Shown here: positions 1 through 64,000 of the stretch, in pieces
How the letters are laid out: every line of letters starts with the position of its first letter
Numbering within the stretch: the stretch's first letter is position 1
Assembly (NCBI GenBank): GCA_013374855.1
Contig: CP055308.1
Span: 16,358 to 80,357 of the forward strand
Direction: 5' to 3'
Length of the DNA stretch: 64,000 nucleotides
From: Candidatus Woesebacteria bacterium
GTDB taxonomy: Bacteria > Patescibacteriota > Microgenomatia > UBA8517
The notes under the pieces: generated by a model
Told to the model about the DNA's origin: nothing
Seen by the model: only the letters and a program-made list of their open reading frames with translations
The model's database searches: none
Made by a program: the position numbers and the translations under genes

Positions 1-598
1 CTTCGTTTTCTGGAGGAGAAACTCGAGGAATAACCTTAAGTGGCAACTTATCCTCTCCCCTTCTAACTATCAGGGAGACTTTCTCTCCCTTTTTTGAATC
101 AATATAAGAAACAAAAGATGAGGTATTGTCAATCAACTGACCATCTACACTTTCCAAAACATCATCCTTCAAGATACCAGCTTCTTGAGCAGGAGAACCG
201 GGCAAGACATCAATCACTCTAACAATTTTCGTATCCCTTGGGATGCCGGTAAAGAAATAGACAACAGAAAAAATAACAATCGCCAAAGCAAAATTCATCA
301 AAACCCCAGCTGTTACTACAAAGAGTCTCTGACCTTTAGACTTGAAAATAAAAGCTTTTTCCTTTTTAACTTTAGATGAGCTTTCCTCTCCATGCATCCT
401 CACAAAACCACCAAAAGGAAACCAGTTAAGAGAATAAATAGTACTACCAACTTTTTTACCAAAAATCCTAGGCGGAAGACCTAGACCAAACTCCTCAACC
501 CAAATACCAACTTTTTTAGCAGCCAAGAAATGACCCAGTTCATGGATTAAAATTAAAACGGAAAGAACTACTATAAAAGTTAAAATTGATATAAACAT
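1..598 (-). CDS. rseP: RseP-like site-2 protease (M50 with PDZ domain), N-terminal part. The gene runs off the window start.
   Basis: Minus-strand translation from ATG at 596-598 reads MFISILTF...IHELGHFLAAKKVGIWVEEFGLGLPP (HExxH) then a PDZ-like segment. It sits downstream of frr as in the conserved frr-(uppS-cdsA)-rseP arrangement. Absent from the ORF track because no stop lies inside the window. Confidence 0.8.
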   Translation of the reverse strand, partial: MFISILTFIVVLSVLILIHELGHFLAAKKVGIWVEEFGLGLPPRIFGKKVGSTIYSLNWFPFGGFVRMHGEESSSKVKKEKAFIFKSKGQRLFVVTAGVLMNFALAIVIFSVVYFFTGIPRDTKIVRVIDVLPGSPAQEAGILKDDVLESVDGQLIDNTSSFVSYIDSKKGEKVSLIVRRGEDKLPLKVIPRVSPPENE

Positions 599-1155
599 TA
601 TACTTGCATCAACTCCTCTTTCTTCCTCTCTCCAAGTTCATTAATAAGCCCAACAAACTCATCGGTTATTCCTTGAAGCCTTTTTTCCTGATCAAATTTA
701 TCGTCTTCCCCCATTTCTTTATTTTCAAAAGATTTTTGAATCTCCTTCATAAAATCACCTCTTATCTGACGTATCATTACTCTGCCAGCCTCAAGTTTGG
801 TTGAAACTAGCTTAAGATATTTCTCTCTGTCCTCACTTGTCATAGGCGGAACAACTATTCTTATTTTCTCTCCACTTATTATCGGATTTAAATTAATGCC
901 ACTTGTTAAAATTCCCTGCCTTATTTCACCAATTATTGATTTATCCCAAGGTTCAATCTCTAAAGTTTGGGCATCCAGAACACTAATTGTTGCAAGCTCC
1001 TGAACCTTTAGTCTTTGCTGCCCACCATAAACAGACACCATCAAATCAGACACCAATGATGGAGAAACTCGACCGGCACGAACAGAAGCAACATCAGAGG
1101 AAACTAAATCCAAAACAGCCTGCATTTTTGACCTAACAGCTTTTTCGTCAAGCAT
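598..1155 (-). CDS. frr: ribosome recycling factor
   Basis: 185 aa with full-length similarity to the RRF family (…VRAGRVSPSLVSDLMVSVYG…IRQIRGD…). Confidence 0.95.
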   Translation of the reverse strand: MLDEKAVRSKMQAVLDLVSSDVASVRAGRVSPSLVSDLMVSVYGGQQRLKVQELATISVLDAQTLEIEPWDKSIIGEIRQGILTSGINLNPIISGEKIRIVVPPMTSEDREKYLKLVSTKLEAGRVMIRQIRGDFMKEIQKSFENKEMGEDDKFDQEKRLQGITDEFVGLINELGERKKEELMQV

Positions 1156-1172
1156 TACTTTTTATTTTATTA

Positions 1173-1634
1173 TTATTCCTTACCCAATTCCAGACGAACT
1201 ATTCTACCAACCCTTACATTTTCTCCTGTTTTTGCTATAACTTCCCTTATTAAATCAGAGACTTTCTTTGAAGGATCCTTTATAAAATCCTGAGACAAAA
1301 GGTCGTCAACATCTTTCGGCGACATGGAAGCAACCTGCATTGCCAGATCATACGCTAAATCCTGAAAAAGCTCGTTCCTGGCAACAAAATCTGTCTCGCA
1401 CAAAAGTTCCACCAGACCAGCTATTTTTTTTGAATGATGAACATAAGAAGAAATAACCCCCTGACTTGTAGTTCTGTCTGCTCTTTTTTCGGCTTTTTCA
1501 AAACCCTCCTCTTTCAGAATAATAGAAGCCTTTTCAACATCACCATTGCATTCTTCCAGAACCTTTTTAACCCTCATCACTGGAGCACCTGTTTCTTCTC
1601 TTAACCTTCTGATAAGATCAAAGTCTATTTTCAT
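1173..1634 (-). CDS. tsf: elongation factor Ts (short form)
   Basis: 153 aa. N-terminal UBA-like EF-Ts motif (IRRLREETGAPVMRVKKVLEECNGDVEKA) and position between rpsB and frr. Confidence 0.9.
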   Translation of the reverse strand: MKIDFDLIRRLREETGAPVMRVKKVLEECNGDVEKASIILKEEGFEKAEKRADRTTSQGVISSYVHHSKKIAGLVELLCETDFVARNELFQDLAYDLAMQVASMSPKDVDDLLSQDFIKDPSKKVSDLIREVIAKTGENVRVGRIVRLELGKE

Positions 1635-2350
1635 TCTATTTCTAATTTCTTACCGGATTTAGCAAGCAATACTACCTCAGAAAGTAAATCAAAAACATAA
1701 GAAATAGCCTCAATTGAATCATCATTCATGGGAATGGGGTAATCAACTAAAGATGGGTCAGAATTGCTGTCAACTATAGCAATTGTGGAAACTCCAGTTT
1801 TCGCCGCCTCACTCAAGGCAGTCTTTTCTCTTTTTGTATCGACAATAAACAAGATATCAGGTCTATTCTCAATCCCTTGCAATCCCCCCAAAAACCTCTC
1901 TAATCTTTCTAATTCCCTTTGTAACAGAAGCCTTTCTTTCTTTGTGTAATCCTTTAAAAGACCGCTCTCAAGCTTTTCTTTCAAATCTTTCATCTTGCCA
2001 AGTGATTTTTTGATCTGATCAAAATTGGTAAGTGTCCCACCAAGCCACCTTTGATTTACATAATAAACTCCACATTTCTCTGCAATTTCTTTAGTTTTTT
2101 CAGCCAATTGTTTTTTTGTGCATACCAACAAAATAGATTTACCCTCAGAAACAGCTTCCGATATAAAAAGAAAAGCATCTTTCAGAAGATCTTTTGTCTT
2201 TATTAAATCAAAAATATGAACACCTTCCTGCTCTCCATACAAGTATTCCTTTATCTTAGGATTCCACCGCCTTGATTGATGACCAAGATGGGCTCCAAAT
2301 TCTGCCAGCTTCTCTATTGATATTTGTAATTTATTTTTTGTTTTCATCAC
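1631..2350 (-). CDS. rpsB: 30S ribosomal protein S2
   Basis: 239 aa with S2 family signature (FGAHLGHQSRRWNPKIKEYLYGEQEGVHIFDL); rpsB-tsf pairing. Confidence 0.95.
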   Translation of the reverse strand: MMKTKNKLQISIEKLAEFGAHLGHQSRRWNPKIKEYLYGEQEGVHIFDLIKTKDLLKDAFLFISEAVSEGKSILLVCTKKQLAEKTKEIAEKCGVYYVNQRWLGGTLTNFDQIKKSLGKMKDLKEKLESGLLKDYTKKERLLLQRELERLERFLGGLQGIENRPDILFIVDTKREKTALSEAAKTGVSTIAIVDSNSDPSLVDYPIPMNDDSIEAISYVFDLLSEVVLLAKSGKKLEIE

Positions 2351-2384
2351 AACCTAGCAATATTATCAATTTGCAATAAACTTA

Positions 2385-3206
2385 TCAAGAAGTATTCTTC
2401 TCTAAAGCACCAAAAAGATTCTCCATTAAAAAATAAACTGTCAAAGGGCCCACTCCACCAGGAACCGGTGAAATAAAAGCAGCCTTATCGACAACATCCC
2501 TTTTTACATCGGGCTTTGGATAACCCAAATCGATGACTACAGCACCGCTTTTGATATCTTTGACCCCCAAAACACTGGGGGTGCCTGTTGCCGAAACAAC
2601 CACATCTGCAGTTTTAATCAATCTCCTCTTAACCACACTTCCTCTGTCAACACCAAAGACTCTAAAGCCTTCTCTACGAAGCAGGTCAACAATTTTACCT
2701 CCCTCAAACCCCCTAGACCCTATAACAACCACCTTGTAGGGAGCCTCCTTCAATGGTAGTCGCACAATATTGGCAGAATAGTTTACCACCTCTAAAACTG
2801 CAAGAGCAGCTGGATTCTCAAAAAAAGAATTACTTCCCATACCATCAACATCTTTAGCAGGATCTATTTTATTAACCAGAAAATCACGATCACCAGCAGA
2901 AAAACAAGAAGGTAGTGGCAATTGAATCATAATTCCATGTACATCCTTATTTTTATTCAACTTATCAATAAAAGCAGCTAATTCTTCTATCTTTGCATCC
3001 TTACCAAACTCATATACAGAAAGATTACCACCCAAACTCTCCAGCACCCTTTTCTTTAGATTAGTGTAAAAAAGACTTGCCTTATCAGGAAATACAAGAA
3101 TAGAAGCAAGATGAGGAGATGGCTTTGTTTTAAATTTTCCTATTTTTTCCTTAAGCTTATCAATTTTTTGAGAAAAATAACTTCTACCATCAAAAATAAA
3201 TACCAT
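2385..3206 (-). CDS. folD: bifunctional methylenetetrahydrofolate dehydrogenase / methenyl-THF cyclohydrolase
   Basis: 273 aa; FolD motifs (VVIGSRGFEGGKIVDLL…SPVPGGVGPLTV). Confidence 0.9.
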   Translation of the reverse strand: MVFIFDGRSYFSQKIDKLKEKIGKFKTKPSPHLASILVFPDKASLFYTNLKKRVLESLGGNLSVYEFGKDAKIEELAAFIDKLNKNKDVHGIMIQLPLPSCFSAGDRDFLVNKIDPAKDVDGMGSNSFFENPAALAVLEVVNYSANIVRLPLKEAPYKVVVIGSRGFEGGKIVDLLRREGFRVFGVDRGSVVKRRLIKTADVVVSATGTPSVLGVKDIKSGAVVIDLGYPKPDVKRDVVDKAAFISPVPGGVGPLTVYFLMENLFGALEKNTS

Positions 3207-3367
3207 AAATTATAATTGCTAATTCTAGATTATGAATCAAATTTATACAAGACTACAAAAAAACACCAAATTTCAGATTCCAACAAACAACAATGTTTAG
3301 AAAACGAAAAAAATTCTAGAACAAATGACCATAGAGATTTATTACTCAAGAAGAAGCCAAAAATAAT

Positions 3368-4678
3368 TCAAAAATCAACTGGAAATTCACTGCAAAGTTT
3401 CCTAACTTCCTTCGCAATATTCAAGAGGAATCTATCTTTCCTTATCCTATCCCTAAATCTTTTTAAAAATTCAGATCTTTCCTTAGGTCTTTCTGGCAAT
3501 TTGTGAGGTTTAACATAACCAACTACCTTTGTAATCAAGCCAGCAATTAATTCCATTTCTTTTTCTTTCATTCCCCTTGTCGTCAATGCTGGTGTGCCAA
3601 GACGAATCCCCGAAGGATAAAAAGGAGGCATTGTATCATTTGGAACAGAATTCCTGTTAACAATAATACCAGCTACCTCAAGTGATTCGGCAACCACATT
3701 TCCAGAAAGCCCAATCGGTCTTAAATCAACCACCATAAGATGACTTTCAGTTCCACCACTAACAAGCTTCAGACCTCCATTCTTCAATCCCTTAGCTAAA
3801 ACCTTTGCATTATTAACAACCTGTAAGGCGTATTTTCTAAATTTAGAGCTATCTGCTTCAATCAAAGCTTGTAGGATCCCCGCTGTTGTATTGTTGTGAG
3901 GTCCACCCTGAAGACCAGGAAAAACAGCCCTATCAATTTTAGAAGCAACACCAGCATCTTTAACCAAACCTTTCTTTGTAACCATAACCATAGCTCCTCT
4001 AGGTCCCCTTAATGTCTTATGTGTTGTTGTTGTAATAATATGAGCAAATTCAACAGGAGACGGATAAACACCAGCCAGAACCAGACCGCTAACATGAGAT
4101 ATATCAGCCACAAACCAAGCTTCAATTTTATCTGCAATTTGTGCAAAACGTTTCCAATTAATAATAAGAGGATAGGAGGTTGTACCAATTATTATCAACT
4201 TAGGCTTAATTTTCAAAATCAGCTTCTCTGCTTCATCATAATCTATAACACCATTATCATCCGTCCCAAATTGATAAGACTTAAAAAACTTCCCAGAAAA
4301 AGTAATATCAGGATGCCCATGAGTCAAATGCCCTCCGGATGATAACTTAAGACTTGAAATTCTATCTCCACGATTTAAAAGAGCAAATAATACTGCATCA
4401 TTGGCAGGAGAACCAGAATAAGGCTGAACATTAACATGCTCTACCTCAAAAAGCTTCTTGGCTAAATCAACCGCCGCTTTTTCAATCCTATCAACAATCT
4501 CATTTCCCTGATAATACCTCTTACCAGGATAGCCTTCAGAATATTTATTCATCAAGACAGAACCAACAGCTTCTCTTACCGCCCTTGAGGTGTAATTTTC
4601 AGAAGGAATCATCATCAAAGTTTCCTTTTGCCTTTTTTCCTCTTGTTTTATAAGTTCCGATAAACTAATTCTTTTCAT
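3368..4678 (-). CDS. glyA: serine hydroxymethyltransferase
   Basis: 436 aa; PLP-lysine region TTTTHKTLRGPRGAMV and GGHLTHGHP motif. Confidence 0.95.
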   Translation of the reverse strand: MKRISLSELIKQEEKRQKETLMMIPSENYTSRAVREAVGSVLMNKYSEGYPGKRYYQGNEIVDRIEKAAVDLAKKLFEVEHVNVQPYSGSPANDAVLFALLNRGDRISSLKLSSGGHLTHGHPDITFSGKFFKSYQFGTDDNGVIDYDEAEKLILKIKPKLIIIGTTSYPLIINWKRFAQIADKIEAWFVADISHVSGLVLAGVYPSPVEFAHIITTTTHKTLRGPRGAMVMVTKKGLVKDAGVASKIDRAVFPGLQGGPHNNTTAGILQALIEADSSKFRKYALQVVNNAKVLAKGLKNGGLKLVSGGTESHLMVVDLRPIGLSGNVVAESLEVAGIIVNRNSVPNDTMPPFYPSGIRLGTPALTTRGMKEKEMELIAGLITKVVGYVKPHKLPERPKERSEFLKRFRDRIRKDRFLLNIAKEVRKLCSEFPVDF

Positions 4679-4924
4679 ATAAGAAAACCTTTAAAATTAA
4701 CTTAAACATAGCTACCATCTCCTCTGTATTCATCAAACACTATTGGAGGCGTAACCATTTGCATTGCTCCTCCCAGAGTCTTTCCAAAAAACCAGATTAG
4801 ACACATCAAAACTCAAAATCCAAAAATAAGACTTAAAACTTATCACAAAATTTTTTTAATTTTGAGTCTTAACTTTTGAATCATTCTCAAATCCTCTATT
4901 CTCTCCAAATAAGCCGTCTTCATT

Positions 4925-6898
4925 TTAGTTCCTAGGCATTTTCCAAGAAGCCCACTTACAATCAGGGTAGCGGGAACATCCATAAAACCTCTTGCCTTTT
5001 CCTGTTTTTTTCACCACAACTTCACCTTTTTGGCATTCAGGACAGAAAATTCCCACTCTTTCCACATACTTTTCCCTGTACTTACACTCTGGAAAATTTG
5101 AACAAGAAATAAACTTACCAAACCTTCCTATTCTTACAACCAATTCCCCTTTCCCACATTCTGGACAATTTCTACCGACTTTTTCTGTTTCTATCTTCAC
5201 TCTTGTAGAATTTGCTTCAACTTCAGAAAGAACCTTACTGAAAGAATCCCAAAAAAGAGAGATAAGTTTATGCCACTCAACCTTCCCTCTTGCAACCTCA
5301 TCAAGACCTTCTTCCATTTTTGCAGTAAAACTATAATCAAAAGTATCCTTAAAATTTGGAATCAAAAAATCATTAACTGCTATCCCAACTTTTGTAGGGA
5401 AAAACTTACCATCTCTCTTTTCAACATAATTTCTAAGTTGAATTGTACTTATAATGGGAGCATAAGTAGAAGGTCTTCCTATACCTAATTTTTCAAGAGT
5501 TTTTATCAAAGATGCCTCATTATAGCGAGATGGTGGCTGAGTAAAGTTCTGCACTGCTTCTGGTTCAATCAAAAAAACCTCATCCTCTTTTGATAAATCA
5601 GGAATAAAGATATCTTCTTCTTTCGGTTTATTTGAATAAACTGAAAGCCAGCCGTCAAACTTAAGCTTTAATCCAGACAACAAAAAATAAAACCTATCAG
5701 AATCATTTAAACCTTCTATATTAACTTTAGTTTCATTATAAATAGCATCCGACATTTGGCATGCAACAAAACGCTTCCAGATAAGATCATAAAGCCTATG
5801 AAGATCAGGTTCCAACTCAAGATCTTTAGAATAAGGCTTTAAAAATACATCAGTAGGTCTTATTGCTTCGTGAGCTTCTTGAGCTGATTTTACTTTCTTC
5901 TTAAAAAAATGGGGTACAGACGGAAGATATTGACTACCAAAATCTCGAACAATAATATCACGAACCCTCTCCAAAGCAGTCTGTGCAATATTAACAGAAT
6001 CGGTTCTGTGATATGTGATCAATCCCTTCTCATAAAGCCTTTGAGCTACTGTCATAGTTCTCTTAGAAGACCAATAATAAAGATTTGCCGCCTTTTGTGT
6101 CATAGTAGAAGTAGTAAAGGGAGGCGGAGCTTTTTTTCTAACTTCTTTTTTTGCAATATCCGAAACTAAAAAACTAGCTTTTTTAATTTTTTCTAAAATA
6201 AAATATGCTTCTTCTCTACTTGAGATTTTCGGCTTATTACCGTTCATTTTAATCAATTTAGCTTTAAAAGTATCTCTTTTCTCCCGTTTTTTCGAAAAAA
6301 CCGCAAATATTTCCCAATATTCCTCTGGTCTAAAGGTTTCTATTTCTCTTTCTCTTTCAACAATAAGTCTAACTGCTACGGTTTGAACTCTACCCGCAGA
6401 CAAACCTCTTCTAACTTTTTTCCAAAGCAGTGGAGATAGTTTATATCCAACCAATCTGTCCAAAACTCTTCTTGCTGTTTGAGCATAAACAAGCTTTTTA
6501 TTTATGTCCCCAGGCTTTTTTAAAGATTCAAAAATAGCATCTTTTGTTATCTCATGAAAAGTAATCCTCTTAATTTTATCTTTCTTATATTTAGCCTTAT
6601 CCAAAATAATCTCTGCTATATGAGAAGCTATCGCCTCCCCCTCTCTATCTGGGTCTGTAGCAAGAAATATAAAACCATCATTTATCGATTTTAAACTCTT
6701 AATTATTTCATCTAAAATCTTTTCTTTCTTCTCAACTATTCGAAAATCCGGCTCAAAATTATTTTCTATATCAACTCCCAAAACATTTTTCGGCAAGTCT
6801 TTAACATGACCCATTGAAGCCTTTATAAGATAGTCTCCTCCTAAAAACTTACTTAAAGTTTTAGCTTTGGTTGGACTTTCAACTATTATCAAATTCAT
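4925..6898 (-). CDS. topA: DNA topoisomerase I with C-terminal zinc ribbons
   Basis: 657 aa; TOPRIM N-terminus MNLIIVESPTKAKTLSKFLG, C-terminal CPECGKGELV… / CPECQKGE… zinc fingers. Confidence 0.95.
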   Translation of the reverse strand: MNLIIVESPTKAKTLSKFLGGDYLIKASMGHVKDLPKNVLGVDIENNFEPDFRIVEKKEKILDEIIKSLKSINDGFIFLATDPDREGEAIASHIAEIILDKAKYKKDKIKRITFHEITKDAIFESLKKPGDINKKLVYAQTARRVLDRLVGYKLSPLLWKKVRRGLSAGRVQTVAVRLIVEREREIETFRPEEYWEIFAVFSKKREKRDTFKAKLIKMNGNKPKISSREEAYFILEKIKKASFLVSDIAKKEVRKKAPPPFTTSTMTQKAANLYYWSSKRTMTVAQRLYEKGLITYHRTDSVNIAQTALERVRDIIVRDFGSQYLPSVPHFFKKKVKSAQEAHEAIRPTDVFLKPYSKDLELEPDLHRLYDLIWKRFVACQMSDAIYNETKVNIEGLNDSDRFYFLLSGLKLKFDGWLSVYSNKPKEEDIFIPDLSKEDEVFLIEPEAVQNFTQPPSRYNEASLIKTLEKLGIGRPSTYAPIISTIQLRNYVEKRDGKFFPTKVGIAVNDFLIPNFKDTFDYSFTAKMEEGLDEVARGKVEWHKLISLFWDSFSKVLSEVEANSTRVKIETEKVGRNCPECGKGELVVRIGRFGKFISCSNFPECKYREKYVERVGIFCPECQKGEVVVKKTGKGKRFYGCSRYPDCKWASWKMPRN

Positions 6899-7998
6899 AT
6901 TCTCTTATAACTTCCTCCCCCCAAACTTTTAACCAAACCCTTTATTTCCATAAGCGAAAGTTTAGCTGAAATCAAAGAAACTTCCAACCCCAAAATTCTG
7001 GAAATCTCATCAAGATGCAGAGATTCCCTAGATATAATCTCAAGTATCTTGCTTTCCACTTCATCTGTCGGAGCTACTTTCAAAGCTTTATTTTTATCCA
7101 ATCTAAACTGCAAATCCAATTCTTCCAGAACATCAGCAGGAGAAAATGCTATTCTCGCACCATTTTTAATCAAAAATTCAGAAGCTCCAGACATTGGAGA
7201 GGTAATTTGGCCAGGAACTGCAAAAACAACTCTTCCTTGTTCAGCAGCATGACTTGCTGTTAATAATGTTCCACTTTTCTTTTCGCCTTCTACAACAAGA
7301 ACAGCTTTCGAAAGTCCAGATATTATTCTATTGCGAAAAGCAAAATTAGGTCGCAAGGCTGGATATCCTAAGGGGAATTCAGAAACCAAAGCACCGTTTT
7401 TTGCTATTTCCAAAGCTAGCATTCTGTTTTCCGGAGGATAAATAACATCAATACCTGATCCCAAGACTGCTATTGTCCTTCCACCTGACTCAAGAGCTAT
7501 TTTGTGAGCAATAGTATCAATACCGCGAGCCAATCCTGAAACTATAGTAATACCAACATTTGAAAATTCCGAAGAGAAAACTTCAGTCACTTCTTTTCCA
7601 TAAGATGTCATTTTGCGGGAACCAACTATAGCTATCGCATTGCAATCCTCATCTTGTATCTCTCCTAAAACATAAATAACCAAAGGTGCCGAATCTATTT
7701 CCAGTAAATTTTTAGGGTAATCACTATCAGATTTGACAAAAACTTTAATTTTCAATTTATCTAACTTCCCTAAGTACTCCCGAGGAGAAAATTTTTTTCT
7801 ATAACAATCAAAATCAAAGACCAGTTTATCTCTCAATCCCACAGAAACCAAAGAAGAATTACTAGCATCCCAGACCTTCTTGGCACTACCAAAATAAGAG
7901 AGCAGAAGTGAAAGACGAGCCGGTCCAAAAGGAAAAAATGAAGAAAGACAAATTAGATATTCTCTCTCTGTCATTGAGCAGTTTTTTCTGAAAACCAA
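6895..7998 (-). CDS. dprA: DNA processing protein A (Smf/DprA)
   Basis: 367 aa; DprA Rossmann core GLARGIDTIAHKIALESGGRTIAVLGSGIDVIYPPEN. Confidence 0.9.
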   Translation of the reverse strand: MVFRKNCSMTEREYLICLSSFFPFGPARLSLLLSYFGSAKKVWDASNSSLVSVGLRDKLVFDFDCYRKKFSPREYLGKLDKLKIKVFVKSDSDYPKNLLEIDSAPLVIYVLGEIQDEDCNAIAIVGSRKMTSYGKEVTEVFSSEFSNVGITIVSGLARGIDTIAHKIALESGGRTIAVLGSGIDVIYPPENRMLALEIAKNGALVSEFPLGYPALRPNFAFRNRIISGLSKAVLVVEGEKKSGTLLTASHAAEQGRVVFAVPGQITSPMSGASEFLIKNGARIAFSPADVLEELDLQFRLDKNKALKVAPTDEVESKILEIISRESLHLDEISRILGLEVSLISAKLSLMEIKGLVKSLGGGSYKRI

Positions 7999-9599
7999 AA
8001 ATCAGCAATTTTGCGAGCAATTGGACCTGCCACCCTTGAACCTTCCCCGCCCTCTTCAACAAAAACAGTAGCGACGATCTGAGGATCATCAGTTGGAGCA
8101 AAAAAAGTAAACCAAGCATGATTAGTTTCTTTCTTACCTGTTTCTGCTGTTCCAGTTTTACAAGCCACCCTAATCGGAAAGTCAAAAAAAGTAGAACCCG
8201 TTCCACCAGGAGAACAAGCACCAATCATCCCTTCCCTAACCAGCTCCAAACTTTCTTTCCTAATACCCAAATCTCGACATCCTAGCTCTCCAACAAAATG
8301 TGGTCTACATAGCTTTCCACCATTAGCAATAGCAGCAATCGCGGTATTTATTCCTATCACTGTTGTAGAAAGATCTCCCTGACCAATAGAAAAGTGGTAG
8401 GTATTGCCCAAAAACCAGCTTTCCCCTTTTTCCTTCAGTTTCCATGCCGGAGTTGGAACTAATCCTTCCACCTCTCCAACAATATCTACCCCAGTCTTTT
8501 TATCAAGACCAAACTTCCTAGACCAAGCAACAATATTTTCAATCCCCAAAAGCTCTCCCACCTTGTAAAAAAAGGTATCAGTAGACCTCGCTAAAGCTCT
8601 AGTCAAATTTATTTCCCCTTCAGTTCTCCCATACTGGGTGAAGTACCAATTACGATAAGAAAACAATCCATATGGCGTTTCTATTGTAACCTGACCAGTA
8701 TCCAAATAGCGAAAATTTCTATCTACTTTACCCTCCTCAAGAGCAGCTACTGAAATCAATGGCTTAAACACAGACCCCGGATGATAAATACCGGCAACAA
8801 CCCTGTTAAACAAAGGCTGATTTTTATCCTTTAAAATAGATTCAAGTTTCTTTGTGTCCTTTAAAATAAAAGTGTTAGGGTCAAAAGAAGGAGAAGAATA
8901 AAAAGCAAGAATTTCACCATTTTTATCAGTAACCACCACTGCTCCTTTTAAATCTTTAAAAAGAGATGAAACTTGCTCCTGCAACTTGTAATCAACAGTA
9001 GTTTTTAAATCCTTGCCTTTCTGCGGCTCCTTTTTGCCCAAAAGACGAACTTTTTCCCCTCTTGTGTCTACTTCAATTAAAAGCTCCCCATCCTTTCCGC
9101 GCAACAAACAATCATAATATTGTTCCAAACCACCACGACCAATGATATCACCCGACTTTAATAAACCTAGAGTCTTGCAATAATCATAAGATTTACCCAA
9201 TTCTTCTGTAAAAACCTCGCTAACATATCCTGTTATATGAGCTGCTTTCTCTGAAAGCGGGTAGTGCCTTTGCCATTCTATTATTTTCTCCGCATTATTC
9301 AAATCAACATCATCTCCTTTTTCAGTCTTTATATAACCTAAGTGAGGATCAAAAACCACAAATTTATCAACTGACAGGCTTGTTGCCAAGACTTCCCCAC
9401 CCCGAGCCAAAATTTTTCCCCTTTCCGCAGAAATAAGCACTCTCCTTAAGCTGTTATTCTTAGCCAATGTGCGATAATACTCTCCTTTTATTACCTGCAA
9501 TTCCAGAGTTCTACCCAAAATAACTGCCAAAAAAACAAAAAGCAAAGTCCTATAAAACCAGACAAGCCAAAAGGAATCTTCTTTTTTATATTCAAACAT
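7971..9599 (-). CDS. penicillin-binding protein 2-type transpeptidase (likely the elongasome PBP, given the adjacent mreB)
   Basis: 542 aa; N-terminal TM helix, PBP dimerisation region, SxxK (GSVFKP) active-site motif. Confidence 0.85.
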   Translation of the reverse strand: MFEYKKEDSFWLVWFYRTLLFVFLAVILGRTLELQVIKGEYYRTLAKNNSLRRVLISAERGKILARGGEVLATSLSVDKFVVFDPHLGYIKTEKGDDVDLNNAEKIIEWQRHYPLSEKAAHITGYVSEVFTEELGKSYDYCKTLGLLKSGDIIGRGGLEQYYDCLLRGKDGELLIEVDTRGEKVRLLGKKEPQKGKDLKTTVDYKLQEQVSSLFKDLKGAVVVTDKNGEILAFYSSPSFDPNTFILKDTKKLESILKDKNQPLFNRVVAGIYHPGSVFKPLISVAALEEGKVDRNFRYLDTGQVTIETPYGLFSYRNWYFTQYGRTEGEINLTRALARSTDTFFYKVGELLGIENIVAWSRKFGLDKKTGVDIVGEVEGLVPTPAWKLKEKGESWFLGNTYHFSIGQGDLSTTVIGINTAIAAIANGGKLCRPHFVGELGCRDLGIRKESLELVREGMIGACSPGGTGSTFFDFPIRVACKTGTAETGKKETNHAWFTFFAPTDDPQIVATVFVEEGGEGSRVAGPIARKIADFWFSEKTAQ

Positions 9600-9603
9600 T
9601 GCA

Positions 9604-10719
9604 TTATGTTAATCCCCTTGTTAACCTCACCTTAAAAAGAAGAGCAACATCTTCCAATAACTTCCCACAACCTCTGACAACAGCACTTAGAGGATCATCA
9701 ACAATATTAACCGGTATATTTACTGAGTCTCTAACTAATTTATCTATACCCTCAAGAAGAGCCCCGCCACCCGCTAGATAAATTCCACTTTGCATGACAT
9801 CAGCCACAAGTTCAGGCGGAGTTTCCTCCAAAACATCAGATATATTTTTTACAATCTCATTCACTATTGGCAAAATTGCTTCTCTAACCTCAAAACTAGA
9901 AAGCTTTACAGATCTTGGCAAACCCTTCTCTAAATCTCTTCCTCTGACCACAAAAAACTTTTCTTTTTCAGAAAAACAACTCCCAATAGACATTTTCGCC
10001 TCCTCTGCCGTTGTTTCTCCTAAAAGAAGAGAGTATTTTAGCCTAACATAATTAACTATTGCCTCATTCATTTCATCACCTGCTATTCTTATTGATCTTC
10101 CCAAGACAATCCCACCTAAAGAAATAACAGCAATTTCTGTTGTTCCCCCACCAATATCTACAATAAAAACTCCCTCTGGAGAGTCAACAGGTAATCCTGC
10201 ACCCACTGCTGCTGCCAGTGGTTCTTCAACTAGATGGACTTCTCTTGCCCCTGAAGACAAAGCAGCATCAGAAACCGCCCGACGCTCAACTTCTGTTACG
10301 CCCGACGGAATTCCTATAACTACTCTTGGACGTGGAATTCTAGGAATAGCTCCACCTGATTCATGAACTTTTTTGATATAAAAAGAGAGCATGCTCTCAG
10401 TTGCATCAAAATCAGAAATCACACCATCTTTTAATGGTCTCACAACTTCTATTGTTTTAGGAGCCTTACCCAACATTTTCCGAGCAGCACTACCTATCGC
10501 TAGTATCTCCTTGGTTTTCTTATTCCTTGCCACCACAGAAGGCTCTCTTATTAAAATTCCTTTACCACGCACCCAAACCAAAGTATTCGCCGTACCAAGA
10601 TCGATACCAACATCCAAAGACAAAGATGACAAAAGACGGCCAAAGACAAACCCACTAAAGAAAAGTTTGGGGTTAAATTCCTCAAGCTTAAGTTTTAATC
10701 TGTTAAGCTGCTTTCTCAT
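9604..10719 (-). CDS. mreB: rod-shape protein MreB paralog 1 with a short N-terminal extension
   Basis: Actin-fold motifs IDLGTANTLVWV…DIGGGTTEIAV. The ORF can extend to 10833, but that would overlap the divergent gene at 10822, so the internal Met (MRKQLNRL…) at 10719 is preferred. Confidence 0.85.
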   Translation of the reverse strand: MRKQLNRLKLKLEEFNPKLFFSGFVFGRLLSSLSLDVGIDLGTANTLVWVRGKGILIREPSVVARNKKTKEILAIGSAARKMLGKAPKTIEVVRPLKDGVISDFDATESMLSFYIKKVHESGGAIPRIPRPRVVIGIPSGVTEVERRAVSDAALSSGAREVHLVEEPLAAAVGAGLPVDSPEGVFIVDIGGGTTEIAVISLGGIVLGRSIRIAGDEMNEAIVNYVRLKYSLLLGETTAEEAKMSIGSCFSEKEKFFVVRGRDLEKGLPRSVKLSSFEVREAILPIVNEIVKNISDVLEETPPELVADVMQSGIYLAGGGALLEGIDKLVRDSVNIPVNIVDDPLSAVVRGCGKLLEDVALLFKVRLTRGLT

Positions 10720-10821
10720 TTTGTCATTTTGGCTAAAGTATATCTTTTCTCTAAAACAATTCAAAGTGGATTTGCACTTCAAAAGATTGCCATTCCAACT
10801 ACCAGATGTTAAATTATTGTT

Positions 10822-12810
10822 ATGGAAAAACATTTCACCAAAGCCTTATTTATTTCGTATCTTACTCTCTTATTTTTTCTTCCAATAACAGTAGTTCCCA
10901 TAACTTCTGAGATATTTGAGTTTAACAAAATCGTTCTTGTTTATCTGGCAACTGCAGTTATAACCTCACTTTGGCTGGCAAGAATGATATCTGAAAAAAA
11001 AATTATCTTCAAAAAAACAATCCTTGATTTGCCAATTTTAGCATTCATAATCGCAAATCTTGCTTCTACCACATTTTCTATTGACCGAAATATGTCTATT
11101 TTTGGATATTATTCAAGATTCAATGGTGGAGTTCTTTCTCTAATATCATATTCACTCCTTTATTTTGCTTTTGTCTCAAACTTAGACAAAAAGCAAACAA
11201 TCTTGATACTAAAAACAATAGTTGCCTCAACTATTCTTGTCTTAACCTATGCAATTCTCCAAAAACTAGGGATAGACAAAAACATTTGGATTCAGGATGT
11301 GCAAGCAAGAGTTTTTTCAACTTTCGGTCAGCCAAATTGGCTTGCTGCTTTTTTAGTCATAACCTTTCCAGTAGTTATTGCTTTTTCTTTCAAAGAACTA
11401 AAAAAACAAAAATATTACCTTGCTCTGTCTCTCATGTACTTTCTTGTGATTTTGTTTACAAAATCAAGATCGGGTCTGATTGGTTTTATGGTTGCCAACA
11501 CAACATTTTGGATTAAATCAGCAATTTGTCACAAAGAAGCAGTAAAACCAAAATTAATTATCACATATCACCTTTTGCTTGCATTAATAATCATTATCAT
11601 AGGAACTCCTTGGACCCCTTCAATCGCAAAATTCTTCCAAAGAAAAAGCACAATTCAAGAAACCAAAACTACTACATCGCTTGAAACAGGTGGAACAGAA
11701 TCGGGAGAAATAAGAAAGATAGTCTGGAAAGGAGCGATCGAGATTTGGAGAAATAGCCCTATTTTTGGTACAGGCCCTGAAACTTTTGCTCTTTCCTATT
11801 TTAAATTCAAACCAAAAGAACATAATCTAACATCAGAATGGGATTTTGTTTACAATAAAGCACATAATGAATATCTAAACTATCTTGCAAACACCGGAGT
11901 TATTGGATTTTTCTCTTATCTTCTAATAATATCAGTTTCTTTGATCATAATGGCAAAAACTAGCAAAAAAGAAAATCTCCTTAAAAGTGCTCTTCTATCC
12001 GGCTATCTTGGATTCCTTATTACAAATATATTTGGTTTTTCCGTTGTTACAACAAACCTTTTATTCTTCCTCTTCCCTGCTTTTGCCACAACTATTGACA
12101 AGGAACCAGAAAAAGAAAAAAAAGAAACTAGAAGCAATCCCTTACTTTTAGTAATATTGCTAATCTCAAGTCTGCTTATTATCCAAATAATAAAATATTG
12201 GCAATCGGATATTCTGTACAATCAGGGAAAAAGTCTAAACAAAAGCAAGAATTACTTTGAGGCAAAAAACAACCTAGAAGAGGCTATTAAGAAAAGCCCA
12301 TACCAGCCCATTTATTACGAAGAGATATCGCGGTCAAGTATTGGAATGGCTCTTGTTGCTTATGAACAAAAAAAAGAAAATCTAGTAACCCAATTTGTAA
12401 ACGATGCAATAAAACAAATCAATACTGCTATAAAAATATCCCCCAATAATTTCTTCTTCAGAAAAACTTATTCTTCCATAGTAATTCAGCTTTCACTAAT
12501 TGACCCAAATTATCAAGATGACGCCGAAAAAGCTTTGGCCAACCTTTCAGAATTTGCACCTACTGATCCTAAAATCTACTACAACTTAGGACTTCTTTAT
12601 GCAAGAAAAGGAGAGTGGCAAAAAGCAAAAGAGATGCTGACAAAAAGCATTGATCTTAAGCCAACCTACAAAGAACCAAGATTGGCTATTGCTACTGTTT
12701 ACAAAAAGTTAAGTGAAAAGAAAAAAGCCCAAGAAGAGCTTCTATTTATTTTAGAAAAAATAGACCCCAACGACACTATTGCAAAAAGAGAGTTGGAAGA
12801 AACTAAATAG
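10822..12810 (+). CDS. polytopic membrane protein with O-antigen ligase/polymerase (Wzy_C) domain fused to C-terminal TPR repeats
   Basis: 662 aa; about 10 predicted TM helices, Wzy_C-like TKSRSGLIGF motif, C-terminal TPR-like repeats (YYNLGLLYARKGEWQKAKEML). Confidence 0.75.
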   Translation: MEKHFTKALFISYLTLLFFLPITVVPITSEIFEFNKIVLVYLATAVITSLWLARMISEKKIIFKKTILDLPILAFIIANLASTTFSIDRNMSIFGYYSRFNGGVLSLISYSLLYFAFVSNLDKKQTILILKTIVASTILVLTYAILQKLGIDKNIWIQDVQARVFSTFGQPNWLAAFLVITFPVVIAFSFKELKKQKYYLALSLMYFLVILFTKSRSGLIGFMVANTTFWIKSAICHKEAVKPKLIITYHLLLALIIIIIGTPWTPSIAKFFQRKSTIQETKTTTSLETGGTESGEIRKIVWKGAIEIWRNSPIFGTGPETFALSYFKFKPKEHNLTSEWDFVYNKAHNEYLNYLANTGVIGFFSYLLIISVSLIIMAKTSKKENLLKSALLSGYLGFLITNIFGFSVVTTNLLFFLFPAFATTIDKEPEKEKKETRSNPLLLVILLISSLLIIQIIKYWQSDILYNQGKSLNKSKNYFEAKNNLEEAIKKSPYQPIYYEEISRSSIGMALVAYEQKKENLVTQFVNDAIKQINTAIKISPNNFFFRKTYSSIVIQLSLIDPNYQDDAEKALANLSEFAPTDPKIYYNLGLLYARKGEWQKAKEMLTKSIDLKPTYKEPRLAIATVYKKLSEKKKAQEELLFILEKIDPNDTIAKRELEETK

Positions 12811-12835
12811 CTTCAAATTCTGCTATAATAGGCTA

Positions 12836-13363
12836 ATGATTCTAAAAATTGTTGACTCAAAACATCCTGCTCTTCGGCAAAAAGCAAAAGAAATAAAAAA
12901 AATAGACAAAAAAATCAAAAAGTTGGCACAAGATTTAATCGATACACTTGAAGCGCAAAAGGACCCGGAAGGAGTTGGTCTTGCTGCTTGTCAAGTTGGA
13001 AAACCGCTTTCTATGTTTGCCTTTTTGGATAAAGACAATAAAATTAAAATCGTTATCAACCCTAAATTAATCTCTTGCAAAAAAACAGTACCCCAAAAGC
13101 AAAAGAAAAAAGACAAAATCTTAGAAGGTTGTCTTTCACTACCAAACTTTTATGGAAATGTAAAAAGACCAGTCAAGCTGCTACTCGAGTACCAAGATCT
13201 AGAAGGAAAGAAAAGAAGAGAAACTTTCACAGGCTTTCAAGCACACATTATCGCCCATGAGATAGACCACCTGAACGGGATTTTATTTACAGATCACATT
13301 CTTAAAGAGAAAAAACCTCTTTTTGAATACAAAAACGGAGAATGGGAAAAAGTAGAAATATAA
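12836..13363 (+). CDS. def: peptide deformylase
   Basis: PDF motifs GVGLAACQVG, EGCLSLP, HEIDHLNG. Start chosen at MILKIVDS; the ORF-track start at 12779 overlaps the upstream gene. Confidence 0.9.
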   Translation: MILKIVDSKHPALRQKAKEIKKIDKKIKKLAQDLIDTLEAQKDPEGVGLAACQVGKPLSMFAFLDKDNKIKIVINPKLISCKKTVPQKQKKKDKILEGCLSLPNFYGNVKRPVKLLLEYQDLEGKKRRETFTGFQAHIIAHEIDHLNGILFTDHILKEKKPLFEYKNGEWEKVEI

Positions 13364-14325
13364 AAAGTACAAAAATTGTCTTCTTTGGAACACCAGATTA
13401 TGTAGTTCCTATTCTTGAGGTGCTTTACAAGTACTTTAAGACAAAAGAAAACGAAAATCCAATAGCAGCTGTTGCAACACAACCCCCATCTCCAGCTGGA
13501 CGAGAAAAAAAACTTACCTACTCTCCAGTTGACAAATGGGCATATAGCAAAAAAATACCAGTTTTTTATGATCTGAAAAAACTTAAAGAGAGTGATATTG
13601 AAAAACAATTAGGAATACTAGCCTCTTTCAGTAAAATAATTCCCAAAGAAGTAATTGATATTTTTCCAAAAGGAATCTTGAATATTCACCCCTCTTTGCT
13701 TCCCAAATACCGCGGCGCATCTCCTGTACAAGCTGCAATTGCATCAGGAGATAAAGAAACCGGAGTTTCAATCATTAAACTTGACAACATTCTTGATCAT
13801 GGAGATATAGTTTGTCAATTCAAAGAGAAAATAGAAGAAAATGACACTACAGAAACTTTAAGAAAAAGGCTTTTTGAGAAAAGTGCTCAAGTCTTGCTCG
13901 AACTTCTGCCTGCTTATTTAGATGGAAAAATAAATCTCAAAAAACAGAACGACAAAGAAGCTGTTTTTTGCAAAGAAATTAAAAAAGACTGGGCTTTTAT
14001 TGATTCCTCTATTCTTGCTCCACTCTTGCAAGGAAAATCTCCAAGAGAAAAAACTATAGAAATCCAATTTATAGTAAACAAAAAAATAAGCGCAAATTCA
14101 AAAAATGTAAATAATCTGATTAGAGCTATGTACCCATGGCCATGTGTTTGGACTTTAGTTAGGCTTACACCACAAGATTCCAATCCGAAAAGACTCAAAA
14201 TAATCAAAAGCCACCTAGAAGAAAAAAGATTAGTTTTAGACGAAGTGCAACTTGAAGGAAAAAATAAAGTAAGCTGGGAACAATTCAGAGAGGGCTATCC
14301 CCAAAACAGCCTTCTAGATTATTGA
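13342..14325 (+). CDS. fmt: methionyl-tRNA formyltransferase
   Basis: 327 aa; formyltransferase motif NIHPSLLPKYRGASPVQAAI; def-fmt pairing; ends with TGA. Confidence 0.9.
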   Translation: MGKSRNIKSTKIVFFGTPDYVVPILEVLYKYFKTKENENPIAAVATQPPSPAGREKKLTYSPVDKWAYSKKIPVFYDLKKLKESDIEKQLGILASFSKIIPKEVIDIFPKGILNIHPSLLPKYRGASPVQAAIASGDKETGVSIIKLDNILDHGDIVCQFKEKIEENDTTETLRKRLFEKSAQVLLELLPAYLDGKINLKKQNDKEAVFCKEIKKDWAFIDSSILAPLLQGKSPREKTIEIQFIVNKKISANSKNVNNLIRAMYPWPCVWTLVRLTPQDSNPKRLKIIKSHLEEKRLVLDEVQLEGKNKVSWEQFREGYPQNSLLDY

Positions 14326-14565
14326 GATACTCTTATAGTCCCCTATAGATTTGTATTTTTTAATTCTTTTAATACACTTTGCACAAAGCCTCATTTTCTT
14401 TTCCTTGTCATTTAACAAAACAGTTACTTTTTGCAAATTAACCCTAAAAAGTCTTGGTGTTTTAGTAGTCTTTTTTCTCCAACGTCTACCTGCCACTCCA
14501 CGCTTGTGAGTGTGCGAGCGGCCAACTACATTTCCCTTTTTGCAAATTTGACAAATATAAGACAT
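14314..14565 (-). CDS. rpmB: 50S ribosomal protein L28
   Basis: About 84 aa, basic; MSYICQICKKGNVVGRSHTHKRGVAGRRW…NLQKV matches the L28 pattern (CxxC…SH…NLQKV). Confidence 0.75.
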   Translation of the reverse strand: MSYICQICKKGNVVGRSHTHKRGVAGRRWRKKTTKTPRLFRVNLQKVTVLLNDKEKKMRLCAKCIKRIKKYKSIGDYKSISII

Positions 14566-14605
14566 AATATTAAAGCACAATAGATTATACAGTAAAAAAA
14601 GTCAA

Positions 14606-15235
14606 ATGTTAACACTTTATAAAATAATTGCTTTCCTGATAGCCTTGAGTGTTCACGAGGCAGCACATGCATGGACTGCCAACAGACTTGGTGATCCAAC
14701 AGCAAAACTTGAGGGAAGAGTTAGTCTAAACCCATTAAAACACCTTGACCTTTACGGAACTATAATTGTACCCCTATTTCTGATTTTTATCGGCTCACCC
14801 TTCGTTTTTGGCTGGGCAAAACCCGTAATGTTTGACCCTTTTAACCTCAAAAACCCAAGAAAAGACACAGCGCTAATTTCTCTATCTGGTCCTCTGGCTA
14901 ACTTCTTAACAGCAATCACCTTTTCCCTTGTAATAAACTCAATACCCACAGGACCACTTCTACCTCTTATTTACCTTATTATCCTAATAAACATAGTGCT
15001 TGGCGTATTTAATCTTATACCCATTCACCCGCTTGATGGAGGAAAAATACTTGTTGGCATACTTCCTGAAAAGGAAGCAGAAGAGGCAGACAGATTCTTA
15101 AATAGATATGGCTTAATCATCCTTTTTGCCTTGATTTTCTTTTCTTTTCGAGGAGTAACTCCTCTTTCTGCCTTTTTGGGAACAGCAGTCAATTTTTTTG
15201 TCAAAATACTAATACCCCAAGGAAATTTGATATAG
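14606..15235 (+). CDS. site-2 protease family (M50B/SpoIVFB-like) membrane metalloprotease
   Basis: 209 aa; HEAAHAW zinc motif and NLIPIHPLDGG LDG motif in a multi-TM protein. Confidence 0.85.
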   Translation: MLTLYKIIAFLIALSVHEAAHAWTANRLGDPTAKLEGRVSLNPLKHLDLYGTIIVPLFLIFIGSPFVFGWAKPVMFDPFNLKNPRKDTALISLSGPLANFLTAITFSLVINSIPTGPLLPLIYLIILINIVLGVFNLIPIHPLDGGKILVGILPEKEAEEADRFLNRYGLIILFALIFFSFRGVTPLSAFLGTAVNFFVKILIPQGNLI

Positions 15236-15591
15236 ATAGACCTCTTTTGCCCTCTTGATATTATTGGTATAATAACAATGACCCTGCTTTACAGGGAAGT
15301 TCCGGGGAAGCTTTTTCCTCACCAGCTTTCTTGAAGGGAGGGCAAATTGCCCTATTTCAAAGTAGATAGGGTTGAGCCCACCCACCTGGATTAATCCGGG
15401 GAAAAATTCAACCGGAATCCCCAAAGCGGGGTCGCTCTTTTGTAAAACTCTTAATCTTTATCTCCTACTCTGCTATAATTTACAATGTCTCCCTTGATTT
15501 AAAGGTTTCAGTAAAATTGAAAACAAGAAACCAAAAGTTTACAATCTAAAGACAAAGGTGCAATCATTACAAAAAGCACTTTTATGATCTT

Positions 15592-15663
15592 GCCGGGGTA
15601 ACTCAGCGGCAGAGTAGCTGTTTTGTAAACAGCAAGTCGTGGGTTCGAATCCCACCTCCGGCT
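15592..15663 (+). tRNA. tRNA-Thr (anticodon TGT)
   Basis: Cloverleaf read by eye: acceptor GCCGGGG/CTCCGGC, anticodon arm GCTGT-TTTGTAA-ACAGC, T arm GTGGG-TTCGAAT-CCCAC. Confidence 0.85.
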
Positions 15664-15671
15664 CAAAACTT

Positions 15672-15756
15672 GCTGGGGTGGCGGAGTGGACAAACGCAAC
15701 AGTCTGTAAAACTGTCGCCCGAACGGGCTACCCAGGTTCGAATCCTGGCCCCAGCA
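15672..15756 (+). tRNA. tRNA-Tyr (anticodon GTA), long variable arm
   Basis: Acceptor GCTGGGG/CCCCAGC, anticodon arm ACAGT-CTGTAAA-ACTGT, long variable arm CGCCCGAACGGGC, T loop GGTTCGAATCC. Confidence 0.85.
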
Positions 15757-15805
15757 CAAAAAGAAACACAAACACCACCAACAATATCCTTTCTTTTTCA
15801 AACAA

Positions 15806-16852
15806 ATGAAAATAACCACGCTTGATTATCAACTCCCCTACTCTCTTATAGCAAACAAACCCGCCTCCCCACGAGACAGTTGCAAACTAATGGTTATCGA
15901 CAGAAAAAACAAAACTATAAACCACTACAAATTCAGCCAGATTGACAAGTTTTTCAAAAAGGGAGATTTTCTAGTTTTCAACAAAACAAAGGTCTTCCCC
16001 GCACGACTATTTGCCAAAAAAGAAACTGGAGGGAAACTCGAAATCCTTTTTCTGGAAGAAGAATCGCCTTGCCTTTGGCATGTCCTAACAAAACCGGGTT
16101 TCAAAGAAGGACAAAAAGCAATTTTTAAAAACCTTAAAATAAAATCCATAAAGCAAGAAAAAGACTACACAAAAATAAAGGTAAATTTGCCAAAAGAAAA
16201 GGTTATAAAATTTTTAGAAAAATATGGAAAGACTCCCCTTCCCCCATATATAAAGACAAAAGAAAATGAAAACAAACTAAGAAAAAATTATCAAACAATA
16301 TATGCCCAAGAAATAGGTTCAGCAGCAGCACCAACCGCAGGTCTTCACTTTACAAAAAGGATAATAGAAAAGCTCAAAAGAAAAGGAGTCAAAATCAGAT
16401 ACCTTACATTGCATATTGGTATAGGAACATTTGCTCCAATCAAAGTCAAGGATATTAAAGACCATCAAATGCATTCTGAATATTTTGAAATAGACAGAAA
16501 AACAGCTCAGGAAATATTCAGAGCAAAAACACAAGGAAAAAGAATTGTTGCTGTCGGCACAACCACAACAAGAGTGCTTGAAACTCTGGCAAAAGATAAA
16601 GGTCAAACATCAGGAAAAACAAATATCTTTATATACCCACCTTACAAATTTGAACTTACCAATTGTTTAATAACCAACTTTCATTTGCCAAGAACCACTC
16701 TTTTGGCAATGATATCTGCTTTTGTTTCCTATCCTCAAACAAAAGAAAAGTTTAAAAATTTTCAAGAAAGCCTAATCGGAAAAGCATACCAAGAAGCAAT
16801 AAAAAACAAATACCGCTTTTTCTCCTTTGGTGACGCTTGTTTAATTTCATAA
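15806..16852 (+). CDS. queA: S-adenosylmethionine:tRNA ribosyltransferase-isomerase
   Basis: 348 aa; QueA N-terminus MKITTLDYQLPYSLIANKPASPRDSCKLMV and overall length. Confidence 0.9.
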   Translation: MKITTLDYQLPYSLIANKPASPRDSCKLMVIDRKNKTINHYKFSQIDKFFKKGDFLVFNKTKVFPARLFAKKETGGKLEILFLEEESPCLWHVLTKPGFKEGQKAIFKNLKIKSIKQEKDYTKIKVNLPKEKVIKFLEKYGKTPLPPYIKTKENENKLRKNYQTIYAQEIGSAAAPTAGLHFTKRIIEKLKRKGVKIRYLTLHIGIGTFAPIKVKDIKDHQMHSEYFEIDRKTAQEIFRAKTQGKRIVAVGTTTTRVLETLAKDKGQTSGKTNIFIYPPYKFELTNCLITNFHLPRTTLLAMISAFVSYPQTKEKFKNFQESLIGKAYQEAIKNKYRFFSFGDACLIS

Positions 16853-16907
16853 TCGGACTGAAAAGAAATAAAACAATAACAACCGCATACCAAAACTACA
16901 TAAAAAA

Positions 16908-16936
16908 TTGACAAACAAAAGAACTTATACTACAAT
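16908..16936 (+). promoter_or_regulatory. near-consensus sigma70-type promoter TTGACA-17-TACAAT
   Basis: TTGACA at 16908-16913, 17-nt spacer, TACAAT at 16931-16936. A perfect Shine-Dalgarno AGGAGG (16982-16987) lies 7 nt before the ATG at 16995. Confidence 0.6.
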
Positions 16937-16994
16937 TACCCCCCAGTAAAGTGTTGGTTAGCTCTTTTAAATTTAACTATCAGGAGGTGCCAAG

Positions 16995-17195
16995 ATGGGG
17001 CCCGGAGGTAAAGACCCAGACGACAATAACACAACTGATTCGACCGCCAAAACAAGTAGTCTACCGTGGGATGTTGCAACTTGGTACGCCACAAGAAATG
17101 GTTATACAAAATCAGACGCTGAGGTAGACTGTGAAGATTCTAAAGAAGGAGTTGAGGCAGCTTGGAAAGCCGCCCGAGAAGATGCGTTAAATTGA
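16995..17195 (+). CDS. small acidic protein of unknown function (66 aa) in its own transcription unit
   Basis: Consensus promoter, strong SD, and a hairpin plus T-run terminator immediately downstream. No recognisable domain. Confidence 0.55.
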   Translation: MGPGGKDPDDNNTTDSTAKTSSLPWDVATWYATRNGYTKSDAEVDCEDSKEGVEAAWKAAREDALN

Positions 17196-17238
17196 CGTGT
17201 CAAATTGAAAAAGTAAAAAGAGACTAACCAACACCAAA

Positions 17239-17298
17239 GCAGGGGAAAACTAGAAGTGCTGCCATTGCCAAAGTTTTCCCCTGCTTTCTGTTCTTTTA
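17239..17298 (+). terminator. rho-independent terminator-like hairpin
   Basis: GCAGGGGAAAAC … GTTTTCCCCTGC stem (12 bp) followed by TTTCTGTTCTTTT. Confidence 0.55.
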
Positions 17299-17330
17299 CC
17301 AAAGTTTTCTTACCTTAAAAATAAAGAAAA

Positions 17331-18365
17331 ATGAAAAATAAAAACAATAAAGAAAAAATAACACAAAATACACTATACAAGGCTACTATGTACGACGCAG
17401 GTTTGGAATACTTAAAAATTATAAAATTAATTCCCAAAGAAAAGGCAAAAAGTATAAGAAAAATATTAATAACAAATGATTCTTTCACTAATAAGGTTGC
17501 AGGATTCCAAAGATACGCCAAAGACCTAAAAGAAGCAGAAGCAGTGTTTGCCAATTTAATCAAAATTTTAAATAAGGCTTCCAAATACCAAGGATATAAA
17601 AATTTCGCTGAAAAAATAGCCGCAGATGCCAATATACCAAATAACATCCTTAAAAACGTTATTAAGGACTCAAAGATATTGATTGATTTCCTTAATAAGA
17701 AAGTGAAATTTAAGAAAAACATACCGAAAGAATACTGGACAGAACACTATACTCAATGTGCAAGCCACTCCACCCAAACAGAATATAAAATCCCGGAAGA
17801 AATTTATTCACTTCTAAAAAAATATGATCCCGATATAGAAAAGCTAACCAAAAAGATAAAAGTAAAGGAAATAAAAGGTGATGAAAACCCTTTTTGCAGG
17901 TATGACAAAGAAAAAGACATGTGTAAAATTTTTTGTTCAAAAGGAACCCAAGCCTTACCTGGTGTTTTTACTTTTCTCCACGAATTAGGACACGCCAAAC
18001 AACATCTAACTTCAAAAAAGGAAATAGAAATATCTGGATACGAAAAGGAAAAGTATGCTCACAAATTTTCAATAAATCTTGCAGAAAAAATATTCCCCAA
18101 AGAAGAATATTTGGCATATCTATGGTTTAGAGCAAAAGAAATAATAGTAAATGGAGTGTTTGAATATATCATCTACTCCAAGCAACCGAACAAACCAAGT
18201 AAGACCTATGCAGAATTGCAAAATTTGTTTCTTGGTAAAAAAGATCAAAAAGAAAACTACTACTACTTAGTGAACAAAAACATCATTCACAAAAACGGGG
18301 AATACCTTACAAGTGCCGCTTCATTTATCCAGGCATCAAAAGAAACATATCTAAAACAATCTTAA
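17331..18365 (+). CDS. hypothetical protein with HExxH motif (putative zinc metallopeptidase-like)
   Basis: 344 aa, Lys-rich; single HELGH motif (VFTFLHELGHAKQHL) with Glu residues 20-30 aa downstream. No secure family assignment. Confidence 0.5.
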   Translation: MKNKNNKEKITQNTLYKATMYDAGLEYLKIIKLIPKEKAKSIRKILITNDSFTNKVAGFQRYAKDLKEAEAVFANLIKILNKASKYQGYKNFAEKIAADANIPNNILKNVIKDSKILIDFLNKKVKFKKNIPKEYWTEHYTQCASHSTQTEYKIPEEIYSLLKKYDPDIEKLTKKIKVKEIKGDENPFCRYDKEKDMCKIFCSKGTQALPGVFTFLHELGHAKQHLTSKKEIEISGYEKEKYAHKFSINLAEKIFPKEEYLAYLWFRAKEIIVNGVFEYIIYSKQPNKPSKTYAELQNLFLGKKDQKENYYYLVNKNIIHKNGEYLTSAASFIQASKETYLKQS

Positions 18366-18460
18366 AACTAAGCTTTAAAGCTCAAACCTGCAAAAACTGA
18401 AAAGCTATCTTGCAAAGAGAAATATCAAAAAGATATAATCAAGAAGTTGATCTCCTTCCT

Positions 18461-18533
18461 GCTGGCATAGCTCAGTCGGCAGAGCGCGAACTTGGTAAGT
18501 TCGAGGTCTCCGGTTCAATCCCGGATGCCAGCT
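18461..18533 (+). tRNA. tRNA-Thr (anticodon GGT)
   Basis: Acceptor GCTGGCA/TGCCAGC, D arm GCTC-AGTCGGCA-GAGC, anticodon arm CGAAC-TTGGTAA-GTTCG, T loop GGTTCAATCC. Confidence 0.85.
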
Positions 18534-18586
18534 CACTACCTTTAATTAGCAATTGAAAAAAACAAATCTACTGGTAAAATAACCCT

Positions 18587-18760
18587 ATGGCAAAAAAAGG
18601 AGCAAGAGAAATAGTTGGGCTTTTGTGCAAAGACTGCGGCAGACAAAACTACACCACAACCCGCAATAAGGTTAATATGGAAAAGAAACTAGAAATAAAC
18701 AAATTCTGCCCCGGCTGCAAAAAGCACACCCTTCATAAAGAAACCACAAAATTAAAGTAA
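18587..18760 (+). CDS. rpmG: 50S ribosomal protein L33 (below the ORF-track length cutoff)
   Basis: 57 aa, MAKKGAREIVGLLCKDCGRQNYTTTRNKVNMEKKLEINKFCPGCKKHTLHKETTKLK. Cys-pair zinc ribbon and the L33 pattern NYTTT+NK…KHT.HKE. Confidence 0.85.
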   Translation: MAKKGAREIVGLLCKDCGRQNYTTTRNKVNMEKKLEINKFCPGCKKHTLHKETTKLK

Positions 18761-18790
18761 AAATAAGGTCAGACTTTTAATAAGTTACTT

Positions 18791-18819
18791 TTGACTTTTA
18801 AGTTTTAAGTTAATATAAT
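18791..18819 (+). promoter_or_regulatory. sigma70-type promoter TTGACT-17-TATAAT upstream of rplK-rplA
   Basis: TTGACT 18791-18796, 17-nt spacer, TATAAT 18814-18819. A leader of about 80 nt precedes rplK. Confidence 0.55.
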
Positions 18820-18900
18820 CAAATCACCTCCATCCGGAGGGAGACTTGAAAACAGTCGAAAGCCCCACTCTGCTTTCTTCTGTCTTTCAAGACCAGAAAT

Positions 18901-19326
18901 ATGGCAAAAAAAGTAAAAGTTGTTATTAAAGTAAACCTAAAAGGTGGTGAGGCAACGCCTGCGCCTCCTTTGGGACCCGCTTTGGGACAACACGGAGTCG
19001 CCATAATGGATTTTGTCAAAGCCTACAATGATAAAACTGCCAATATGAAAGGACAGGTAGTTCCCGCAGTCATTACCATATATGAAGACAGGTCTTTTGA
19101 CTTTGAGATAAAAAAAGCGCCCGTTGCCGATATGATTAAAAAAGAACTTGGCCTTGAAAAAGGTGCAAAACAAGCGCTTCGCGAAACTGTCGGAACATTA
19201 ACCAAAGAGCAGGTAGAAAAAATAGCCAAAGAAAAAATGGACGACCTTAATACTGACGACTTGGAAGCAGCAAAAAGAATAGTAGAAGGTACTGCCCGAT
19301 CAATGGGAGTCAAGGTTCAAGAATAA
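18901..19326 (+). CDS. rplK: 50S ribosomal protein L11
   Basis: 141 aa; PAPPLGPALGQHGVAIMDFVKAYN L11 signature. Confidence 0.95.
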   Translation: MAKKVKVVIKVNLKGGEATPAPPLGPALGQHGVAIMDFVKAYNDKTANMKGQVVPAVITIYEDRSFDFEIKKAPVADMIKKELGLEKGAKQALRETVGTLTKEQVEKIAKEKMDDLNTDDLEAAKRIVEGTARSMGVKVQE

Positions 19327-19327
19327 T

Positions 19328-20137
19328 ATGGGAAAAACAAAAACAGTATTTGTTACAGGTCAGGAAGAAGCCTTAAGCGGCGAGGAGAAATATAAATTAA
19401 GGCTAAAGAAAAAAGCAGAAAAAGAGGCAATAAAGAAAGCCAAAATAGAAGGAGTAGGACTAAAAGGTGGAGAAAGAATCAAGGTTGTAGCAAGCGAGGA
19501 GATTATAACGGCAGAGATTCCAAAAGAAGAAAAAGCAAAAAAAGAAATAAAAATAAAAAAAAGAGGCAAAAAATACATTTCCGCCAAACAAAAAATAGAC
19601 AAATCCAAAGAATACGAAATAAACGAGGCTATTAAGCTTGTTAAAGAAACATCTTATTCCTCATTTGACGGAACAATGGAAGCCCATTTTGTTGTCAAAA
19701 AACAAGGGCTGTCTGTATCTGTTACACTTCCCCATTCAACAGGGAAAACAAAAAAGATAGAAATAGCAAACGAGGAAACTATTAAAAAACTAGAAAAAGG
19801 AATTATAGACTTTGATGTTCTTTTAGCAACCCCTGATATGATGCCTAAGCTTTTGCCCTTTGCGAGACTTCTTGGTCCAAAAGGACTTCTCCCCAACCCA
19901 AAGGCAGGAACTCTAATTAAAGATAAAGAAGAAGCTAAAAACTTCTCAATCGATAAGATAAACATCAAAACAGAAAAAGAAGCCCCTTTAATTCATACTA
20001 TTTTCGGCAAAGTGAGTATGGATGATACAAAACTTGAGGAAAATCTCAAAAGTTTAATCGAGGCTGTTGGAGCAAGGCAAATAACAAAGCTTTTTATCAA
20101 ATCAACAATGAGTCCGTCGGTAAGAGTGAAAATTTAA
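19328..20137 (+). CDS. rplA: 50S ribosomal protein L1 with Lys/Glu-rich N-terminal extension
   Basis: 269 aa; L1 core from KSKEYEINEAIKLVKE… onward; preceded by about 75 aa of K/E-rich low-complexity sequence. Confidence 0.9.
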   Translation: MGKTKTVFVTGQEEALSGEEKYKLRLKKKAEKEAIKKAKIEGVGLKGGERIKVVASEEIITAEIPKEEKAKKEIKIKKRGKKYISAKQKIDKSKEYEINEAIKLVKETSYSSFDGTMEAHFVVKKQGLSVSVTLPHSTGKTKKIEIANEETIKKLEKGIIDFDVLLATPDMMPKLLPFARLLGPKGLLPNPKAGTLIKDKEEAKNFSIDKINIKTEKEAPLIHTIFGKVSMDDTKLEENLKSLIEAVGARQITKLFIKSTMSPSVRVKI

Positions 20138-20343
20138 TCTTCTCTACCTTTTCTTTCCCGTAAAGACTTTATTTTCTCCAAAAACTCTTGCTTTTGCTCA
20201 TCAGTCAAAAAAGGAAGACCAGCGATAAACTTAACAACTTTCGCCATCGAATCTTCTAAAAAATCAGGTGTTCTCTGCTTCAAAAAATCCCAACGAGATT
20301 CCACCACCACTAATTTATCATCCTTTTTATTTTCTTGCGTCAT
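20134..20343 (-). CDS. hypothetical small protein (69 aa)
   Basis: ORF only. Last gene of a three-gene minus-strand unit inserted between rplA and rplJ. Confidence 0.4.
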   Translation of the reverse strand: MTQENKKDDKLVVVESRWDFLKQRTPDFLEDSMAKVVKFIAGLPFLTDEQKQEFLEKIKSLRERKGRED

Positions 20344-20349
20344 TTTTTG

Positions 20350-21231
20350 TCAATTGGGCAAAAGACCAATTCTTTCCGCTTCTTTTTTAAACTGATCAAT
20401 CAAAATTTTTCTACCAGGATATCCCGGATGTATTATACCAAAAGCATTCCTCACAGGAGGGCTGTCAAAAGACGGCACACAAACAGCAAAAAAACGGCAA
20501 TAGTAATCAGGATAACGCTCTCTTGCCCCTTCAATCATTCTTTCTGCATCTTTCTTTGTAACGCTTCCTCCAAGATATTCTGTTTTTAGATCATTCGGAT
20601 GAACTTCATTTGCCACAACTTGCCCAGAACGATCTGTCTTAAGCTGAACCAGCCGCAAAACTTTCTTTCCCCCTTTTGTTTTTGTCCCAAAATCAAGGAC
20701 AGCATCAATAGCATACCGAGCATCCAGCTCTCCACCTACAATCATCTGGGCAAAATCCAACCTGCCAGCAAGATCTTGTTTTGATTCCGTAATCAGGCGC
20801 CAGAAAGTAAGATTGGAGATCGCCCCCGCTAAAGACCCCTCAACAAAACCCCTTCTATCCATTCCTAACACATTGACTACTGAATCCCTTCCTTCCCCAA
20901 ATAACGCCTCTCTCACCGGCTTTTCTAATTCTCTCAAAAAGTCTCTATTCTGACTTACAAGGAAAAGGTAATATGCCAAATCGCGTTGAAGATTGGCAAG
21001 TTCCGTGCAAATTTTAAGCATCTCTTTTCCTCTATTGTCTTTCAAAGACTCCAAAGATCGCAAATTTTTATTCCATCTATTTCTAAAATCCCCTTTTAAC
21101 CAATCAACTCCCTTTCTCAAAACTTCAAGAGTTAGCCCTTCACTTGAAACCGGAGCTTCCACCCAATGCGAAACAACTTCAGCAACTTGATCAACCATAA
21201 TTAGAAAAAATATACACCAAAAAAAACACAA
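20350..21231 (-). CDS. hypothetical protein (about 283-293 aa), no recognisable domain
   Basis: Long ORF with compositional coding character. Likely start at MVDQVAEV (21198). Possible D…(E/D)xK-like residues (GGELDARYAIDAVLD…VLRLVQLK), but not convincing. Confidence 0.55.
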   Translation of the reverse strand: MCFFWCIFFLIMVDQVAEVVSHWVEAPVSSEGLTLEVLRKGVDWLKGDFRNRWNKNLRSLESLKDNRGKEMLKICTELANLQRDLAYYLFLVSQNRDFLRELEKPVREALFGEGRDSVVNVLGMDRRGFVEGSLAGAISNLTFWRLITESKQDLAGRLDFAQMIVGGELDARYAIDAVLDFGTKTKGGKKVLRLVQLKTDRSGQVVANEVHPNDLKTEYLGGSVTKKDAERMIEGARERYPDYYCRFFAVCVPSFDSPPVRNAFGIIHPGYPGRKILIDQFKKEAERIGLLPN

Positions 21232-21286
21232 AAAACAAAATTTTACTTTGGCGTAATACTCTTAGTTGTTTTAAAAGAAGCTTAAA

Positions 21287-21616
21287 TTAATCTTTAATCT
21301 CACCAACTTTGTATTTGATGCTAGTTTGTGAAGGCTTAATTCCTGCTTTTATTTCTTGATAATATCTTTCAAGCAGATTCTGAACACTCCCTGGGTCCTT
21401 GGGGTTATATCCATAGTCAGAAGTTAAATATGTGATGGAACTTGCCCTATCTATTATTACAACCAATAATCCATTACCCGATTTTGTTAATTTGCGAAAA
21501 ACTTGCGGATCAACAAATTTTCTCATTCTCTCCTCAAGCCTGCCCACTCCATCTCTACCTTCTATGTAATCCACAACTGCAGAATTCACCTCTTTTATAA
21601 TTTCATTCAATTTCAT
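21287..21616 (-). CDS. hypothetical protein (109 aa)
   Basis: ORF with alternating hydrophobic core (GLLVVIIDRASSITYL). Faint resemblance to small alpha/beta regulatory folds; unassigned. Confidence 0.5.
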   Translation of the reverse strand: MKLNEIIKEVNSAVVDYIEGRDGVGRLEERMRKFVDPQVFRKLTKSGNGLLVVIIDRASSITYLTSDYGYNPKDPGSVQNLLERYYQEIKAGIKPSQTSIKYKVGEIKD

Positions 21617-21652
21617 AACAATCTAAATTATAACAATTACACAAAAGTAATT

Positions 21653-21709
21653 GTGTAGGGTACACAACCTACTTGAAACCGAGAAACATCTCTATTGTGT
21701 ACCCTACAC
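21653..21709. repeat. perfect 15-bp inverted repeat (stem GTGTAGGGTACACAA) with 27-nt loop
   Basis: Read directly: GTGTAGGGTACACAA-N27-TTGTGTACCCTACAC. Each arm is itself internally palindromic (GTGTA-GGG-TACAC). Confidence 0.8.
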
Positions 21710-21737
21710 TTTAACACACGCAAGAGCTAAAAACAAC

Positions 21738-21959
21738 TCACTTAACATCCCAGCTTTCGGTGTGATAGTTGTAGTGAATTTCGGTGTCTCCCAACCGCTG
21801 GCCATAATGGTAATCAGTCACATTCCCTTCACGATCCACATTGTAGCTTTCTCAGTGAGTAATCCCGTCCCCTTCGGTCCACCAATATGTCCAGTGCTGA
21901 GTTCCATCAGGATTGTTTCTCACCGACTGTCCACTCTTCACATCACCAGGTCCTGACAT
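21738..21959 (-). pseudogene. degenerate copy of the small YD-motif ORF found intact at 52897-53175; interrupted by an in-frame TGA
   Basis: Minus-strand frame reads MSGPGDVKSGQSVRNNPDGTQHWTYWWTEGDGITH*ESYNVDREGNVTDYHYGQRLGDTEIHYNYHTESWDVK*. It lies immediately downstream of the same about 300-nt repeat that precedes the intact 92-aa ORF. Confidence 0.45.
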
Positions 21960-22295
21960 CTCACACTCTCCTTCTGCTGACTATCAGCAGTTACTAAAGG
22001 ACAGATACAGTGATTTTGCTTAGGCTTTGTAAGACTTTTCTTCTTTGGAAATTTTCTTCTCTTCAGTGACCTCTTGTTTTTTAGCTTATCTTCCTCTCGC
22101 TTTTGAGAGTTAGCCCAAGAGAATATAGTTTGAAGAGAAAGAATCACCCCTTGAAGAAGAAGTCCTTACACCCCAAGCCTGTTAAAGTGCGACAAGCTCT
22201 TGCGTGCTTTGACGGGGATGATATCAGAAGAAGAAGAAGAAAAAGTCAAGACCTTGCAATCCTAACTTTGGATCTTGACTTTGGCAACCGCAAAA
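21960..22295. repeat. copy 1 of an about 300-bp repeated element (about 75% identical to 53180-53454)
   Basis: Aligned by eye: …ctgactatcagcag…ttttgcttagg…cagtgacc…cccaagagaatatagtttgaagagaaaga…cttgaagaagaag…caagcctgt…gatatcagaagaagaag…gtcaagac… is shared in the same order and orientation. Confidence 0.8.
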
Positions 22296-22389
22296 ACATA
22301 TAATAGCCTGTTCCCTAAGAAAGTGTGTATTTGGGTCAACCCAAAGTAAATCGCACCGAGGGCAAAAATAAAATTACCTAAAGTTTGTT

Positions 22390-22418
22390 TTTGCGCCTTG
22401 GTGAGGCGCTTTTTTATT
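22390..22418 (+). terminator. terminator/attenuator-like hairpin in the rplJ leader
   Basis: GCGCC-TTGGTGA-GGCGC followed by TTTTTTATT. A 21-bp DNA palindrome GGACAGGGTCCGACCCTGTCC follows at 22426-22446, 12 nt before the rplJ start. Confidence 0.4.
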
Positions 22419-22457
22419 GTAACGGACAGGGTCCGACCCTGTCCAGGAAACAAGAGT

Positions 22458-22979
22458 ATGAAAAAAGCAGAAAAACCATTATTTGTAGAAAACTTAAAAG
22501 AAGAGTTAAAGGCAGCCACCGCCGTGGTTCTGGTTGACTTTCAGGGTCTTTCTGTAAAACTTCAGCAAGAACTTAAAAAAAGACTAAAAACTCAAGGCGC
22601 CAGACTCACCGTTGTCAAGAATACCCTTTTTAAGATAGCATCTGAAAAGGCTGATATGCCGGAAAATTTGCGCTCGGACTCTGTTCTCTCAGGACCTACT
22701 GCCCTTGTGATAACAGAAGGTGATCCAATTGCTCCTCTTCAAATACTTGCAAAATTTGCAAGCGAATTTGAAATTCCAAAATTTAAAGTTGGTGTTGTAG
22801 AAGGAAAATTCCAAGACAAAGAAAATTTGATTTCACTCTCAAAACTTCCCTCAAAAAATGTCCTCTTGGGACAAACAATTGGATCTATATCCTCCCCACT
22901 ATACGGGATAATATTTGCACTTCAATCTAATTTACAAAAGCTAGTTTTTATATTGAAAACCAAATCTGAAAGCAATTGA
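22458..22979 (+). CDS. rplJ: 50S ribosomal protein L10
   Basis: Start at MKKAEKPLFVENLKEELK (the ORF-track start at 22398 would read through the leader); L10 family similarity. Confidence 0.9.
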   Translation: MKKAEKPLFVENLKEELKAATAVVLVDFQGLSVKLQQELKKRLKTQGARLTVVKNTLFKIASEKADMPENLRSDSVLSGPTALVITEGDPIAPLQILAKFASEFEIPKFKVGVVEGKFQDKENLISLSKLPSKNVLLGQTIGSISSPLYGIIFALQSNLQKLVFILKTKSESN

Positions 22980-22994
22980 AAGGGGGTGTAAAAA

Positions 22995-23408
22995 ATGGCA
23001 GACGAAAAATTATCCAAAAATGTCGAAGAATTAGTAGAAAAGATAAGTTCTCTTTCTGTTCTTGAACTTGCTGAACTTACAAAAGCATTGCAGGAAAAAC
23101 TTGGAGTTTCTGCAGTTCCTGTTGCTGCCGCTCCTGCTGCGGCAACGCCTGCAGCTGAAGGACAGCAAGAAGCAGCGTCTCAAGAAGGAGGTTCTGGAAC
23201 ACAAACTTTGGTTATGACAAACGCAGGAGCAAACAAAATAAATGTGATCAAGGCACTTCGAGAGATAAACCAAAACCTAACTTTAATGGACGCAAAAGCA
23301 ATGACAGAAAATGTTCCTGCTGAAATCTTAAAAGACGCAAAAGCAGAAGATGTAAAAGCTGCAGCAGAAAAACTCAAGGCAGCAGGCGCAACAGTAGAAA
23401 TAAAATAA
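22995..23408 (+). CDS. rplL: 50S ribosomal protein L7/L12
   Basis: 137 aa; Ala/Pro-rich hinge then the conserved C-terminal domain (…EKLKAAGATVEIK). Confidence 0.95.
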   Translation: MADEKLSKNVEELVEKISSLSVLELAELTKALQEKLGVSAVPVAAAPAAATPAAEGQQEAASQEGGSGTQTLVMTNAGANKINVIKALREINQNLTLMDAKAMTENVPAEILKDAKAEDVKAAAEKLKAAGATVEIK

Positions 23409-23424
23409 AAAATCTAAAACTTTT

Positions 23425-23462
23425 CAAAAACCCCATGTTTTAAACATGGGGTTTTCTTTTGA
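23425..23462. terminator. bidirectional rho-independent terminator between convergent rplL and the NodB-family gene
   Basis: AAAACCCCATGTTT-TAA-ACATGGGGTTTT stem with A-run before and T-run after. Confidence 0.75.
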
Positions 23463-23474
23463 AGAAGAAAACAC

Positions 23475-24284
23475 TTAATCAATAATTAATTTATTGGAAA
23501 TTGATTTGTTTTTCTCATTTTCTTCTTTAAGAAGAATCAAAGAGTTAATGTCTGTGGCATTTAACTTTATACCAGGTTCTGACAACAACCATCTTAAGTA
23601 TTCAAGATCAGTTTTACGAACATGGTACAAAACTATGTCGCCAGGTCTAACCTTATGACCTTGTCTAAAATTTTCAGGAGTAGGAGTAATAGACCAACCA
23701 CAAGGTATCAACCCCTTTATTCTACAAAAAGACAAAAATTGAGGGGAAAAATACCCACCAACAGCCCTAGCAAGACCAGAGAAAGATTTTTCTAAATTCT
23801 TCTCGCCCATAACTGAGACTAAAGAACGCTTCCATAAATCAAAATCTTCGATATATTCTCTCGTTGATAGATAAGGTGATTCATCATTATGATACATCGT
23901 ATGGTAACCAATTTTGTGACCTTCATTTGCCACCCTTTGCCAAATACCAGGCATTTTATTCTCTAAGTTTAAGACAGCAACACCAACGGGAAAAAAATCC
24001 ACACGTACTTCTTTCTCATCTAGAACATCAAGCATTTCTTTAAAAACATCGGGCAACCAACAATCATCAATAGTCAAGGCATAAAAAGGACTATTAATCT
24101 CCACCCTTCTAAAAATAACTACTTCGTTTTCATCTTCATTTATAGAAATTTTATCTGCCAAACGTAATAGAGGAAGACAAATTGCTAATTTTAAAAAATC
24201 TCTTCTAGTAATAGAATTCTCTTCTTTATCTATCTCCTTCATATATAAGTATATTCTACCATAAATAACTACAGGATTAAACAA
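23475..24284 (-). CDS. polysaccharide deacetylase (NodB-family) with Tat-type signal peptide
   Basis: TIDDCW and HTMYHN NodB-type motifs; N-terminal RRDFLKL twin-arginine motif plus hydrophobic stretch. Confidence 0.7.
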   Translation of the reverse strand: MFNPVVIYGRIYLYMKEIDKEENSITRRDFLKLAICLPLLRLADKISINEDENEVVIFRRVEINSPFYALTIDDCWLPDVFKEMLDVLDEKEVRVDFFPVGVAVLNLENKMPGIWQRVANEGHKIGYHTMYHNDESPYLSTREYIEDFDLWKRSLVSVMGEKNLEKSFSGLARAVGGYFSPQFLSFCRIKGLIPCGWSITPTPENFRQGHKVRPGDIVLYHVRKTDLEYLRWLLSEPGIKLNATDINSLILLKEENEKNKSISNKLIID

Positions 24285-24371
24285 AAGAATTAGATTTAAA
24301 AAAACAAGGGCAACTCTAATAACAATTGTTTTTTTGCATATCCCAATTGAGTATAATTATAATTATCCAAA

Positions 24372-24446
24372 CGGGGTGTAGGTCATCGGTAGACCACTTG
24401 TTTCGGGTACAAGAGGCAGTGGGTTCAATTCCCACCACCCCGACCA
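24372..24446 (+). tRNA. tRNA-Pro (anticodon CGG), CCA encoded
   Basis: Acceptor CGGGGTG/CACCCCG, anticodon arm CTTGT-TTCGGGT-ACAAG, T arm GTGGG-TTCAATT-CCCAC, 3' ACCA. Confidence 0.85.
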
Positions 24447-24506
24447 AGATAAAAGTCTATCTCACGAATATTTATTTCCAATATAGCAATTAGCCATCCT
24501 GTTTCA

Positions 24507-24521
24507 ATGTATTAATACATC
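24507..24521. promoter_or_regulatory. palindromic motif ATGTATTAATACATC (copy 1 of 2)
   Basis: The same 15-mer is embedded in a 30-bp perfect palindrome at 28756-28785. Both lie 60-330 bp 3' of a tRNA gene and downstream of a minus-strand gene. Confidence 0.5.
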
Positions 24522-24577
24522 AAAACAAGAATGCAAAATAAAGATAAGCAAGTGTAAAAAAGATAAATAACAATAAA

Positions 24578-25534
24578 CTAGGATTTATATTCAGACACAA
24601 AAACCTCCCTAAAAGTCTCTCCATTTTGCAAAGAAAGCTCCCTCTGAAAAAAATAATTACCATCCATATCTCTTCTAACAGAAGTAAGGCTAACTCTATA
24701 TCCTTCCACTTCCCCAGAAAAAGCTGCTCTTACAAATATCTTTCTATTACCAAGAGTGTCTTCAGGAAAGTACTGACTAGGCAAACCTGCCCCTTTTTCT
24801 TCTAATTCACGACGCAAAATTCTAACTAAATGTTCAAGATAAACAGCTTTATAAGAAAAAAGTGAAAGTTCTCTACCAGGTGGCAAAATTATTTCGCCAA
24901 AAGGATCAACTACAGAAAAATGCAAAAATACTGGCTTATCAGTAGGATTTAAAAATTTCAAATCAAACTGTGGCAAATTATCACCCGGATCAGGATAAAA
25001 AATAGCAGCGTCTGTACCAAGAGGATACTCAGGGTCCCTAAAATATTCAGGATAAATATCAAAATGAGTATGCCTTTCCAAAACAAGAAGAGGAGATCTT
25101 AAAAATGCCCTAAAAATAGCAGTTGAAGCAAGACACAAACCATAACCCCAACCATCAAGCTTTGTTGGGTCAGACATCTGAGCAGCCACATAGCCAAGAT
25201 TTGGGTCAGTATTTTCCCTTGAAACATTAGACATCTCTTTAAAACGAAGAGCCTGATTCAGTGAAAATTCTTTACCCGGATCTATCCTAAGACCACCAAT
25301 AAACTTAGAAGCTATAGCTAAATTAACCCAAACCCAAGGCCTTGCCCGCCAACCGATCATATATTCAGATAAACAATTAGGTATTTTTTCTAAATTTGGC
25401 TCTATACTATCCAAAACTTCTCCTAAAAGTGAATTGCTTAAAGATGCCAAAGTAAAAGCTCCAGACCCAAAGCCCATAAGTTTTAAAAACTCTCGTCTGC
25501 TTAACCTTATCTTTTCTTCAGATTGGTTATACAT
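24578..25534 (-). CDS. Tat-signal secreted protein with papain/C39-like Cys-His signature
   Basis: N-terminal SRREFLKLMGFGSGAF twin-arginine signal. GYGLCLASTAIFRAFL resembles the C39-like catalytic Cys helix, with His further on (ERHTHFD). Confidence 0.5.
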   Translation of the reverse strand: MYNQSEEKIRLSRREFLKLMGFGSGAFTLASLSNSLLGEVLDSIEPNLEKIPNCLSEYMIGWRARPWVWVNLAIASKFIGGLRIDPGKEFSLNQALRFKEMSNVSRENTDPNLGYVAAQMSDPTKLDGWGYGLCLASTAIFRAFLRSPLLVLERHTHFDIYPEYFRDPEYPLGTDAAIFYPDPGDNLPQFDLKFLNPTDKPVFLHFSVVDPFGEIILPPGRELSLFSYKAVYLEHLVRILRRELEEKGAGLPSQYFPEDTLGNRKIFVRAAFSGEVEGYRVSLTSVRRDMDGNYFFQRELSLQNGETFREVFVSEYKS

Positions 25535-25766
25535 CTAAATAAAATAAGTCAATTATATTAGAAATTAAGCAACTTTTAAAACAATATTCCAACTTTAATT
25601 AATAAATTTACAAGCTACTAGATAATTCCAAAAACATTTTTTGAATCCATTAATTTTTCTATGCATAGAATAAAAAATCTCTAACTTTACCTTTCATTTC
25701 CCCTTTAAGTAATAATTAAATTTTGCTAAAATTTAACTGCTTATATAAGAAAGGAGGCGATTAGTT

Positions 25767-25967
25767 GTGGTTGTTGTTAAAAAACAAAAAGGAGAATCTG
25801 AAGATAAGCTCATCAACCGATTCAAAAAAAAGGTTTTAGATGAGGGAATTGTTATTGAAGCAAGGGAAAGAAAAGAATACAAACCCAAATCCCAAGTAAG
25901 GAAAGAAAAAAAATACCGCCTCAAGTTTCTAGATGAGCTTGCAAGAAAAAGAGCAAAAAGAGGCTGA
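25767..25967 (+). CDS. rpsU: 30S ribosomal protein S21 (GTG start)
   Basis: 66 aa, highly basic; …LINRFKKKVLDEGIVIEARERKEYKPKS…RLKFLDELARKRAKRG; SD GGAGG 9 nt upstream. Confidence 0.85.
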   Translation: MVVVKKQKGESEDKLINRFKKKVLDEGIVIEARERKEYKPKSQVRKEKKYRLKFLDELARKRAKRG

Positions 25968-26271
25968 AAGGGTTTAGAATATACCCAGCCGGGACAGGAG
26001 ACATTCAAAAAAGATTCAAAAGTCAAAAGCACAAGTTAAAATCTGAAAGCTTTCATTAAAGCTTTGATTTCAAGCCTTAAATCAACTTTTTTTCTATCGC
26101 GATTTCTTTATTACATTTTTCCAATCAAGATAAAAAGGTAATTTTTTGTATCTTTTTTCTTCATTCTGTTAAATCTACAATCTAGATTCTACAGTCTGCA
26201 TCCTATAATTATATTCACTCCATGCAGACCTCCCCAATTTTAAAATGCGACCCTCAAATCCCCCACCTTTT

Positions 26272-26997
26272 TTACCTAATTAATATCGAATCAACAAACA
26301 AGCTTCTATGAAGTCTGGTTTTTCCATATTTTTTCAGAGCTTCTATATGATCTTTTGTGCCATAACCTTTGTTTTTTGACCAATTATATTTTTTATAGGC
26401 CCTATTTTTGAACAATCTATCCATTAATCTATCACGATAAACTTTGCAAACAATAGACGCTGCGGAAATTGAAAAAGATTTTTCATCTCCCCGGACAATA
26501 GCCAGCTGATTTGCTGATATTTTTTTGTTTTTAGATCCTCTGTTTGCTTTTCTGTCTTTTTTTGAAGGCATAGGCAAATTTGCAACGTAAGGGATATAAA
26601 ATGCATCAACGAGTATAAAATTTACTCTCTTATTCATTCTCCTTTCAGCATCTCTTATCGACCGACGAAAAGCCGAAAAAGTTGCCTTAGCTATACCAAG
26701 TTTGTTAATTTCCGCAACGCTTGCAACACCCACTCCCCAAGAGAGTGCATTCTTCTTTATCCAGTTAGAAGCTTTCTCTCTCTGAAGACAAGTTAACTTC
26801 TTTGAATCATTAATTTTAATTTTTTCATTTTCAACTTTGGTCAAAATTTCCTTCCACTTTCCTTTCTCAAAACAAACAGCACCACAAACCAAAGGTCCAG
26901 CCAAAGCGCCCCGACCCGCCTCATCAAGACCCAAAACAACATCAAAGCCCTTTCTCCAAACTTTCTTCTCATAATAAAAGTTAGGAAGTTTTCTCAC
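26272..26997 (-). CDS. rnhB: ribonuclease HII with C-terminal extension
   Basis: 241 aa; catalytic N-terminus VLGLDEAGRGALAGPLVCGAV. Confidence 0.9.
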   Translation of the reverse strand: MRKLPNFYYEKKVWRKGFDVVLGLDEAGRGALAGPLVCGAVCFEKGKWKEILTKVENEKIKINDSKKLTCLQREKASNWIKKNALSWGVGVASVAEINKLGIAKATFSAFRRSIRDAERRMNKRVNFILVDAFYIPYVANLPMPSKKDRKANRGSKNKKISANQLAIVRGDEKSFSISAASIVCKVYRDRLMDRLFKNRAYKKYNWSKNKGYGTKDHIEALKKYGKTRLHRSLFVDSILIR

Positions 26998-27437
26998 TTT
27001 GTTTTCGGCTTTTCTCCGTAGGCTATATCGGCAAGACCATCAATTGCCTGTTTTACCGCTTTCAATAGAAAACCTTTATCTTCATTACTTATCCCTTTTG
27101 CACCAAATACATCAAATAGAGTTTCAGAAATACCTTCTAATCTTCTTTCAACTCTTCTGTCACCCACCAATACCCTTAAAGAATCCGAAGGTTTCCCTTC
27201 AGCAATGGTATCAGGATCCCAAGTTTCAATAAATCCTACCATGTTTGGATATTGCTCTTTAAGCTCAAAAGCCACCCATGCCGCAACATTTCTCAAGTGA
27301 CCCAAATATTCAGGAGAAAATCGCAAGGAAGTCTCTTTCTTAACCTCACCAACTGGCGAAAATTGTCCACTTTCAGTTCTTCTCGCTAATACAAAACCAC
27401 CTCCCGCAATTTGCAAAAGAAACAGTCTCTCTCCCAT
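26994..27437 (-). CDS. hypothetical protein (147 aa)
   Basis: ORF, start overlapped by the rnhB stop (4-nt overlap); no recognisable domain. Confidence 0.5.
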   Translation of the reverse strand: MGERLFLLQIAGGGFVLARRTESGQFSPVGEVKKETSLRFSPEYLGHLRNVAAWVAFELKEQYPNMVGFIETWDPDTIAEGKPSDSLRVLVGDRRVERRLEGISETLFDVFGAKGISNEDKGFLLKAVKQAIDGLADIAYGEKPKTK

Positions 27438-27451
27438 AATATGATTATATA

Positions 27452-27676
27452 TTGCCTATGCAAATATTTTTTGTTAAAATCAGCGCTAGCGTGTCAAAAA
27501 TAATAAACTATTTAAAAGAAGTCCGTCTTGAACTTTCCAAAGTTACTTGGCCCAAAAAGGAAGAAACAATAAAACTGACTTTGACAGTTGTTGTTTTTTC
27601 AGCTATAGTAGCAGGATATGTAGGGCTTCTGGACTTTGCTTTTACCAGCATTTTAACTAAAATCCTAACAAGATGA
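27452..27676 (+). CDS. secE: preprotein translocase subunit SecE
   Basis: 74 aa; EVRLELSKVTWPKKEETIKLTLTVVVFSAIVAGYV matches the SecE cytoplasmic segment plus single TM; 4-nt overlap with nusG. Confidence 0.85.
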   Translation: MPMQIFFVKISASVSKIINYLKEVRLELSKVTWPKKEETIKLTLTVVVFSAIVAGYVGLLDFAFTSILTKILTR

Positions 27677-28269
27677 AAAAAGACGAAAAAAATCAACAAG
27701 AAGAAAAAGTTTTTGGACACATTGTTATAAACAAAGAAGAAAACCCAAATGCCAAATGGTATGTTGTTCATACCGCCTCAGGCCACGAGATGCGTGTTGC
27801 AGAAACATTGCGGCAACGTGTTGAATCAATGAATCTAGAAAGTAATGTCTTGGAACTGCTTGTGCCAACTCAAGACAGAATCGTCATTAGAAGTGGTAAA
27901 AAAGCAACAGTAAAAGAAAAAATTCTACCCGGATATCTTTTAGTAAAGATGATTCTTGACGACCCAACATGGCTTGCCGTGCGCACCACTCCAGGTGTCA
28001 CAGGTTTTGTAGGAACAGGAAAAGACCCGTCCCCTCTAAGTGAAAACGAAGTAGAAAATATATTTAAGTTTGTTTCAACCCCCGCAAAGCGGTTCAAAAC
28101 TAAATTTTCAATCGGTGAAGCAGTCAAAATTGTCGATGGTCCATTCTCTGGTTTCCTTGGCGCAATAAATGAAATGGATGAAGAAAGAGGCAAGGTGAAA
28201 GTTTTAGTCTCTATCTTTGGCAGAGAAACCCCGGTCGAACTTGACTTCCTACAAATCCAAAAAGTATAA
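27673..28269 (+). CDS. nusG: transcription termination/antitermination factor NusG
   Basis: 198 aa; NGN domain (WYVVHTASGHEMRVAETLRQRVE), KOW motif (FSIGEAVKIVDGPFSGFLGAI). Confidence 0.95.
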   Translation: MKKDEKNQQEEKVFGHIVINKEENPNAKWYVVHTASGHEMRVAETLRQRVESMNLESNVLELLVPTQDRIVIRSGKKATVKEKILPGYLLVKMILDDPTWLAVRTTPGVTGFVGTGKDPSPLSENEVENIFKFVSTPAKRFKTKFSIGEAVKIVDGPFSGFLGAINEMDEERGKVKVLVSIFGRETPVELDFLQIQKV

Positions 28270-28363
28270 ACCTCTGTTGACAAGGACGGACCTTGTCAAG
28301 TAAATCTGGATTGCAAATCAGAAATAAGATAAAATAATAAACATAAATATATTGTGTTCTCAA

Positions 28364-28434
28364 AGGGGTGTGATGAAATGGTATCATGGCGGTCTCCAAA
28401 ACCGCTCTTCCAGGTTCGAGTCCTGGCACCCCTG
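28364..28434 (+). tRNA. tRNA-Trp (anticodon CCA)
   Basis: Acceptor AGGGGTG/CACCCCT, anticodon arm GCGGT-CTCCAAA-ACCGC, T arm CCAGG-TTCGAGT-CCTGG. Confidence 0.85.
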
Positions 28435-28755
28435 CATTCAATTTTTAAAACAATTCAAAAAATAAACACTACATCTTTCAAACTGCGTATCCCAAAAAGT
28501 CTTAACTGACAATAAAGGACTTCTACTGCGAGTCAAACGCAGTTGAGCTAATATACGGAGGCAGGCAATCATACGATTTGCCAATAGAAGTTTGGAACTC
28601 AACCTCTGAATATCTTGAAAGTATGAAAATGAGGAAAGCTTAGTTGTCAAAAATATAGGCAATAAATAAGTTGACCTAGTAAATATCAGTCAAAACCCCG
28701 AATTAAACGAGATTATCGCTACCTTCAGCCTTCTTGAGGGATAAGAGAAAAATAT

Positions 28756-28785
28756 TTGTATCGATGTATTAATACATCGATACAA
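28756..28785. promoter_or_regulatory. perfect 30-bp palindrome TTGTATCGATGTATTAATACATCGATACAA (copy 2 of the ATGTATTAATACATC motif)
   Basis: Read directly; identical to its own reverse complement. Lies between tRNA-Trp and the 3' end of the ATP-grasp operon. Confidence 0.55.
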
Positions 28786-28790
28786 AATAG

Positions 28791-28832
28791 AAAAAGTGAG
28801 GGGTGTGAAGCTATATCACCCGGAGGGTGTGT
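28791..28832. repeat. about 42-nt motif AAAAGTGAGGGGTGTGAAGCTATATCACCCGGAGGGTGTG (copy 1)
   Basis: Near-identical copy at 29628-29669; each abuts or overlaps the stop codon of a minus-strand gene. Contains mutually exclusive hairpins CACCC-NNN-GGGTG. Confidence 0.7.
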
Positions 28833-28842
28833 AGTAAGAAAA

Positions 28843-29562
28843 TTATTTAGCCAACAAACCAAATAGTTCACCCAAAAGCTGTGGAGGAAAACTGGAGGTT
28901 GTTCTTTTAGGCTCTGACACTCCTACAAAATTCGCCTTCACCTGTTCCAACTTACCTTGGTCATTTTTATATTGTCTCGTCAACCATTTAAGCATCCGCC
29001 TGTTTATTCTATCTACAATTTCGCTAGCCCTATGAATACCTTTCTCATCATCCAAAACAGCAAGCTCAATCAAATCGGCAGCTGTTTGCAAAATCCCCCT
29101 GCCGCGAGTGCCCTCTTGGGGCTCTCCATCATTGACAAGTCGTGGTAAATTAAGTTCTTCCCCTTTCTGGTGAGCAAATCGAACCAAAGCCTCAAATTTT
29201 TCTCTACCAAGCAAAGAAAAAACACCAAAAGCCCTATCTTCAAATTTACCCTCTCCCCCTCTGCAAAAAGAATCTAAAACGCCATCAGCAGGAAGAGGCA
29301 TCCACCTCCCTCCTTTTGGTTTGGATCTATCATAAACTAAAATTTCGCCTCCTTCGCCAATTTTTGCGCGAAACTGAGAAGCCTCAAGAGATTCTCGAAC
29401 TTCAGGAGAAACCTCTTTCTCCAAACCAAATATTTCCCTTAAGTTGTCATAAAAACCACGCAAATTATCAATATCAACCTTAATCGGTTTCTCCCTTTCC
29501 GCACAAATCAACATCTCTCTAATCAATAAATCTTTCAATCCGCCGGTTTCTTGCTCAACCAT
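28843..29562 (-). CDS. hypothetical protein (239 aa), last gene of the ATP-grasp operon, bracketed by the 42-nt motif
   Basis: ORF; no recognisable domain. Confidence 0.55.
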   Translation of the reverse strand: MVEQETGGLKDLLIREMLICAEREKPIKVDIDNLRGFYDNLREIFGLEKEVSPEVRESLEASQFRAKIGEGGEILVYDRSKPKGGRWMPLPADGVLDSFCRGGEGKFEDRAFGVFSLLGREKFEALVRFAHQKGEELNLPRLVNDGEPQEGTRGRGILQTAADLIELAVLDDEKGIHRASEIVDRINRRMLKWLTRQYKNDQGKLEQVKANFVGVSEPKRTTSSFPPQLLGELFGLLAK

Positions 29563-29627
29563 ACCAATTCACTTAAATTATACAACAAACTGTCAACAGT
29601 TCTCCTATTCATCATATAAAAAGAATG

Positions 29628-29669
29628 AAAAGTGAGAGGAGTGAAGCTGTATCACCCGGAGGGTGTGGT
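29628..29669. repeat. about 42-nt motif AAAAGTGAGAGGAGTGAAGCTGTATCACCCGGAGGGTGTGG (copy 2)
   Basis: Overlaps the last codons and stop (…HSTTPSG*) of the 304-aa ATP-grasp gene. Confidence 0.7.
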
Positions 29670-30566
29670 AGAATGTTTGCGAAGAGACTCAAAGTATTTG
29701 ATAATCTCAAGTGCGGCATTAACGCCTGTATATTTTTCAAGACCTTCAAACTGAGGAGAAGGATTGACTTCCAAGATATAAGGCTTACCCGTGTCTTTGT
29801 TTATAATTATATCAACTCCTGCAATTTCTGTCCTTGATACTTTTGCTGCATTCTCGGCAATTTTTTTTATTTCTGGATAATTATCCAGCTCAAATTTTTC
29901 TCCTCTTCCTCCCTGGCTGATATTGCTTCTAAACTCACCTTCCCTTGTTGGAACTCGTTTCATTGCCCCTATTGCCTTGAAACCGACAGTAAAAATCCTT
30001 AAATCTCCATCATTTGGTATAAACTCGCGAATAACAACAGCCTTCACTCCTGTATGGTGAATCTCCTCAATCGCATTTTTAACCTCATCAAAATTGTGAC
30101 ACAAATAAACTCCTCGCCCTTGCCTCCCCGCACTGGTTTTGACAATTAAAGGATAATTAAACTTACCAATTACCGCCTCTGCTCCTTTTTTGTTAAAAAC
30201 AACGCAAGAAGCAGGATAAGGAAGATTGTTTTGAGTCTGTCGCAAGTAGTCAATCGCCGGCGTCAAATAATATTTATATCCAGCCTCAACAGTTTTTCTA
30301 TTTACAATCAAAGTCCCAAAATTTTCCGCTAAATAAGAAGCTGCCGTATACCACTCCCACCGCCTGTTACCAACCATAAGATAAATGAGATTATAATCTT
30401 TTAGATGCCTGCCATCGGCCAAGAATGCATCAAAACCATTAGTTTTACATTCCAAAATCAAATCAGCAGCGTAGCAACCTTCCACCTGATGTCCAAGTTT
30501 TCCTCCCTCTTCCTGAAGCCTCAAAAGCTGAATATTTGTAACAAGTCCTGCTATAAGGATTTTCAT
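29652..30566 (-). CDS. RimK-like ATP-grasp ligase (alpha-L-glutamate ligase family)
   Basis: 304 aa; ATP-grasp core (PLIVKTSAGRQGRGVY…EFIPNDGDLRIFTVG…AGVDIIINKDTGKPYILEVNPSPQF). Confidence 0.8.
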   Translation of the reverse strand: MKILIAGLVTNIQLLRLQEEGGKLGHQVEGCYAADLILECKTNGFDAFLADGRHLKDYNLIYLMVGNRRWEWYTAASYLAENFGTLIVNRKTVEAGYKYYLTPAIDYLRQTQNNLPYPASCVVFNKKGAEAVIGKFNYPLIVKTSAGRQGRGVYLCHNFDEVKNAIEEIHHTGVKAVVIREFIPNDGDLRIFTVGFKAIGAMKRVPTREGEFRSNISQGGRGEKFELDNYPEIKKIAENAAKVSRTEIAGVDIIINKDTGKPYILEVNPSPQFEGLEKYTGVNAALEIIKYFESLRKHSTTPSG

Positions 30567-30567
30567 T

Positions 30568-31443
30568 TTAAAATGCCCTCTCTATGGCATTTTCAAGCCA
30601 TATTCGAGCTATATTTTTACCCGTTGCCTTTTCCATCCCCACAAAACCAGCTGTATGATTAACTTCCAGAATATAGCGTCCTCCGTCTTTGCCTATTAGA
30701 ATATCCACTCCACCAACGGACATATCAACTGTCTTCAAGGCATCAATGGCAAGTTTTTCATCATCCTTGCTAATATTAAAGACCTCGACGCTTCCACCCA
30801 GAGAAAAATTGGCTCTAAATTCCCCTGGACTTGGAATTCTTCTCATACAAAAAACATTATTCCCTATAACAAGACATCGTAAATCATGTTCATAATCAAT
30901 AAACTCTTGCATCAAATAGCTTTTTGCCTCCTTACCTTGAGATTCTGCATCTTCGATAAATTCAGAGAGTTTTTCTTTTGAATCAATCTTAAAAACGGAA
31001 TATCCTTTACCAGCGCGAACCAATTTAACAACCACCGGAAAACCTATTTCTTCTGCCGCCTTTTTGTAGTCGGAAAAATTACGAGAATAGAAAGTCTTTG
31101 GAATAGAAATACCCTTCAAGGCAAGTTTCAAAAGATCTGATACCTTATCAATTGAATACTTGTGTTGTACAAAATTATTATCAAATACCTTAACACCGAG
31201 GCTTCTTAGATATTCAACAACTACAGAAATAGGCTTTATATTGTTAAAAATACCCCTTACAATAACAAGATCCGCCTTCGCAACTTCCTCTAAACGACCA
31301 AGATTTATTTTTGATTCGTCAACAAAGAATCTAAAATCACCAAGATCAAAAATTTCAAAATCATAACCTAAAGACAAGGATTCTTCCTTCAATCTCTCAT
31401 TTTCTACTAAAGATGGAAGCGTTGTAAGTAATACTATTTTCAT
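30568..31443 (-). CDS. RimK-like ATP-grasp ligase, second paralog
   Basis: 291 aa; PVVVKLVRAGKGYSVF…EFIDYEHDLRCLVIGN…GGVDILIGKDGGRYILEVNHTAGF. Confidence 0.8.
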   Translation of the reverse strand: MKIVLLTTLPSLVENERLKEESLSLGYDFEIFDLGDFRFFVDESKINLGRLEEVAKADLVIVRGIFNNIKPISVVVEYLRSLGVKVFDNNFVQHKYSIDKVSDLLKLALKGISIPKTFYSRNFSDYKKAAEEIGFPVVVKLVRAGKGYSVFKIDSKEKLSEFIEDAESQGKEAKSYLMQEFIDYEHDLRCLVIGNNVFCMRRIPSPGEFRANFSLGGSVEVFNISKDDEKLAIDALKTVDMSVGGVDILIGKDGGRYILEVNHTAGFVGMEKATGKNIARIWLENAIERAF

Positions 31444-32777
31444 AAGCCCTTCAAGGAAAAACTTCTTACCAATCTTTCTTTTTCTTCTGCCTCAACTTCA
31501 GGCCTAACTAAAAATCCTTTTAAATCTTTCCTCCCTATTATAACAGGAAATTTCAAAGAATGCCTCTTTGAAACAGAAGCGGAAGTCTCAATTCTTCTCC
31601 CACCAAGCCAAAAAACAAGACCAATAATCTTCCTCTTCTCCTTCCCAAGAGAACTGCTTACATCTTTTGTCCAAAGGATATTTTCTTCCCCAAGAAGACC
31701 TAACTTCTGCGCTAGATTTCTATCAATTGAAGTCCTCCAAGCACCTGTATCTACTTTAGCGGCAACTTCAATTTTTTTACCACCAGCTGATTTAATTTTA
31801 ATTTTTTCAAAAGCATCTACTATTTTTATACCCTCTTCAACCTTTACTCTATCAGCAAAAGGTCCCGCAAATAAAGCTTTAGCTACTTTTATACCATGTT
31901 CCGCATCCCTTATTTTCAAATCTTCAACCTTTTCAAGTCTTTTCTTTAGCCCTACTCCATTTGCCATCTGTATCGAAAGGCCAGGTTGCGAGTTAATTTC
32001 CAAAACAACAGGTCCTTTAGTTGGGTGAAGAACTACATCCACTCCCACATACCCCAAGAAACAAGCTTCCTGAGCCAATATAGCAGTTTCTAAAATCTTA
32101 TTCCAATTAGGAATTTTTATCCCATGAAGCTTGCGTTTTGTACCAGGCTTAAATTTAATAATCTCTCCATGCCAAATAGCACGAGTTGTAATACCAGTTG
32201 CAATATCAATCCCTACTCCAATTGCTCCTTGATGAAGATTTGCCCTGCCCCCTGACTCCTTGGTAGGAAGCCTAAGCATCGCCATTACAGGAACACGATT
32301 AAAAACTATAACCCTAATATCCGGCGTCCCGCGATAGGCGTATTTTCTAAAAGCCTTATGCCTCCCAACATATTCTTCAATATAGGCAATATCCGGCTCA
32401 TTGCCCATTGAGAAAGCCCCTTCCAAAATATCAGTTGTGTGAAGCTTCAAATCGTCAACCGTTACTCTTTTCCTTTGCGTAGTAATCCAGCCATTGCCAT
32501 CCTTTGCCTTTCTTTTGACAACTATTATCCCCTCTCCCCCAAGCCCTTGGTTTGGTTTTAAGGCAAAGCTTGAAGGGAGAGTATTCCAATCAAAATTCCA
32601 GACATCCTCAAAGGTCTTAAATTTCGCATAAATTTCAGGCACCGGAACGCCTGCTTTTTTTAAATATTTTTTGGTCAAAAGCTTTGAGGCAGCAATAGCC
32701 TTACCTTTAGCAGTATTATAAACATAGGAAAACATTTTATTCCTTGCATTTATTCCCAAGATATCAGAAATTTTCAT
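31440..32777 (-). CDS. ATP-grasp ligase fused to a C-terminal retropepsin-like (RimK-associated 'ATP-dependent zinc protease'/DUF785-like) domain
   Basis: 445 aa; N-terminal ATP-grasp (FALKPNQGLGGEGIIVVKR…VLEINSQPGLS) and C-terminal AKVDTGAWRTSID with the aspartic-protease D-T-G-A motif. Confidence 0.7.
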   Translation of the reverse strand: MKISDILGINARNKMFSYVYNTAKGKAIAASKLLTKKYLKKAGVPVPEIYAKFKTFEDVWNFDWNTLPSSFALKPNQGLGGEGIIVVKRKAKDGNGWITTQRKRVTVDDLKLHTTDILEGAFSMGNEPDIAYIEEYVGRHKAFRKYAYRGTPDIRVIVFNRVPVMAMLRLPTKESGGRANLHQGAIGVGIDIATGITTRAIWHGEIIKFKPGTKRKLHGIKIPNWNKILETAILAQEACFLGYVGVDVVLHPTKGPVVLEINSQPGLSIQMANGVGLKKRLEKVEDLKIRDAEHGIKVAKALFAGPFADRVKVEEGIKIVDAFEKIKIKSAGGKKIEVAAKVDTGAWRTSIDRNLAQKLGLLGEENILWTKDVSSSLGKEKRKIIGLVFWLGGRRIETSASVSKRHSLKFPVIIGRKDLKGFLVRPEVEAEEKERLVRSFSLKGL

Positions 32778-32806
32778 ATTTTTTGAATATAAAAGTTATT
32801 CTTTTT

Positions 32807-33712
32807 TTAAGAAGAAATCAATTTTCTAAAACGCCAATACTCCATAAAACGCAAACCCACATAACGCCCCACTAAAATATCGATTATCATTACCAAAAAC
32901 AGAAAAACCTCAGGATTTAAAAGCGCATATCGACGGAGTGGCTCAAGCGTTAAAAGAAAATAAGAAAAAAGAGCAAGAACTAAAGTTTCAGCTGTTAAGT
33001 TTAATGCTGTTCTTACGCTTTTCCCAAGCTGAACTCGAGAAAAATCCTCTGCCAATAAAACAAGAATAAGAACAGGAAAAATAGAAACATTAGTTAACCC
33101 AATTTCTTTCAATAAAGGTGCAGAAAACAAAAGACCCAAGACCCCAATTACCACAAACCACAAAAGCATTGCCATTCTTGGAAGATATTGAAGCCTAAGT
33201 TTTAGTTTTCTTGTAATCATTCTAAATAAAGTGGAAAAAAAGATGATAACGGTAAAAATTAAAACTCCAAGCAGAGGCCCAATGGCAATAAAAACAACCG
33301 AGAGAGCAGCCGGCATAAAAATTCCAAAACCGCGTAGGCCGATCAAATGACGGGAGGCGGCAATTAAGGCGGCAACGGCCGTTAAAAGCAAAAGTAAAAC
33401 TATCGTGTTTGCCGGCACTCCTGCGGCAACCGATTTTCTGATTGCATATTTCATAAAATTAAACGGCCAGACAGCGCCTATTCCTTGTTCTGCCAAAAGT
33501 TTTTCTAGAGGACCTATTGCTTCTTCCGTTTTTTGAGTTATGTCAACCTTGGGCAACGGTGTAGTGATTTCCTCAACTTTTGACGATTCCATTTGCTTAT
33601 CTATGGGAGTTGGCGGTGGTGAAGAAACCACAGGAAAAACCGCAAAAACAGATTTTGCACAAAAGAAGACAAAAACAAAAGCTGCCAACAAAGAAAGCTG
33701 CAGAAATTTCAT
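32807..33712 (-). CDS. polytopic membrane protein (signal peptide, about 65-aa extracytoplasmic segment, about 7 TM helices)
   Basis: Hydropathy read from the sequence; first gene of the ATP-grasp operon. Confidence 0.6.
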   Translation of the reverse strand: MKFLQLSLLAAFVFVFFCAKSVFAVFPVVSSPPPTPIDKQMESSKVEEITTPLPKVDITQKTEEAIGPLEKLLAEQGIGAVWPFNFMKYAIRKSVAAGVPANTIVLLLLLTAVAALIAASRHLIGLRGFGIFMPAALSVVFIAIGPLLGVLIFTVIIFFSTLFRMITRKLKLRLQYLPRMAMLLWFVVIGVLGLLFSAPLLKEIGLTNVSIFPVLILVLLAEDFSRVQLGKSVRTALNLTAETLVLALFSYFLLTLEPLRRYALLNPEVFLFLVMIIDILVGRYVGLRFMEYWRFRKLISS

Positions 33713-33729
33713 AATCTATATTATACCGT

Positions 33730-34330
33730 AAGTACCCAAGAGTGAACAACAACGTTGACGCGAACAAACAACTTCCAACAACCAACTAACAACAAGATTA
33801 GAACATAAAACAAAGAACAACGCTCCCCGCGAACAATTAACAATTAACATTTAACAATTAACGGATAGAGCACATAACCTTGAACAAATCTCCTAACAAG
33901 GTCTGGCCTTTAATAAAGGCCAGACCTTTATAGAATCAAATTACAAATTACAAATTACAAAGCAAAAATAACAAATAACAATTAACAATTAACTATTGAC
34001 CATTAACCATTGACCCTTGAAATAGTAGAACAAAGAACATAGAACAAAGAACAAAGTGAATTAAGATTCTAGAATAAATTCATAAATCCTAATTCATAAA
34101 TCATAAATCAAATCTTCAACTTCTACTCTCCCGCTCTTCTATACAACATAGAACAAAGAACATAGAACAAAGTTAGAATATAGAATGTAGATTATAGAAT
34201 GTAGAAACAACTCAAGAGTCAGATATACATAATACCAGATACCAGATACAAATACTTTCTTATACTCTTATACTCTTATACTCTTCAACTCTTCCACCCT
34301 TTTAATGACTTTTGAATTAACTTCCACTTT
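33730..34330. repeat. mosaic short-tandem-repeat element, copy A (inverted relative to copy B at 48890-49440)
   Basis: 600 bp non-coding stretch built from 2-4x tandem 7-14-mers (TTAACAA, AAATTAC, ATAGAACAAAGAAC, CATAAAT, TAGAATGTAGA, ATACCAG, TTATACTC, CATTGACC) plus the palindrome GGTCTGGCCTTTAATAAAGGCCAGACC. About 330 bp align at about 90% with the reverse complement of 49130-49440. Confidence 0.8.
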
Positions 34331-34404
34331 TCCATTCTCTTACTCTCATCAAAATTAAATCCTATAGTTGCAAAACGGAGGAGAATAAGATAAAATATAC
34401 ACAA

Positions 34405-35781
34405 ATGAGAGATACTGACAATAGAATTTCCAGACGGGAGTTTATGAAGCTTTCAGGTGTAGCAATTACTGGGGCAATACCTCATCAAATCATAGAAAGA
34501 GTAAGTCTCCTTTTATCTAAAGAAAGAATAACAACAATAAACACTTTAACAGCTCATCAAGCTGCATTTTATGCTCAAACAATATTTAAAGGCCAACCTT
34601 ACGAACTTGGAGTAAGAGATTGCGCGATGTTTGCCGCCCAATTTGCCTCATACTATGGCATACCCCTTGTAAGAACCAACACCACCAATATCAATGAATA
34701 TTCCCCTCAGCCTCCAAAAGATCCAATGCCAGACGCATCAACAATATTCCAAGTAAAATGGTTTGAAACAGCAGCAACTCTCCTACCGAAAGAACTTATT
34801 CAAACCTACTCCTACAATCAAATCGCGGATATAAACTCTTGGCATAAGATAAATCCCGGCTCATTACTCTACCTGAGAAACAAAGGGCGCACTCATCATG
34901 GATATAATACATATTTCCATACTCTTGCTTACATAGGAATTAACAAACAACAACCGATTTTTGCTGAATATAATGTAGGTATGAAAAAAGGCCCAGAAGT
35001 TGGAATACCGCTAGACAAGATTTTATCCAGATATCAAAACTTACCTAACGATCAGATAACAGGCACTATAATAAATGTCCCCGGATTATCAACTGAAATA
35101 TGGCAAAGACAAACAGGAAAAGTTTCCCCTAATTACGATTCTAGAATTTTAAGAGAGGCAGGTCAACAAATTCTAACTATAAACTTAATTGATGGCACCG
35201 CAACCTACTGGCAGGTAGATTCAAAAGGAAAATTCATTCAAAAACCGTTTGAAAACAAAGAAATGGAGGTTAGAACAGAAAGAATCGGCACCCAAATTCC
35301 ATCAGATCCGTATACCATACTCACCTTCTACAAGTTTACCCAGCCCCACTATTTTGTTTCCCTCGGTATGCCCACAACAGAAGAGGGATGTTTCTACGGA
35401 GCACCTCTTTGCGTTCCACGTTTTCTCACTATTCCTCCAATGGTAGCTGGTGTTAACCTCACAAGTGAGGGGGCTTCTCTGGAAATACTATACTCACCTT
35501 CAACAGGGAAAATAGAAAAAGGAACCCCACAACACGTTTATATTCTTCAGCCCAGTAATGCCTTTTTGCCAAAAAACACTGCTATCACATTCCCACCCCA
35601 AACCTTTGAAGCTATCCGGAAAACGATAGATAAAGGAATAAAAACAATTTTGATTTTATCATATCCACAATTTCCACAAGACATTCTCTTACAGAAAGGC
35701 AATTCTCTCCTTGGAAAAGATCCTTTACTTGATTTTCTTAACACCCACAAGATGCCTCCACAAGTTCTCACAGGCCGATAA
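34405..35781 (+). CDS. Tat-signal secreted protein with N-terminal papain/C39-like domain
   Basis: 458 aa; SRREFMKLSGVAITGA twin-arginine signal; GVRDCAMFAAQFASYYGI (C39-like Cys helix) and HHGYNTYFHTLAYIG (His). Confidence 0.55.
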   Translation: MRDTDNRISRREFMKLSGVAITGAIPHQIIERVSLLLSKERITTINTLTAHQAAFYAQTIFKGQPYELGVRDCAMFAAQFASYYGIPLVRTNTTNINEYSPQPPKDPMPDASTIFQVKWFETAATLLPKELIQTYSYNQIADINSWHKINPGSLLYLRNKGRTHHGYNTYFHTLAYIGINKQQPIFAEYNVGMKKGPEVGIPLDKILSRYQNLPNDQITGTIINVPGLSTEIWQRQTGKVSPNYDSRILREAGQQILTINLIDGTATYWQVDSKGKFIQKPFENKEMEVRTERIGTQIPSDPYTILTFYKFTQPHYFVSLGMPTTEEGCFYGAPLCVPRFLTIPPMVAGVNLTSEGASLEILYSPSTGKIEKGTPQHVYILQPSNAFLPKNTAITFPPQTFEAIRKTIDKGIKTILILSYPQFPQDILLQKGNSLLGKDPLLDFLNTHKMPPQVLTGR

Positions 35782-35875
35782 ATCCCCTCCCTCACCTTAA
35801 AAACAAAATCTACCTTCCCAGATCAAAATAACTCCAAGAAGAAAAAACCACTAGACATTTGAGTGAGCAGAAAAA

Positions 35876-36730
35876 TTGTTTATTTCGGAGAAGAAGAGTA
35901 GAACAAAAAACTCTCCAAGGTCTCACAATAACCTGGCTAAACCAAAAAGTATTATATATTCAAGAACAAACCTAAAAATCAAAAGGAGAATTGTTCCAAG
36001 GATGAGCAAATACAAACTCAAGCCTCAACTTGATGAGTTTTGTTTGCAAAATAATCTCCAAATGGTATCAACTGCAACCATTGGGAGAATTATTAAAAGA
36101 AATAATCTGTTTTATTACAGATCAGGCAAAGTATATCACAATCCTGCATCTAAATGGGCTCAGAATGAGACCAAAAGAAAGAAAAAAGCAAGAGTCAGGT
36201 ATGCGCCAAAACCTTCAAATTTAGGTTACATTCAAATGGATACGGTTGAAAAAATAATTGATGGGCAAAGATGGTATATGTACCAGGCAATTGATGTTCA
36301 AGGGAAATCTGCCCTTTCCTTGACATACAGAAGACTTAATTCAAAAAACACAGTAGATTTCTTTAAAAAGTTCCAGTTTATCTTGCCTTACAAGGTAACC
36401 ACAGTCCAAACAGACAATGGACTTGAGTTTTTGGGGCATTTTGATGCCTACCTCCAAGCTCAGTGTGTCCCACATGTCTTTACTTATCCCAGATGCCCGA
36501 AGATTAATGGGGTCGTTGAGCGATTCAACAAAACACTAAATGAAGATTTTATTGAACCAAACCTCAATCTCATATATGACCAAAAACAATACAACAAAAA
36601 CTTAGCTGAATATATGATATATTACAACTGCATTAGACCACACGAATCATTAAATAATATGACACCGATTAACTACCTTATTCAGAAAGGAGGAATGTCG
36701 AAAATGTTGCGATCCTGTATATTGAATTGA
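35876..36730 (+). CDS. DDE-type integrase/transposase (rve catalytic core)
   Basis: 284 aa; …YIQMDTVEKI…WYMYQAIDVQGKSAL…TTVQTDNGLEF…NGVVERFNKTLNEDF… is the D,D(35)E rve pattern. The N-terminal HTH looks truncated; the true start may be MSKYKL at about 36002. No flanking terminal inverted repeats identified. Confidence 0.75.
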   Translation: MFISEKKSRTKNSPRSHNNLAKPKSIIYSRTNLKIKRRIVPRMSKYKLKPQLDEFCLQNNLQMVSTATIGRIIKRNNLFYYRSGKVYHNPASKWAQNETKRKKKARVRYAPKPSNLGYIQMDTVEKIIDGQRWYMYQAIDVQGKSALSLTYRRLNSKNTVDFFKKFQFILPYKVTTVQTDNGLEFLGHFDAYLQAQCVPHVFTYPRCPKINGVVERFNKTLNEDFIEPNLNLIYDQKQYNKNLAEYMIYYNCIRPHESLNNMTPINYLIQKGGMSKMLRSCILN

Positions 36731-36785
36731 AAAACCAATACCTAAGTGATATAATTCATCAGACAAACAAGACTGCCCTCCCAAA

Positions 36786-37493
36786 ATGTCAAAAGAGAGT
36801 TTATCAAGAAGAGAATTTTTAAAGTTGGGTGGGGTGATTCTTGTTTCCCGTCTTGTTCCAGACTGCCTTAGGGAGGTTAAACCATTCCCTTTCATTAACC
36901 AAAAAAACCAGTCTCAATGTGCCATTGCTTCTATGACTATGTTAATTGCCAGTTTCAAACAAAGAGAGAACAAACCTGATGTCAATGTCGAAAATATTTA
37001 CGACCAAGTCCTCCAACAAGCAATCAAGACAACCAAAAGAGATCTAACCAAACCATCCTCAAATGGGGTATATGGAAACGAAATAATTCAAATTCTTAAT
37101 TCTATAGGGCAACAGCAGGGATGGATAGCAAAAGACAACAGGAGAAAAGCTTCTCCTGAAGTAGTTGAGCAACAACTATTAGCATACGGACCTGCCATTG
37201 TAGATATAAATGTAGATTACAAACCAATAAAAAAGGACTATTCTTTGAATCATTGGGTTGTAGTAACCAATCTAGAAAGAAAGGGGGGTACTCGTGTAAT
37301 AATAGCCGACCCTTTCAGAACACAATCAAAGGTTCCGTTTCTTCCATTTTCTCCAACCTTGCCTGAAGGTGTTCAATTCTACGACGGCGACAACAGACTG
37401 ATAATCGCGGAGTGGACAACCTTTACCTCATCAGCTGGAGGCGTTTTTATACAACTGCAAAGAACATACAAACGGACAACTCCTTCCATTTAA
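36786..37493 (+). CDS. Tat-signal C39-like (papain-fold) peptidase-domain protein
   Basis: 235 aa; SRREFLKLGGVILVS signal; Q…C…H…D pattern (QSQCAIASMTMLIASF, HWVVVTNL, IIADP) typical of the C39-like family. Confidence 0.6.
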   Translation: MSKESLSRREFLKLGGVILVSRLVPDCLREVKPFPFINQKNQSQCAIASMTMLIASFKQRENKPDVNVENIYDQVLQQAIKTTKRDLTKPSSNGVYGNEIIQILNSIGQQQGWIAKDNRRKASPEVVEQQLLAYGPAIVDINVDYKPIKKDYSLNHWVVVTNLERKGGTRVIIADPFRTQSKVPFLPFSPTLPEGVQFYDGDNRLIIAEWTTFTSSAGGVFIQLQRTYKRTTPSI

Positions 37494-37520
37494 CATACTC
37501 AGGATATTCCCCAGACCCCC

Positions 37521-40292
37521 CTAGGGGTTTATTTCCCTCCAATTGAAGCTTCTCTGATAGAAGTAATAAGGCATAGAAAGGATAAGATTCGGTTTGTATT
37601 CAAATAATTCAGCAGGTGTGGATTGAGGATTCTTATCTAGAGTTAGAGATCTTTGAAGCTGTACTGTGTTGGCTACAACAGTCCCATTTACAATAAGCTG
37701 ACTGTCTTGTCTTGACCCTTCTGTCCCTGTAGAAAAAGAACCATCGGCAAGGAATATTCCATCAATTCTTGTTACTGAAGGATCAATTTTAATATCACCC
37801 GTTGCCACTATCATCAGAAAACCATTACCATTAGTAGCTAATGTAATGTCTCCTTCCACAGTTACGTCTCCATTAACAAAAAGTACAAGTTTTTGATTAA
37901 AGCCTGAAGAGGCACTAATCTTAAGATCTCCATTCACTTTAGTCCAATAGTAGTTGTCTTTTAGTATGCTGTTATTCCCTGTTGTAAAATTAGAAAGAGA
38001 TAATGGACTAACAGGACTATTAATAACACCTTGGGAGTTCCCCCACCCATTCCTAACTTCAGAAGGAACTTTGCCTTCAAAGTAGGAATAGTTATACAAG
38101 TTGTAGACAGAGGCAATATTTGTCTTTACTGCCCCCCATCCACTTTCTGAAACAGACCCCTCACCTATCCTAATGTTTCCATTATAGAAGGCAATACCAG
38201 AAGTATTACTACCTTTAGTCAGAAGATAACTACCTTCAGGAATATATGAGGCTATATCATTTAATGCAATAACATCAGCATCTTTAGCCTGCCAGAACTT
38301 ACCAGGCCTTACAATTACAGAAACAGAACAAGGAACATCGGCACTACCACATGCTTTACCAGAGCCATCAGCAGCAGGAGAACTAATAGTCAGAGTTGCA
38401 GTTTTCAAAACATCAACTTCTCCTGCTTCCAAATTAGCTCTTACTTCCCCATTGTCTCCCACACTTGATGAAATAACTCTAATTATGCTATTATCAGACG
38501 ATGTGACAGTGACAGAAGAATTGTTATTGTCTGACAGGGTAGCCAATAAGACATTATCCCTTCGTTCACCAGAAACAAAGGGAACAACACTTTGTAGAGT
38601 GCACTTGCAAGGAACCTCAATCGACCCGGGGCCACATGAGAAAAATCTCGCTAACCCGTTTCCGTGCACATACTCATTAACAGGACCATAAATCCCAGTT
38701 GCAGGATTATAACTTCTCCAAAGTAATCTCTGTCCCTTAGTCACAAAATCCAAAACCGGTTCATCCTCTGCCCTGAAAATTCTGTCAAAATCAATGGAAA
38801 ACTGAACAGGATAAATTCCTCCCTCATAATATCTTGGTCCTGTCCATATCTCATCAACCTTGGCAGAAGTAGAAGTTCCTCTTGGTATTCCTTCTACATC
38901 AATTTCAGCAATTATAACTGTCTTCTCACCTTTATCCCACCTTGGCTCCATCGTAATTGTGAAATTCCTGCAAACAGAGCCGTCCAACATTACCACCAAT
39001 TCTGTTTTTTGCTGCTCTGTAGACTGCCTGCTCAAACTCCCTAACAATTTCCCAACACTCCCCGGATCGTTACAAAAAACTTGAATCTTTTCAGGAGGAA
39101 AATGAAAAAGACCGCCAACTTTACCCGCAAAAAAGTAAAAGCGCAAAGTCTGCAAATAATAATAACCACCCATGTTAATATTAATTTTTGCCACTACATT
39201 TTGAAAAAAAGTCCATGCAGGATCAGAAAAATAACCACTGCCGTGATTGTCATCAGTCATCTCGCCACCACTATCAGTATTATTAAGTGGCTGGTTATCA
39301 ACCCAAGAGTAAGTGTAGTCTAAGTCTTGCTGAGCTTGATTTTTTATGTTTTCTGCAACATACGGCTTAGTAAACTCCCGCCATGTGTAAAGAGAAAACA
39401 ACTCTTCCAAACTTTTACTTGGATTGTAAATAGAAGAATCATAAACATTAGAGCGTATTGGGTCAGAAACACTGCTTCCACTTCCTCTTGCTCCAATCCA
39501 GCCATAAACTGACCCACCACATTTCAAACAAAGTTCCTCTAAATAAGAAGGAAGTATCCCAGCATCTCGCTCTCCTGGGAAGCAGGCAGATTGAACACTG
39601 GTATATACACAAGGGAACTGGCTTTGATTTGGAGTAACATTAGGGTCCCCACCTATAGGCGGAGGAAAAGATGGAAAAAGAGTTGAAACAGGGGAAGACT
39701 GATTAATGCTAATTGCAAAATCCCACCATCCCCGTGGTATGTACATATAGGAATAAGTTCTGTGGTAATCATTACAACACCTACCTGGAAAACCAATAGA
39801 GCCATACAGATACTGATCAGGAAAATCTAAAAATTTGTTAGAAAAACCAATAAGACCTATATTCAAAAGACTTGTCGAAGCCCAAGCGGTAATAGCACCA
39901 ACAGATTGGCCTAATAAGTTTGTTTCAGGAGAAAAAATAGGACGATTGCTACCTACATAAGAAGATGTAATCTTCGTAAAAACACCTCCACCTAATTTTA
40001 AATAATCTGGCACATAACCACTAACCTCACTACTAGTAATCATATCCCTAACCTCTTGGCATGTCTTATTGGGTAAGCCACAAGGAGGAGGGCTTGGCGG
40101 CAATTCCAATGTTCCATAACAAGGAAGTGACGTACCTGTATAGCTAGTACAGCCCTGAAAAACACCTCCATCAGGCAGGCTATACCACCAATAATAAGCC
40201 GCTTTTGCAAATCTCACAAAGAAGAATGCAAAAAAAACAAAGACCAAAAAAGCAACTAGACTATTTCTAAAAAGACCCCTTTTCATAGACAA
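37521..40292 (-). CDS. large Cys-rich secreted protein (923 aa) with Big_2-like Ig domain and a C-terminal domain shared with the 1042-aa paralog
   Basis: N-terminal signal/TM (LVAFLVFVFFAFFFV), many Cys pairs, Big_2-like segment (VTVTSSDNSIIRVISSSVGDNGEVRANLEAG…). The C-terminal about 330 aa are 75-100% identical to those of the 41181-44309 product. Confidence 0.7.
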   Translation of the reverse strand: MSMKRGLFRNSLVAFLVFVFFAFFFVRFAKAAYYWWYSLPDGGVFQGCTSYTGTSLPCYGTLELPPSPPPCGLPNKTCQEVRDMITSSEVSGYVPDYLKLGGGVFTKITSSYVGSNRPIFSPETNLLGQSVGAITAWASTSLLNIGLIGFSNKFLDFPDQYLYGSIGFPGRCCNDYHRTYSYMYIPRGWWDFAISINQSSPVSTLFPSFPPPIGGDPNVTPNQSQFPCVYTSVQSACFPGERDAGILPSYLEELCLKCGGSVYGWIGARGSGSSVSDPIRSNVYDSSIYNPSKSLEELFSLYTWREFTKPYVAENIKNQAQQDLDYTYSWVDNQPLNNTDSGGEMTDDNHGSGYFSDPAWTFFQNVVAKININMGGYYYLQTLRFYFFAGKVGGLFHFPPEKIQVFCNDPGSVGKLLGSLSRQSTEQQKTELVVMLDGSVCRNFTITMEPRWDKGEKTVIIAEIDVEGIPRGTSTSAKVDEIWTGPRYYEGGIYPVQFSIDFDRIFRAEDEPVLDFVTKGQRLLWRSYNPATGIYGPVNEYVHGNGLARFFSCGPGSIEVPCKCTLQSVVPFVSGERRDNVLLATLSDNNNSSVTVTSSDNSIIRVISSSVGDNGEVRANLEAGEVDVLKTATLTISSPAADGSGKACGSADVPCSVSVIVRPGKFWQAKDADVIALNDIASYIPEGSYLLTKGSNTSGIAFYNGNIRIGEGSVSESGWGAVKTNIASVYNLYNYSYFEGKVPSEVRNGWGNSQGVINSPVSPLSLSNFTTGNNSILKDNYYWTKVNGDLKISASSGFNQKLVLFVNGDVTVEGDITLATNGNGFLMIVATGDIKIDPSVTRIDGIFLADGSFSTGTEGSRQDSQLIVNGTVVANTVQLQRSLTLDKNPQSTPAELFEYKPNLILSMPYYFYQRSFNWREINP
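37922..38339. repeat. 417-bp segment 100% identical to 41590-42005 (direct repeat inside the two giant paralogs)
   Basis: Base-by-base comparison of the two stretches showed no mismatch; flanks drop to about 75%. Confidence 0.9.
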
Positions 40293-40298
40293 AATAAA

Positions 40299-40997
40299 CT
40301 AAAACCTAAAATTAGAAAAAAGAACAACTGACGACAAATTATATCCTCCATACCCACTATCACATAAAGCATTGGTTTTATTTTCATCTGATTCAAAGGA
40401 AACAAAAACTAAACTATTAGGTTTAAGTTTGCAAGGGTTATAGTTATCTTCTGAATAAAGAGGCTTATTATCGCTTTCTCTTATATATTTACCCAGATCA
40501 AAACCAAAAAACGGCTCACCGCCATACGAATAAAAACCAGATCTACCAAAAACAAAATCAAACCTAATTTTGCATCTTTCATTAAATTTAACAACAACTG
40601 GGCAATAATTTACAGCAGAAGAAGATAACAAATTCATATAATCAGACATAACTTTCTCATCTACCACAATGGTACCATATCCGCCGTAAATATATTCCTC
40701 TCCAAATTCATCTACCTTTTTATCTAAAAGAAACAGCCCCCTAGGATAGGGAGAGTATAAAACAGAAGCTTCTTCAGGAAGAACAACTTTTAATGAAGGA
40801 AGGAAAATTCTGTTATAGAAAGAAGAAAATGGTCCGGCGGTTAATTTGGAAACAAAAGTTAAACTATTGGCATTTAAATTAAGATTCCGAACACTCCAAG
40901 AAAACATAAAGCATAAAGTATAAAGAATTACGAATAGGAAGACGAAGAGAAAAATAAAATATCTTACTTTTAGCTTAAAAGGCAGTTTTAATTTCAT
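40299..40997 (-). CDS. hypothetical membrane-anchored protein (232 aa) preceding the 923-aa giant gene
   Basis: N-terminal TM (FIFLFVFLFVILYTLCFMF); weakly similar to the 222-aa protein at 44370-45038. Confidence 0.55.
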   Translation of the reverse strand: MKLKLPFKLKVRYFIFLFVFLFVILYTLCFMFSWSVRNLNLNANSLTFVSKLTAGPFSSFYNRIFLPSLKVVLPEEASVLYSPYPRGLFLLDKKVDEFGEEYIYGGYGTIVVDEKVMSDYMNLLSSSAVNYCPVVVKFNERCKIRFDFVFGRSGFYSYGGEPFFGFDLGKYIRESDNKPLYSEDNYNPCKLKPNSLVFVSFESDENKTNALCDSGYGGYNLSSVVLFSNFRF

Positions 40998-41180
40998 TAT
41001 TCAATTTGTCTAATTAAAAGATATAGCAATAAAACATCGTTGTCAACACAAATTGTAAAGCAGGAAAAAAGATAGTAAATACAATTAAAATTATAAAATT
41101 AAAGCAAGTACACTATTTACAAGAATTTATAATCCAATTACAAAGATCTCCTCCCCCTTTGTGAAAGACTATTGTATTTA

Positions 41181-44100
41181 TTACGGATTTACCTCCCTCC
41201 AGTTTAAGTTTCTTTGATGGAAGTAGTAAGGAATAGAAAAGAGAAGGTTGGGTTTGTACTCAAATAGTTCAGCAGGTGTGGTTTGAGCTTGGCTTACAGG
41301 AAGGGATCTCCTAAGGATAACATTACTGGCAATAACTGTACCATTTACCTTAAGTTGGCTGTCTTGCCTTGATCCTCTTGTTCCTGTAGAAAAAGAACTA
41401 TCAGAAACAAATATTCCATCAATTCTTGTTACTGCAGGGTCAATTTCAATATCACCTGTTGCTATAACCATAAGGAAACCATTATTACCAACATCAGCAT
41501 TTCTTAATGTAATATCCCCTTTTATAGTCACTTTTCCATTAACAAAAAGCATAAGTTTTTTATCAAAGTTTGATGAAGAAGAAATTTGAAGATCTCCATT
41601 CACTTTAGTCCAATAGTAGTTGTCTTTTAGTATGCTGTTATTCCCTGTTGTAAAATTAGAAAGAGATAATGGACTAACAGGACTATTAATAACACCTTGG
41701 GAGTTCCCCCACCCATTCCTAACTTCAGAAGGAACTTTGCCTTCAAAGTAGGAATAGTTATACAAGTTGTAGACAGAGGCAATATTTGTCTTTACTGCCC
41801 CCCATCCACTTTCTGAAACAGACCCCTCACCTATCCTAATGTTTCCATTATAGAAGGCAATACCAGAAGTATTACTACCTTTAGTCAGAAGATAACTACC
41901 TTCAGGAATATATGAGGCTATATCATTTAATGCAATAACATCAGCATCTTTAGCCTGCCAGAACTTACCAGGCCTTACAATTACAGAAACAGAACAAGGA
42001 ACATCTGTGGTGCCACAGGCTAATTCCGACTCGTCAGAAGAGTTTGCGCTAATATTTAGTGTAACAGTCTTTACTTCATCCACTTGCCCTGCAGTTGCGT
42101 TAACCTTCACATTACCTGCATCATCAACACTAGTACTGTTTATTGACAAAACAGATGTATCAGAAGAAGAAACAGATACAGAAGAACGATCATAATTCCC
42201 AAGAGTCACCAAAGTCACGTCCTTCGTTTCTCCAGATACAAAAGGAGGAATAGATGGCTTGATAGTGCATTGGCAAGGCGTACTAGCCGGCTGACAGGGA
42301 CTAAGTCTTGCGCCTAAAGGATTTTGATTACCATCAGCAATGTTAGGATCCTCTTCATAAGGGTAAGCTTGACCACAAGAACTAGGGTCGCTACTAGTAC
42401 ACCTTCTCCACAAAAACTGAGGACCATAAATGCGACTACCATCTAAATTTGCAATTGACATTTGAGTCAAGTACCAGCCAGATTTGAAATACTTAGGACC
42501 AAAAAACACTGTATCAACAGGATTACTCCTATCAACGGCATAACTATCAAAACTAAAGCTATAAGCTCTACTCCAATCTTGCCTTCTAACATTTTCTTCA
42601 AGAACATTGTCCACCCTAACCGCATCCTCTGAAACAATAGGATTATTCTGACCCCAAACCTTAAGTTCTTGAAGATAGGTTGGTGTGTCCACTGTGTCCC
42701 CCGGCTCCGCAATCCCAATATAATACTTAACTCTCAAACTGCTACAATTTCTCCTCAAAGGTACTGATAATCTGTCTTCTGTATAAGATGTCGTATTGTT
42801 CGATGCTTTGAAGAGGACACGAGGATAAACAACTCCAGACCTTTCACCATCACAAAATACCCAAATCTCCTTGGGAACATTTATTACCTGACCGTACTGA
42901 TTCCTGTAAAGAAAATCAAAAGTAAGATAATCCACAAACTTTTCGCTACCAAGATCAATTTCCAAATCAGCATCCGCAACAGCCGTACCTAAATTACTAT
43001 CCTCATTATTATCAGGAAAATGCCTAACAAAGTAAAAATCACCATTTGGATAGGTAACACCAAATGGTGTGCCACTTCTTGTAACTTTATCGTCTCTTAA
43101 CTTAACATTACTTTCACTTTCTATATTATCATCTGTTTTATAACAATCAGCACAATCAGTTGTTGGGCTCACTAACCAACTATAAGTATAATCCAGCTTT
43201 ACAGAAGGAGGTATCTCGGGAGCTTCTATACTTTCATCAGGAGGAATATAAGGAGATGGTAAAAACGGATCAGCTTGTGTTCCTGAACCACCACCATTTG
43301 ATATCCAAGTGTAAATTTTGCCTCCACAATTTGGCTTACAACCAAAACTAGGTGGAGGTGTTAAAGTCTTGTACTCAGTACCATAACATATATATTCTTT
43401 TTCGTCACCACTACCTACTCTCCTAAAATCACAATCACTATAACTATTATAAGAACATGTCAAGTCTACACTATCACCAGAACACTTATATGAACCACGA
43501 CAATGACCACTACTCACCCGCGCAAAAGAATCATTTCGGTTGTTGCCATTACAACTTGAATAAGGCACACCAGGACTACTAAAAGGACAATAATAACAAG
43601 CGCCAGGTTCCAAACCTGTAAGATTAGACCTGTAACCAAAAGAATACCAACCATCACTAGGTATATAAATGTAGCCATACTCCCTTAATTGTTGCGTACA
43701 TTTGTTATTAAAAACAGAAAACATTTTTGAAGTTCCAGATAAGAATGCATCGACAAAGCCAACAGTATTTAATGAAATAGGTTCTTCCACCGCTCGACTT
43801 TTTTCAACTGAATCATCATCTAGCCTCGTTTCAGGTAAATAATAATCAACTGTAGAAGCAGTGCGTGCAATTGACTTATAGAAAACCTTGCTACTTTGAA
43901 AGGCCTTTTTTAAATCATCCTCGCTGCTACTTCCCTGAAGGCTATCTAATAAACTTTGTAAAGAGCTTTGGCAAGTTGTATTGTAATAGCTACACTGTGG
44001 CGGACTAAAATTACCAGGTTTATCCCCTATTTTTTTTACTACCTTATTTCTACGTGGTGCTTCACCACAATCCCCCCTACAATAACCAGCAAGTATTGGT

Positions 44101-44309
44101 CTGCTACCACAGTTAGTACACCAATTAAAATCATATGTACAACTAGATCTGTAACAATCTTGATCAAGAACTATCTCCCATTGCGCACTCGCATAAAAAT
44201 TTTTAAGAAAAAAAGACAAAGAATAAAAAATAAACAGAAAATAGACTAAAAATACCACTCCCTTAGCTAATTTATCCAATAAATAAGCAAAACTTATCTT
44301 GTTCTTCAT
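41181..44309 (-). CDS. large Cys-rich secreted protein (1042 aa), paralog of the 923-aa protein
   Basis: N-terminal TM/signal, Cys-rich N-terminal half, Big_2-like segment (SVSVSSSDTSVLSINSTSVDDAGNVKVNATAGQVDEVKT), shared C-terminal domain ending …LFEYKPNLLFSIPYYFHQRNLNWREVNP. Confidence 0.7.
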   Translation of the reverse strand: MKNKISFAYLLDKLAKGVVFLVYFLFIFYSLSFFLKNFYASAQWEIVLDQDCYRSSCTYDFNWCTNCGSRPILAGYCRGDCGEAPRRNKVVKKIGDKPGNFSPPQCSYYNTTCQSSLQSLLDSLQGSSSEDDLKKAFQSSKVFYKSIARTASTVDYYLPETRLDDDSVEKSRAVEEPISLNTVGFVDAFLSGTSKMFSVFNNKCTQQLREYGYIYIPSDGWYSFGYRSNLTGLEPGACYYCPFSSPGVPYSSCNGNNRNDSFARVSSGHCRGSYKCSGDSVDLTCSYNSYSDCDFRRVGSGDEKEYICYGTEYKTLTPPPSFGCKPNCGGKIYTWISNGGGSGTQADPFLPSPYIPPDESIEAPEIPPSVKLDYTYSWLVSPTTDCADCYKTDDNIESESNVKLRDDKVTRSGTPFGVTYPNGDFYFVRHFPDNNEDSNLGTAVADADLEIDLGSEKFVDYLTFDFLYRNQYGQVINVPKEIWVFCDGERSGVVYPRVLFKASNNTTSYTEDRLSVPLRRNCSSLRVKYYIGIAEPGDTVDTPTYLQELKVWGQNNPIVSEDAVRVDNVLEENVRRQDWSRAYSFSFDSYAVDRSNPVDTVFFGPKYFKSGWYLTQMSIANLDGSRIYGPQFLWRRCTSSDPSSCGQAYPYEEDPNIADGNQNPLGARLSPCQPASTPCQCTIKPSIPPFVSGETKDVTLVTLGNYDRSSVSVSSSDTSVLSINSTSVDDAGNVKVNATAGQVDEVKTVTLNISANSSDESELACGTTDVPCSVSVIVRPGKFWQAKDADVIALNDIASYIPEGSYLLTKGSNTSGIAFYNGNIRIGEGSVSESGWGAVKTNIASVYNLYNYSYFEGKVPSEVRNGWGNSQGVINSPVSPLSLSNFTTGNNSILKDNYYWTKVNGDLQISSSSNFDKKLMLFVNGKVTIKGDITLRNADVGNNGFLMVIATGDIEIDPAVTRIDGIFVSDSSFSTGTRGSRQDSQLKVNGTVIASNVILRRSLPVSQAQTTPAELFEYKPNLLFSIPYYFHQRNLNWREVNP
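41590..42005. repeat. 417-bp segment 100% identical to 37922-38339
   Basis: See the paired feature at 37922-38339. Confidence 0.9.
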
Positions 44310-44369
44310 TTTCTAAATTCAAATAAACCCACGCTTATGAAAGTCTATTTTTCTCATAAATTACACATA

Positions 44370-45038
44370 CTAATGGTAAAGAATAGAATCAATCAAGTCA
44401 ATCCTTAAAACTCTACCACTATCATCTAAGAAATACCTAATAAAATCACCTTCTGAAATATCAGAAAAATTAAATTCAAATGAAACAAAAAGAGGCTTTC
44501 CTTTAGCAAAATGCCTTCCCACCTCTAAAAACTGGTCTTCTTTAAAAATCCTACTAGGCAACAAAAAAATATTCCCTTTTGGGTAATAGAAGCCAAAAGT
44601 TATATTATCCAAATTTGTATTTTCAAGAACAAAATTATTTTCCCTATTCAATAACCTCCCTCTTACCCCCAAGGTCATTTTAATAATTGGGTCATAAGCA
44701 CCACTTCTTATATCAGTTACGCCATCAGGAATAGTTTCTTCAAACTTCAAGTAATTTATATAACCATAACCCACACTAACTGTAGATGACAAAGAATTAT
44801 CATAATAACTATACTCATAAGCAGAAAGAGGAAAGCGATAGGTTGGAACAAATACAAGATGTCTAGCCAATTCAAGATAAAAATTGTCTAACCCCAACCT
44901 CCACTTCCCAGGGATAGGCAAAAAGGCTGTTAATTCGAAAATAAACAAAAATAAAGCAAAAAATACAACTAAAAGTAAAAGATTCCTAAAAAAATAATTA
45001 AAACTTAACTTTTGCTTCCAATCTACATTCACTAACAT
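44370..45038 (-). CDS. hypothetical membrane-anchored protein (222 aa) preceding the 1042-aa giant gene
   Basis: N-terminal TM (LLLLVVFFALFLFIFELTAFL); no recognisable domain. Confidence 0.55.
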   Translation of the reverse strand: MLVNVDWKQKLSFNYFFRNLLLLVVFFALFLFIFELTAFLPIPGKWRLGLDNFYLELARHLVFVPTYRFPLSAYEYSYYDNSLSSTVSVGYGYINYLKFEETIPDGVTDIRSGAYDPIIKMTLGVRGRLLNRENNFVLENTNLDNITFGFYYPKGNIFLLPSRIFKEDQFLEVGRHFAKGKPLFVSFEFNFSDISEGDFIRYFLDDSGRVLRIDLIDSILYH

Positions 45039-45044
45039 AATGCA

Positions 45045-45908
45045 CTAATAGCTAGCCGATAAAACAATATCATATTGAAAATCCGGATTATTAATTACTT
45101 CATTGATATCAAAACTACTCAAAAACTTAACAAATACTAGTTTGTCCCTATAATAATTTTCCAAAGAAGATACAGACACGGGCACACTTAGATTACAATT
45201 AGGATTCATAAAGCTATCAAGACCATCTAAGTTTACACAGGAATAATCATAAATAATAATATTCCTAAGTGATCTACAATAATTATAACCTACCTTTCCA
45301 TTCAAGATGTATGAATATGAAATTCCTGGAATTTCATTATATAACTCCGGTAATCCTAAATCACCACTATTATTAAGACTAGGCAAGATGGAAGAAGAAC
45401 TAATGTCATACCTAAAAGAATAAGTCTTACCATCTTTAGAAAGTAATTCCATAACAACATACTGCTTGTCAAAACCATCTTCCTTCACATTGAATTCTCT
45501 TCCACCCTTATACTTACCAATAAAGCCATAAGTAAAATTTCCTGCATAGTTTTTACCCCTTATTAAATAAGGGTGAGATGGATAAGGGCAAAAGAAATCT
45601 CTACTTAAATCGAATTTGTTCGATGATACAAAACCAGTTAAAAAAGTATAGGCAAAACTCATATATTTGTTTTGAATTAAATAACTAAAAAAGCCTATCT
45701 TCTTAATATCTTTTAGCATATAGGTCCTTGATATTAATAACCAGCTAATAAAACACAAAATAACAGAAAATAAAGCATAAATAAAAAAAATTAGAATAGC
45801 CCTAAACAAAAAGAAGCTTACCCAATAAATAAACTTATTATTATCGAAAGACAAGGATTTAAATTCAAAAGAAAAAGCATTCCCACTTTTCGCTTCGCTT
45901 TTAGGCAT
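45045..45908 (-). CDS. hypothetical membrane protein (287 aa), first gene of the giant-protein operon
   Basis: Two N-terminal TM helices; rest unassigned. Confidence 0.5.
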   Translation of the reverse strand: MPKSEAKSGNAFSFEFKSLSFDNNKFIYWVSFFLFRAILIFFIYALFSVILCFISWLLISRTYMLKDIKKIGFFSYLIQNKYMSFAYTFLTGFVSSNKFDLSRDFFCPYPSHPYLIRGKNYAGNFTYGFIGKYKGGREFNVKEDGFDKQYVVMELLSKDGKTYSFRYDISSSSILPSLNNSGDLGLPELYNEIPGISYSYILNGKVGYNYCRSLRNIIIYDYSCVNLDGLDSFMNPNCNLSVPVSVSSLENYYRDKLVFVKFLSSFDINEVINNPDFQYDIVLSASY

Positions 45909-46068
45909 TAATTCAATTTAGACAAACTAAAAACATTTGTCAAGAACCAAGAAATATTCTTTATTAGACTTCCAATCTCCTAAAAAATTCACCTGGTCAA
46001 AAAAATTTATTTCCCAACACAAAAATCAAATTTTTAGATAGAAAGAGTATTTATCCTCCCACGCAATA

Positions 46069-47358
46069 TTATGCCACTCTCTCTTTCAAAGCCTTGTAGT
46101 ACTTATGAAGGTAATCATATGCTAATTCCCAATGATGCTCTCCCATTCCTGCTAAAGCCTTGTTTCTTTCCATCTCAGCCATCACACGAAGATGAGCCGC
46201 TTTTTGAAACTGGAAAGAAGAGATACGATACTCTTCTGCCAACAAATTTTTAACCGTATCTTCCACCTCAACAGCCTTCACCGGGTCGGGGGTGCCATTT
46301 ATCTTTTGCCATTTATTAACCTGAAGCGAAGCGACAATATTGGGCTCAAAAGCAAGCTTTAAGTTAGAAGCCAAAAGGCAATAAAATTTTTCAAGCGAAA
46401 CTCTCGCCTCTTCCCACTTATGTTTATCGCCACTTACTAAGGCTTCTATAAAATGCCTCCCTGCCTGAACAGCAAGACTTTTTGATATACCATACTGCTC
46501 TTTAAGATAACTGATAACAAAATCGCGAAACCTTACTCCTTGTGGCACTTTGGAAAGCCTCCACCAAGAAAGCTCAAGTTTGGCAACCAACTCTGGTTTA
46601 AAGGTAAAATGCCTTTCAGCGTCATTTCCACCAAACCTCCTTCTGCGGCGAGAATAGTCAAGAATTGCTTCTTTTAGCTTTTCGGGGGTAAAGTCAGGAA
46701 GATGATCTTCTTCAAAATAATATTCCGCATAAACCATCTGCCAAGGGAGATATCCTGAAGTTCTCTGTTCTCCCGATGTTCTGATAAAAAGGTCCGGGTA
46801 GGGATAAGGCTGTCCCTTTGTATCCAAGTAAGATGCAAACAAGTTTTCATCTATTTTTTCAGGAGAAACTCCGTCTTTTACTATTGACTTCACTGCCCTT
46901 AATATCTCATCTCTGCCACCATAATCAAGAGCCAAATTAAGAATATTTTTATCAAAATGAGCAGTTTCTTTTTCTACTCTAGCCAACAATTCAGCAACAT
47001 CTTTTGGAAATCTGTCCTTGCGACCAAGATGAACAAGGCGAACTTTATCCCTTTTAGCTTCTTTCAAAAACTCAACTAATCCCTTTCGCAAAAGATCCAA
47101 AATAGCATCTATTTCCTCCTTCGGACGAGACCAATTTTCAGTTGAAAAAGCCCAAATGGTAAATGTGTGAACTCCCATTTGTCGTGCGGCTTTGGCAACT
47201 TTCTTAATTGCCTCATACCCTGCCCTGTGGCCTTCCCAAGGGAGAAGTCCGCGGCTTCGCGCCCAGCGGCGGTTGCCGTCTAATATCATTGCAATATGAT
47301 CCGGAACTTTTGTCCCTTTGGGAAGTTCTAAATTTTTATCGCTTTTCATTAAATTCAT
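46069..47358 (-). CDS. uppS: undecaprenyl-diphosphate synthase (cis-prenyltransferase) with about 190-aa C-terminal extension of unknown function, paralog 1
   Basis: UppS core HIAMILDGNRRWA…FTIWAFSTENWSRP…RTSGEQRTSGYLPWQ; the residues after …RRRRRFGG have no counterpart in canonical UppS. Confidence 0.8.
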   Translation of the reverse strand: MNLMKSDKNLELPKGTKVPDHIAMILDGNRRWARSRGLLPWEGHRAGYEAIKKVAKAARQMGVHTFTIWAFSTENWSRPKEEIDAILDLLRKGLVEFLKEAKRDKVRLVHLGRKDRFPKDVAELLARVEKETAHFDKNILNLALDYGGRDEILRAVKSIVKDGVSPEKIDENLFASYLDTKGQPYPYPDLFIRTSGEQRTSGYLPWQMVYAEYYFEEDHLPDFTPEKLKEAILDYSRRRRRFGGNDAERHFTFKPELVAKLELSWWRLSKVPQGVRFRDFVISYLKEQYGISKSLAVQAGRHFIEALVSGDKHKWEEARVSLEKFYCLLASNLKLAFEPNIVASLQVNKWQKINGTPDPVKAVEVEDTVKNLLAEEYRISSFQFQKAAHLRVMAEMERNKALAGMGEHHWELAYDYLHKYYKALKERVA

Positions 47359-47413
47359 AAAAGGCTATCCCAAAATTATATCAGACCAAAACAAAAATAA
47401 AAATAGAATATAC

Positions 47414-47438
47414 CCTTTAAAGGCCTGGCCTTTAAAGG
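47414..47438. promoter_or_regulatory. 25-bp palindrome CCTTTAAAGGCC-T-GGCCTTTAAAGG between uppS1 (5') and the 370-aa gene (3')
   Basis: Read directly; related to the GGCCTTTAA(TA)AAGGCC palindromes inside repeat copies A (33900-33926) and B (49284-49315). Confidence 0.5.
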
Positions 47439-47510
47439 TTTAGTCCAATGTCAAGCTATCTGGCACTAGCAAAACAACAACTTTAAACAACAAAATATTT
47501 TTTCCCTGAA

Positions 47511-48623
47511 TTACCCCTGCATTTTCTGTTTGTCGCCCGGAGAAGGAATATGGGGAATTAAATTTTCGGAGAAATAACTTAAAGATTCATTCCATTTCTG
47601 ACTCCAGCTATTCCTATCTTCACCATCCAATAAAGGAGCAACCTCTTCCACAAAAGAAGTTAAGTTTAGGAAAAATGCCCCCAATTCTGGCAAGTTCATA
47701 ATTCTTGTTCTATCAATTCCTGAAGACAGCTCTCTGGCAAAATTATCTACATCAGATTTCATAAACATCTCAATAACTTGACGATAGGTCATTTTTGCTC
47801 TTCTACATAAGTCTTCAAAAATAAATCTCCCAGCGCTACCGGCAGAAGACGGAAAAACAATAGAATCTACATCACGAATTTCGTTATCAAGCACCCACTC
47901 TGTAAAAGTAGAATTAATTATTCTATTCATTCCCCCAAAACTACTGTCATTATCTCGATCTAGGGTATAGACACCAAAACCGTATGCAAACAAAACTTCC
48001 GGCCTGTACCCAAAAAGTTTTTCTAAAATTTCATTTTGAAAAAGATGGTTTTCCTGTTCTCCTTTTGAAATTTTAACCTCTCCCGGCAGAGAAAAAGATA
48101 AACTAGCGGCATCTCGAAGAGTAATATGTTCTCCACAAATATAATATTTCATTCCATACCCTCCAGTGGACAATTCATTAAAAGACATTATTGAAACAGG
48201 ATCCTTCCAACCCTGTTCTTTTAAAAGATCGTAAATATCCCGATGATTTGCCGGCAAATTATCGGGATTAGATAAAAGTTCCACTCCCAACGACAGGCCT
48301 TTTTCTTTATAGAACAGAAGCTTATCTTTATTATTTTCCCCCAAAAGACGGTACATTTCATTATTAACCATACCTTCTCTTTTTAAGACCTCAGGCAGAT
48401 AAACAAATATACCCATATAGGCAGGGTCATTGTTTTTGTCTTCTATCTTACTTTGAAAAAGGCGAAAATCGGTTTCAAGAAGCAAATTATCATGTTGTCC
48501 CTCTCTCGCTTGGAATAATTTAGACAATCCGAATGCCGCTGCTGCTCCTGCCGCACCTCCATAAGCAATTAATTTTAGCGCTTCACGCCTGCTAATTTCA
48601 GTATTGCTCTCAGTATTACTCAT
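47511..48623 (-). CDS. Tat-signal secreted hypothetical protein (370 aa)
   Basis: SRREALKLIAYGGAAGAAAAFG twin-arginine signal; rest unassigned. Confidence 0.5.
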   Translation of the reverse strand: MSNTESNTEISRREALKLIAYGGAAGAAAAFGLSKLFQAREGQHDNLLLETDFRLFQSKIEDKNNDPAYMGIFVYLPEVLKREGMVNNEMYRLLGENNKDKLLFYKEKGLSLGVELLSNPDNLPANHRDIYDLLKEQGWKDPVSIMSFNELSTGGYGMKYYICGEHITLRDAASLSFSLPGEVKISKGEQENHLFQNEILEKLFGYRPEVLFAYGFGVYTLDRDNDSSFGGMNRIINSTFTEWVLDNEIRDVDSIVFPSSAGSAGRFIFEDLCRRAKMTYRQVIEMFMKSDVDNFARELSSGIDRTRIMNLPELGAFFLNLTSFVEEVAPLLDGEDRNSWSQKWNESLSYFSENLIPHIPSPGDKQKMQG

Positions 48624-48855
48624 ATAATCTCTTTTTAAAAATTCTTTTTAAGCCACGAGTCGACCCTAGAAAAACCACTTTTGCTCCATCTTTTCCGGCA
48701 TCCTTAAAGAGTATAACCTCCCCTAGAAGGTGCTCACTATCTGGTCTATTTCTAATAACTACAAATTCTTCCCCCTTAAAAAAGACCCTATCACCATTCG
48801 CTATTGGGTCATCTAGATCATCTAATCTTGGATGACTTTTATTTTCTCTTTCCAT
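48616..48855 (-). CDS. hypothetical small protein (79 aa)
   Basis: ORF overlapping the start of the 370-aa gene by 8 nt. Confidence 0.35.
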   Translation of the reverse strand: MERENKSHPRLDDLDDPIANGDRVFFKGEEFVVIRNRPDSEHLLGEVILFKDAGKDGAKVVFLGSTRGLKRIFKKRLYE

Positions 48856-48889
48856 AATCCAGAATAAGAAAAAGCTAATATAGATATTA

Positions 48890-49440
48890 TAGGATAAAAA
48901 GAAGGATTGTCAATACCGGAAAATGAGGCTGAGCTAGGTTGGGACAGGTTGGGAGGTTGGAACAGCGTCGGACACTGCCATATAAGGGCAGGAGAGTAGA
49001 AGAGTGGAAGTTATTAGTTATTTCTGCTTGCCCTTCCGTAGCCTTGGCGAAGGAGGGTGATTTGTAATTTGGAATTTGTGTATCGTTTGTAATTTGTAAT
49101 TTGATTGGTTCTTTGAATTTGTGATTTGGAATTTTTCTTCTTTGTTCTATGTTGTATAGAAGAGCGGGAGAGTAGAAGTTAATTCAAATGGTCAAGGGTC
49201 AATGGTCAATGGTTAATGGTCAATAGTTAATTGTTAATTGTTATTTGTTATTTTTGCTTTGTAATTTGTAATTTGATTCTATAAAGGTCTCGCCTTTATT
49301 AAAGGCCAGACCTTATTAGGAGATCTGTTCAAGGTTGCGTGTTCTATCCGTTAATTGTTAAATGTTAATAGTTAATTGTTCGCGGGGAGCGTTGTTGTTA
49401 GTTGGCAGTTGTTAGTTGGCAGTTTGCAGTAAGCGCGCCT
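48890..49440. repeat. mosaic short-tandem-repeat element, copy B (inverted relative to A)
   Basis: The reverse complement of 49130-49440 aligns with 33790-34190 (…aacgctccccgcgaacaattaac…ggtctggcctttaataaaggc…aaattacaaattacaa…cattgaccattaacc…cttctactctcccgctcttctatacaacatagaacaaagaa…). Confidence 0.8.
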
Positions 49441-50737
49441 ACGCTATTCTTTCTTTGAGGGCTCTGTAGTACTTTTCTAAATAGTCAAAAGCAAGCTGCC
49501 AATGACGCTCCCCCATCCCCGCCAAGGCTTTATTGCGCTCCATCTCCGCCAATACCCGAAGATGAGCTGCTTTTTGAAACTGAAAAGAAGAAATGCGATA
49601 TTCTTCAGCCAAAAGATTTTTAACCGTCTCTTCCGCCTCAACCGCATTTACAGGATCGGGGGCACCGTTTATCTTCCGCCATTTGTTAACCTGAAGCGAG
49701 GCAACAATATCAGGCTCAAAAGCAAGTTTCAAATTAGAAGCCAAAAGCCGATAAAACTTTTTAAGCGAAGTCTTTGCTTCTTCCCACTCGTGCCTGTCCC
49801 CGCTTATTAAGGCCTCTACAAAATGCTTTCCAACCTGCTTTGCAAGCTGTTTTGATATGCCATACTGCTCTTTAAGATAGCTGATCACAAAATCGCGAAA
49901 TCTTACTCCCTGCGGCACTTTGGAAAGCCTCCACCAAGAAAGCTCAAGTCTGGCAACAACCTCCGGCTTGAAAGTAAAATGACGCTCAACATCATTTCCA
50001 CCAAATCTGCGACGGCGGCGAGAGTAATCAAGAATTGCTTCTTTTAATTTTTCAGGAGTAAAATCTGGAAGATGCTCTTCTTCAAAATAGTACTCTGCAT
50101 AAGCGATTTGCCAAGGAAGATATCCAGAGGTTCGTTGTTCTCCTGATGTTCTGATAAAAAGATCCGGATATGGATAAGGCTGGCCTTTAGTATCCAGATA
50201 AGAAGCAAACAGATTTTCATCTATTTTTTCAGGAGGAATTTTATCGGCAACTATTGCTTTTACCGCTCTTAATATTTCATCTCTGCCACCATAATCAAGA
50301 GCCAAATTAAGAATATTCTTATTAAAGTGAGCAGTCTCTTTTTCCACTCTAGTCAGAAGTTCAGAAACATCTTTTGGAAATCTATCTTTGCGTCCAAGAT
50401 GAACAAGGCGTACTTTATCTTCTTTAGCTTCTTTCAAAAACTCAACTAATCCCTTTCGCAAAAGATCCAAGATTGCATCTATCTCCTCCTTAGGACGGGA
50501 CCAGTTTTCAGTTGAAAAAGCCCAAATGGTAAATGTGTGAACTCCCATTTTACGCGCAGCTTTGGCTACTTTCTTAATAGCCTCATATCCTGCCCTATGT
50601 CCTTCCCAAGGAGGAAGACCACGACTTCTCGCCCAACGACGGTTGCCATCTAAAATCATTGCTATGTGATCTGGAATTTTTGTTCCCTTTGGAAGCTTTA
50701 GACCTTCTTTAATTTTCATCTTAAAAATACTGCTCAA
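49439..50737 (-). CDS. uppS: undecaprenyl-diphosphate synthase with C-terminal extension, paralog 2 (about 85% nt identity to 46069-47358)
   Basis: 432 aa, same architecture as paralog 1; co-directional with the polyprenyl synthase upstream. Confidence 0.8.
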   Translation of the reverse strand: MSSIFKMKIKEGLKLPKGTKIPDHIAMILDGNRRWARSRGLPPWEGHRAGYEAIKKVAKAARKMGVHTFTIWAFSTENWSRPKEEIDAILDLLRKGLVEFLKEAKEDKVRLVHLGRKDRFPKDVSELLTRVEKETAHFNKNILNLALDYGGRDEILRAVKAIVADKIPPEKIDENLFASYLDTKGQPYPYPDLFIRTSGEQRTSGYLPWQIAYAEYYFEEEHLPDFTPEKLKEAILDYSRRRRRFGGNDVERHFTFKPEVVARLELSWWRLSKVPQGVRFRDFVISYLKEQYGISKQLAKQVGKHFVEALISGDRHEWEEAKTSLKKFYRLLASNLKLAFEPDIVASLQVNKWRKINGAPDPVNAVEAEETVKNLLAEEYRISSFQFQKAAHLRVLAEMERNKALAGMGERHWQLAFDYLEKYYRALKERIA

Positions 50738-50814
50738 AAATTATAACAGACAAAAACAAAAAACAAAATCCATATTTGAATTAACTTAATAAAGCATAAA
50801 AAAATGCCAGCTAA

Positions 50815-51879
50815 TTAATAGTTTCGGTTAGTAATAAAATCAATTATTGTTAAAATCTGCATGCGGTATGGGTTTTTGGAAAGAAATCCAAGCTCACTTT
50901 CAAAATACTCCGTCGCTTTATCTTTCCATTCCAAGGCAAGCTTACGAGCATAATCAATCGAACCATATTCCTTCATTTTCTCAACAACCCACAAAACCTC
51001 ATCTTTTGTCTTTTCTTCACGCGTTTTTTCAAGAACACTTTTCAGTTTTTTCCTATCTACCTGATTTGCTTTTTCAAAAAGATGAGCAAGCAAAACAGTG
51101 ATTTTACCCTCATAAATGTCCCCGGCAAATTCTTTTCTGCCACTAAAATCTCCTGTCACGTCCAAAACATCATCTGTCAATTGAAACGCACGCCCCAACA
51201 AAACTCCAAACTGGGCAAGTTTCTCAAGTTGAAAATCGTTTGCTCCAGCAACAATTGCCCCAAGCCTCATCGGACAGGCTATCGTATAATAGGACGTTTT
51301 TCCATCGGCAACAAAGTACCAGTCTGATACATTAAATCGCATTTTTTTATCTCTTGTCCATTTTATCTCAGTCATCTGTCCTAAGGTTGTCCTTGAAAGT
51401 TGAACATAAAACTCGTTAGCAAGTGCAAAAGTTTTCTTTTCCCCTAAAACTTCTCTTGAATCAAGAAGAACCTTCCACATAATATTATGGAGAGCATCGC
51501 CCGCGTTTACCGCCAACTCGTTCCCATAAATCCTGTGCAGAGCCGGCAGACCCCGTCTTTTTGGTGAATCATCCTCAACATCATCATGAATCAAAAGCCA
51601 ATCCTCTGATATTTGCATTGCACAAGCAGGTGGTAAAAGGTCACCAAGTTTTACCCCCATTGCCTGGCCAGTTAAACACAAAAGCGCAGGCCGCAGATAT
51701 TTTCCTTTTCTTTTTGGATAATCCGAAACCACCTGCCAGAAGAAATCCTCTTCTCTTTTGCATTTGCGCGGCACTTTAAATGGAGTAGGAAAATCAGGGG
51801 TTTGGAGATATTTTTCGATTCTTGGGAATATACGTTTTTGATAATATTGCAAAATTTTCTCTGGCGACTTTGGTTTCAT
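50815..51879 (-). CDS. trans-polyprenyl diphosphate synthase (FPP/GGPP synthase family)
   Basis: 354 aa; first Asp-rich motif LIHDDVEDD and second FQLTDDVLD. Confidence 0.85.
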   Translation of the reverse strand: MKPKSPEKILQYYQKRIFPRIEKYLQTPDFPTPFKVPRKCKREEDFFWQVVSDYPKRKGKYLRPALLCLTGQAMGVKLGDLLPPACAMQISEDWLLIHDDVEDDSPKRRGLPALHRIYGNELAVNAGDALHNIMWKVLLDSREVLGEKKTFALANEFYVQLSRTTLGQMTEIKWTRDKKMRFNVSDWYFVADGKTSYYTIACPMRLGAIVAGANDFQLEKLAQFGVLLGRAFQLTDDVLDVTGDFSGRKEFAGDIYEGKITVLLAHLFEKANQVDRKKLKSVLEKTREEKTKDEVLWVVEKMKEYGSIDYARKLALEWKDKATEYFESELGFLSKNPYRMQILTIIDFITNRNY

Positions 51880-51889
51880 TTAAAGTATT

Positions 51890-52150
51890 ATAACACCGCT
51901 TCACAAACTACCAACTTCCAACTGCCAACAGGCTACAAGGAATAAAGTTAGAATATAGAATAAAGAATGTAGAACAGAGATAAGTGGCATCAGGTAGAAA
52001 ACGAGTTGGTGAATAGTGATTTGTGATTTCTAACCTTTGTTGTTTGTCCTATTCTTGTTAACAGTTAATTGTTAAAAGTTAAAAGTTACTTGTAATTTGT
52101 CAGTCTGAGACTGATAAGATAAATTAGAGACAGAATTTGGTTCAAATATT
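51890..52150. repeat. mosaic short-tandem-repeat element, partial copy C (same orientation as A)
   Basis: Shares the motif families CCAACTTCCAACTGCCAAC, TAGAATATAGAAT…GAATGTAGAAC, TTAATTGTTAA, TGTAATTTG with copies A and B, but is rearranged and more degenerate. Confidence 0.55.
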
Positions 52151-52288
52151 CCTTTTTCTTCTTTTCTTCAAGGATTCTTGAAATTTCCCTTTTCTGCTTC
52201 TGTTTCTAAGGTGTACAAGACTACTCGCATTTTTTTAATTTTCAATTTTATCTTCCTCATCACAAAGGATAAAACCAAACTACAACTA

Positions 52289-52750
52289 TTAAAGTATAGT
52301 ATACCACTCTTCTTCCTTGTCAGCTCCTTGGAAACCTATATAAGACTCGCCAAATTCAGAGATAGGAATTCCTATCTTAGACCAATAATCCCCATCGCTA
52401 AACACAAGAAGTTGTGAATAGAAGTCCTTTTGCCTTAAACCTACGGCCAGAACATGCGTTCTGTACATATATTTTACATCTGTAACATAGTCAAAACTAA
52501 CACCACCTGCTAATAACTTTCTAAAAGGTTGATGAAGAGAGACACTTATCCAATTATTCTTGTTATATTTGTTTGGAGTTTCGAATAGAATTCTAGTAAA
52601 AATTCCATTCTTAAATTCTCTATAAAAACTGCAAGGATCTACTATTTGCGCGTTAGCTTCTTCTAAAACAGTAACTTCATTCTTCCAATCAGGACCTAAA
52701 ACACGACGAACTTTTTCTGGATAAAACAACTTATTGGATTTAATAGGCAT
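52289..52750 (-). CDS. hypothetical protein (153 aa)
   Basis: ORF only. Confidence 0.45.
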   Translation of the reverse strand: MPIKSNKLFYPEKVRRVLGPDWKNEVTVLEEANAQIVDPCSFYREFKNGIFTRILFETPNKYNKNNWISVSLHQPFRKLLAGGVSFDYVTDVKYMYRTHVLAVGLRQKDFYSQLLVFSDGDYWSKIGIPISEFGESYIGFQGADKEEEWYTIL

Positions 52751-52788
52751 ACATTTAAATTATACCAATTAAAATCTACACAATAAAA

Positions 52789-52859
52789 AAGATAAAGCTG
52801 GAGAATGATTCTCTATCGTGGTGGGGCACGAGTACTGGATAAACCAGCAGCTTTATCTT
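52789..52859. repeat. long hairpin (12-bp stem AAGATAAAGCTG with 3-nt bulge, about 40-nt loop) immediately downstream of the 92-aa ORF
   Basis: Left arm AAGATAAAGCTGG, right arm CCAGCAGCTTTATCTT; positional analogue of the 21653-21709 hairpin. Confidence 0.6.
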
Positions 52860-52896
52860 AAACTCCCACTATTTAGTTGTTGAACCAGTAGAAGAG

Positions 52897-53175
52897 CTAC
52901 TTTTCCTGTTTACCAGTGTTGAAATTGTAGCGCTCAACTGGTCTACCATTGGGGTCGTACCTTGAAATAGTCAATCCCTCTGGATGTCGGTGGAGATGGG
53001 TTTCCCAACCAGTTTCTAAATCCTTGATAACCTTAACCACCTCTCCTGGACGCGGCCCATTTGACAGGTAACTTTCAACTAGGTCTTTATACTGGCTGAA
53101 ACCGTAACGATTGCTCCACCCATTAGGCACCTGCCCCTTATCCTTATCACCCATTTCGCACACTCCTCTAGCCAA
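52897..53175 (-). CDS. small protein (92 aa) with YD/RHS-core-end-like motif
   Basis: …HPEGLTISRYDPNGRPVERYNF resembles the DPxGL…RYYDPxxGRF signature that closes RHS/YD-repeat cores; SD AGGAGTG upstream; preceded by the 300-nt repeat leader. Confidence 0.5.
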   Translation of the reverse strand: MARGVCEMGDKDKGQVPNGWSNRYGFSQYKDLVESYLSNGPRPGEVVKVIKDLETGWETHLHRHPEGLTISRYDPNGRPVERYNFNTGKQEK

Positions 53176-53179
53176 AAAA

Positions 53180-53454
53180 GTCGGCTGACTACTAAAGTGA
53201 TACGGATTGGTTTTGCTTGGAAAACAAGGTTTCTCTTCTTTGGGGTTTTTCTTTTCTCTCAGTGACCTTTTTTTAATTTTGGCTAGTATTCCTCCCGCTT
53301 TTGGGAGTCAGCCCACAAGAATAGTGGTTTGAAGAGAAAGATTACCCTCTTGAAGAAGAAAACACTTGCACCAAGCCTGTCAAGGTACAAGCAGCTTTTG
53401 CCTGCTTTGGAAGCAATGATATCAGAAGACAGAAGAAGAAGTCAAGACTCTGCC
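53180..53454. repeat. copy 2 of the about 300-bp repeated element
   Basis: See the paired feature at 21960-22295. Confidence 0.8.
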
Positions 53455-53679
53455 CTACTCTTGTGAAGGCTGGATGCCAAGAAGCCAAAGAACAGCTTCT
53501 TTCTTATAGCGACGGTCACCGCGAGAGTTGATTCTTATTGGAACGAGTTTTCCTCTTTTGCCCCATCTTTTAATTGTAAGAGGAGAAACGCGCAACAAAT
53601 CTGCTACCTCTCGAACGGTAAGTAAATCAGGCAAATCCTCAAGCCTTATTTTCTTTCTTTTCCTTTTAACCTCATCCAT
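53455..53679 (-). CDS. excisionase/MerR-type helix-turn-helix DNA-binding protein (74 aa)
   Basis: LTVREVADLLRVSPLTIKRWGKRGKLVPIRI is the HTH_17/excisionase-family signature; basic N-terminus. Confidence 0.65.
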   Translation of the reverse strand: MDEVKRKRKKIRLEDLPDLLTVREVADLLRVSPLTIKRWGKRGKLVPIRINSRGDRRYKKEAVLWLLGIQPSQE

Positions 53680-53756
53680 TGATTTATTTTGTTATATTTA
53701 ATAATAATTAGATATTATGTCAAAGCTAAAATTAAACTTTAATCAATCACAAAATA

Positions 53757-54671
53757 TCAAAGAGAAACACCTCTGTCAATAGCCTTTTTTCTTGCCTTCC
53801 AAGAAATAAGCTTTAAAGGAAAAACTACAACAGCTTTAAATATCCTCCCTACTCGCTTGGGCTGTATCACAAGTCGCCAGAGCCATTCTAGACCCCGTTT
53901 CTCCAAGAACTTGGGAGGTTTCTTAACTTTGCCTGAGACGTAGTCAAAAGACCCACCCACAGTCATTGCAACACCAACCTCAAGATTGGGAAGATTTCTG
54001 TCAAGCCAAAGCTCCTGTTTTGGTGCGCCAAAACCAACAAACAAAAAATGTGGCCTAATTCTGTTAACAGATTCCAGAACTTCACTTTCTATTCTTTCAT
54101 TTTCAAGACCAACTGGTTGCCCATATCCGTCAAGAACAGGCCCAACAAAAGGAAAAATCTTAATTTTCTTATAGCTTTTCTGCAAGACCGCTGCTGCTTT
54201 TTGAGCGCTTTCTCCCTTATCGCCAAGAAAAACAACTCTCCATCCTTTCTTATTTGCCAAAAAAACAAGTCTTTCAAAAAGCTCACGTCCTTTAATCAAA
54301 TTAAGAGAAGAAATATTCTTTCTGTTTAAAAGGCACAAAAATGCAGCGTAAAACATTTGAAAAGGCAAAACCAAGAAAGAAAATGGTCTTTTTGGACTTT
54401 TAAGATTCAAAAAGAAATCAGCAAGTAAAAGTCCCACTCCGTCAGGAACCGCAAAATCAGATTTATCTATAAAAGAATGAAGTTTTGGGATTGAAATCGC
54501 CTTCAAAATAATCTCCGGATTTGGAGTTGTAATAACCAAAGGTGAAAATCTAGGTGTTCTTTTTTCAAAAAGCAAAGCTTTAACTCTAGATTCTCTTAGC
54601 ACTTGATTAATTGAAGTGCTACTCAAGTTTACATCTAATATTTTTACCTTATTTAGGGCATTTTTTAACAT
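53757..54671 (-). CDS. WecB/TagA/CpsF-family glycosyltransferase
   Basis: 304 aa; VPDGVGLLLA and FVGFGAPKQELWL motifs. Confidence 0.75.
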   Translation of the reverse strand: MLKNALNKVKILDVNLSSTSINQVLRESRVKALLFEKRTPRFSPLVITTPNPEIILKAISIPKLHSFIDKSDFAVPDGVGLLLADFFLNLKSPKRPFSFLVLPFQMFYAAFLCLLNRKNISSLNLIKGRELFERLVFLANKKGWRVVFLGDKGESAQKAAAVLQKSYKKIKIFPFVGPVLDGYGQPVGLENERIESEVLESVNRIRPHFLFVGFGAPKQELWLDRNLPNLEVGVAMTVGGSFDYVSGKVKKPPKFLEKRGLEWLWRLVIQPKRVGRIFKAVVVFPLKLISWKARKKAIDRGVSL

Positions 54672-55150
54672 ATTTTTAGTAAATTTTTACAAAACAAACT
54701 TGTTTTAAGATGTAAAAAAAGACAAAAATACCAAAACAAACCTAAACTAGAGGAAATCATAGATGCTTTATTCAATTCCCCTAGTAAAAGATATTATCTA
54801 GTTCTATAAAATCAGATCCATATAGATAAAATCTGATCTTGACTAGAAAAATCATTATACTACAGGAAATATAAACACAAAATACTGAAATAAAAAAACC
54901 AATTTATGAACAAAATTATTCTACAAAAATTAAACCTAATTTTGACTAATTATCCTCAAGTTATCTTCAATTATTTTCAAAAAAGACAAATCAAACTATA
55001 AAATATCTCAAACTAAAAACCGCTTACTCGAATTTGCTAAAAAATAAACGCAAAAATTAACGCAGAGAAAATATTTAGAACTAAGAAAACTTATTTTCAA
55101 AGAACCTGTAGTAATTACTATTATTTATATTTTTATATTTAACAATAAGC

Positions 55151-56164
55151 TTAACCTTTAGTTGTCACACTCCGCTTCCAAAGCTCTATGTTTTCAAGCA
55201 CCAAACCAGTTCCTTTAACCACACAAAGCTGTGGGTCTTCTGCAACATGGGCAGGAACCCCCGTTTCTAAAGTCATATATTTGTCCAAATTAGTCAAAAG
55301 ACTTGTTCCTCCACTCATAATTATACCCTTATCTATAATATCAGCCGCCAATTCCGGCGGTGTGTCCTCAAGAACCGACTTTACCACACCAACTATCTGA
55401 TTTACCACATTTCTTATAGCCTCTGTTATCTCCTTGGATGTCAAGACCACACTCCTTGGCAGACCAAAAACCAAATCGCGACCTGATACTTCAAGCTTTT
55501 CCTCTTTACCTTCGGGTATAGCAGAACCTATTTTAACTTTAATCTCTTCTGCAGTCTGATCTCCTATTATCAAATTATATTTCTTCTTCAGGTATTCTTG
55601 GATAGCCTCATCAATTTTATTCCCAGCCACTCGCGCGCTTCTGTGGACAACAACTCCACCCAAAGAAATAACCGCCGCTTCTGTTGCACCCCCTCCACTA
55701 TCTACTATCATATGTCCCGATGGAGCTGAAACTGGGATACCTGCTCCAATTGCAGCCGCCAATGGTTCATCAATCAAATACGCATGAGCTGCGCCAGCAG
55801 AAAGAGTTGCATCAAGTGCCGCTCTTCTTTCAACCTGCGTGCATCCTGCCGGCACACACACCATAACATCAGGTTTGAAAAATAAAAACTGCCCGCTTAC
55901 TTTTTGAATAAAATAACGAAGCATTGCCTCTGTAACCTGATAATCTGCTATAACTCCATCTCGCATTGGGCGTGAGGCAATTAAAGACTCTGGGGTTCGC
56001 CCCAGCATCTTTTTTGCCTCTTCCCCTACTGCCACTACCTCATTACTCTCTGCGGATACCGCGACAACCGTTGGCTCATTCACTACTATTCCCTCTCCTG
56101 CCACCCAAACCAAAGTGTTAGCGGTACCCAAATCTATTGCTATTTTTTTCCTTATCTCTATCAT
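55151..56164 (-). CDS. mreB: rod-shape protein MreB, canonical paralog 2
   Basis: 337 aa; IAIDLGTANTLVWV…DSGGGATEAAV…. Confidence 0.9.
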   Translation of the reverse strand: MIEIRKKIAIDLGTANTLVWVAGEGIVVNEPTVVAVSAESNEVVAVGEEAKKMLGRTPESLIASRPMRDGVIADYQVTEAMLRYFIQKVSGQFLFFKPDVMVCVPAGCTQVERRAALDATLSAGAAHAYLIDEPLAAAIGAGIPVSAPSGHMIVDSGGGATEAAVISLGGVVVHRSARVAGNKIDEAIQEYLKKKYNLIIGDQTAEEIKVKIGSAIPEGKEEKLEVSGRDLVFGLPRSVVLTSKEITEAIRNVVNQIVGVVKSVLEDTPPELAADIIDKGIIMSGGTSLLTNLDKYMTLETGVPAHVAEDPQLCVVKGTGLVLENIELWKRSVTTKG

Positions 56165-56483
56165 CTATTTTGATATATTAAAATAGTATTAAGATATATT
56201 TAATGAAAACTTTGTAAGAGTCATTTTAGACTATCAAAAAAAAATTGGCAATTGTAAGAAAGTTAAAATTCAAAAATAAACCTCAAAAACCAAAACTTCA
56301 CCAATCTAACAACTTTAATAAGTTTTTTACTTGGATTCTTGAATTTTTGAATTTACTCCGCAATTACAATAACACCATCCAATCCAATCTGATATAGCTT
56401 CTGTTTTGTTCTATATTATCTTTTTGCTGTAAATAATAAATTCACAAACATTATTCTATACTTACCCTTTTTAAGCTATAATA

Positions 56484-57710
56484 TTGCCAATGACCAAAAT
56501 CAGAATTCTTATTCTAATTGCCACAATAATGATAGTTGGGCTTGGGAGCTATCTGCTTTTTCTTTACGCACGAGGTTATAGGATCGATGGAAAAGATTTA
56601 ACCGTCAAACCAAGCGGTCTTTTAATAGTAAAGTCAAATCCAGAAGGCGCCCAAGTGCTTATAAATCAAGAAGTAAAAGGCGCCACAAATATAAACCTAT
56701 CTCTCCCACCCGAATCGTATGATATAACTATCAAAAAGGAAGGCTATTCAACTTGGCAAAAAAGAATAACTATTAAAAAAGAGGAAGTTACTGAAATAGA
56801 AGCACAACTTTTCAAACTGGCGCCCTCACTTTCAGCAATTACATTAAACACCGCTATAAATCCCAATACATCCCCTGATGGAACAAGGATTGCATTTGTG
56901 GTTCCAGCAACCAAAGAAAACATAGAAGAAGAAAAAGAGGGCTTATGGATACTTGACAATATAAATCTACCCCTTGGCTTCTCTCGCGATCCAAGAAGAA
57001 TCACAGATGGAGATTTAAAAGAAGCAAGCTGGGTCTGGTCTCCAAATGGCAGAGAAATTCTTCTGACTCTTGGCAAAAGCAAGTTTTTGTTAGATACAAA
57101 CATTTTCACCCCACAAACTAAAAGAGTGAATGTAGCAGCTAAAGCTGATGAAATAATTTCTGAATGGCAAAAGGAAAAAGAAAAAATACTTGCCTCCAAA
57201 ATTAAAAGTTTACCTGAAAAATTAGCGCCAATTATAAAAGACTATGCAACCAATATAACTTTTTCCCCTGATGAAACAAAAATTTTATACACCGCCAAAT
57301 CTGATTACAACTTGCCAGACGAAATAATAAAACCAATTCCCGGCGCCTCTACTCAAAAACAGGAAAGAGGTATCAAAAAGTATAATACATATGTTTATGA
57401 TATCAAAGAAGATCGGAATTTCTTAATATCAGAAAAAAATGAAGATTTACAAGTAGGTAACCTTTGGGAAAACAAAACCCCTCCAAAGGAAAAAATAGTT
57501 TGGTTTCCAACATCAATCAACCTTATGTGGGCAAAGGAAGGAAAAGTAATTGTTATGGATTATGATGGTAAAAACAGGCAAGAAGTATATTCAGGAAGTT
57601 ACTTTGCTCCGTTTGCTTTCCCTTCCCTAACAAATGACAGAATCATTATACTTACCAATCTTGGCTCCGATTCACAAGATGCAAATCTTTATCATGTAAA
57701 CATAAAGTAA
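56484..57710 (+). CDS. membrane-anchored PEGA-domain protein with TolB/PD40-like beta-propeller repeats
   Basis: 408 aa; N-terminal TM, PEGA motif (VKSNPEGAQVLINQ), repeated SPDGTRIAF / SPNGREILL / SPDETKILY segments. Confidence 0.65.
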   Translation: MPMTKIRILILIATIMIVGLGSYLLFLYARGYRIDGKDLTVKPSGLLIVKSNPEGAQVLINQEVKGATNINLSLPPESYDITIKKEGYSTWQKRITIKKEEVTEIEAQLFKLAPSLSAITLNTAINPNTSPDGTRIAFVVPATKENIEEEKEGLWILDNINLPLGFSRDPRRITDGDLKEASWVWSPNGREILLTLGKSKFLLDTNIFTPQTKRVNVAAKADEIISEWQKEKEKILASKIKSLPEKLAPIIKDYATNITFSPDETKILYTAKSDYNLPDEIIKPIPGASTQKQERGIKKYNTYVYDIKEDRNFLISEKNEDLQVGNLWENKTPPKEKIVWFPTSINLMWAKEGKVIVMDYDGKNRQEVYSGSYFAPFAFPSLTNDRIIILTNLGSDSQDANLYHVNIK

Positions 57711-57717
57711 AGAATTG

Positions 57718-57790
57718 TGCCGGTGGAGGGAGTTGAACCCCCAACCTTTCCCTTAGGACGGGACTGCTCTATCCTTTGAGCTACACCGGC
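57718..57790 (-). tRNA. tRNA-Arg (anticodon CCT)
   Basis: Reverse complement reads GCCGGTGTAGCTCAAAGGATAGAGCAGTCCCGTCCTAAGGGAAAGGTTGGGGGTTCAACTCCCTCCACCGGCA; anticodon loop GTCCTAA. Confidence 0.8.
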
Positions 57791-57815
57791 AATAGGCTAA
57801 TTCTAGCAAAAAACA

Positions 57816-58484
57816 CTACTCTCCCTCAACTACAACTACTAATTCCCCTCTTATTTTTCCACAAGAAAGCTCATCAATAACAGAATCAATACTCCCTCTA
57901 TACAAAGTCTCATAAATCTTCGTAAGCTCGCGAGCTACCAATACCCGCTTTTCTCCACCAAAAATTTCTTTTAGAAAAACAAGCGAATTTAAAACCCTTT
58001 TCGGAGATTCAAAAAAAGCAAAAGTAAACCCCAAGTCTTTGACTCTTGTGATTGTTTTGTGCTTTTTCTTCTTAGGCAAAAAACCAAGAAAAACAAAGTT
58101 GTTTGTGCGAAAACCACAAACAGAAAGCGCCGCTGTTAAAGCTGACACCCCCGGCACCACCTCAACCTTACAAAACCCAGCTCTGTAGAGAAAATCAATA
58201 AGCTCATTACCGGGATCAGAAATTCCGGGAGTGCCAGCATCGGTTACTAAAGCTATATTTTTGCCCTGCTGGAGATAATTCAATATCTTAAATTTCTTCT
58301 CATCACTACTATGCTGGTGATAGCTCAAAATATTATTATTTATATCATAATGTTTCAAAAGTTTACTTATAACTCGCGTGTCTTCCGACAATATCAGATC
58401 TACCTCCTTCAAAACCTTTAAAGCCCGAAAAGTAATATCCTCTAAATTCCCTATTGGCAACCCTACAACATATAAAGTTCCCAC
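57816..58484 (-). CDS. rsmI: 16S rRNA (cytidine1402-2'-O)-methyltransferase
   Basis: 222 aa; tetrapyrrole-methylase fold N-terminus MGTLYVVGLPIGNLEDITFRALKVLKEVDLILSEDTR. Confidence 0.85.
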   Translation of the reverse strand: MGTLYVVGLPIGNLEDITFRALKVLKEVDLILSEDTRVISKLLKHYDINNNILSYHQHSSDEKKFKILNYLQQGKNIALVTDAGTPGISDPGNELIDFLYRAGFCKVEVVPGVSALTAALSVCGFRTNNFVFLGFLPKKKKHKTITRVKDLGFTFAFFESPKRVLNSLVFLKEIFGGEKRVLVARELTKIYETLYRGSIDSVIDELSCGKIRGELVVVVEGE

Positions 58485-58643
58485 AAGAGAATTCTATATT
58501 ACAAACCAATAACTTACAACAAAATTGAACTAACAAGAAAAACAAATAGGTTCATACAATGCCCAACAAATGAGAGGAATTGGAATCTCTCACTTGACAA
58601 GGTCTGTGCTTGTCAAAAAAACAATAAGTAATAAAATGAAAGG

Positions 58644-59486
58644 ATGACTGATAGAAACCAAGAAACAGAAGATAAATTACTCCAACCATACCAAGAGACC
58701 ATCCAAGAAATATTCCAGGAGATAAGAGATGAAACCTTCCCTGAAAGAATTGAAAAACTACCAGAAAATATAAAAAAAGAAGTCGTGGCCTCTCTAGCAT
58801 CAATAGAGATAATACGAGAAGCTCTAGGATTCATTATAAGAAACGATAAAATGCCAGAGGAATATAAAAAGGAAAAATTTCACTTAAAATTCCCTTTCAC
58901 AAATAACCTTTTATCAAATCTAGAAAGTTCTAGAGCTGAAAAAGAAACAATAAAAAAAATAAAAGAATGGTCCTTGGAGCAACTGCCCCAGATAATAAAA
59001 AACCTTAAAGATCCAAACTATATCGCTCAAGCTTATAAAGAATTTGGAATTAAGGGAGAAGTTGATATAAGCTTTGAAAACAGAGAACAACAGAATGCAG
59101 CCTATATGTTCACAAATACAATAAGGGAAATAATATATATACACACTTTGCAGGAAAGCCTTAAAATATTAGGAGAAAATGCTTTGGAAATGTCCGAGGA
59201 AGGATTAAAAAGACAATTTTATGAAGAAATTCTTTCCTTTGAAGACGACATTAGTGGAACTAGATATATAAAAACAATACATCTACCCAAACTAAAAGAA
59301 GCATATCTAAACGCCCTCGCCCGCGAATCCTCTCCAAAAGAGCCTGCAACGACGAACGAAGAGAGGATTCAAAAATTATTAGAAGAAACTATGTCGCCAG
59401 CAAAATATAAAGACTGGCAGGTAGCATCCGTTATAACTAAAGAATACGAAAGGCTAATAGAAAACTTCCTAAAAGAAGTCCTATAG
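58644..59486 (+). CDS. hypothetical protein (280 aa), Glu/Lys-rich
   Basis: ORF only. Confidence 0.45.
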   Translation: MTDRNQETEDKLLQPYQETIQEIFQEIRDETFPERIEKLPENIKKEVVASLASIEIIREALGFIIRNDKMPEEYKKEKFHLKFPFTNNLLSNLESSRAEKETIKKIKEWSLEQLPQIIKNLKDPNYIAQAYKEFGIKGEVDISFENREQQNAAYMFTNTIREIIYIHTLQESLKILGENALEMSEEGLKRQFYEEILSFEDDISGTRYIKTIHLPKLKEAYLNALARESSPKEPATTNEERIQKLLEETMSPAKYKDWQVASVITKEYERLIENFLKEVL

Positions 59487-59746
59487 ATACCTTGGCACGA
59501 AGTACCCCTTTAAATTGGTCTTTACTCAACAGCCCATTTGTATTAAAATATTTGAACTATGCTAAAAGAAACAAAACCAAGATGCAGGCCCAGTGAAGAA
59601 GGAGAATTAATACCCCACAACGCTCCAAAACCCAATTCTATAGAGGAAAAACAACACCAAACAAAACAAGGACCAGATGATGGAGCAAGAGAATCTCAGC
59701 TTGAAAAAATCATTTTTGGAGAATAAAAAAAAGAAACAACTCAATC

Positions 59747-60223
59747 TTAACTTTCCACCTCTTCCCTAGAATAGATAAGACATTCCGATGCACTAACATA
59801 ATCAAAAATCTCACTATCTTTAAAAATAAGTTTTCTCTCTTTTTCTGCCGCTTCGACCGAATCTGAAGCATGAATTAGATTTTGGCTTCCACTCATTCCA
59901 AAATCTCCCCTTATTGAGCCTGCCTCCGCTTCCCTACCCTTGGTCGTTCCAACAATCTTTCGAACCGTTGCAACAGCATCAAGTCCCTCCCAAACCATGG
60001 CTACAATTGGCGTCCATTCCATAAAATTTTTAAGATTGGGGAAAAAAGATTTATCTTTATGATGAGCATACCACTCGTCCAGTATCTCATCAGTAAGCTT
60101 TAGCATCTTAATGCCCACCAACTTCAACCCTTTTCTATCAAATCGATGAATAATTTCGCCTGTCAAGCCTCTCTGAAGAGCATCAGGTTTTATCAAGACT
60201 ACTGTTTTCTCCATATTAGACAT
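59747..60223 (-). CDS. ndk: nucleoside diphosphate kinase
   Basis: 158 aa; NIIHASD active-site region (NLIHASDSVEAAEKE) and N-terminal TVVLIKPDA. Confidence 0.9.
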   Translation of the reverse strand: MSNMEKTVVLIKPDALQRGLTGEIIHRFDRKGLKLVGIKMLKLTDEILDEWYAHHKDKSFFPNLKNFMEWTPIVAMVWEGLDAVATVRKIVGTTKGREAEAGSIRGDFGMSGSQNLIHASDSVEAAEKERKLIFKDSEIFDYVSASECLIYSREEVES

Positions 60224-60276
60224 ACCAGTCTGATTATAACAACCAAAATCAAAAACTCAAATGGCAAAAGAGAAAA

Positions 60277-61563
60277 TCAAATTTTATGGACAGGGTCGGA
60301 TCCTGTCCACCAAGTTGCCTTTTCATACGGGCCAATGACGGCAATGTTCAGACGGTTCTCACGGAAGAAATTTTCTGCCACCCGATAAACATCTTCAACC
60401 TTAACTCTATCAATCTCCTCAAAAACTGACTCAATCTTGCGAGTTTTCCCCAGATAAAGCTCCTCAAGCGAGAAAAAATCGCAGACTGCGTGCGTGTTTT
60501 CCAAAGAAAGCGCAAAATGCCCCTTTAAATACTCTTTGGCTTTGAAAAATTCTTTTTTGTCTATTCTGTATCTTCTGTCACGCAAGCCAAAATACTGATC
60601 TAAAATTACATCTATTGCTTCCTTAATTTTAGCAGTCTGCACCCCAGCATAAGTAAGAAAACTCCCCGAATCCTCTCCATGATCAACACCCACCCTGACC
60701 GCATAAGCAAGCCCGCGCTTTTCCCGTACTTCGATAAACATACGCGAACTCATTCCACCACCCAAAACAGAAGACAAAACAGCCTCAGCATACCTGTCTT
60801 TATGCCCAAACTCAGCCCCCCTAAAGCCAACAATCAAATGGGCTTGGTCTGTTTTTTTCTTCTTTAAAAAAACATTCGGCCTTTTCTGGTCAAAACTATC
60901 CCAAGCTGAAAGTGGTTTCTGATCAGTCTTTTTAAGTTCCCCAAAATACTCCTCCACCAACCTCAAAAGAGTATCTTCCTTGAAATTACCTACAACACTC
61001 AAAAGCATGTTCTCCGGATAATAATACTTTTCCCGATAATTCAAGAAGTCCTCCCTTTTCAAACCCTTTACCGTTTCTTTCGTCCCCGCGATATCCCGCG
61101 CCAAAGAAGAACCGGCAAATGTAATATTTTCAAAAATATCATAAATTTTAGTCATTGGAGTATCCTCATACATTGCAATTTCCTCCAAAATTACCCCTTT
61201 TTCCTTTTCAATTTCCTCCTCTTTAAGAAGTGGATGCAAGACTATATCAGAAAGTATATCAATACTTTTTTCTATAACATCCGCACGGGATTTTATATAA
61301 AAATTAGTCCACTCCTTAGAAGTACCCGCATTGGTTTCCGCCCCTATTGAATCAATGCTCTCTGATATGGCTTTTGCAGAAGGTCTTTTTTTGCTTCCCT
61401 TAAAAACCATATGTTCCAAAAAATGAGAAAGACCAGCCTTTTCATCTTCCTCAAAACGAGAGCCAGTTTTTACCCACAAATTAACAAGAACAGACTTCAA
61501 ATCATCTCTTGGCACAAGCAAGACTCGCAAGTTATTCTTAAGAATTATTTTTTTGCAATCCAT
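60277..61563 (-). CDS. M16-family (insulinase-type) zinc peptidase
   Basis: 428 aa; inverted zinc motif HFLEHMVFKG; start at MDCKKIILKN. Confidence 0.85.
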   Translation of the reverse strand: MDCKKIILKNNLRVLLVPRDDLKSVLVNLWVKTGSRFEEDEKAGLSHFLEHMVFKGSKKRPSAKAISESIDSIGAETNAGTSKEWTNFYIKSRADVIEKSIDILSDIVLHPLLKEEEIEKEKGVILEEIAMYEDTPMTKIYDIFENITFAGSSLARDIAGTKETVKGLKREDFLNYREKYYYPENMLLSVVGNFKEDTLLRLVEEYFGELKKTDQKPLSAWDSFDQKRPNVFLKKKKTDQAHLIVGFRGAEFGHKDRYAEAVLSSVLGGGMSSRMFIEVREKRGLAYAVRVGVDHGEDSGSFLTYAGVQTAKIKEAIDVILDQYFGLRDRRYRIDKKEFFKAKEYLKGHFALSLENTHAVCDFFSLEELYLGKTRKIESVFEEIDRVKVEDVYRVAENFFRENRLNIAVIGPYEKATWWTGSDPVHKI

Positions 61564-61574
61564 AAGGCTTTTTA

Positions 61575-63353
61575 CTACATTCTCTCAACCACCTCAATAC
61601 CCAAAAGCCGAAGTCCATTTCTTATCACCCACCCAATATCCTCTGTAAGTTTTAGCCTAAACATTTTCTTTTTGGAGTTTTTTTCCTTCAAAATTGGATA
61701 TTTATCGTAAAAGCTATTGTAACGCTGGCAAAGAGCAAACAAATAATCACAAATCACCTTTGGAGAAAAATCAACAGCTGCTTTTTTAACAAATTCCCCA
61801 AAATGAAAAAGAAGGCGGGCAATATCCCGCTCTTCATCGGTTAAATCAAGCCTTAAAACTTCAATATCGCAATATTCTAAATCTTTGACAATAAACCCTT
61901 TTTCTTTTGCTTTTTCCAAGACAGAATTAGTCCGTGCAAAAGTATACTGGATATAAGGCCCGGAATTTCCTTTTAAATCAAGAATCTTGTTCCAGTCAAA
62001 AACAATATCGCTTCCTACTGCATGCTTTAAATCAAAATATTTAATTGCTCCTATCCCGATATCGTTTGTTATCCTCTCCAAATCTTTTTCAGGAATATCG
62101 CGAGCAGTCTTTGAGGAATTAATAATCTCTCCTGCTTTTCTTATAGCCTCCTTTAGTACTTCTTCCAAGTTTACAACATCACCTTCTCTGGTTGAGAATT
62201 TTTTACCAGAAGGAGAAAGGTAAAGACCATGCGCTGTATGGTGCAAAATAATCGAATCGCCAGCCCAACCAAGTTTTCTTGCTGCAGCAAAAACTTGTTT
62301 AAAATGAAGGGTCTGCTCTTTCCCTACCTCATAAATAATAACATGAGGCTCAAAACGACGTATACGGTAATAAATACAGGCCAAATCCCGCGCCGCATAA
62401 GTAGTTGTTCCATCACTTTTTAAGAACATCAAAGGAGTTTTTATTCCATACTCTTGTAAATCTATTATTTTTGCCCCTCCTTCCCCTTCAGAAAGATAGC
62501 TTAAGAAATGTTTATTCTTAAGCAACCGCTTAAGAACATTAGAATATCGGCTCTCTCCCATCATCATATCAAAAGAAACACCCAAAAGATCATAAATTCT
62601 GTTGAATTCCCTCATTGAGATGCTTACACACTTGCGCCAAATCTCCCGCGCCATGGGAACACCTTTCTCAAGCTTTGCAAACCAAGCGCGCGCCTCAAAA
62701 TCCATTTTTTCCTTTTCTTCGCCCTTTGCAAGCTGATGATACTTTACATACAACTTCTCCAATCCTTCAACAGTAACTGATTCTAAAGGATGTCGCTTTA
62801 GCATATAAATAAGTTTGCCGAACTGTGTCCCCCAATCACCCAAGTGATTGTCTCCTATTACCTTATAGCCTAAAAATTCATAAATGTTATAAAGCGATTG
62901 CCCAATAATGGTTGAGCGGAGGTGCCCAATAGAAAATCTTTTGGCAATATTTGGAGAAGAATAATCAATAACCACCCGCTTGTTTCTTCCTATATCACTT
63001 GAACCATAGTAATAATGTTTTTTACTTATATGTATCAAATTATCAACTAATATCTCATCTTTAAGCCAAATATTTATAAAGCCGGGTTTAATTGCCAATA
63101 TTTTTTCAACATAATTTAAAAGATCAGTTTTTTCCTCAAGAAAGACAACTAGAGATGAAGCCAAATCGTATGGATCTTTGGAATCTCTAACACTTTCCGG
63201 CAACTTTTCAAGCAAACTTTTATCAGCAAAAGCCCGCATAGCAATACTTGTTGTGTAATCGCCAAAATCCTGATTCTCCGGAATCTCAAGCAAAAGTTCG
63301 CTAGTGACTATTCCCAAAGAAGAAGCAACAACCTCTGCAATCCTATCCTTCAT
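61575..63353 (-). CDS. argS: arginine--tRNA ligase
   Basis: 592 aa; class I HIGH-type motif (SIGHLRSTIIG) and ArgRS anticodon-binding C-terminus. Confidence 0.9.
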   Translation of the reverse strand: MKDRIAEVVASSLGIVTSELLLEIPENQDFGDYTTSIAMRAFADKSLLEKLPESVRDSKDPYDLASSLVVFLEEKTDLLNYVEKILAIKPGFINIWLKDEILVDNLIHISKKHYYYGSSDIGRNKRVVIDYSSPNIAKRFSIGHLRSTIIGQSLYNIYEFLGYKVIGDNHLGDWGTQFGKLIYMLKRHPLESVTVEGLEKLYVKYHQLAKGEEKEKMDFEARAWFAKLEKGVPMAREIWRKCVSISMREFNRIYDLLGVSFDMMMGESRYSNVLKRLLKNKHFLSYLSEGEGGAKIIDLQEYGIKTPLMFLKSDGTTTYAARDLACIYYRIRRFEPHVIIYEVGKEQTLHFKQVFAAARKLGWAGDSIILHHTAHGLYLSPSGKKFSTREGDVVNLEEVLKEAIRKAGEIINSSKTARDIPEKDLERITNDIGIGAIKYFDLKHAVGSDIVFDWNKILDLKGNSGPYIQYTFARTNSVLEKAKEKGFIVKDLEYCDIEVLRLDLTDEERDIARLLFHFGEFVKKAAVDFSPKVICDYLFALCQRYNSFYDKYPILKEKNSKKKMFRLKLTEDIGWVIRNGLRLLGIEVVERM

Positions 63354-63493
63354 ATTAAGAAATTATATCCTTTATTTTCCTCTTCTCAAGCACTAACTGG
63401 TCAGGCAGGTTTTGAATTTTGAATTTTAAATCATCTAGTTAATCCTCTTTGGTTCTTGCATTTTTTTATTGGATTTTTATTCTATAGCCCCTC

Positions 63494-64000
63494 TCAACGC
63501 TTTACCCAGAATCTCCTGCCATCAGAGGCAACCACCACATCACCAATTTGGTCTGTTCTAAAAACCGAAACACCAAAAGAAGAAAGCATATCAAGAATTT
63601 CCTTATGGGGATGCCCGTAAGAATTCTTCCCCACCGAAATCACTGCCAATTTTGGCTTTATTAATTCCAGCAAATCCTGCGTTAATCCATTTTTACTGCC
63701 ATGATGAGGTACTTTGATATATTCAACAGACAACCTTGAAAGGACACCCAAAGAAGAAAAAGCAGATCCAACTTCCAAAGCCGAAGACGGAGAAAGATCG
63801 CCAGTTAAAAGCGCATCAAATTCGCCAAAGCTCAAGATCAAGTTTATAGAAAAATCATTAGGGCTTTTAGATGTTGTGCGCGCCCCAAGAATAGAACTAT
63901 TTTGATCCATTTGCCCCAATTCTTTAACACTTGATTTTTCAGCCAAAAACGACTGCGAAGGGTGCAATATTACAAAATGCATCAAACCAACTCGCACTTC
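63494..64000 (-). CDS. metallo-beta-lactamase-fold domain, C-terminal part of a ComEC/Rec2-like protein. The N-terminus lies beyond the window end.
   Basis: …YIKVPHHGSKNG… motif characteristic of the ComEC C-terminal MBL domain; the ORF runs off the 3' edge of the window. Confidence 0.55.
   Translation of the reverse strand, partial: EVRVGLMHFVILHPSQSFLAEKSSVKELGQMDQNSSILGARTTSKSPNDFSINLILSFGEFDALLTGDLSPSSALEVGSAFSSLGVLSRLSVEYIKVPHHGSKNGLTQDLLELIKPKLAVISVGKNSYGHPHKEILDMLSSFGVSVFRTDQIGDVVVASDGRRFWVKR

Follow-up and report, generated by a model that had tools for sequence, protein, structure and literature searches.

In Escherichia coli, the mRNAs of the cspA-family paralogues share a leader of ~160 nt and encode small stress proteins. 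The unit described here resembles these genes in that a long structured leader is common to paralogous genes for proteins of ~70 aa, is conserved beyond expectation for non-coding DNA, and would likewise act in cis on mRNA stability or translation. However, the leaders of the two systems have no similarity in sequence or structure, and the proteins, which belong to several unrelated families, have no cold-shock domains (no Pfam match). Orphan cis-regulatory motifs and riboswitch candidates in Rfam offer a second comparison, with a covarying structure directly upstream of an SD and an ORF and a segment that possibly sequesters the SD. Unlike those motifs, the structure is an unbranched rod with variable internal loops and no multi-stem junction, and it has no match in Rfam 15.

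The type I toxin-antitoxin repeats (LDR [ldr/rdl] and SIB [ibs/sib] of E. coli, and hok/sok) have a similar layout. Shared features are multicopy units of ~0.5 kb, sometimes in tandem, in which a promoter and a long folded 5' UTR precede a small ORF and a terminator closes the unit. The ORFs, however, are hydrophilic and mutually unrelated, so that the hydrophobic membrane-active peptide that characterizes type I systems is lacking, and a crude promoter scan made no antisense RNA gene evident. 6S RNA is likewise rod-like, roughly 170 nt in length, and interrupted by internal loops, whereas the structure described here has no Rfam 6S match and no conserved central bubble, is multicopy, and is fused to an SD and an ORF. 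In Mycoplasma gallisepticum, GAA repeats are reported to lie upstream of the promoters of the vlhA genes (PMC6258824). That system also combines a reduced genome, a multigene family, a conserved 5' region, and a promoter GAA/TTC repeat that varies between copies. In contrast, the repeats found here number 3 to 6, lie between the -35 and -10 boxes, and are constant in length in four samples of one locus, and the products are not lipoproteins.

In the copies analyzed here, the mRNA strand carries a fold that is supported by compensatory changes and lies directly ahead of an SD and a start codon. No description of the motif was found in the literature searched, and the copies represent a genuine, previously uncatalogued family of structured RNA leaders. 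We lean toward the view that each copy is the promoter and 5' leader of a single-gene unit for a small hydrophilic protein, on which the leader would exert a regulatory action in cis.

A leader repeated within and beyond the window

The window, i.e., the whole 64,000-nucleotide stretch of DNA that was analyzed (37% GC), contains two copies of the leader, locus 1 (~22260-21955) and locus 2 (~53450-53150), which are collinear and both on the minus strand. Its GC content and its genes suit an uncultured, CPR-like bacterium with a small genome. This same-orientation repeat, described in an earlier note on the sequence, was borne out by blastn of one copy against the 64-kb window, in which the other copy aligned over 222 bp at 78.4% identity (E = 3e-43). 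The copy number in the 64 kb was exactly two both by nhmmer and by a covariance model run with its filters switched off. From the -35 box to the ATG, locus 1 and locus 2 are 70 to 73% identical (300 alignment columns), versus 39% in the next 230 columns, which hold the ORF. Identity is 74% inside homopurine/homopyrimidine runs and 68% outside them (187 columns). The latter value demonstrates that the repeat is not a low-complexity artefact of its GAA/TTC runs, an objection that the earlier note had raised against itself.

The layout that had been proposed, a promoter, a long structured leader, a small ORF, and a terminal hairpin read from the minus strand, was supported (Table 1), and two of its details were revised. 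The leader, given as ~230 nt, measures ~252 to 255 nt from the predicted start site; the locus 2 ORF most likely encodes 85 aa from an ATG with the SD AGAGGAG rather than 92 aa from a TTG. The perfect terminal hairpin of locus 1 was exact, with arms at 21653-21667 and 21695-21709 that are 100% complementary.

Table 1. Features of the two leader-ORF-hairpin units (positions are those of the window)
Feature	Position	Strand	Details
Locus 1 -35-like box TTGACT	22244..22249	-	Conservation among all copies begins sharply here
Locus 1 (TTC)n spacer (20 nt) and extended -10 TGATATCAT	22218..22243	-	TG 22225-22226, TATCAT 22218-22223
Locus 1 5' leader, predicted start to ATG	21960..22211	-	~252 nt; MFE -79.9 kcal/mol, z -3.4
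Locus 1 rod-shaped hairpin domain	22014..22182	-	Covariance model R1, 183.5 bits
Locus 1 apical hairpin ACUCUC-AAAAGC-GAGAGG, near-invariant	22093..22110	-	Found twice in the window (chance expectation, 0.01)
Locus 1 SD AAGGAG	21968-21973	-	Within the leader
Locus 1 small ORF	21738..21959	-	73 codons and stop; cut by TGA 21852-21854; CGA in four other samples
Locus 1 terminal hairpin	21653..21709	-	15-bp perfect stem, 27-nt loop holding a small GAGA...UCUC hairpin
Locus 2 promoter TTGACT, 18-nt spacer, TG-n-TATCAT	53416..53445	-	10/12 matches, TG present
Locus 2 5' leader	53155..53409	-	~255 nt; SD AGAGGAG at 53163-53169
Locus 2 rod domain	53211..53380	-	R1, 150.1 bits; apical hairpin 53291-53308
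Locus 2 85-aa ORF	52897..53154	-	ATG 53154, SD 8 nt upstream; invariant HxHxH; predicted C-terminal five-strand beta meander
Locus 2 multibranch intrinsic terminator	52781..52859	-	12-bp closing stem 52789-52800 / 52848-52859, three inner hairpins, U run

Seven further copies were located on four metagenome contigs (L015, L031, L033, and L034), giving nine copies over five independent sequences, with up to four in tandem; the repeat is not confined to the two copies on which the earlier note was based. L015, a Logan contig of 27.8 kb with a full leader adjoining tRNA-rpmG-rplK-rplA, was reached via the 153-aa neighbor protein of locus 2, protein searches being otherwise nearly empty. L031, L033, and L034 are the three true loci from one metagenome scan with the apical hairpin pattern. 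On the 29.7-kb contig L034, three full leaders and one mini copy lie within 6 kb in one orientation, and downstream of each leader come a small ORF and, next to it, an orphan gene of larger size. The mini copy is without the rod and keeps the promoter, the SD, and an apical-type hairpin, a short stem capped by CUCC-UAAAAGC-GGGA that lies between an anti-SD-like run and the SD. In six assemblies (L016 to L018, L042, L043, and L045) the contig ends precisely within the leader, which is what a repeat in the genomes concerned would lead one to expect.

Species-representative genomes, a set to which the source genome does not belong, were searched with the pattern TTCTCTTCAAAC...GGTCACTGA, and among the matches listed there were only chance ones (eight of them within a single conserved coding gene of planctomycetes, and further ones on two unrelated contigs). 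Three patterns gave random matches or nothing in viral contigs, and blastn of the whole unit against plasmid and phage records gave no match. The known distribution is narrow, comprising a few anaerobic-digester and metagenome contigs; SRR6186653 and SRR25909807 are among the samples in which the loci occur.

Locus 1 lies in a 2.1-kb minus-strand block between rplA (19328-20137, plus strand) and the rplJ promoter with its L10 leader; the block consists of the leader, the small ORF, the hairpin, and then orphan genes of 109, 293, and 69 aa. Upstream of locus 2 are a WecG-family glycosyltransferase gene and a 74-aa MerR/excisionase-type HTH gene, the latter present at locus 2 only, and an orphan 153-aa gene lies downstream. 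The flanking orphans had no match in Pfam, NCBIfam, or PADLOC and weak, sub-threshold matches in PHROGs. The units lie in variable regions, where their neighbors are orphan genes and, in L031, a fragment of a transposase and, in L034, an MNT/HEPN pair. HExxH proteins of 344 to ~400 aa are also encoded beside the small-protein genes.

Fold of the leader RNA

Across the copies, the predicted 5' UTR of ~250 to 290 nt comprises a 5' hairpin, an unbranched rod of 165 nt, one or two small hairpins, and a pyrimidine run. The 5' hairpin is predicted in every copy, in slightly different registers, and the last small hairpin sits immediately before the SD; in locus 1 the order is 5' hairpin, rod, pyrimidine anti-SD, pre-SD hairpin, and SD. 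A covariance model of the rod (R1; 168 positions, 50 pairs) was built from five close copies. Scores of 65 to 190 bits were obtained for the two window copies and those of L015, L031, L033, and L034 (three copies), with the three divergent L034 copies recovered at 65 to 91 bits. The antisense strands of the window copies scored 20 and 17 bits, versus 183 and 150 bits for the sense strands.

In the R1 alignment, standard pairs occupy 93.5% of 339 pair cells, a value that is inflated by fitting of the alignment to the model. Changes on both sides of a pair (compensatory) occur in 18 of the 50 pairs, counted over seven distinct sequences that represent about five independent lineages. None of 500 shuffled controls reached any of the five measures, and sliding the 3' partners by 1 to 3 columns lowered pairing to 41 to 56%. 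Because the alignment was fitted to the model, each rod was also folded alone, which yielded the same rod with z scores of -5.6 to -8.3. Seven of eight copies retained 64 to 92% of the consensus pairs in their own unconstrained MFE folds; the locus 2 rod retained 16 of 48, probably due to a one-base register shift in its TTC/GAA-rich arms. A leader devoid of conserved structure had, together with a copy number of only two, been named as fatal to the original reading; the fold is conserved and covarying. G-U cells number 37 and A-C cells 9, and pairing is 93.5% on this strand versus 85.3% on the complement. By this excess of G-U over A-C, the minus-strand transcript accommodates the structure better than the opposite strand does, and the orientation of the promoter and of the SD/ATG is concordant with the minus strand as the RNA strand.

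The apical third of the rod is nearly invariant, with helices UCUUUCUCUUCA/UGAAGAGAAGA, ACC/GGU, and GGCU/AGCC and the hairpin CUCYC-AAAAGC-GRGAG. The window lineage and L034 are different organisms that have this conserved apical domain in common; in the basal two thirds of the rod their helices are almost wholly different, yet still paired through compensatory substitutions. The invariance of the apical hairpin is in part an ascertainment effect, since its pattern was used in one of the searches. The internal loops are variable, which argues against a small-molecule pocket.

A rod of this kind could instead be a stable non-coding RNA that is cut from the 5' UTR, e.g., by RNase III, and that acts in trans as a protein sponge or in a 6S-like manner, the ORF merely sharing its promoter. 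A 165-nt duplex is a plausible RNase III substrate, and the near-continuous length of the duplex, its sequence-invariant apical domain, and the unrelated ORFs downstream of it would all suit such an RNA. We consider this unlikely, because an SD and a start codon follow the rod within 45 to 110 nt in every copy with no terminator between, and because the mini copy of L034 drops the rod and keeps the SD-linked hairpin. In addition, a housekeeping RNA would not usually occur in four tandem copies, and Rfam 6S and other families were unmatched even at E values up to 10. The Rfam search, which the earlier note had recommended, was run against Rfam 15 and assigned the leader to no family: no hit covered it, and the weak overlaps (E = 0.18 to 3) were with spurious miRNA/sRNA models.

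The preferred reading, a leader acting in cis on the adjacent ORF, directs attention to the start region. In the MFE folds of the copies, an upstream pyrimidine run (UCCUUU, CACUUU, or CCUUUCUCC) pairs with the SD across a small hairpin. The mean unpaired probability between -14 and +3 is 0.39, versus 0.48 in 47 control genes (Mann-Whitney p = 0.016); in L033, in which the ORF is broken, the start region is open (0.78 unpaired). The predicted occlusion of the SD by the leader is modest.

Several other features were considered and set aside. No consistent attenuator terminator was found among the leader copies. The 5' segment is predicted to pair at long range with the start region in the window copies but not in L034, and such pairing is thus no feature of the family. 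A conserved GGUCACUGA pairing with codons 2 to 4 works for locus 1 alone and was dropped. A coding function of the leader was rejected, since a 69-aa ORF with a GTG start (21938-22147) is broken by 1- and 2-nt indels in other copies. A DGR TR/VR pair was likewise rejected: A is involved in 18 and 17 of the 78 mismatches (counted in either copy), and the repeats are non-coding.

Promoter spacers and probable exchange among leaders

All copies open with (C)TTGACTT, and the flanks upstream of this point are unrelated between copies. An extended -10 element, TGnTAnnnT, is present in 9 of 9 copies. The spacers between TTGACT and the -10 hexamer measure 11, 14 (four copies), 18, and 20 (two copies) nt; they differ mostly by whole TTC units, and none has the optimal length of 17. 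A standard sigma-70 scan was passed by locus 2 only, with its 18-nt spacer. The transcription start site is placed by inference a few bases past the extended -10. No antisense promoter was predicted inside either window leader by a consensus scan, which is a crude measure.

The TTC tracts are 3 to 6 units long and differ in length between paralogues and between lineages. In four different samples of the L015-type locus the tract is identical, as judged from consensus assemblies, in which minority variants are invisible. This constancy indicates that the tract is not visibly hypermutable and weakens the case for phase variation.

Leader identity is 70 to 100% where the ORFs are at background. 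Over ~280 nt, L034a and L034b have leaders of 100% identity, and neither their upstream flanks nor their ORFs are related; the first 120 nt of the L015 leader are of the locus 1 type (97 to 100%), but its ORF and terminator are of the locus 2 type. Such mosaics indicate that leaders of one genome have exchanged sequence by recombination or gene conversion, and the compensatory changes seen from lineage to lineage point, in addition, to selection on RNA pairing.

These observations bear on a second alternative, a contingency system at the level of the DNA, in which the leader would supply a block of homology through which recombination reshuffles the small proteins, and slippage of the TTC tract would switch the units on and off. 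Mosaic or fully identical leaders beside unrelated ORFs, assemblies that break inside the leader, and suboptimal spacers of 11 to 20 nt that change mostly in whole TTC steps are what such a system would be expected to show, and the GAA repeats reported upstream of the M. gallisepticum vlhA promoters (PMC6258824) also speak for it. Yet the short tracts are the same in the four samples, the proteins have no signal peptide or lipobox, and the apical domain is conserved between organisms. Moreover, compensatory changes require selection on RNA pairing, for which recombination alone does not account. We regard a DNA-level contingency system as improbable.

Small proteins, terminators, and a proposed mode of action

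The ORFs linked to the leader encode 66 to 85 aa and belong to at least three unrelated families: the locus 2 protein with those of L015 and L001; those of L031, L034a, and, weakly, L034c; and those of L034b, L034d, and, weakly, locus 1. Many of the small ORFs begin with M(A/S)GPGD or MGDK. The window has a third small ORF of the MGPG type (16995-17195), but its leader is only short and plain (~55 nt). The leader-linked proteins are hydrophilic (GRAVY, -0.57 to -1.41; best 19-residue window, at most 0.68), with no membrane segment, signal peptide, or lipobox. Searches of Pfam, NCBIfam, and PADLOC yielded no family for them, and PHROG matches were weak and sub-threshold (best E = 0.0034).

Gene calls for homologues of the locus 2 protein give 85 aa. 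Among 1.8 billion representatives, a profile search identified ~30 related clusters with the motif IPGF..W..PRxGE.GK(I/V)L...THLH(R/K)HPDGxTIS...RYNF(N/D)TG, in which H53, H55, and H57 are invariant; matches of this search to WD40 and repeat proteins were taken as spurious beta-strand similarity. AlphaFold predicted a confident five-strand beta meander at residues 30 to 85 and a disordered N terminus, and Foldseek against the PDB returned nothing below an E value of 0.5. Distant members of the family occur without the leader, on plasmid-like contigs (Rep_1, Replic_Relax, transposases) or on ordinary chromosomal contigs, and thus the protein does not need the leader. L015 and L001 differ by 23 synonymous and 18 non-synonymous codons out of 53, which fits purifying selection. 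Together with the intact locus 1 ORF of four other samples, this shows the small ORFs to be real genes.

The in-frame TGA in the locus 1 ORF was confirmed, and TGA is a genuine stop, ending 14 of 51 ORFs of at least 150 aa. The view that one copy is intact and the other decaying did not hold. The TGA arises from a single C-to-T change carried only by the window and L041, a contig from the same sample; in L042 to L045, from four other samples, CGA (Arg) stands in its place and the 73-aa protein is intact. Only two other substitutions are seen in the ORF and hairpin across samples. The unit is otherwise intact, and the TGA is a nonsense mutation, or a polymorphism, at the level of the strain and not long-term decay.

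Terminal hairpins of more than one design follow the ORFs. A multibranch architecture, with a closing stem of ~9 to 13 bp that differs in sequence, two or three hairpins, and a U run, constitutes an intrinsic terminator at locus 2, L015, L001, L033, and L034b; a second terminator type is common to L031, L034a, and L034c. The locus 1 hairpin is terminator-like and qualifies in part: its stem retains one inner hairpin only, and its U run (CUUUUG) is weak and displaced, starting 6 nt past the stem. Downstream genes have their own TATAAT 7 to 10 nt before the ATG and no SD, from which the leader-ORF-hairpin unit appears to be monocistronic.

Structures at both ends raise a third alternative, a constitutive cassette for stabilization and high expression, in which the 5' and 3' structures would shield a short mRNA from nucleases without any switch. 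Every copy has stable hairpins at its 5' end and directly ahead of the SD, and a long-stem 3' terminator; these features, and an only modest occlusion of the ribosome binding site, are compatible with this. A shield would not, however, call for a rod of 165 nt whose apical domain and loop are invariant in sequence, and the MGPG-type ORF with the plain leader does without one. We rate such a cassette as quite improbable.

The flanks of the nine copies are unrelated and contain no terminal repeats or target duplications, and nothing diagnostic of an IS, MITE, or integrative element was found. A variant without the leader was seen only in L020, where the deletion is imprecise and half of the terminator remains. 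The first interpretation of the repeat, as a duplicating selfish element or as a module like the type I toxin-antitoxin systems of which one copy is in decay, is highly improbable: although the units are multicopy, sometimes tandem, complete from promoter to terminator, and located in variable regions beside orphans, the L031 transposase fragment, and the L034 MNT/HEPN genes, they come with no transposase, inverted terminal repeats, or target duplications of an element, L020 is not an empty site, the ORFs are strongly hydrophilic and unrelated, no antisense promoter is predicted in the leader by the crude scan, the TGA is a strain-specific point mutation, and phage, plasmid, and viral-contig searches gave no matches.

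For the favored reading, a promoter and cis-acting leader of a single-gene unit, the following working model is proposed. Transcription would start a few bases after the extended -10 (TGnTAnnnT), and the first 250 to 290 nt of the mRNA would fold into the 5' hairpin and the imperfect 165-nt rod. In the 3' segment of the leader, the pyrimidine run would pair with the SD across the small hairpin, and the long-stem terminator would end the unit. The leader may then act in cis on whichever small ORF comes next, at the level of translation and/or mRNA stability. The invariant apical hairpin is a likely recognition site for a trans-acting factor, with temperature as an alternative trigger, and recombination or gene conversion would keep the paralogous leaders of one genome alike. 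In a bolder version, to which we give little credence, the leader and terminator would form a portable cassette for an exchangeable repertoire of small proteins in ultra-small, probably symbiotic bacteria, with gene conversion, a TTC slippage switch, and a dedicated factor for the AAAAGC hairpin. If true, such a contingency or variation system would be without a described counterpart in bacteria of the candidate phyla radiation.

Given the narrow distribution and the putative function, the value of the finding is that of a good RNA-motif candidate and not of a new principle. Structured regulatory RNAs are barely charted in uncultured bacteria with small genomes, which have few recognizable regulators. 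The leader appears to flag evidently coregulated small proteins, including the HxHxH family found on plasmid-like contigs, and a covarying domain of ~165 nt that is reused before unrelated orphan small-protein genes provides a testable handle on posttranscriptional control in these organisms.

Leader copies and their promoters

Two leaders of the metagenome contig L034, lying 2.2 kb apart on the minus strand, are 100% identical over ~280 nt (Table). The boundaries of this identity are sharp, and the flanks and ORFs of the two copies are mutually unrelated, a pattern that points to the leader alone having recently undergone gene conversion or duplication. Independent assemblies (L016 to L018, L042, L043, and L045) stop at the same base (position 1), inside or just before the leader; this shared end point fits the presence of repeated leader copies in those genomes. 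The number of TTC repeats in the promoter spacer varies from copy to copy, and the −35 to −10 spacing is therefore 11, 14, 18, or 20 nt; no copy has a spacing of 17 nt. In four samples, the TTC tract of the L015-type locus was identical.

A relative in which the unit is deleted (L020) was also found. The deletion removes the promoter, the leader, the small ORF, and the 5' half of the terminator; the remnant, before the homologue of the 153-aa gene that lies downstream of locus 2, consists of 9 bases with no match plus the terminator's 3' half.

Table. Coordinates of features in and around the leader units (window positions unless a contig is named)
Feature	Location	Strand	Remark
Identical leaders	L034 11757-12066 and 13995-14308	-	
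TTC-repeat promoter spacers	22224-22243 and 53422-53439; also L015, L031, L033, L034		
Deleted-unit variant (L020)	GCA_900174565.1 contig FWPU01068132.1, 800-900		
3'-UTR motif	~52865-52880 (-); L015 ~3569-3585; L001 322-336; L034 ~11503 (-); L031; L033; L035 3247-3262		AAC(A/U)NAAUA(G/A)(G/U)
Start regions of downstream genes	~21617-21640 and 52751-52775 (-); L015 3680-3697; L001 425-441; L035 3322-3340		
rplJ promoter	within 22275-22424	+	TTGACT-18-TATAAT, 11/12 matches
L10_leader (Rfam)	22296-22424	+	sub-threshold: 36 bits vs gathering score 44, E 5.6e-4
MerR/HTH_17 (excisionase-type) gene	53455-53679	-	74 aa
Nucleotidyltransferase/HEPN (MNT-HEPN-like) pair	L034 7016-7826	-	immediately after four tandem units
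Third small ORF	16995-17195	+	starts MGPGGKDPDDNN..., 66 aa
HExxH protein gene	17331-18365	+	344 aa; next after third small ORF

The 3' side of the units

At least seven units carry a short 3'-UTR motif, which lies after the stop codon and ahead of the terminator; among the carriers, L035 is a distant homologue without the 5' leader. The genes downstream of each unit have a TATAAT box 7 to 10 nt before the start and lack a Shine-Dalgarno sequence. Together, this distance and the missing Shine-Dalgarno sequence suggest that leaderless mRNAs may be made in this lineage.

Neighboring genes and mobile DNA

At locus 1, the usual rplKA-rplJL cluster is split by a 2.1-kb minus-strand block, and the rplJ promoter and L10_leader match stand back to back with the locus-1 promoter. 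At locus 2, the MerR/HTH_17 gene ends 9 nt upstream of the −35 box; because the other leader loci have no such gene, the unit probably does not include it. On the Logan contigs L035, L038, and L039, distant homologues of the locus-2 HxHxH protein adjoin plasmid-type genes (Rep_1, Replic_Relax, DDE transposase, and GerE regulators), and thus this small-protein family is also on mobile DNA in other organisms. The gene next after the MNT-HEPN-like pair, on the opposite strand, encodes a polyprenyl synthetase; another member of this enzyme family is encoded in the window at 50815-51879, 1 kb past locus 2.

A recurring small protein-HExxH pair

A third small ORF in the window, of the same type as the unit ORFs, has its own promoter (TTGACA-17-TACAAT), a plain leader of ~55 nt, and a simple terminator. 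The HExxH protein encoded next to it is homologous (E 4e-16) to the product of a 402-aa gene of L034 that comes after a leader unit, and the order "small MGPG protein, then HExxH protein" is therefore recurrent in both lineages. This recurrence raises the possibility that the two proteins are related as substrate, inhibitor, or peptidase.

Follow-up and report, generated by a model that had tools for sequence, protein, structure and literature searches.

ATP-grasp ligases, 7TM-inactive-transglutaminase proteins and 'Zn_proteases' were reportedly recognized as a gene association by Iyer, Abhiman, Burroughs and Aravind in 2009 (Mol Biosyst). The Pfam entries PF14397, PF14402 and PF05618 derive from that association, and the same three families are found at the locus described here. 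RloABC of Pseudomonas aeruginosa, the closest described system, encodes proteins of these families together as RloC, RloB and RloA (Lormand et al. 2025, mBio, PMC12239564). Genetics has tied it to hypo-osmotic stress tolerance and envelope integrity, and in Pseudomonas the system also influences cell shape, the forming of biofilms and tolerance of antibiotics (PMC12239564). Loss of rloB or rloC suppresses the loss of the RloA proteases (PMC12239564), which fits a system in which RloA breaks down something that RloB and RloC produce. In the Rim systems (RimABK), a cytoplasmic retropepsin, RimB, is likewise found with an alpha-L-glutamate ligase, RimK (Little et al. 2025, JBC, PMC11957791), and a hybrid RimBK protein, in which ligase and protease are fused, is proteolytically active (PMC11957791). 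According to published biochemistry, RimB and RloA cut only Glu runs of ~6-8 or more, and RimK was seen to yield free poly-alpha-Glu only with RimB present. Cyanophycin synthetase and cyanophycinase, an ATP-grasp-based synthase of a non-ribosomal amino-acid polymer and its dedicated peptidase, offer an analogy only: the ATP-grasp similarity is weak, scores are far under the cutoffs, and cyanophycin synthetase has another architecture, with a Mur-ligase-like domain that is missing here.

The locus was examined within a window, the whole 64,000-nt stretch of DNA that was analysed. Five minus-strand genes were found exactly where the earlier note had placed them. In the order of transcription, the first two are 29 nt apart, the second and third overlap by 4 nt (ATGA), and gaps of 1 nt and 89 nt follow. 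The domain matches lie far above what chance would give. The features are as follows:

33720..33749, minus strand: candidate sigma-70-type promoter, TTGTTC-18 nt-TATAAT, picked out by eye
32807..33712, minus strand: RloB-like 7-TM membrane protein, 301 aa (PF14402)
31440..32777, minus strand: fusion protein, 445 aa, RloC-type ATP-grasp ligase with a C-terminal retropepsin (PF14397 + PF05618)
31923..32744, minus strand: ATP-grasp ligase domain of the fusion, aa 12-285 (ATPgrasp_ST / TIGR02291-like; PF14397)
31494..31826, minus strand: retropepsin domain of the fusion, RloA/RimB-type, aa 318-428 (PF05618; D343-T-G-A, I-I-G-R416)
30568..31443, minus strand: RimK-family ATP-grasp ligase A, 291 aa (TIGR00768, PF08443)
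29652..30566, minus strand: RimK-family ATP-grasp ligase B, 304 aa (TIGR00768, PF08443)
28843..29562, minus strand: 239-aa soluble orphan protein, 'G5' (ORF)
28755..28786, minus strand: terminator-like hairpin with a 14-bp stem and T-run, 57 nt past the stop of the 239-aa gene (hairpin scan)

The hairpin scan listed no terminator-like structure in the four intergenic gaps; the one hairpin comes after the last gene. The candidate promoter was missed by a consensus scan, and its -35 hexamer matches at only 3/6 positions. Its -10 box ends 7 nt from the ATG of the 7TM gene, which would imply a leaderless or near-leaderless mRNA. The start of ligase A overlaps the stop of the fusion gene, and this ATGA overlap is also the commonest junction between the fusion and first RimK genes at related loci. 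At least three more genomes (L004, L005 and L092) hold the complete set of five genes, bearing out the co-conservation that an operon should display. The five genes are a real operon, and the source is an ultra-small bacterium of the CPR/Woesebacteria type.

The N-terminal part of the 445-aa protein matched PF14397 (ATPgrasp_ST) over aa 12-285 with 236.7 bits (cutoff 31.4; 3.9e-70). TIGR02291 gave 275.3 bits, under its cutoff of 314.2, so that by profile score the ligase domain is a clear member of the PF14397 family that falls short of the TIGR02291 equivalog level. Its best fold matches were ArgX, RimK and LysX, and the AF2 monomer model of the fusion had a pLDDT of 85.6. The domain is without the pre-ATP-grasp N-domain of RimK-type ligases, and K74, E135, D153/R155, R178/N180, D247 and E260/N262 are invariant. 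The identification of three ATP-grasp ligases in the earlier note was upheld, with the K-loop and catalytic motifs found in each on alignment. All catalytic motifs at the locus are intact and strongly conserved.

The C-terminal fusion to a D-T-G-A retropepsin, also proposed before, proved correct. PF05618 reached 28.1 bits on the isolated domain (gathering cutoff 27) and matched 24/24 members of the fusion family, 120/121 of which carry the DTGA motif. The AF2 monomer predicts aa 318-425 as beta strands with one short helix; retropepsins (clan AA) are homodimers in which each subunit supplies one catalytic Asp. A profile of the domain matched RloA-type structures only: 9g59 (1.1e-5), 9g58 and 2pma. 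K341, D343, R382 and R405 align with RloA K46, D48, R114 and R137 in pairwise and profile comparisons that are themselves weak (E 0.02 to 1e-5), and K341, R382 and R405 are invariant across fusion homologues. In RloA, K46, R114 and R137 coordinate poly-Glu, and the R114A and R137A variants gave no growth rescue of a triple-protease mutant under hypoosmotic stress (PMC12239564). The residues with which RloA binds poly-Glu therefore appear to be kept in the fused protease. The 445-aa protein has no signal peptide and its N-terminus is not hydrophobic, which makes the protease cytoplasmic rather than secreted.

At least 120 fusion homologues were present among the matches listed, at 66-93% identity. 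All are 425-463 aa long, which implies the same architecture throughout those matches. Between genomes whose ribosomal proteins share 42-68% (L10) and 57-82% (L12) identity, the fusion shares 66-86%; its conservation is on par with that of these two proteins. RimBK has its protease N-terminal on a RimK-type ligase, whereas the present fusion begins with a ligase of the RloC/PF14397 type. The opposite domain order, together with an RloC-type ligase that has no pre-ATP-grasp domain, suggests that the fusion probably arose independently of RimBK. A second, independent fusion of ligase and protease strengthens the view that Glu-chain synthesis and cleavage are mechanistically coupled.

The earlier note had seen no recognizable domain in either the membrane protein or the 239-aa protein. 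This was right for the latter and wrong for the former, since the 301-aa protein clearly matched PF14402 (7TM_transglut; 3e-21, 76.5 bits, cutoff 25), over profile positions 53-247 only. The NCBIfam RloB profile aligned only at positions 313-506 of 508, which is the 7-TM part, and the transglutaminase domain is absent from the 301-aa protein. By hydropathy, the N-terminus resembles a signal sequence, some 75 aa lie outside and ~7 TM helices are present, with a predicted topology that places the N-terminus outside and the C-terminus inside. Among 51 aligned homologues, chosen by length (270-340 aa), 27 residues are near-invariant, many of them in the C-terminal tail or in loops predicted to face the cytoplasm. 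At 55/55 related metagenomic loci with enough sequence, the gene immediately upstream of the fusion is a co-directional 7TM gene, and the full-length ORFs in this position in long loci are ~260-335 aa.

The recognizable 7TM_transglut/RloB domain in the membrane protein makes the core of the operon an rloABC homologue. By its protein families, the locus is a stripped-down variant of the known rloABC envelope-stress system and not a new kind of system. The link drawn earlier to the published association of amidoligases, 7TM proteins and 'Zn_proteases' fits this assignment, and Pfam had already tied the family to that gene association. Several differences from RloABC are apparent. RloA is a separate protein, secreted with a signal peptide, whereas the protease here forms the C-terminus of a cytoplasmic ligase. 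RloB has 508 residues including a periplasmic inactive transglutaminase domain, whereas its counterpart has ~300 aa and lacks that domain. The Woesebacteria operon has additional RimK ligases and sometimes ends with the 239-aa orphan. Lastly, RloB was reported as 96% Proteobacteria, whereas the host here is a CPR bacterium; the range of Rlo systems is thus widened well past Proteobacteria.

The 7-TM protein is always beside the cytoplasmic fusion of an RloC-type ligase and an RloA/RimB-type retropepsin, and 1-3 RimK paralogues usually come next. We give somewhat better than even chances to a compact RloABC-type system in which a monoderm Patescibacteria host makes and trims a poly-alpha-glutamate-like product at the membrane. 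The ligase domain, aided by the RimK paralogues, would spend ATP on making glutamate-rich chains with alpha linkages, free or attached to an acceptor. The fused proteases may pair as a dimer inside a ligase oligomer and would cut Glu runs of ~6-8 or more, thereby releasing chains, limiting their length and creating new acceptor ends, a trimming role like that of RimB acting for RimK. The 7-TM partner may hold the machine at the membrane and export, anchor or sense the product at the surface, export being purely conjectural. These hosts lack a periplasm, which would explain why a fused cytoplasmic protease and a bare 7-TM protein take the place of two proteobacterial parts, a protease that is secreted and a transglutaminase-like domain in the periplasm. 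The general idea of the earlier note, a peptide-like polymer made and processed at the membrane, agrees with what is known of RimB/RimK and RloABC. The three ligases may act stepwise, as that note also proposed.

The two remaining ligases belong to the RimK family. Ligase A scored 182.3 bits against TIGR00768 (rimK_fam; cutoff 143.4) and 2e-33 against PF08443 (RimK), and aligned over its full length with RimK of P. aeruginosa (7qyr, 3.7e-27). Ligase B scored 148.1 bits against TIGR00768 (same cutoff), 2e-35 against PF08443 and 2.3e-22 against 7qys. In both, the K-loop, D-x-R, F-R-x-N, G-V-D and E-V-N motifs line up with the RimK structures. A and B are old paralogues with 30% identity. A row of three ligases had been thought unusual but is the norm in this lineage: among 50 related loci, the fusion is accompanied by at least two RimK genes at 25, by one at 18 and by none at 7, and RimK adjoins it in 43/50. 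With 0-3 copies after the fusion gene, RimK number is a variable accessory feature.

Since both ligases pass the rimK_fam cutoff and align with RimK structures over their whole length, the operon could instead serve ribosome modification, with the RimK paralogues polyglutamylating S6 or another ribosomal protein, the fused retropepsin trimming and the 7-TM protein only regulating. The RimB/RimK and RimBK precedents also fit, as does the adjacent secE-nusG-rplKAJL region in every long locus examined. We nevertheless consider this quite improbable. Those ribosomal genes are convergent with the operon rather than co-transcribed, and it is the pair of 7TM and fusion genes that is constant, whereas RimK is missing at some loci. 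Scores for the S6-ligase equivalog PRK10446, 97.7 and 78.7 bits, fall far short of its cutoff of 331. The gene rpsF is not in the 64-kb window, and the only S6 recovered at a related CPR locus (L070) ends in ...DKNKRRGD, with no Glu-Glu tail. The RimBK hybrid left RpsF unglutamylated (PMC11957791). Rim systems have no 7-TM partner, and S6 targeting is unsupported at the Woesebacteria locus.

Another possible explanation is an assembly line in which each ATP-grasp enzyme adds one residue, yielding a short tailored peptide or decorating an envelope glycopolymer or peptidoglycan precursor with amino acids, and the 7-TM protein flips or accepts the product. The three ligases are divergent (identity at most 30%), Pfam names PF14397 'sugar-transfer associated', and envelope genes lie near the operon in several genomes. 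The 3' ends of related operons hold a methyltransferase at 11 loci, a GNAT protein at 5, a further ATP-grasp at 6 and a large ATP-grasp fusion at 4, besides a weak racemase-like match, and these differing tailoring-type genes could point to a small modified peptide instead of poly-Glu. They are variable, though, and missing from the window, and the poly-Glu-binding K/R/R set is invariant in the protease domain. All three ligases are also closest to alpha-L-glutamate ligases, although amino-acid specificity is not legible from sequence. We therefore regard the assembly line as unlikely. Counting against the compact RloABC-type system with its poly-alpha-glutamate-like product are the TIGR02291 score below cutoff, the 0-3 copies of RimK, the Pfam label of PF14397 as polysaccharide-associated and the weakness of the alignments behind the protease residues.

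ATP-grasp enzymes are also known in anti-phage defence systems and in graspetide-type RiPP maturation clusters, and weak NCBIfam graspetide matches were obtained. These models gave 25-35 bits against cutoffs of 230-475, no precursor peptide gene was seen, and PADLOC had no match for any of the five proteins. Together with housekeeping-level conservation and a fixed chromosomal position, this makes either function extremely improbable, and we treat both as effectively excluded.

The compact RloABC-type system is a natural minimal version of Rlo, with no periplasmic parts and with ligase and protease fused, and makes for simpler biochemistry. It is conserved at the level of ribosomal proteins throughout a large lineage of uncultured bacteria whose genomes are tiny. 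It also argues that the functional core is ligase, protease and 7-TM domain. Taken alone, this is an incremental comparative-genomics result. A bolder and rather unlikely possibility is a near-housekeeping module that makes a poly-alpha-glutamate-type surface polyanion and controls its length. The product would be an unrecognised CPR envelope polymer, maybe serving osmotic balance or host attachment, with the 239-aa protein as a regulator of new fold. If this were true, the minimal, single-compartment system could be the most tractable route to what Rlo systems in general make.

Searches of Pfam, NCBIfam, PADLOC and PHROGs placed the 239-aa protein in no family, and its confident AF2 model had no match among solved or viral structures. 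It represents a tiny, lineage-restricted, fast-evolving accessory family that is loosely tied to the system. Most likely, it is an adaptor or regulator rather than an enzyme, specific to the lineage and co-transcribed within this clade. Contrary to the five-gene arrangement first proposed, its gene is not always part of the operon: most related loci do without it, and in L088 and L089 it lies ~3 kb away, past rplJ-rplL. This raises a lesser but appreciable chance that the gene is a syntenic passenger with no part in the ligase system. The protein evolves far faster than its neighbours, and the 89-nt gap before its gene in the window holds promoter-like hexamers. Furthermore, ~60 shorter relatives match just its C-terminal half, and for one such relative, the only one inspected on a long contig, the surroundings were unrelated. 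Against a passenger, the gene sits right behind that of ligase B, on the same strand, in four genomes whose 239-aa proteins are only ~30% identical. Its start overlaps the ligase B stop in L004 and L005, and the gap is 12 nt in L092. In the window, the terminator-like hairpin follows the 239-aa gene rather than preceding it.

Five ORFs lie on the minus strand, exactly where the earlier note had placed them.

ORFs of the operon, in order from its 5' end
32807-33712, minus strand: 7-TM membrane protein, 301 aa
31440-32777, minus strand: ATP-grasp-retropepsin fusion, 445 aa
30568-31443, minus strand: RimK-A, 291 aa
29652-30566, minus strand: RimK-B, 304 aa
28843-29562, minus strand: unassigned 239-aa protein (G5)

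The first two genes are 29 nt apart, the fusion gene and RimK-A overlap by 4 nt (ATGA), RimK-A and RimK-B are 1 nt apart, and 89 nt precede the 239-aa gene. A hairpin scan found a strong terminator-like hairpin (14-bp stem and T-run) 3' of the 239-aa gene at 28755-28786 and listed none in any intergenic gap of the operon. A sequence that may serve as the promoter, TTGTTC-18-TATAAT, ends 7 nt 5' of the first ATG; it was picked out by eye, unflagged by the scan, in a window with a G+C content of ~36-39%. The sole match in an Rfam scan of 28200-34500 was tRNA-Trp. The 89-nt gap (29563-29651) contains a perfect AGGAGA followed by a TTG-started mini-ORF of 7 codons, as well as TTGACA and TATAAT hexamers 8 nt apart, a non-canonical promoter spacing. 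There is no Shine-Dalgarno sequence directly 5' of the ATG of the 239-aa gene.

The second gene encodes a ligase joined to a protease. Residues 12-285 matched ATPgrasp_ST (3.9e-70) and scored 275 bits against TIGR02291 ('alpha-L-glutamate ligase-like protein'), below its cutoff of 314. The AF2 model was confident (pLDDT 85.6) and its best Foldseek matches were ArgX, RimK and LysX. The RimK-type pre-ATP-grasp domain is absent. The ATP-grasp signature residues are invariant across 121 family members. The C-terminal 110 residues form a retropepsin domain, whose D-T-G-A motif is present in 120 of the 121. Scanned alone, this domain scored 28.1 bits against PF05618 (gathering score 27), a family matched by all 24 sampled fusion members, and its profile matched RloA-type structures only: 9g59 (1.1e-5), 9g58 (5.6e-4) and 2pma (0.017). 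The retropepsin assignment rests on these domain-only profile searches, since Foldseek with the whole model returned only ATP-grasp matches and did not recover the retropepsin fold. Two further segments of the ligase are conserved. In the first 12 residues (I-L-G-x-N-x-R), G8, N10 and R12 are invariant although modelled at low confidence, as would be expected of a docking peptide. Residues 187-223, after the R-A-N-L-H-Q-G motif, are an insertion of ~35 residues relative to RimK, in which G189, D191, G195, K210, K216, G219 and P223 are invariant.

The system in the window is a variant of the known, mechanistically open Rlo system, to which the NCBIfam names pointed (Lormand et al. 2025; PMC12239564). 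In P. aeruginosa, the rloABC products are RloA, a secreted retropepsin; RloB, an inactive-transglutaminase/7-TM protein; and RloC, an ATP-grasp protein of the cytoplasm. RloA cuts Glu runs of 8 or more. Without the three RloA proteases, cells are sensitive to hypo-osmotic conditions and have envelope defects, and deletion of rloB or rloC suppresses these effects (PMC12239564). RimB, a homologue in the cytoplasm, cleaves runs of ~6 or more Glu; 5 are enough when the run begins with the terminal Glu of the protein itself. Free poly-alpha-L-glutamate made by RimK was seen only in the presence of RimB (Little et al. 2025; PMC11957791). A natural RimB-RimK hybrid, RimBK, in which the protease is N-terminal, is proteolytically active (PMC11957791). 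The window fusion has the opposite domain order and ligase subtype and, therefore, probably arose independently.

The RloA-family structures 9g58 and 9g59 come from the mBio paper on RloA (PMC12239564). In pairwise alignment, K341, D343, R382 and R405 of the fusion stand opposite chain residues K26, D28, R94 and R117. A 20-residue offset with identical spacings (66 and 23) makes these the equivalents of RloA K46, D48, R114 and R137. K46, R114 and R137 are among the residues that coordinate poly-Glu in RloA, and neither R114A nor R137A restored the growth that the triple-protease mutant loses in hypoosmotic stress (PMC12239564). All four residues are invariant in the 121-member fusion family. 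The conserved poly-Glu-binding residues, identified through weak alignments, are the main evidence suggesting that the substrate is a run of glutamates.

The earlier note saw no recognisable domain in the membrane protein; in fact, the 301-aa protein matched Pfam 7TM_transglut (3e-21). The Pfam families of this system reportedly stem from a 2009 amidoligase survey by Iyer et al. The match to NCBIfam RloB was confined to the C-terminal 7-TM part (positions 313-506 of 508), which indicates that the protein is without a transglutaminase-like domain. Its hydropathy profile shows a signal-like N-terminus, a segment of ~75 residues and approximately seven helices. Because the loops and tail are positively charged, the N-terminus is predicted to be outside and the C-terminus inside. 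Across 51 homologues 27 residues are near-invariant, and many of them fall in the C-terminal tail or in loops predicted to be cytoplasmic. The invariant residues on the predicted cytoplasmic side include R121, R164, Y176, P178, Q228, G286-L-R288 and E291. Compared with RloABC, the protease in the window carries no signal peptide and is joined to the C-terminus of the RloC-type ligase, the RloB-like protein is missing the transglutaminase-like domain on the outside, and the operon also holds RimK-family ligases. A cytoplasmic protease and the loss of the outside domain would suit a cell without a periplasm.

RimK-A and RimK-B both scored above the rimK_fam cutoff, and in alignments to solved RimK structures neither lacks a motif. 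At just 30% identity to each other, they are old paralogues. A possible explanation for the system is that it modifies S6 or the ribosome. This was weakened by the constant 7-TM partner, by loci that have no RimK genes and by equivalog scores that were far too low, neither paralogue approaching the S6-ligase cutoff. Also, the 105-aa S6 of L070, a related CPR locus, ends in ...DKNKRRGD (1336-1653). The protein is short, and its tail is basic, without the Glu-Glu end of the E. coli and Pseudomonas RimK substrates. The window itself contains neither rpsF nor a substrate with an acidic C-terminal tail.

The fusion belongs to a large family, with 6,759 matches at E <= 1e-10. The best 120 of these are all 425-463 aa long and 66-93% identical, and named homologues are from 'Candidatus Woesebacteria' or 'Patescibacteria group'. 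The host is thus a CPR bacterium, and its genome small, as the earlier note supposed. At least 565 fusion-carrying stretches were confirmed among 600 candidate metagenomic stretches, and a genome-collection scan gave a single locus. Gene neighbourhoods were counted in 87 fetched loci. The 7TM gene lies directly upstream of the fusion on the same strand in all 55 loci whose sequence extends far enough; three seeming exceptions are ORF-start artefacts. RimK-family genes directly adjacent downstream (n=50) numbered none in 7 loci, one in 18, two in 23 and three in 2; at least 3 of the 7 had a RimK-family match elsewhere in the locus, and some loci carry fused double RimKs. Counting the ligase of the fusion, three ligases in a row, which had been considered unusual, are therefore normal for the lineage. 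Outside the subclade nearest to the window, no orthologous RimK-A/RimK-B pair was found. Identities were compared with those of NusG and the ribosomal proteins L10 and L12.

Identity between genome pairs
Fusion: 66-86%
NusG: 72-80%
L12: 57-82%
7-TM protein: 57-74%
RimK-A / RimK-B, where orthologous: 48-77%
L10: 42-68%
239-aa protein: 32-37%

Taken together, linkage and identity make the 7TM-fusion pair the constant, strongly constrained core, and the number of ligases and the last operon gene are variable accessories. In other loci the 3'-end gene encodes a SAM methyltransferase (11), a further ATP-grasp protein (6), a GNAT protein (5) or a large ATP-grasp fusion (4), with single cases of an AAT-family acyltransferase-like protein, an M28 peptidase with dockerin and a weak Asp/Glu-racemase-like match. 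This variable slot after the last RimK is seen in related loci L008, L010, L020, L027, L038, L077 and L085, and the ATP-grasp fusion found there is 490-790 aa long.

The 239-aa protein had no family in any library scanned, including PADLOC and PHROGs. A word-indexed homologue search found only 3 proteins, and 6 with a profile; when all 1.84 billion representatives were searched exhaustively with a profile, 92 clusters emerged. Of these, ~30 are full length and ~60 are ~200-aa proteins with the C-terminal half only, a helical part at profile positions ~112-237. In a Foldseek search of viral structures, no match to the model had an E-value lower than 0.6. The few conserved residues (R65, W87, G-R-G 155-157, N187 and F213) do not look catalytic, and the mildly acidic pI of ~5-6 argues against a simple polyanion binder. 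The full-length gene lies directly 3' of RimK-B in the window and in related loci L004, L005 and L092, its start overlapping the RimK-B stop in L004 and L005 and following a 12-nt gap in L092. Its most probable role is that of an adaptor or regulator specific to the lineage. L088 and L089 have the gene at a distance of 3 kb, between rplJ and rplA, and the reading that it is a mere syntenic passenger is less probable but has an appreciable chance of being correct. A short-type relative in the one long contig examined (L093, 8001-8648) lies among unrelated genes, with secA and the genes for a peroxiredoxin and a TPR protein nearby.

What the components are, that their motifs are intact and that they are linked and conserved is established; a mechanism can be proposed from the Rim/Rlo literature. 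The ligases would use ATP to build alpha-linked Glu-rich chains, and the fused protease would cut long runs, thereby releasing chains, limiting their length and creating new acceptor ends. The 7-TM protein may couple synthesis and cleavage to the membrane through export, anchoring or sensing. Another possible explanation is the tailoring of a short peptide or the decoration of a glycopolymer, a conceivable role that is favoured by the variable methyltransferase, GNAT and ATP-grasp genes of relatives. Defence and RiPP roles were effectively excluded by domain-model scans; PADLOC and PHROGs scans of the operon proteins gave nothing useful. The earlier interpretation, synthesis and possibly processing of a peptide-like tag or polymer at the membrane, is judged largely right, apart from the claims on the membrane protein's domain and the three ligases. 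No paper naming both RimK and CPR/Patescibacteria turned up in a literature search. The window operon extends the Rlo system to CPR bacteria in a minimal, strongly conserved form, which could help to identify the Rlo product.

In relatives (L004-L007, L088 and L092) the operon runs convergently towards rplL, which closes the gene series secE-nusG-rplK-rplA-rplJ-rplL. The window has a rearranged version of this cluster (rplK and rplA, 18901-20137; rplJ and rplL, 22398-23408; secE, nusG and tRNA-Trp, 27452-28435), and its operon now converges on tRNA-Trp. The 692-nt region 5' of the operon is full of short tandem arrays of many kinds, with a period of 7 or in some cases 8, 14 or 21, at 33763-34293, and it has a near-perfect hairpin with arms of ~11 bp near 33895-33925. 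Elsewhere in the 64 kb, such heptamer-rich sequence occurs only at 49060-49424, where the units are similar (AATGGTC, AATTGTT).

Three plus-strand genes (34405-37493) separate the operon from large surface-protein genes. One product, 458 aa long, has a twin-arginine-like signal and no match in Pfam; the other two are an IS-type integrase (rve_3, 35876-36730) and a Peptidase_C39_2 protein whose signal is similar. Since the three genes have no homologue in related loci, they look like an insertion. Beyond them, 37521-40292 and 41181-44309 (minus strand) encode large, Cys-rich, signal-bearing paralogues of 923 and 1042 aa, with no Pfam match, no acidic runs and a nearly identical C-terminal ~250 aa. 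Proteins with this C-terminal domain are encoded directly upstream of the 7TM gene in L004, L005, L092, L012, L025 and L044; the paralogues are thus conserved operon neighbours, displaced in the window by the insertion.

Follow-up and report, generated by a model that had tools for sequence, protein, structure and literature searches.

Two inverted segments that bracket about 15 kb of a Patescibacteria chromosome are probably copies of a lineage-specific, dispersed intergenic mosaic within an old hypervariable surface-protein locus, and not the ends of an island. They lie in a 64-kb stretch of DNA (the window) from a Microgenomates-like genome of the candidate phyla radiation, about 0.8 Mb (~802 kb) in size. 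Each mosaic consists of a REP-like palindrome, kin to the hairpins of a Y1/HUH transposase gene, set amid tandem arrays of different 7-nt (and some 8-nt) units; the arrays presumably grow and shrink by replication slippage. The locus itself would extend between UppS and a 7TM/ATP-grasp operon, with mosaic copies filling its two outermost intergenic spacers and the ~15 kb between them neither delivered nor delimited by the repeats.

Table 1. Features of the locus, in window coordinates.
Feature	Position	Strand	Remarks
7TM_transglut gene	32807..33712	-	First gene of conserved ATP-grasp operon; left conserved flank
Left mosaic (L)	33713..34404		Divergent intergenic spacer, 7TM gene (-) / p458 (+)
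Inverted-repeat core, left copy	33809..34020	+	212 nt
41-nt palindrome, left copy	33893..33933		14-bp perfect stem
43-nt block, left copy	34118..34160	+	Contains motif AACTTCTACTCTCCCGCTCT
p458	34405..35781	+	Tat-signal protein, 458 aa
IS481-like DDE (rve) transposase	35876..36730	+	284 aa, short N-terminus
Tat-signal Peptidase_C39_2 protein	36786..37493	+	235 aa
p923	37521..40292	-	Secreted; conserved C-terminal domain of about 280 aa, weakly DUF7305-like
p232, p1042, p222, p287	40299..45908	-	Membrane or secreted proteins
UppS1	46069..47358	-	Positional ortholog
Canonical hairpin CCTTTAAAGGCCAGGCCTTTAAAGG	47414..47438	-	25 nt, upstream of UppS1
Y1 gene relic	47439..47476	-	About 36 nt, 3' end, encodes ...LTLD*
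p370 and overlapping upstream 79-aa ORF p80	47511..48855	-	p370: Tat signal, 370 aa
Right mosaic (R)	48856..49438		Intergenic, UppS2 stop to p80/p370
Sigma-70 consensus match	48886..48913	-	Perfect 12/12, TTGACA-16-TATAAT
43-nt block, right copy	49138..49180	-	100% identical to 34118-34160
Inverted-repeat core, right copy	49192..49403	-	212 nt
41-nt palindrome, right copy	49279..49319		One stem mismatch
UppS2	49439..50737	-	Second UppS paralog
Third period-7 region (T)	51880..52288		Intergenic, upstream of polyprenyl synthase gene

Anatomy of the repeated mosaics

BLASTN aligned the 212-nt cores of the left mosaic (L) and the right mosaic (R) in inverted orientation, ungapped, at 90-92% identity (E about 1e-82 to 1e-85), and a further 43 nt are shared at 100%. 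The first-pass annotation had called the two regions reverse complements of each other, and the inverted, collinear match is real and far above chance. In a gapped alignment, L and R show 263 matches and 12 mismatches (about 96% identity), and two indels set them apart, each exactly one heptamer long: an extra CAAATTA in L and an extra CCATTGA in R. A 97-nt array stretch in L (34021-34117) is matched by 11 nt in R. The homologous span comes to about 352 nt in L and about 266 nt in R, not the 0.5 kb first given; the outer parts of the repeats (33760-33795 versus 49392-49427) have only a common 36-nt array, at 78%.

The + strand of L is G-poor, and in R it is the - strand, so that R points towards p80/p370 as L points towards p458. 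The 7-nt arrays of L have, in succession, the units AACAATT, CAAATTA, GACCATT, AGAACAA, ATAAATC and TAGAATA, and there is one 8-nt array with the unit TCTTATAC. We found just two good mosaic copies in the window, which covers 64 kb of the ~802-kb genome, a point against the dispersed-mosaic reading; the DNA of the window around the locus is housekeeping. A third copy, formerly placed at 51890-52150, did not hold up: region T has the period-7 signature and array types in common with L and R, in pieces of 30-44 nt at 72-85%, and contains no collinear copy. The promoter-proximal array of T is kept in the relative L029. All three spacers are intergenic, with autocorrelations of 0.43-0.48 at lag 7, 0.39-0.45 at lag 14 and 0.34-0.37 at lag 21 (expected, 0.28-0.32), a signal that six other long intergenic spacers in the window do not show. 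In the closest relative, L014, a mosaic piece with 84-91% identity to 34026-34198 is present at a different locus, downstream of the ATP-grasp operon; the repeat is therefore a dispersed family.

The ~250-nt conserved unit could instead be a control region (a protein-binding array or a structured leader) that selection keeps similar ahead of two Tat-signal operons, p458 and p80-p370. The two copies are oriented alike relative to the downstream Tat-signal gene and end 245 nt (p458) and 283 nt (p80) upstream of the start codons, and they are more alike than the coding UppS duplicates (about 96% versus 82%). The arrays also adjoin core promoters, among them the promoters of the 7TM gene and the polyprenyl synthase gene, and a predicted promoter lies downstream of the R arrays and upstream of p80/p370. 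We nevertheless consider shared control unlikely: in L014 the same array modules lie downstream of an operon, p458 and p370 are unrelated proteins, the arrays are upstream of the -35 and not between promoter elements, unit numbers are unequal between the copies, orthologous spacers in relatives lack these sequences, and a search of Rfam found no family that matches the repeats. The arrangement is not that of a phase-variable SSR either, as the arrays are outside ORFs and upstream of predicted -35 elements. We infer that the mosaic has no dedicated function. If the segments are copies of a dispersed mosaic, as we favor, their near-identity relative to the UppS genes would reflect recent copying or gene conversion.

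Gene content and the locus in relatives

Most of the gene set described for the block in the first-pass annotation stood, namely the rve transposase, the C39_2 protein, the UppS paralogs (88.7% amino acid identity), the paralogous 923- and 1042-aa proteins and p370, as did the ATP-grasp operon on the outside. The exception is the papain-like assignment of p458, whose NlpC/P60 match is sub-threshold (E = 0.096). Family searches returned no matches for p232, p1042, p222 or p287. The transposase scores 138.7 bits against an IS481-type family cutoff of 224, and we looked for terminal repeats around it and recognized none. The two UppS genes are 82% identical at the nucleotide level, and this similarity is limited to the gene (46070-47404 versus 49440-50769). 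UppS1 is the positional ortholog, because the upstream hairpin and promoter of L029 and L031 are kept there.

The flanks are syntenic in eight relatives, with polyprenyl synthase and UppS on one side and the 7TM/ATP-grasp operon on the other. In support of the first-pass reading, the DNA between UppS and 7TM is variable: the interval measures 0.2 to about 9 kb in relatives (208 nt in L015, which is a single short metagenome contig) and about 16 kb here. The repeats, however, are not the limits of the variable unit. Genes of the p923/p1042 family occupy the locus in the same orientation in five relatives (L010, L012, L018, L037 and L039; 67-84% 7TM identity), directly abutting 7TM in four of them and lying upstream of UppS in L010. 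At that border, a scan found no period-7 arrays in L012, L037 or L039, and inspection of the short spacer of L018 found none there; the L010 locus holds unrelated heptamer arrays and a tRNA-Leu. No homologous repeats were seen at the locus borders of the relatives examined, and p458, the transposase, the C39 protein, p80/p370 and a second UppS were in no relative locus examined. L012 carries a 54-aa Tat-signal remnant at the p458 position, and contents vary gene by gene among relatives. The result in the five relatives comes close to a syntenic block with repeat-free borders, the outcome named beforehand as speaking against an island.

Because relatives keep the p923/p1042 family and a mosaic piece lies elsewhere in L014, we read the block as an old, hypervariable locus that has kept the ancestral orientation. 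A RecA-type crossover between the inverted copies could flip the ~15-kb block, giving two isomers in the population and swapping what lies upstream of p458 with what lies upstream of p80/p370. Homologous inversion could plausibly use these repeats: their best-shared tracts, 77 nt at 99% and 43 nt at 100%, are long enough for homologous recombination, and recombination or gene conversion is active in the locus, where p923 and p1042 share 93% identity over their 3' 300 nt and the proteins about 41% overall. Such an inversion could occur in principle; we saw no support for it and rate it as rather improbable. Every relative examined is collinear with the window in the order and orientation of its genes, so the window is the ancestral isomer. 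GC skew is negative throughout the block, which is weak evidence, and Pfam searches revealed no recombinase or invertase in the block or its flanks, nor among the 25 strongest of 54 families in the rest of the window. Unitigs from L001 and L030 break off within the repeat and are uninformative as to isomers. Since either copy has its own promoter downstream, a flip would bring no obvious change in expression.

A palindrome related to Y1 transposase hairpins

The core of both mosaics is a 41-nt palindrome, laid out in L as CTAACAAGG TCTGG CCTTTAATAAAGG CCAGA CCTTTATAG. Folding of the two copies gave z = -7.6 and -5.3, and the palindrome aligns to the Y1 hairpin with a local score of 17 (shuffles, 8.2 +/- 1.1; 0/1000 reach 17). 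High-scoring Y1-hairpin tiles in the window are confined to the L core, the R core and the canonical hairpin, making one canonical and two derived copies; palindrome scans of sequence collections returned no matches. The canonical copy is identical to the hairpin that follows the Y1 transposase gene in sister genomes.

In those genomes (L029 and L031-L036), the Y1 gene is flanked by hairpins and occupies a syntenic site between polyprenyl synthase and UppS; the flanking hairpins are inverted in L031-type genomes and direct in L029. The best NCBIfam match of the Y1 protein is to REP-associated tyrosine transposase, at 43 bits against a cutoff of 80. We found 7810 Y1 homologs, and all matches with a source name are from Patescibacteria/Woesebacteria. 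The short sequence beside the canonical hairpin of the window is the remnant of a deleted RAYT-like Y1 (HUH) transposase gene. A point against the favored reading is that the gene itself is absent from the window and none of its 120 best homologs is on the source contig, so this genome may lack the enzyme that would act in trans. Kinship with the Y1 hairpin suggests that the palindrome originated or spread in a Y1-dependent manner. R would be part of a 3.3-kb segment (UppS2, mosaic, p80 and p370) that replaced the resident Y1 gene, probably through recombination with DNA of a related lineage.

A further reading makes the mosaics and hairpins parts of a Y1/HUH (RAYT-like) ssDNA system that moves or exchanges hairpin-bounded secreted-protein cassettes. 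Here p80-p370 would be the cargo, enclosed by the mosaic palindrome and the canonical hairpin at the Y1 site of sister genomes, and related palindromes of the same family would have entered intergenic DNA and, in frame, essential genes. If true, episymbiotic bacteria would be diversifying their cell surface through a REPIN/PATE-like element family that carries cargo. We regard it as a long shot.

That the repeats are terminal inverted repeats for the DDE transposase or another enzyme, so that the whole segment moves as an invertible or mobilizable island, is highly improbable and already largely refuted, despite the inverted repeats in the outermost spacers, the DDE transposase gene inside the block and the adjacency of UppS and 7TM in L015: the IS481-like transposase falls below its cutoff, lacks ends of its own, is 1.7 kb away from the closest repeat and is unrelated to the 212-nt repeats; there is no target-site duplication, the repeat-flanking bases belonging to the inverted homology and not to direct duplications; the ends of the repeats do not form complementary termini; relatives without the repeats have the internal p923-family genes as ancient residents of the locus, and part of the mosaic sits elsewhere in L014; and the terminal repeats do not coincide with a unit present or absent among genomes.

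Comparison with known repeat systems

REP, REPIN and BIME elements and their RAYT genes are known from Proteobacteria (Bertels and Rainey 2011, PMC3116915; also Nunvar 2010). Like them, the window has short imperfect extragenic palindromes (41 nt twice, and the 25-nt hairpin). The 41-nt palindrome is doublet-like, as in a REPIN; the mosaic combines a palindrome with other short motifs, as in a BIME; and the Y1/HUH gene of the sister genomes is hairpin-flanked at a fixed syntenic position. Unlike REP hosts, the source is a Patescibacteria genome of about 0.8 Mb. REPs typically number tens to hundreds, whereas only a handful of hairpin copies were seen here; the Y1 protein is below the cutoff for the RAYT family, the L029 flanking hairpins are direct, and the Y1 gene is deleted in the window genome. 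The bulk of the element is made up of tandem heptamer arrays, which REPs and BIMEs do not have.

STRR (short tandemly repeated repetitive) heptanucleotide arrays were reportedly described by Mazel in 1990 in heterocystous cyanobacteria. The mosaics resemble them as tandem intergenic heptamers (by TRF and lag-7 autocorrelation) with several unit types side by side, and in varying in length and sequence between close relatives, presumably by slippage, with no known function. They differ in phylum and in their A/T-rich, strand-asymmetric (G-poor) units, and the named protein relatives in our 7TM and Y1 searches were Patescibacteria, Microgenomates or Woesebacteria, not cyanobacteria. Unlike STRRs, the arrays are tied to a REP-like palindrome, and a 250-nt composite is copied as a unit. 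Heptameric SSRs are over-represented in bacteria generally (PMC4692102).

In-frame insertion into genes is known for Rickettsia palindromic elements (RPE) and other palindromes of MITE-like type (review, PMC10969869). In an RPE-like manner, related 8-nt-array palindromes that carry a 20-nt motif of the window's 43-nt block occur elsewhere, in frame in polA and in a CCA-adding enzyme gene and also in an hrcA leader, on low-GC contigs of CPR-like look. Unlike RPEs, those in-frame insertions are in other organisms, and the window copies are intergenic half-elements with the CT-rich arm only, not palindromic as a whole. As in inversion systems (shufflons, hin/fim-type, and rRNA- or IS-mediated), a gene block is flanked by inverted repeats long enough to recombine, but here there is no site-specific recombinase or short crossover site, no alternative isomer was seen, and the block is collinear with relatives.

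The result is mainly corrective: an annotation of the repeats as island ends or an inversion switch is not warranted, and the 15 kb would be an anciently variable surface-protein locus. It also indicates that a genome of this size, from a group usually called streamlined, tolerates 0.4-0.7-kb heptamer-array spacers around REP-like palindromes, and it is notable that the RAYT-like Y1 transposase has kept a fixed site in sister genomes. Our literature search found no paper on REP/RAYT-type or STRR-type repeats in Patescibacteria. The repeats break short-read assemblies and MAG contigs at the locus: the L001 and L030 unitigs and the L014 contig end in mosaic repeats, and the L029 contig ends exactly at the UppS stop, which is where the repeat starts in the window. 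Such breaks matter for the reconstruction of surface-protein loci in CPR genomes.

Two inverted mosaics of heptamer arrays

The two sequences that the first-pass annotation had taken as inverted flanks of an accessory block at 33730-49440 are a collinear inverted pair: a repeat search and BLASTN both returned a 212-nt match (90-92% ungapped, E ~1e-82 to 1e-85) and an exact 43-nt match. Gapped alignment of the left and right copies gives 263 matches and 12 mismatches, with one tract of 77 nt at 99% and one of 43 nt at 100%. The copies differ by two indels, each exactly one heptamer unit, and an array stretch of 97 nt on the left corresponds to 11 nt on the right. The homologous spans are only ~352 nt (left) and ~266 nt (right), short of the ~0.5 kb first proposed, and a supposed third copy at 51.9-52.15 kb has only 30-44-nt array fragments in common with them.

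All three regions lie within long intergenic DNA and show strong autocorrelation at lags 7, 14 and 21, a signal absent from six further long intergenic stretches in the window. TRF resolves them into consecutive arrays built on differing 7-nt units, plus one array of an 8-nt unit. G is scarce on the + strand at left and on the - strand at right, and this strand asymmetry gives both copies the same polarity relative to the gene that follows (p458 at left, p80/p370 at right). Rfam returned nothing at the gathering threshold except tRNAs, with one chance-level match (E = 0.21). Heptamer arrays also lie between ribosomal protein genes in two relatives (L010 and L012), and in the complete relative L010 the orthologous spacer upstream of the 7TM_transglut (7TM) gene carries its own unrelated arrays of AGATTTA, AAATCCT and TTAGAAA; heptamer arrays thus recur across the clade.

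Several promoter-like sequences lie nearby. A perfect 12/12 sigma-70 consensus, TTGACA-16-TATAAT, sits 24 nt ahead of a 79-aa ORF that overlaps the p370 gene start by 8 nt. In all relatives the 7TM/ATP-grasp operon has a conserved -10 box, (G)GTATAAT, that ends ~5-15 nt ahead of the start codon. This implies that the operon's mRNA would have a very short leader or be leaderless; the -10 box of the polyprenyl synthase gene (51879) looks similarly placed.

Positions of features in the window and in related or matching contigs
Feature	Sequence	Position	Remark
7TM_transglut gene	window	32807-33712 (-)	outside left, heads ATP-grasp operon
-10 box of 7TM operon	window	33713-33730	orthologous sites in L010, L012, L014, L015, L016
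Left mosaic	window	33713-34404
Right mosaic	window	48856-49438
Third period-7 region	window	51880-52288
212-nt inverted match	window	33809-34020, 49192-49403
Exact 43-nt blocks	window	34118-34160, 49138-49180
41-nt palindromes	window	33893-33933, 49279-49319
CT-rich half-array	window	34258-34300
p458 (Tat-signal, 458 aa), IS481-like rve transposase, Tat-signal C39_2 peptidase	window		inside
p923 and p1042 (paralogous secreted proteins, 923 and 1042 aa), three small membrane proteins	window		inside
3' tracts of p923, p1042	window	37839-38138, 41505-41804
UppS1, p370 (Tat-signal, 370 aa)	window		inside
Hairpin, Y1 gene 3' end	window	47414-47438, 47439-47476	directly upstream of UppS1
UppS2-right mosaic-p80-p370 segment	window	~47477-50770
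79-aa ORF	window	48616-48855
Sigma-70 consensus	window	48913-48886 (-)
UppS2, polyprenyl synthase	window		outside right
Second MreB-like gene, MreB	window	9613-10611, 55151-56164
Position of the L031 M16 gene	window	52289-53175
M16 paralog	window	60.3-61.5 kb
M16 peptidase gene	L031	7115-8422
tRNA-Leu(CAA), unrelated heptamer arrays	L010	9408-9493, 9575-9825	spacer
Variable region	L012	2469-9429
FKGxxFKG-coding hairpin copy	L029	1442-1466
FKGxxFKG-coding hairpin copy	L031	9783-9807
Hairpin-like patch in TP_methylase gene	L031	2303-2327	compared with window 58166-58190
Palindrome	L021	2423-2507	in frame within polA, 5'-3' exonuclease domain
Palindrome	L025 (= L028)	639-713	in frame within CCA-adding enzyme gene
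Palindrome	L022 (= L027)	410-507	hrcA 5' leader, after CIRCE-like operator (recognised by eye)

The gene content between the flanks varies among relatives

Pfam and NCBIfam bear out most of the gene list first given for the block, apart from p458, for which just a sub-threshold NlpC/P60 hint was seen. The IS481-like transposase reaches 138.7 bits where the cutoff is 224, and is short at its N-terminus. No terminal repeats of its gene were found; a 19-nt pair (74%) considered as its ends has one arm inside the C39 ORF and was taken as chance. The remaining window is housekeeping (RRF, S2, topoisomerase I, ArgRS, L11/L1/L10/L12, NusG, MreB and others), and a second MreB-like gene is 48% identical to MreB.

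The C-terminal domain of p923 and p1042 (~280 aa) was found in 1873 cluster representatives by exhaustive search; a word-indexed search with the p1042 domain gave 1. It is always C-terminal, in proteins of widely differing lengths, and weakly resembles DUF7305. The 3' ends of the two genes are 93% identical over 300 nt and the proteins ~41% identical overall, which suggests recent gene conversion within this conserved domain.

Homologs of the 7TM protein identify the source as a member of the Patescibacteria, Microgenomates- or Woesebacteria-like. We compared the locus in eight relatives, each context turned so that 7TM reads on the + strand.

Gene arrangement at the locus in relatives
Relative	7TM identity (aa)	Arrangement
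L015	82%	UppS 208 nt from 7TM, nothing between
L010 (AP024680.1)	74%	p923-family 633-aa gene upstream of UppS; then two small genes, tRNA-Leu, unrelated heptamer arrays, 7TM
L012	74-84%	UppS, seven genes (two with the p923/p1042 C-terminal domain), 54-aa Tat-signal remnant, 7TM
L018 (7TM side)	83%	p923-like gene 285 nt from 7TM
L031-L036 (UppS side; sister species, with L018)		UppS, unrelated 413- and 260-aa genes
L037	70%	~8 kb, last gene a 987-aa p923-family gene adjoining 7TM
L039	67%	637-aa p923-family gene adjoins 7TM; no UppS within 10 kb

Across this clade, a p923-family gene that precedes the 7TM/ATP-grasp operon and shares its orientation is an old feature, and the order and orientation in the window are ancestral. 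Gene content between the flanks turns over fast, which makes "accessory" a fair term for it. The repeats do not define the variable unit: a scan found no period-7 arrays at the locus borders in L012, L037 or L039, and inspection found none in the short spacer before 7TM in L018. Searching genome contigs with UppS2 gave only remote UppS from Bacilli and Muribaculaceae (35-39% identity), which were of no use for synteny.

The L012 variable region contains an internal duplication (a 312/551-aa pair and a 406/204/665-aa set), which shows independent expansion at the same locus, and a repeated AACACC-type coding array. In the sister species, L031 carries an M16 peptidase gene of 435 aa between the HTH and polyprenyl synthase genes; at the corresponding position the window has just the third heptamer region and two small ORFs of 153 and 92 aa, and an M16 paralog lies elsewhere in the window.

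A Y1 transposase relic and a possible origin of the palindrome

In L029 (GCA_020722445.1) and in L031-L036, a Y1_Tnp gene encoding 226 aa stands between the genes for polyprenyl synthase and UppS. Its product carries the HUH motif NHFHF and the tyrosine motif RYIHRNP, and best matches the NCBIfam REP-associated tyrosine transposase, with 43 bits where the cutoff is 80; the family has 7810 matches at E <= 1e-5, and those with a source name are Patescibacteria/Woesebacteria. A copy of the hairpin CCTTTAAAGG-NCAGN-CCTTTAAAGG stands on either side of the gene; the two copies are inverted relative to each other in L031-type genomes and are direct repeats in L029. The same 25-nt sequence encodes the conserved FKGxxFKG motif of the protein, invariant in distant members; as it encodes a family-wide motif, this internal copy was rejected as an in-frame insertion. 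The conserved TP_methylase gene of L031 has a 24/25-nt match to the Y1-upstream hairpin. This patch replaces an equally long, otherwise diverged patch with no change in length, so we discarded an insertion; it looks like a short templated conversion.

The window contains no intact Y1 gene. Directly upstream of UppS1 we found the downstream hairpin and the Y1 3' end, a relic of the last ~36 nt encoding ...LTLD*, and for this reason UppS1 is the positional ortholog. The left hairpin and almost the whole Y1 gene gave way to the UppS2-right mosaic-p80-p370 segment. Duplication of UppS is limited to the gene (82% nt identity): homology ends at the stop codon on one side and ~45 nt before the start on the other, which rejects the idea that the duplication carried the repeat along. 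Since the duplication is gene-only at 82% and UppS2 is nearer to orthologs than UppS1, we infer that the segment was acquired by recombination with related-lineage DNA, rather than by tandem duplication in place. That p458 and p370 are paralogs, the repeat being the leader of a duplicated gene, was likewise discarded: only their Tat signals are similar.

The 41-nt palindrome of the mosaics aligns to the Y1 hairpin with a local score of 17, which none of 1000 dinucleotide shuffles reached (8.2 +/- 1.1), and the only high-scoring hairpin tiles in the window are the canonical copy and the left and right cores. It can be read as two hairpin units with a common central CCTTTAATAAAGG, a REPIN-like doublet, and folds with z = -7.6 (left) and -5.3 (right). 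The palindrome may derive from Y1 element ends.

The repeats are probably a dispersed mosaic

The closest relative, MAG GCA_020722445.1, has a 7TM gene 89% identical in nucleotides to that of the window. Its contig L014 runs 134 nt beyond the final ATP-grasp gene and ends in sequence 84-91% identical to window 34026-34198, with the window's modules in another order; the matching window position, downstream of the ATP-grasp operon, has no such sequence. Two short-read unitigs of the source sample (L001, L030) stop within the repeat, at 33952 and 34131, and L029 terminates exactly at the UppS stop, where the window mosaic starts. Such ends at mosaics are the behaviour expected of multi-copy DNA. 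The mosaic thus appears to be a dispersed repeat family. The palindrome GGTCTGGCCTTTAATAAAGGC had no match in genome-contig or viral-contig collections, nor a 20-nt motif of the exact block in viral contigs.

Arrays differ between copies by whole units and modules are reshuffled between relatives; slipped-strand mispairing may both build and erode the arrays. The ~250-nt composite is ~96% identical between left and right, against only 82% for the UppS duplicates, and may have been copied recently or homogenised by gene conversion, which is plausible at this locus because of the p923/p1042 3' tract.

Alternatively, the repeats may have a regulatory role, a minor reading that is still live: they have the same polarity relative to the following gene at either site, and their arrays lie next to promoters, among them the perfect consensus. 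Inversion by homologous recombination between the copies is physically possible given the 77- and 43-nt tracts; however, the window is collinear with all relatives examined and GC skew keeps its sign. Nothing points to the repeats as ends of a mobile unit, and neither a target-site duplication nor a cognate enzyme for them was found. Of the invertible or mobilisable island first proposed, the variability of the locus among relatives stands, but the repeats neither bound nor move it.

The repeats are probably a dispersed mosaic that resembles REP/BIME and STRR elements. Their nearest known counterparts are REP/REPIN/BIME elements and their RAYTs (PMC3116915), whose palindrome is seen here and whose flanked Y1 gene is seen in relatives, and cyanobacterial STRR and other heptameric SSR arrays (PMC4692102). 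Membership of REP/RAYT is tentative: the relatives' Y1 protein scores below the RAYT cutoff, and the copies here were counted in the 64-kb window. The case joins REP/RAYT and STRR features in one Patescibacteria genome; the literature searched held no description of either repeat type in Patescibacteria.

Related palindromes in metagenome contigs

A metagenome scan with the 20-nt motif identified three distinct low-GC loci that look CPR-like; high-GC matches (L023, L024, L026) lie inside coding DNA and were set aside as chance. Each of the three loci has a 75-98-nt palindrome of AGAGnnnn arrays, a loop and CTCTnnnn arrays (z = -4.2 to -6.1). Only CT-rich half-arrays occur in the window, in the 43-nt blocks and one other stretch. 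The three palindromes behave like Rickettsia palindromic elements, and this behaviour merits a survey of its own. The polA and CCA-adding enzyme insertions use one common reading frame, and alignment to solved homologs places 21-27 extra residues exactly at both.
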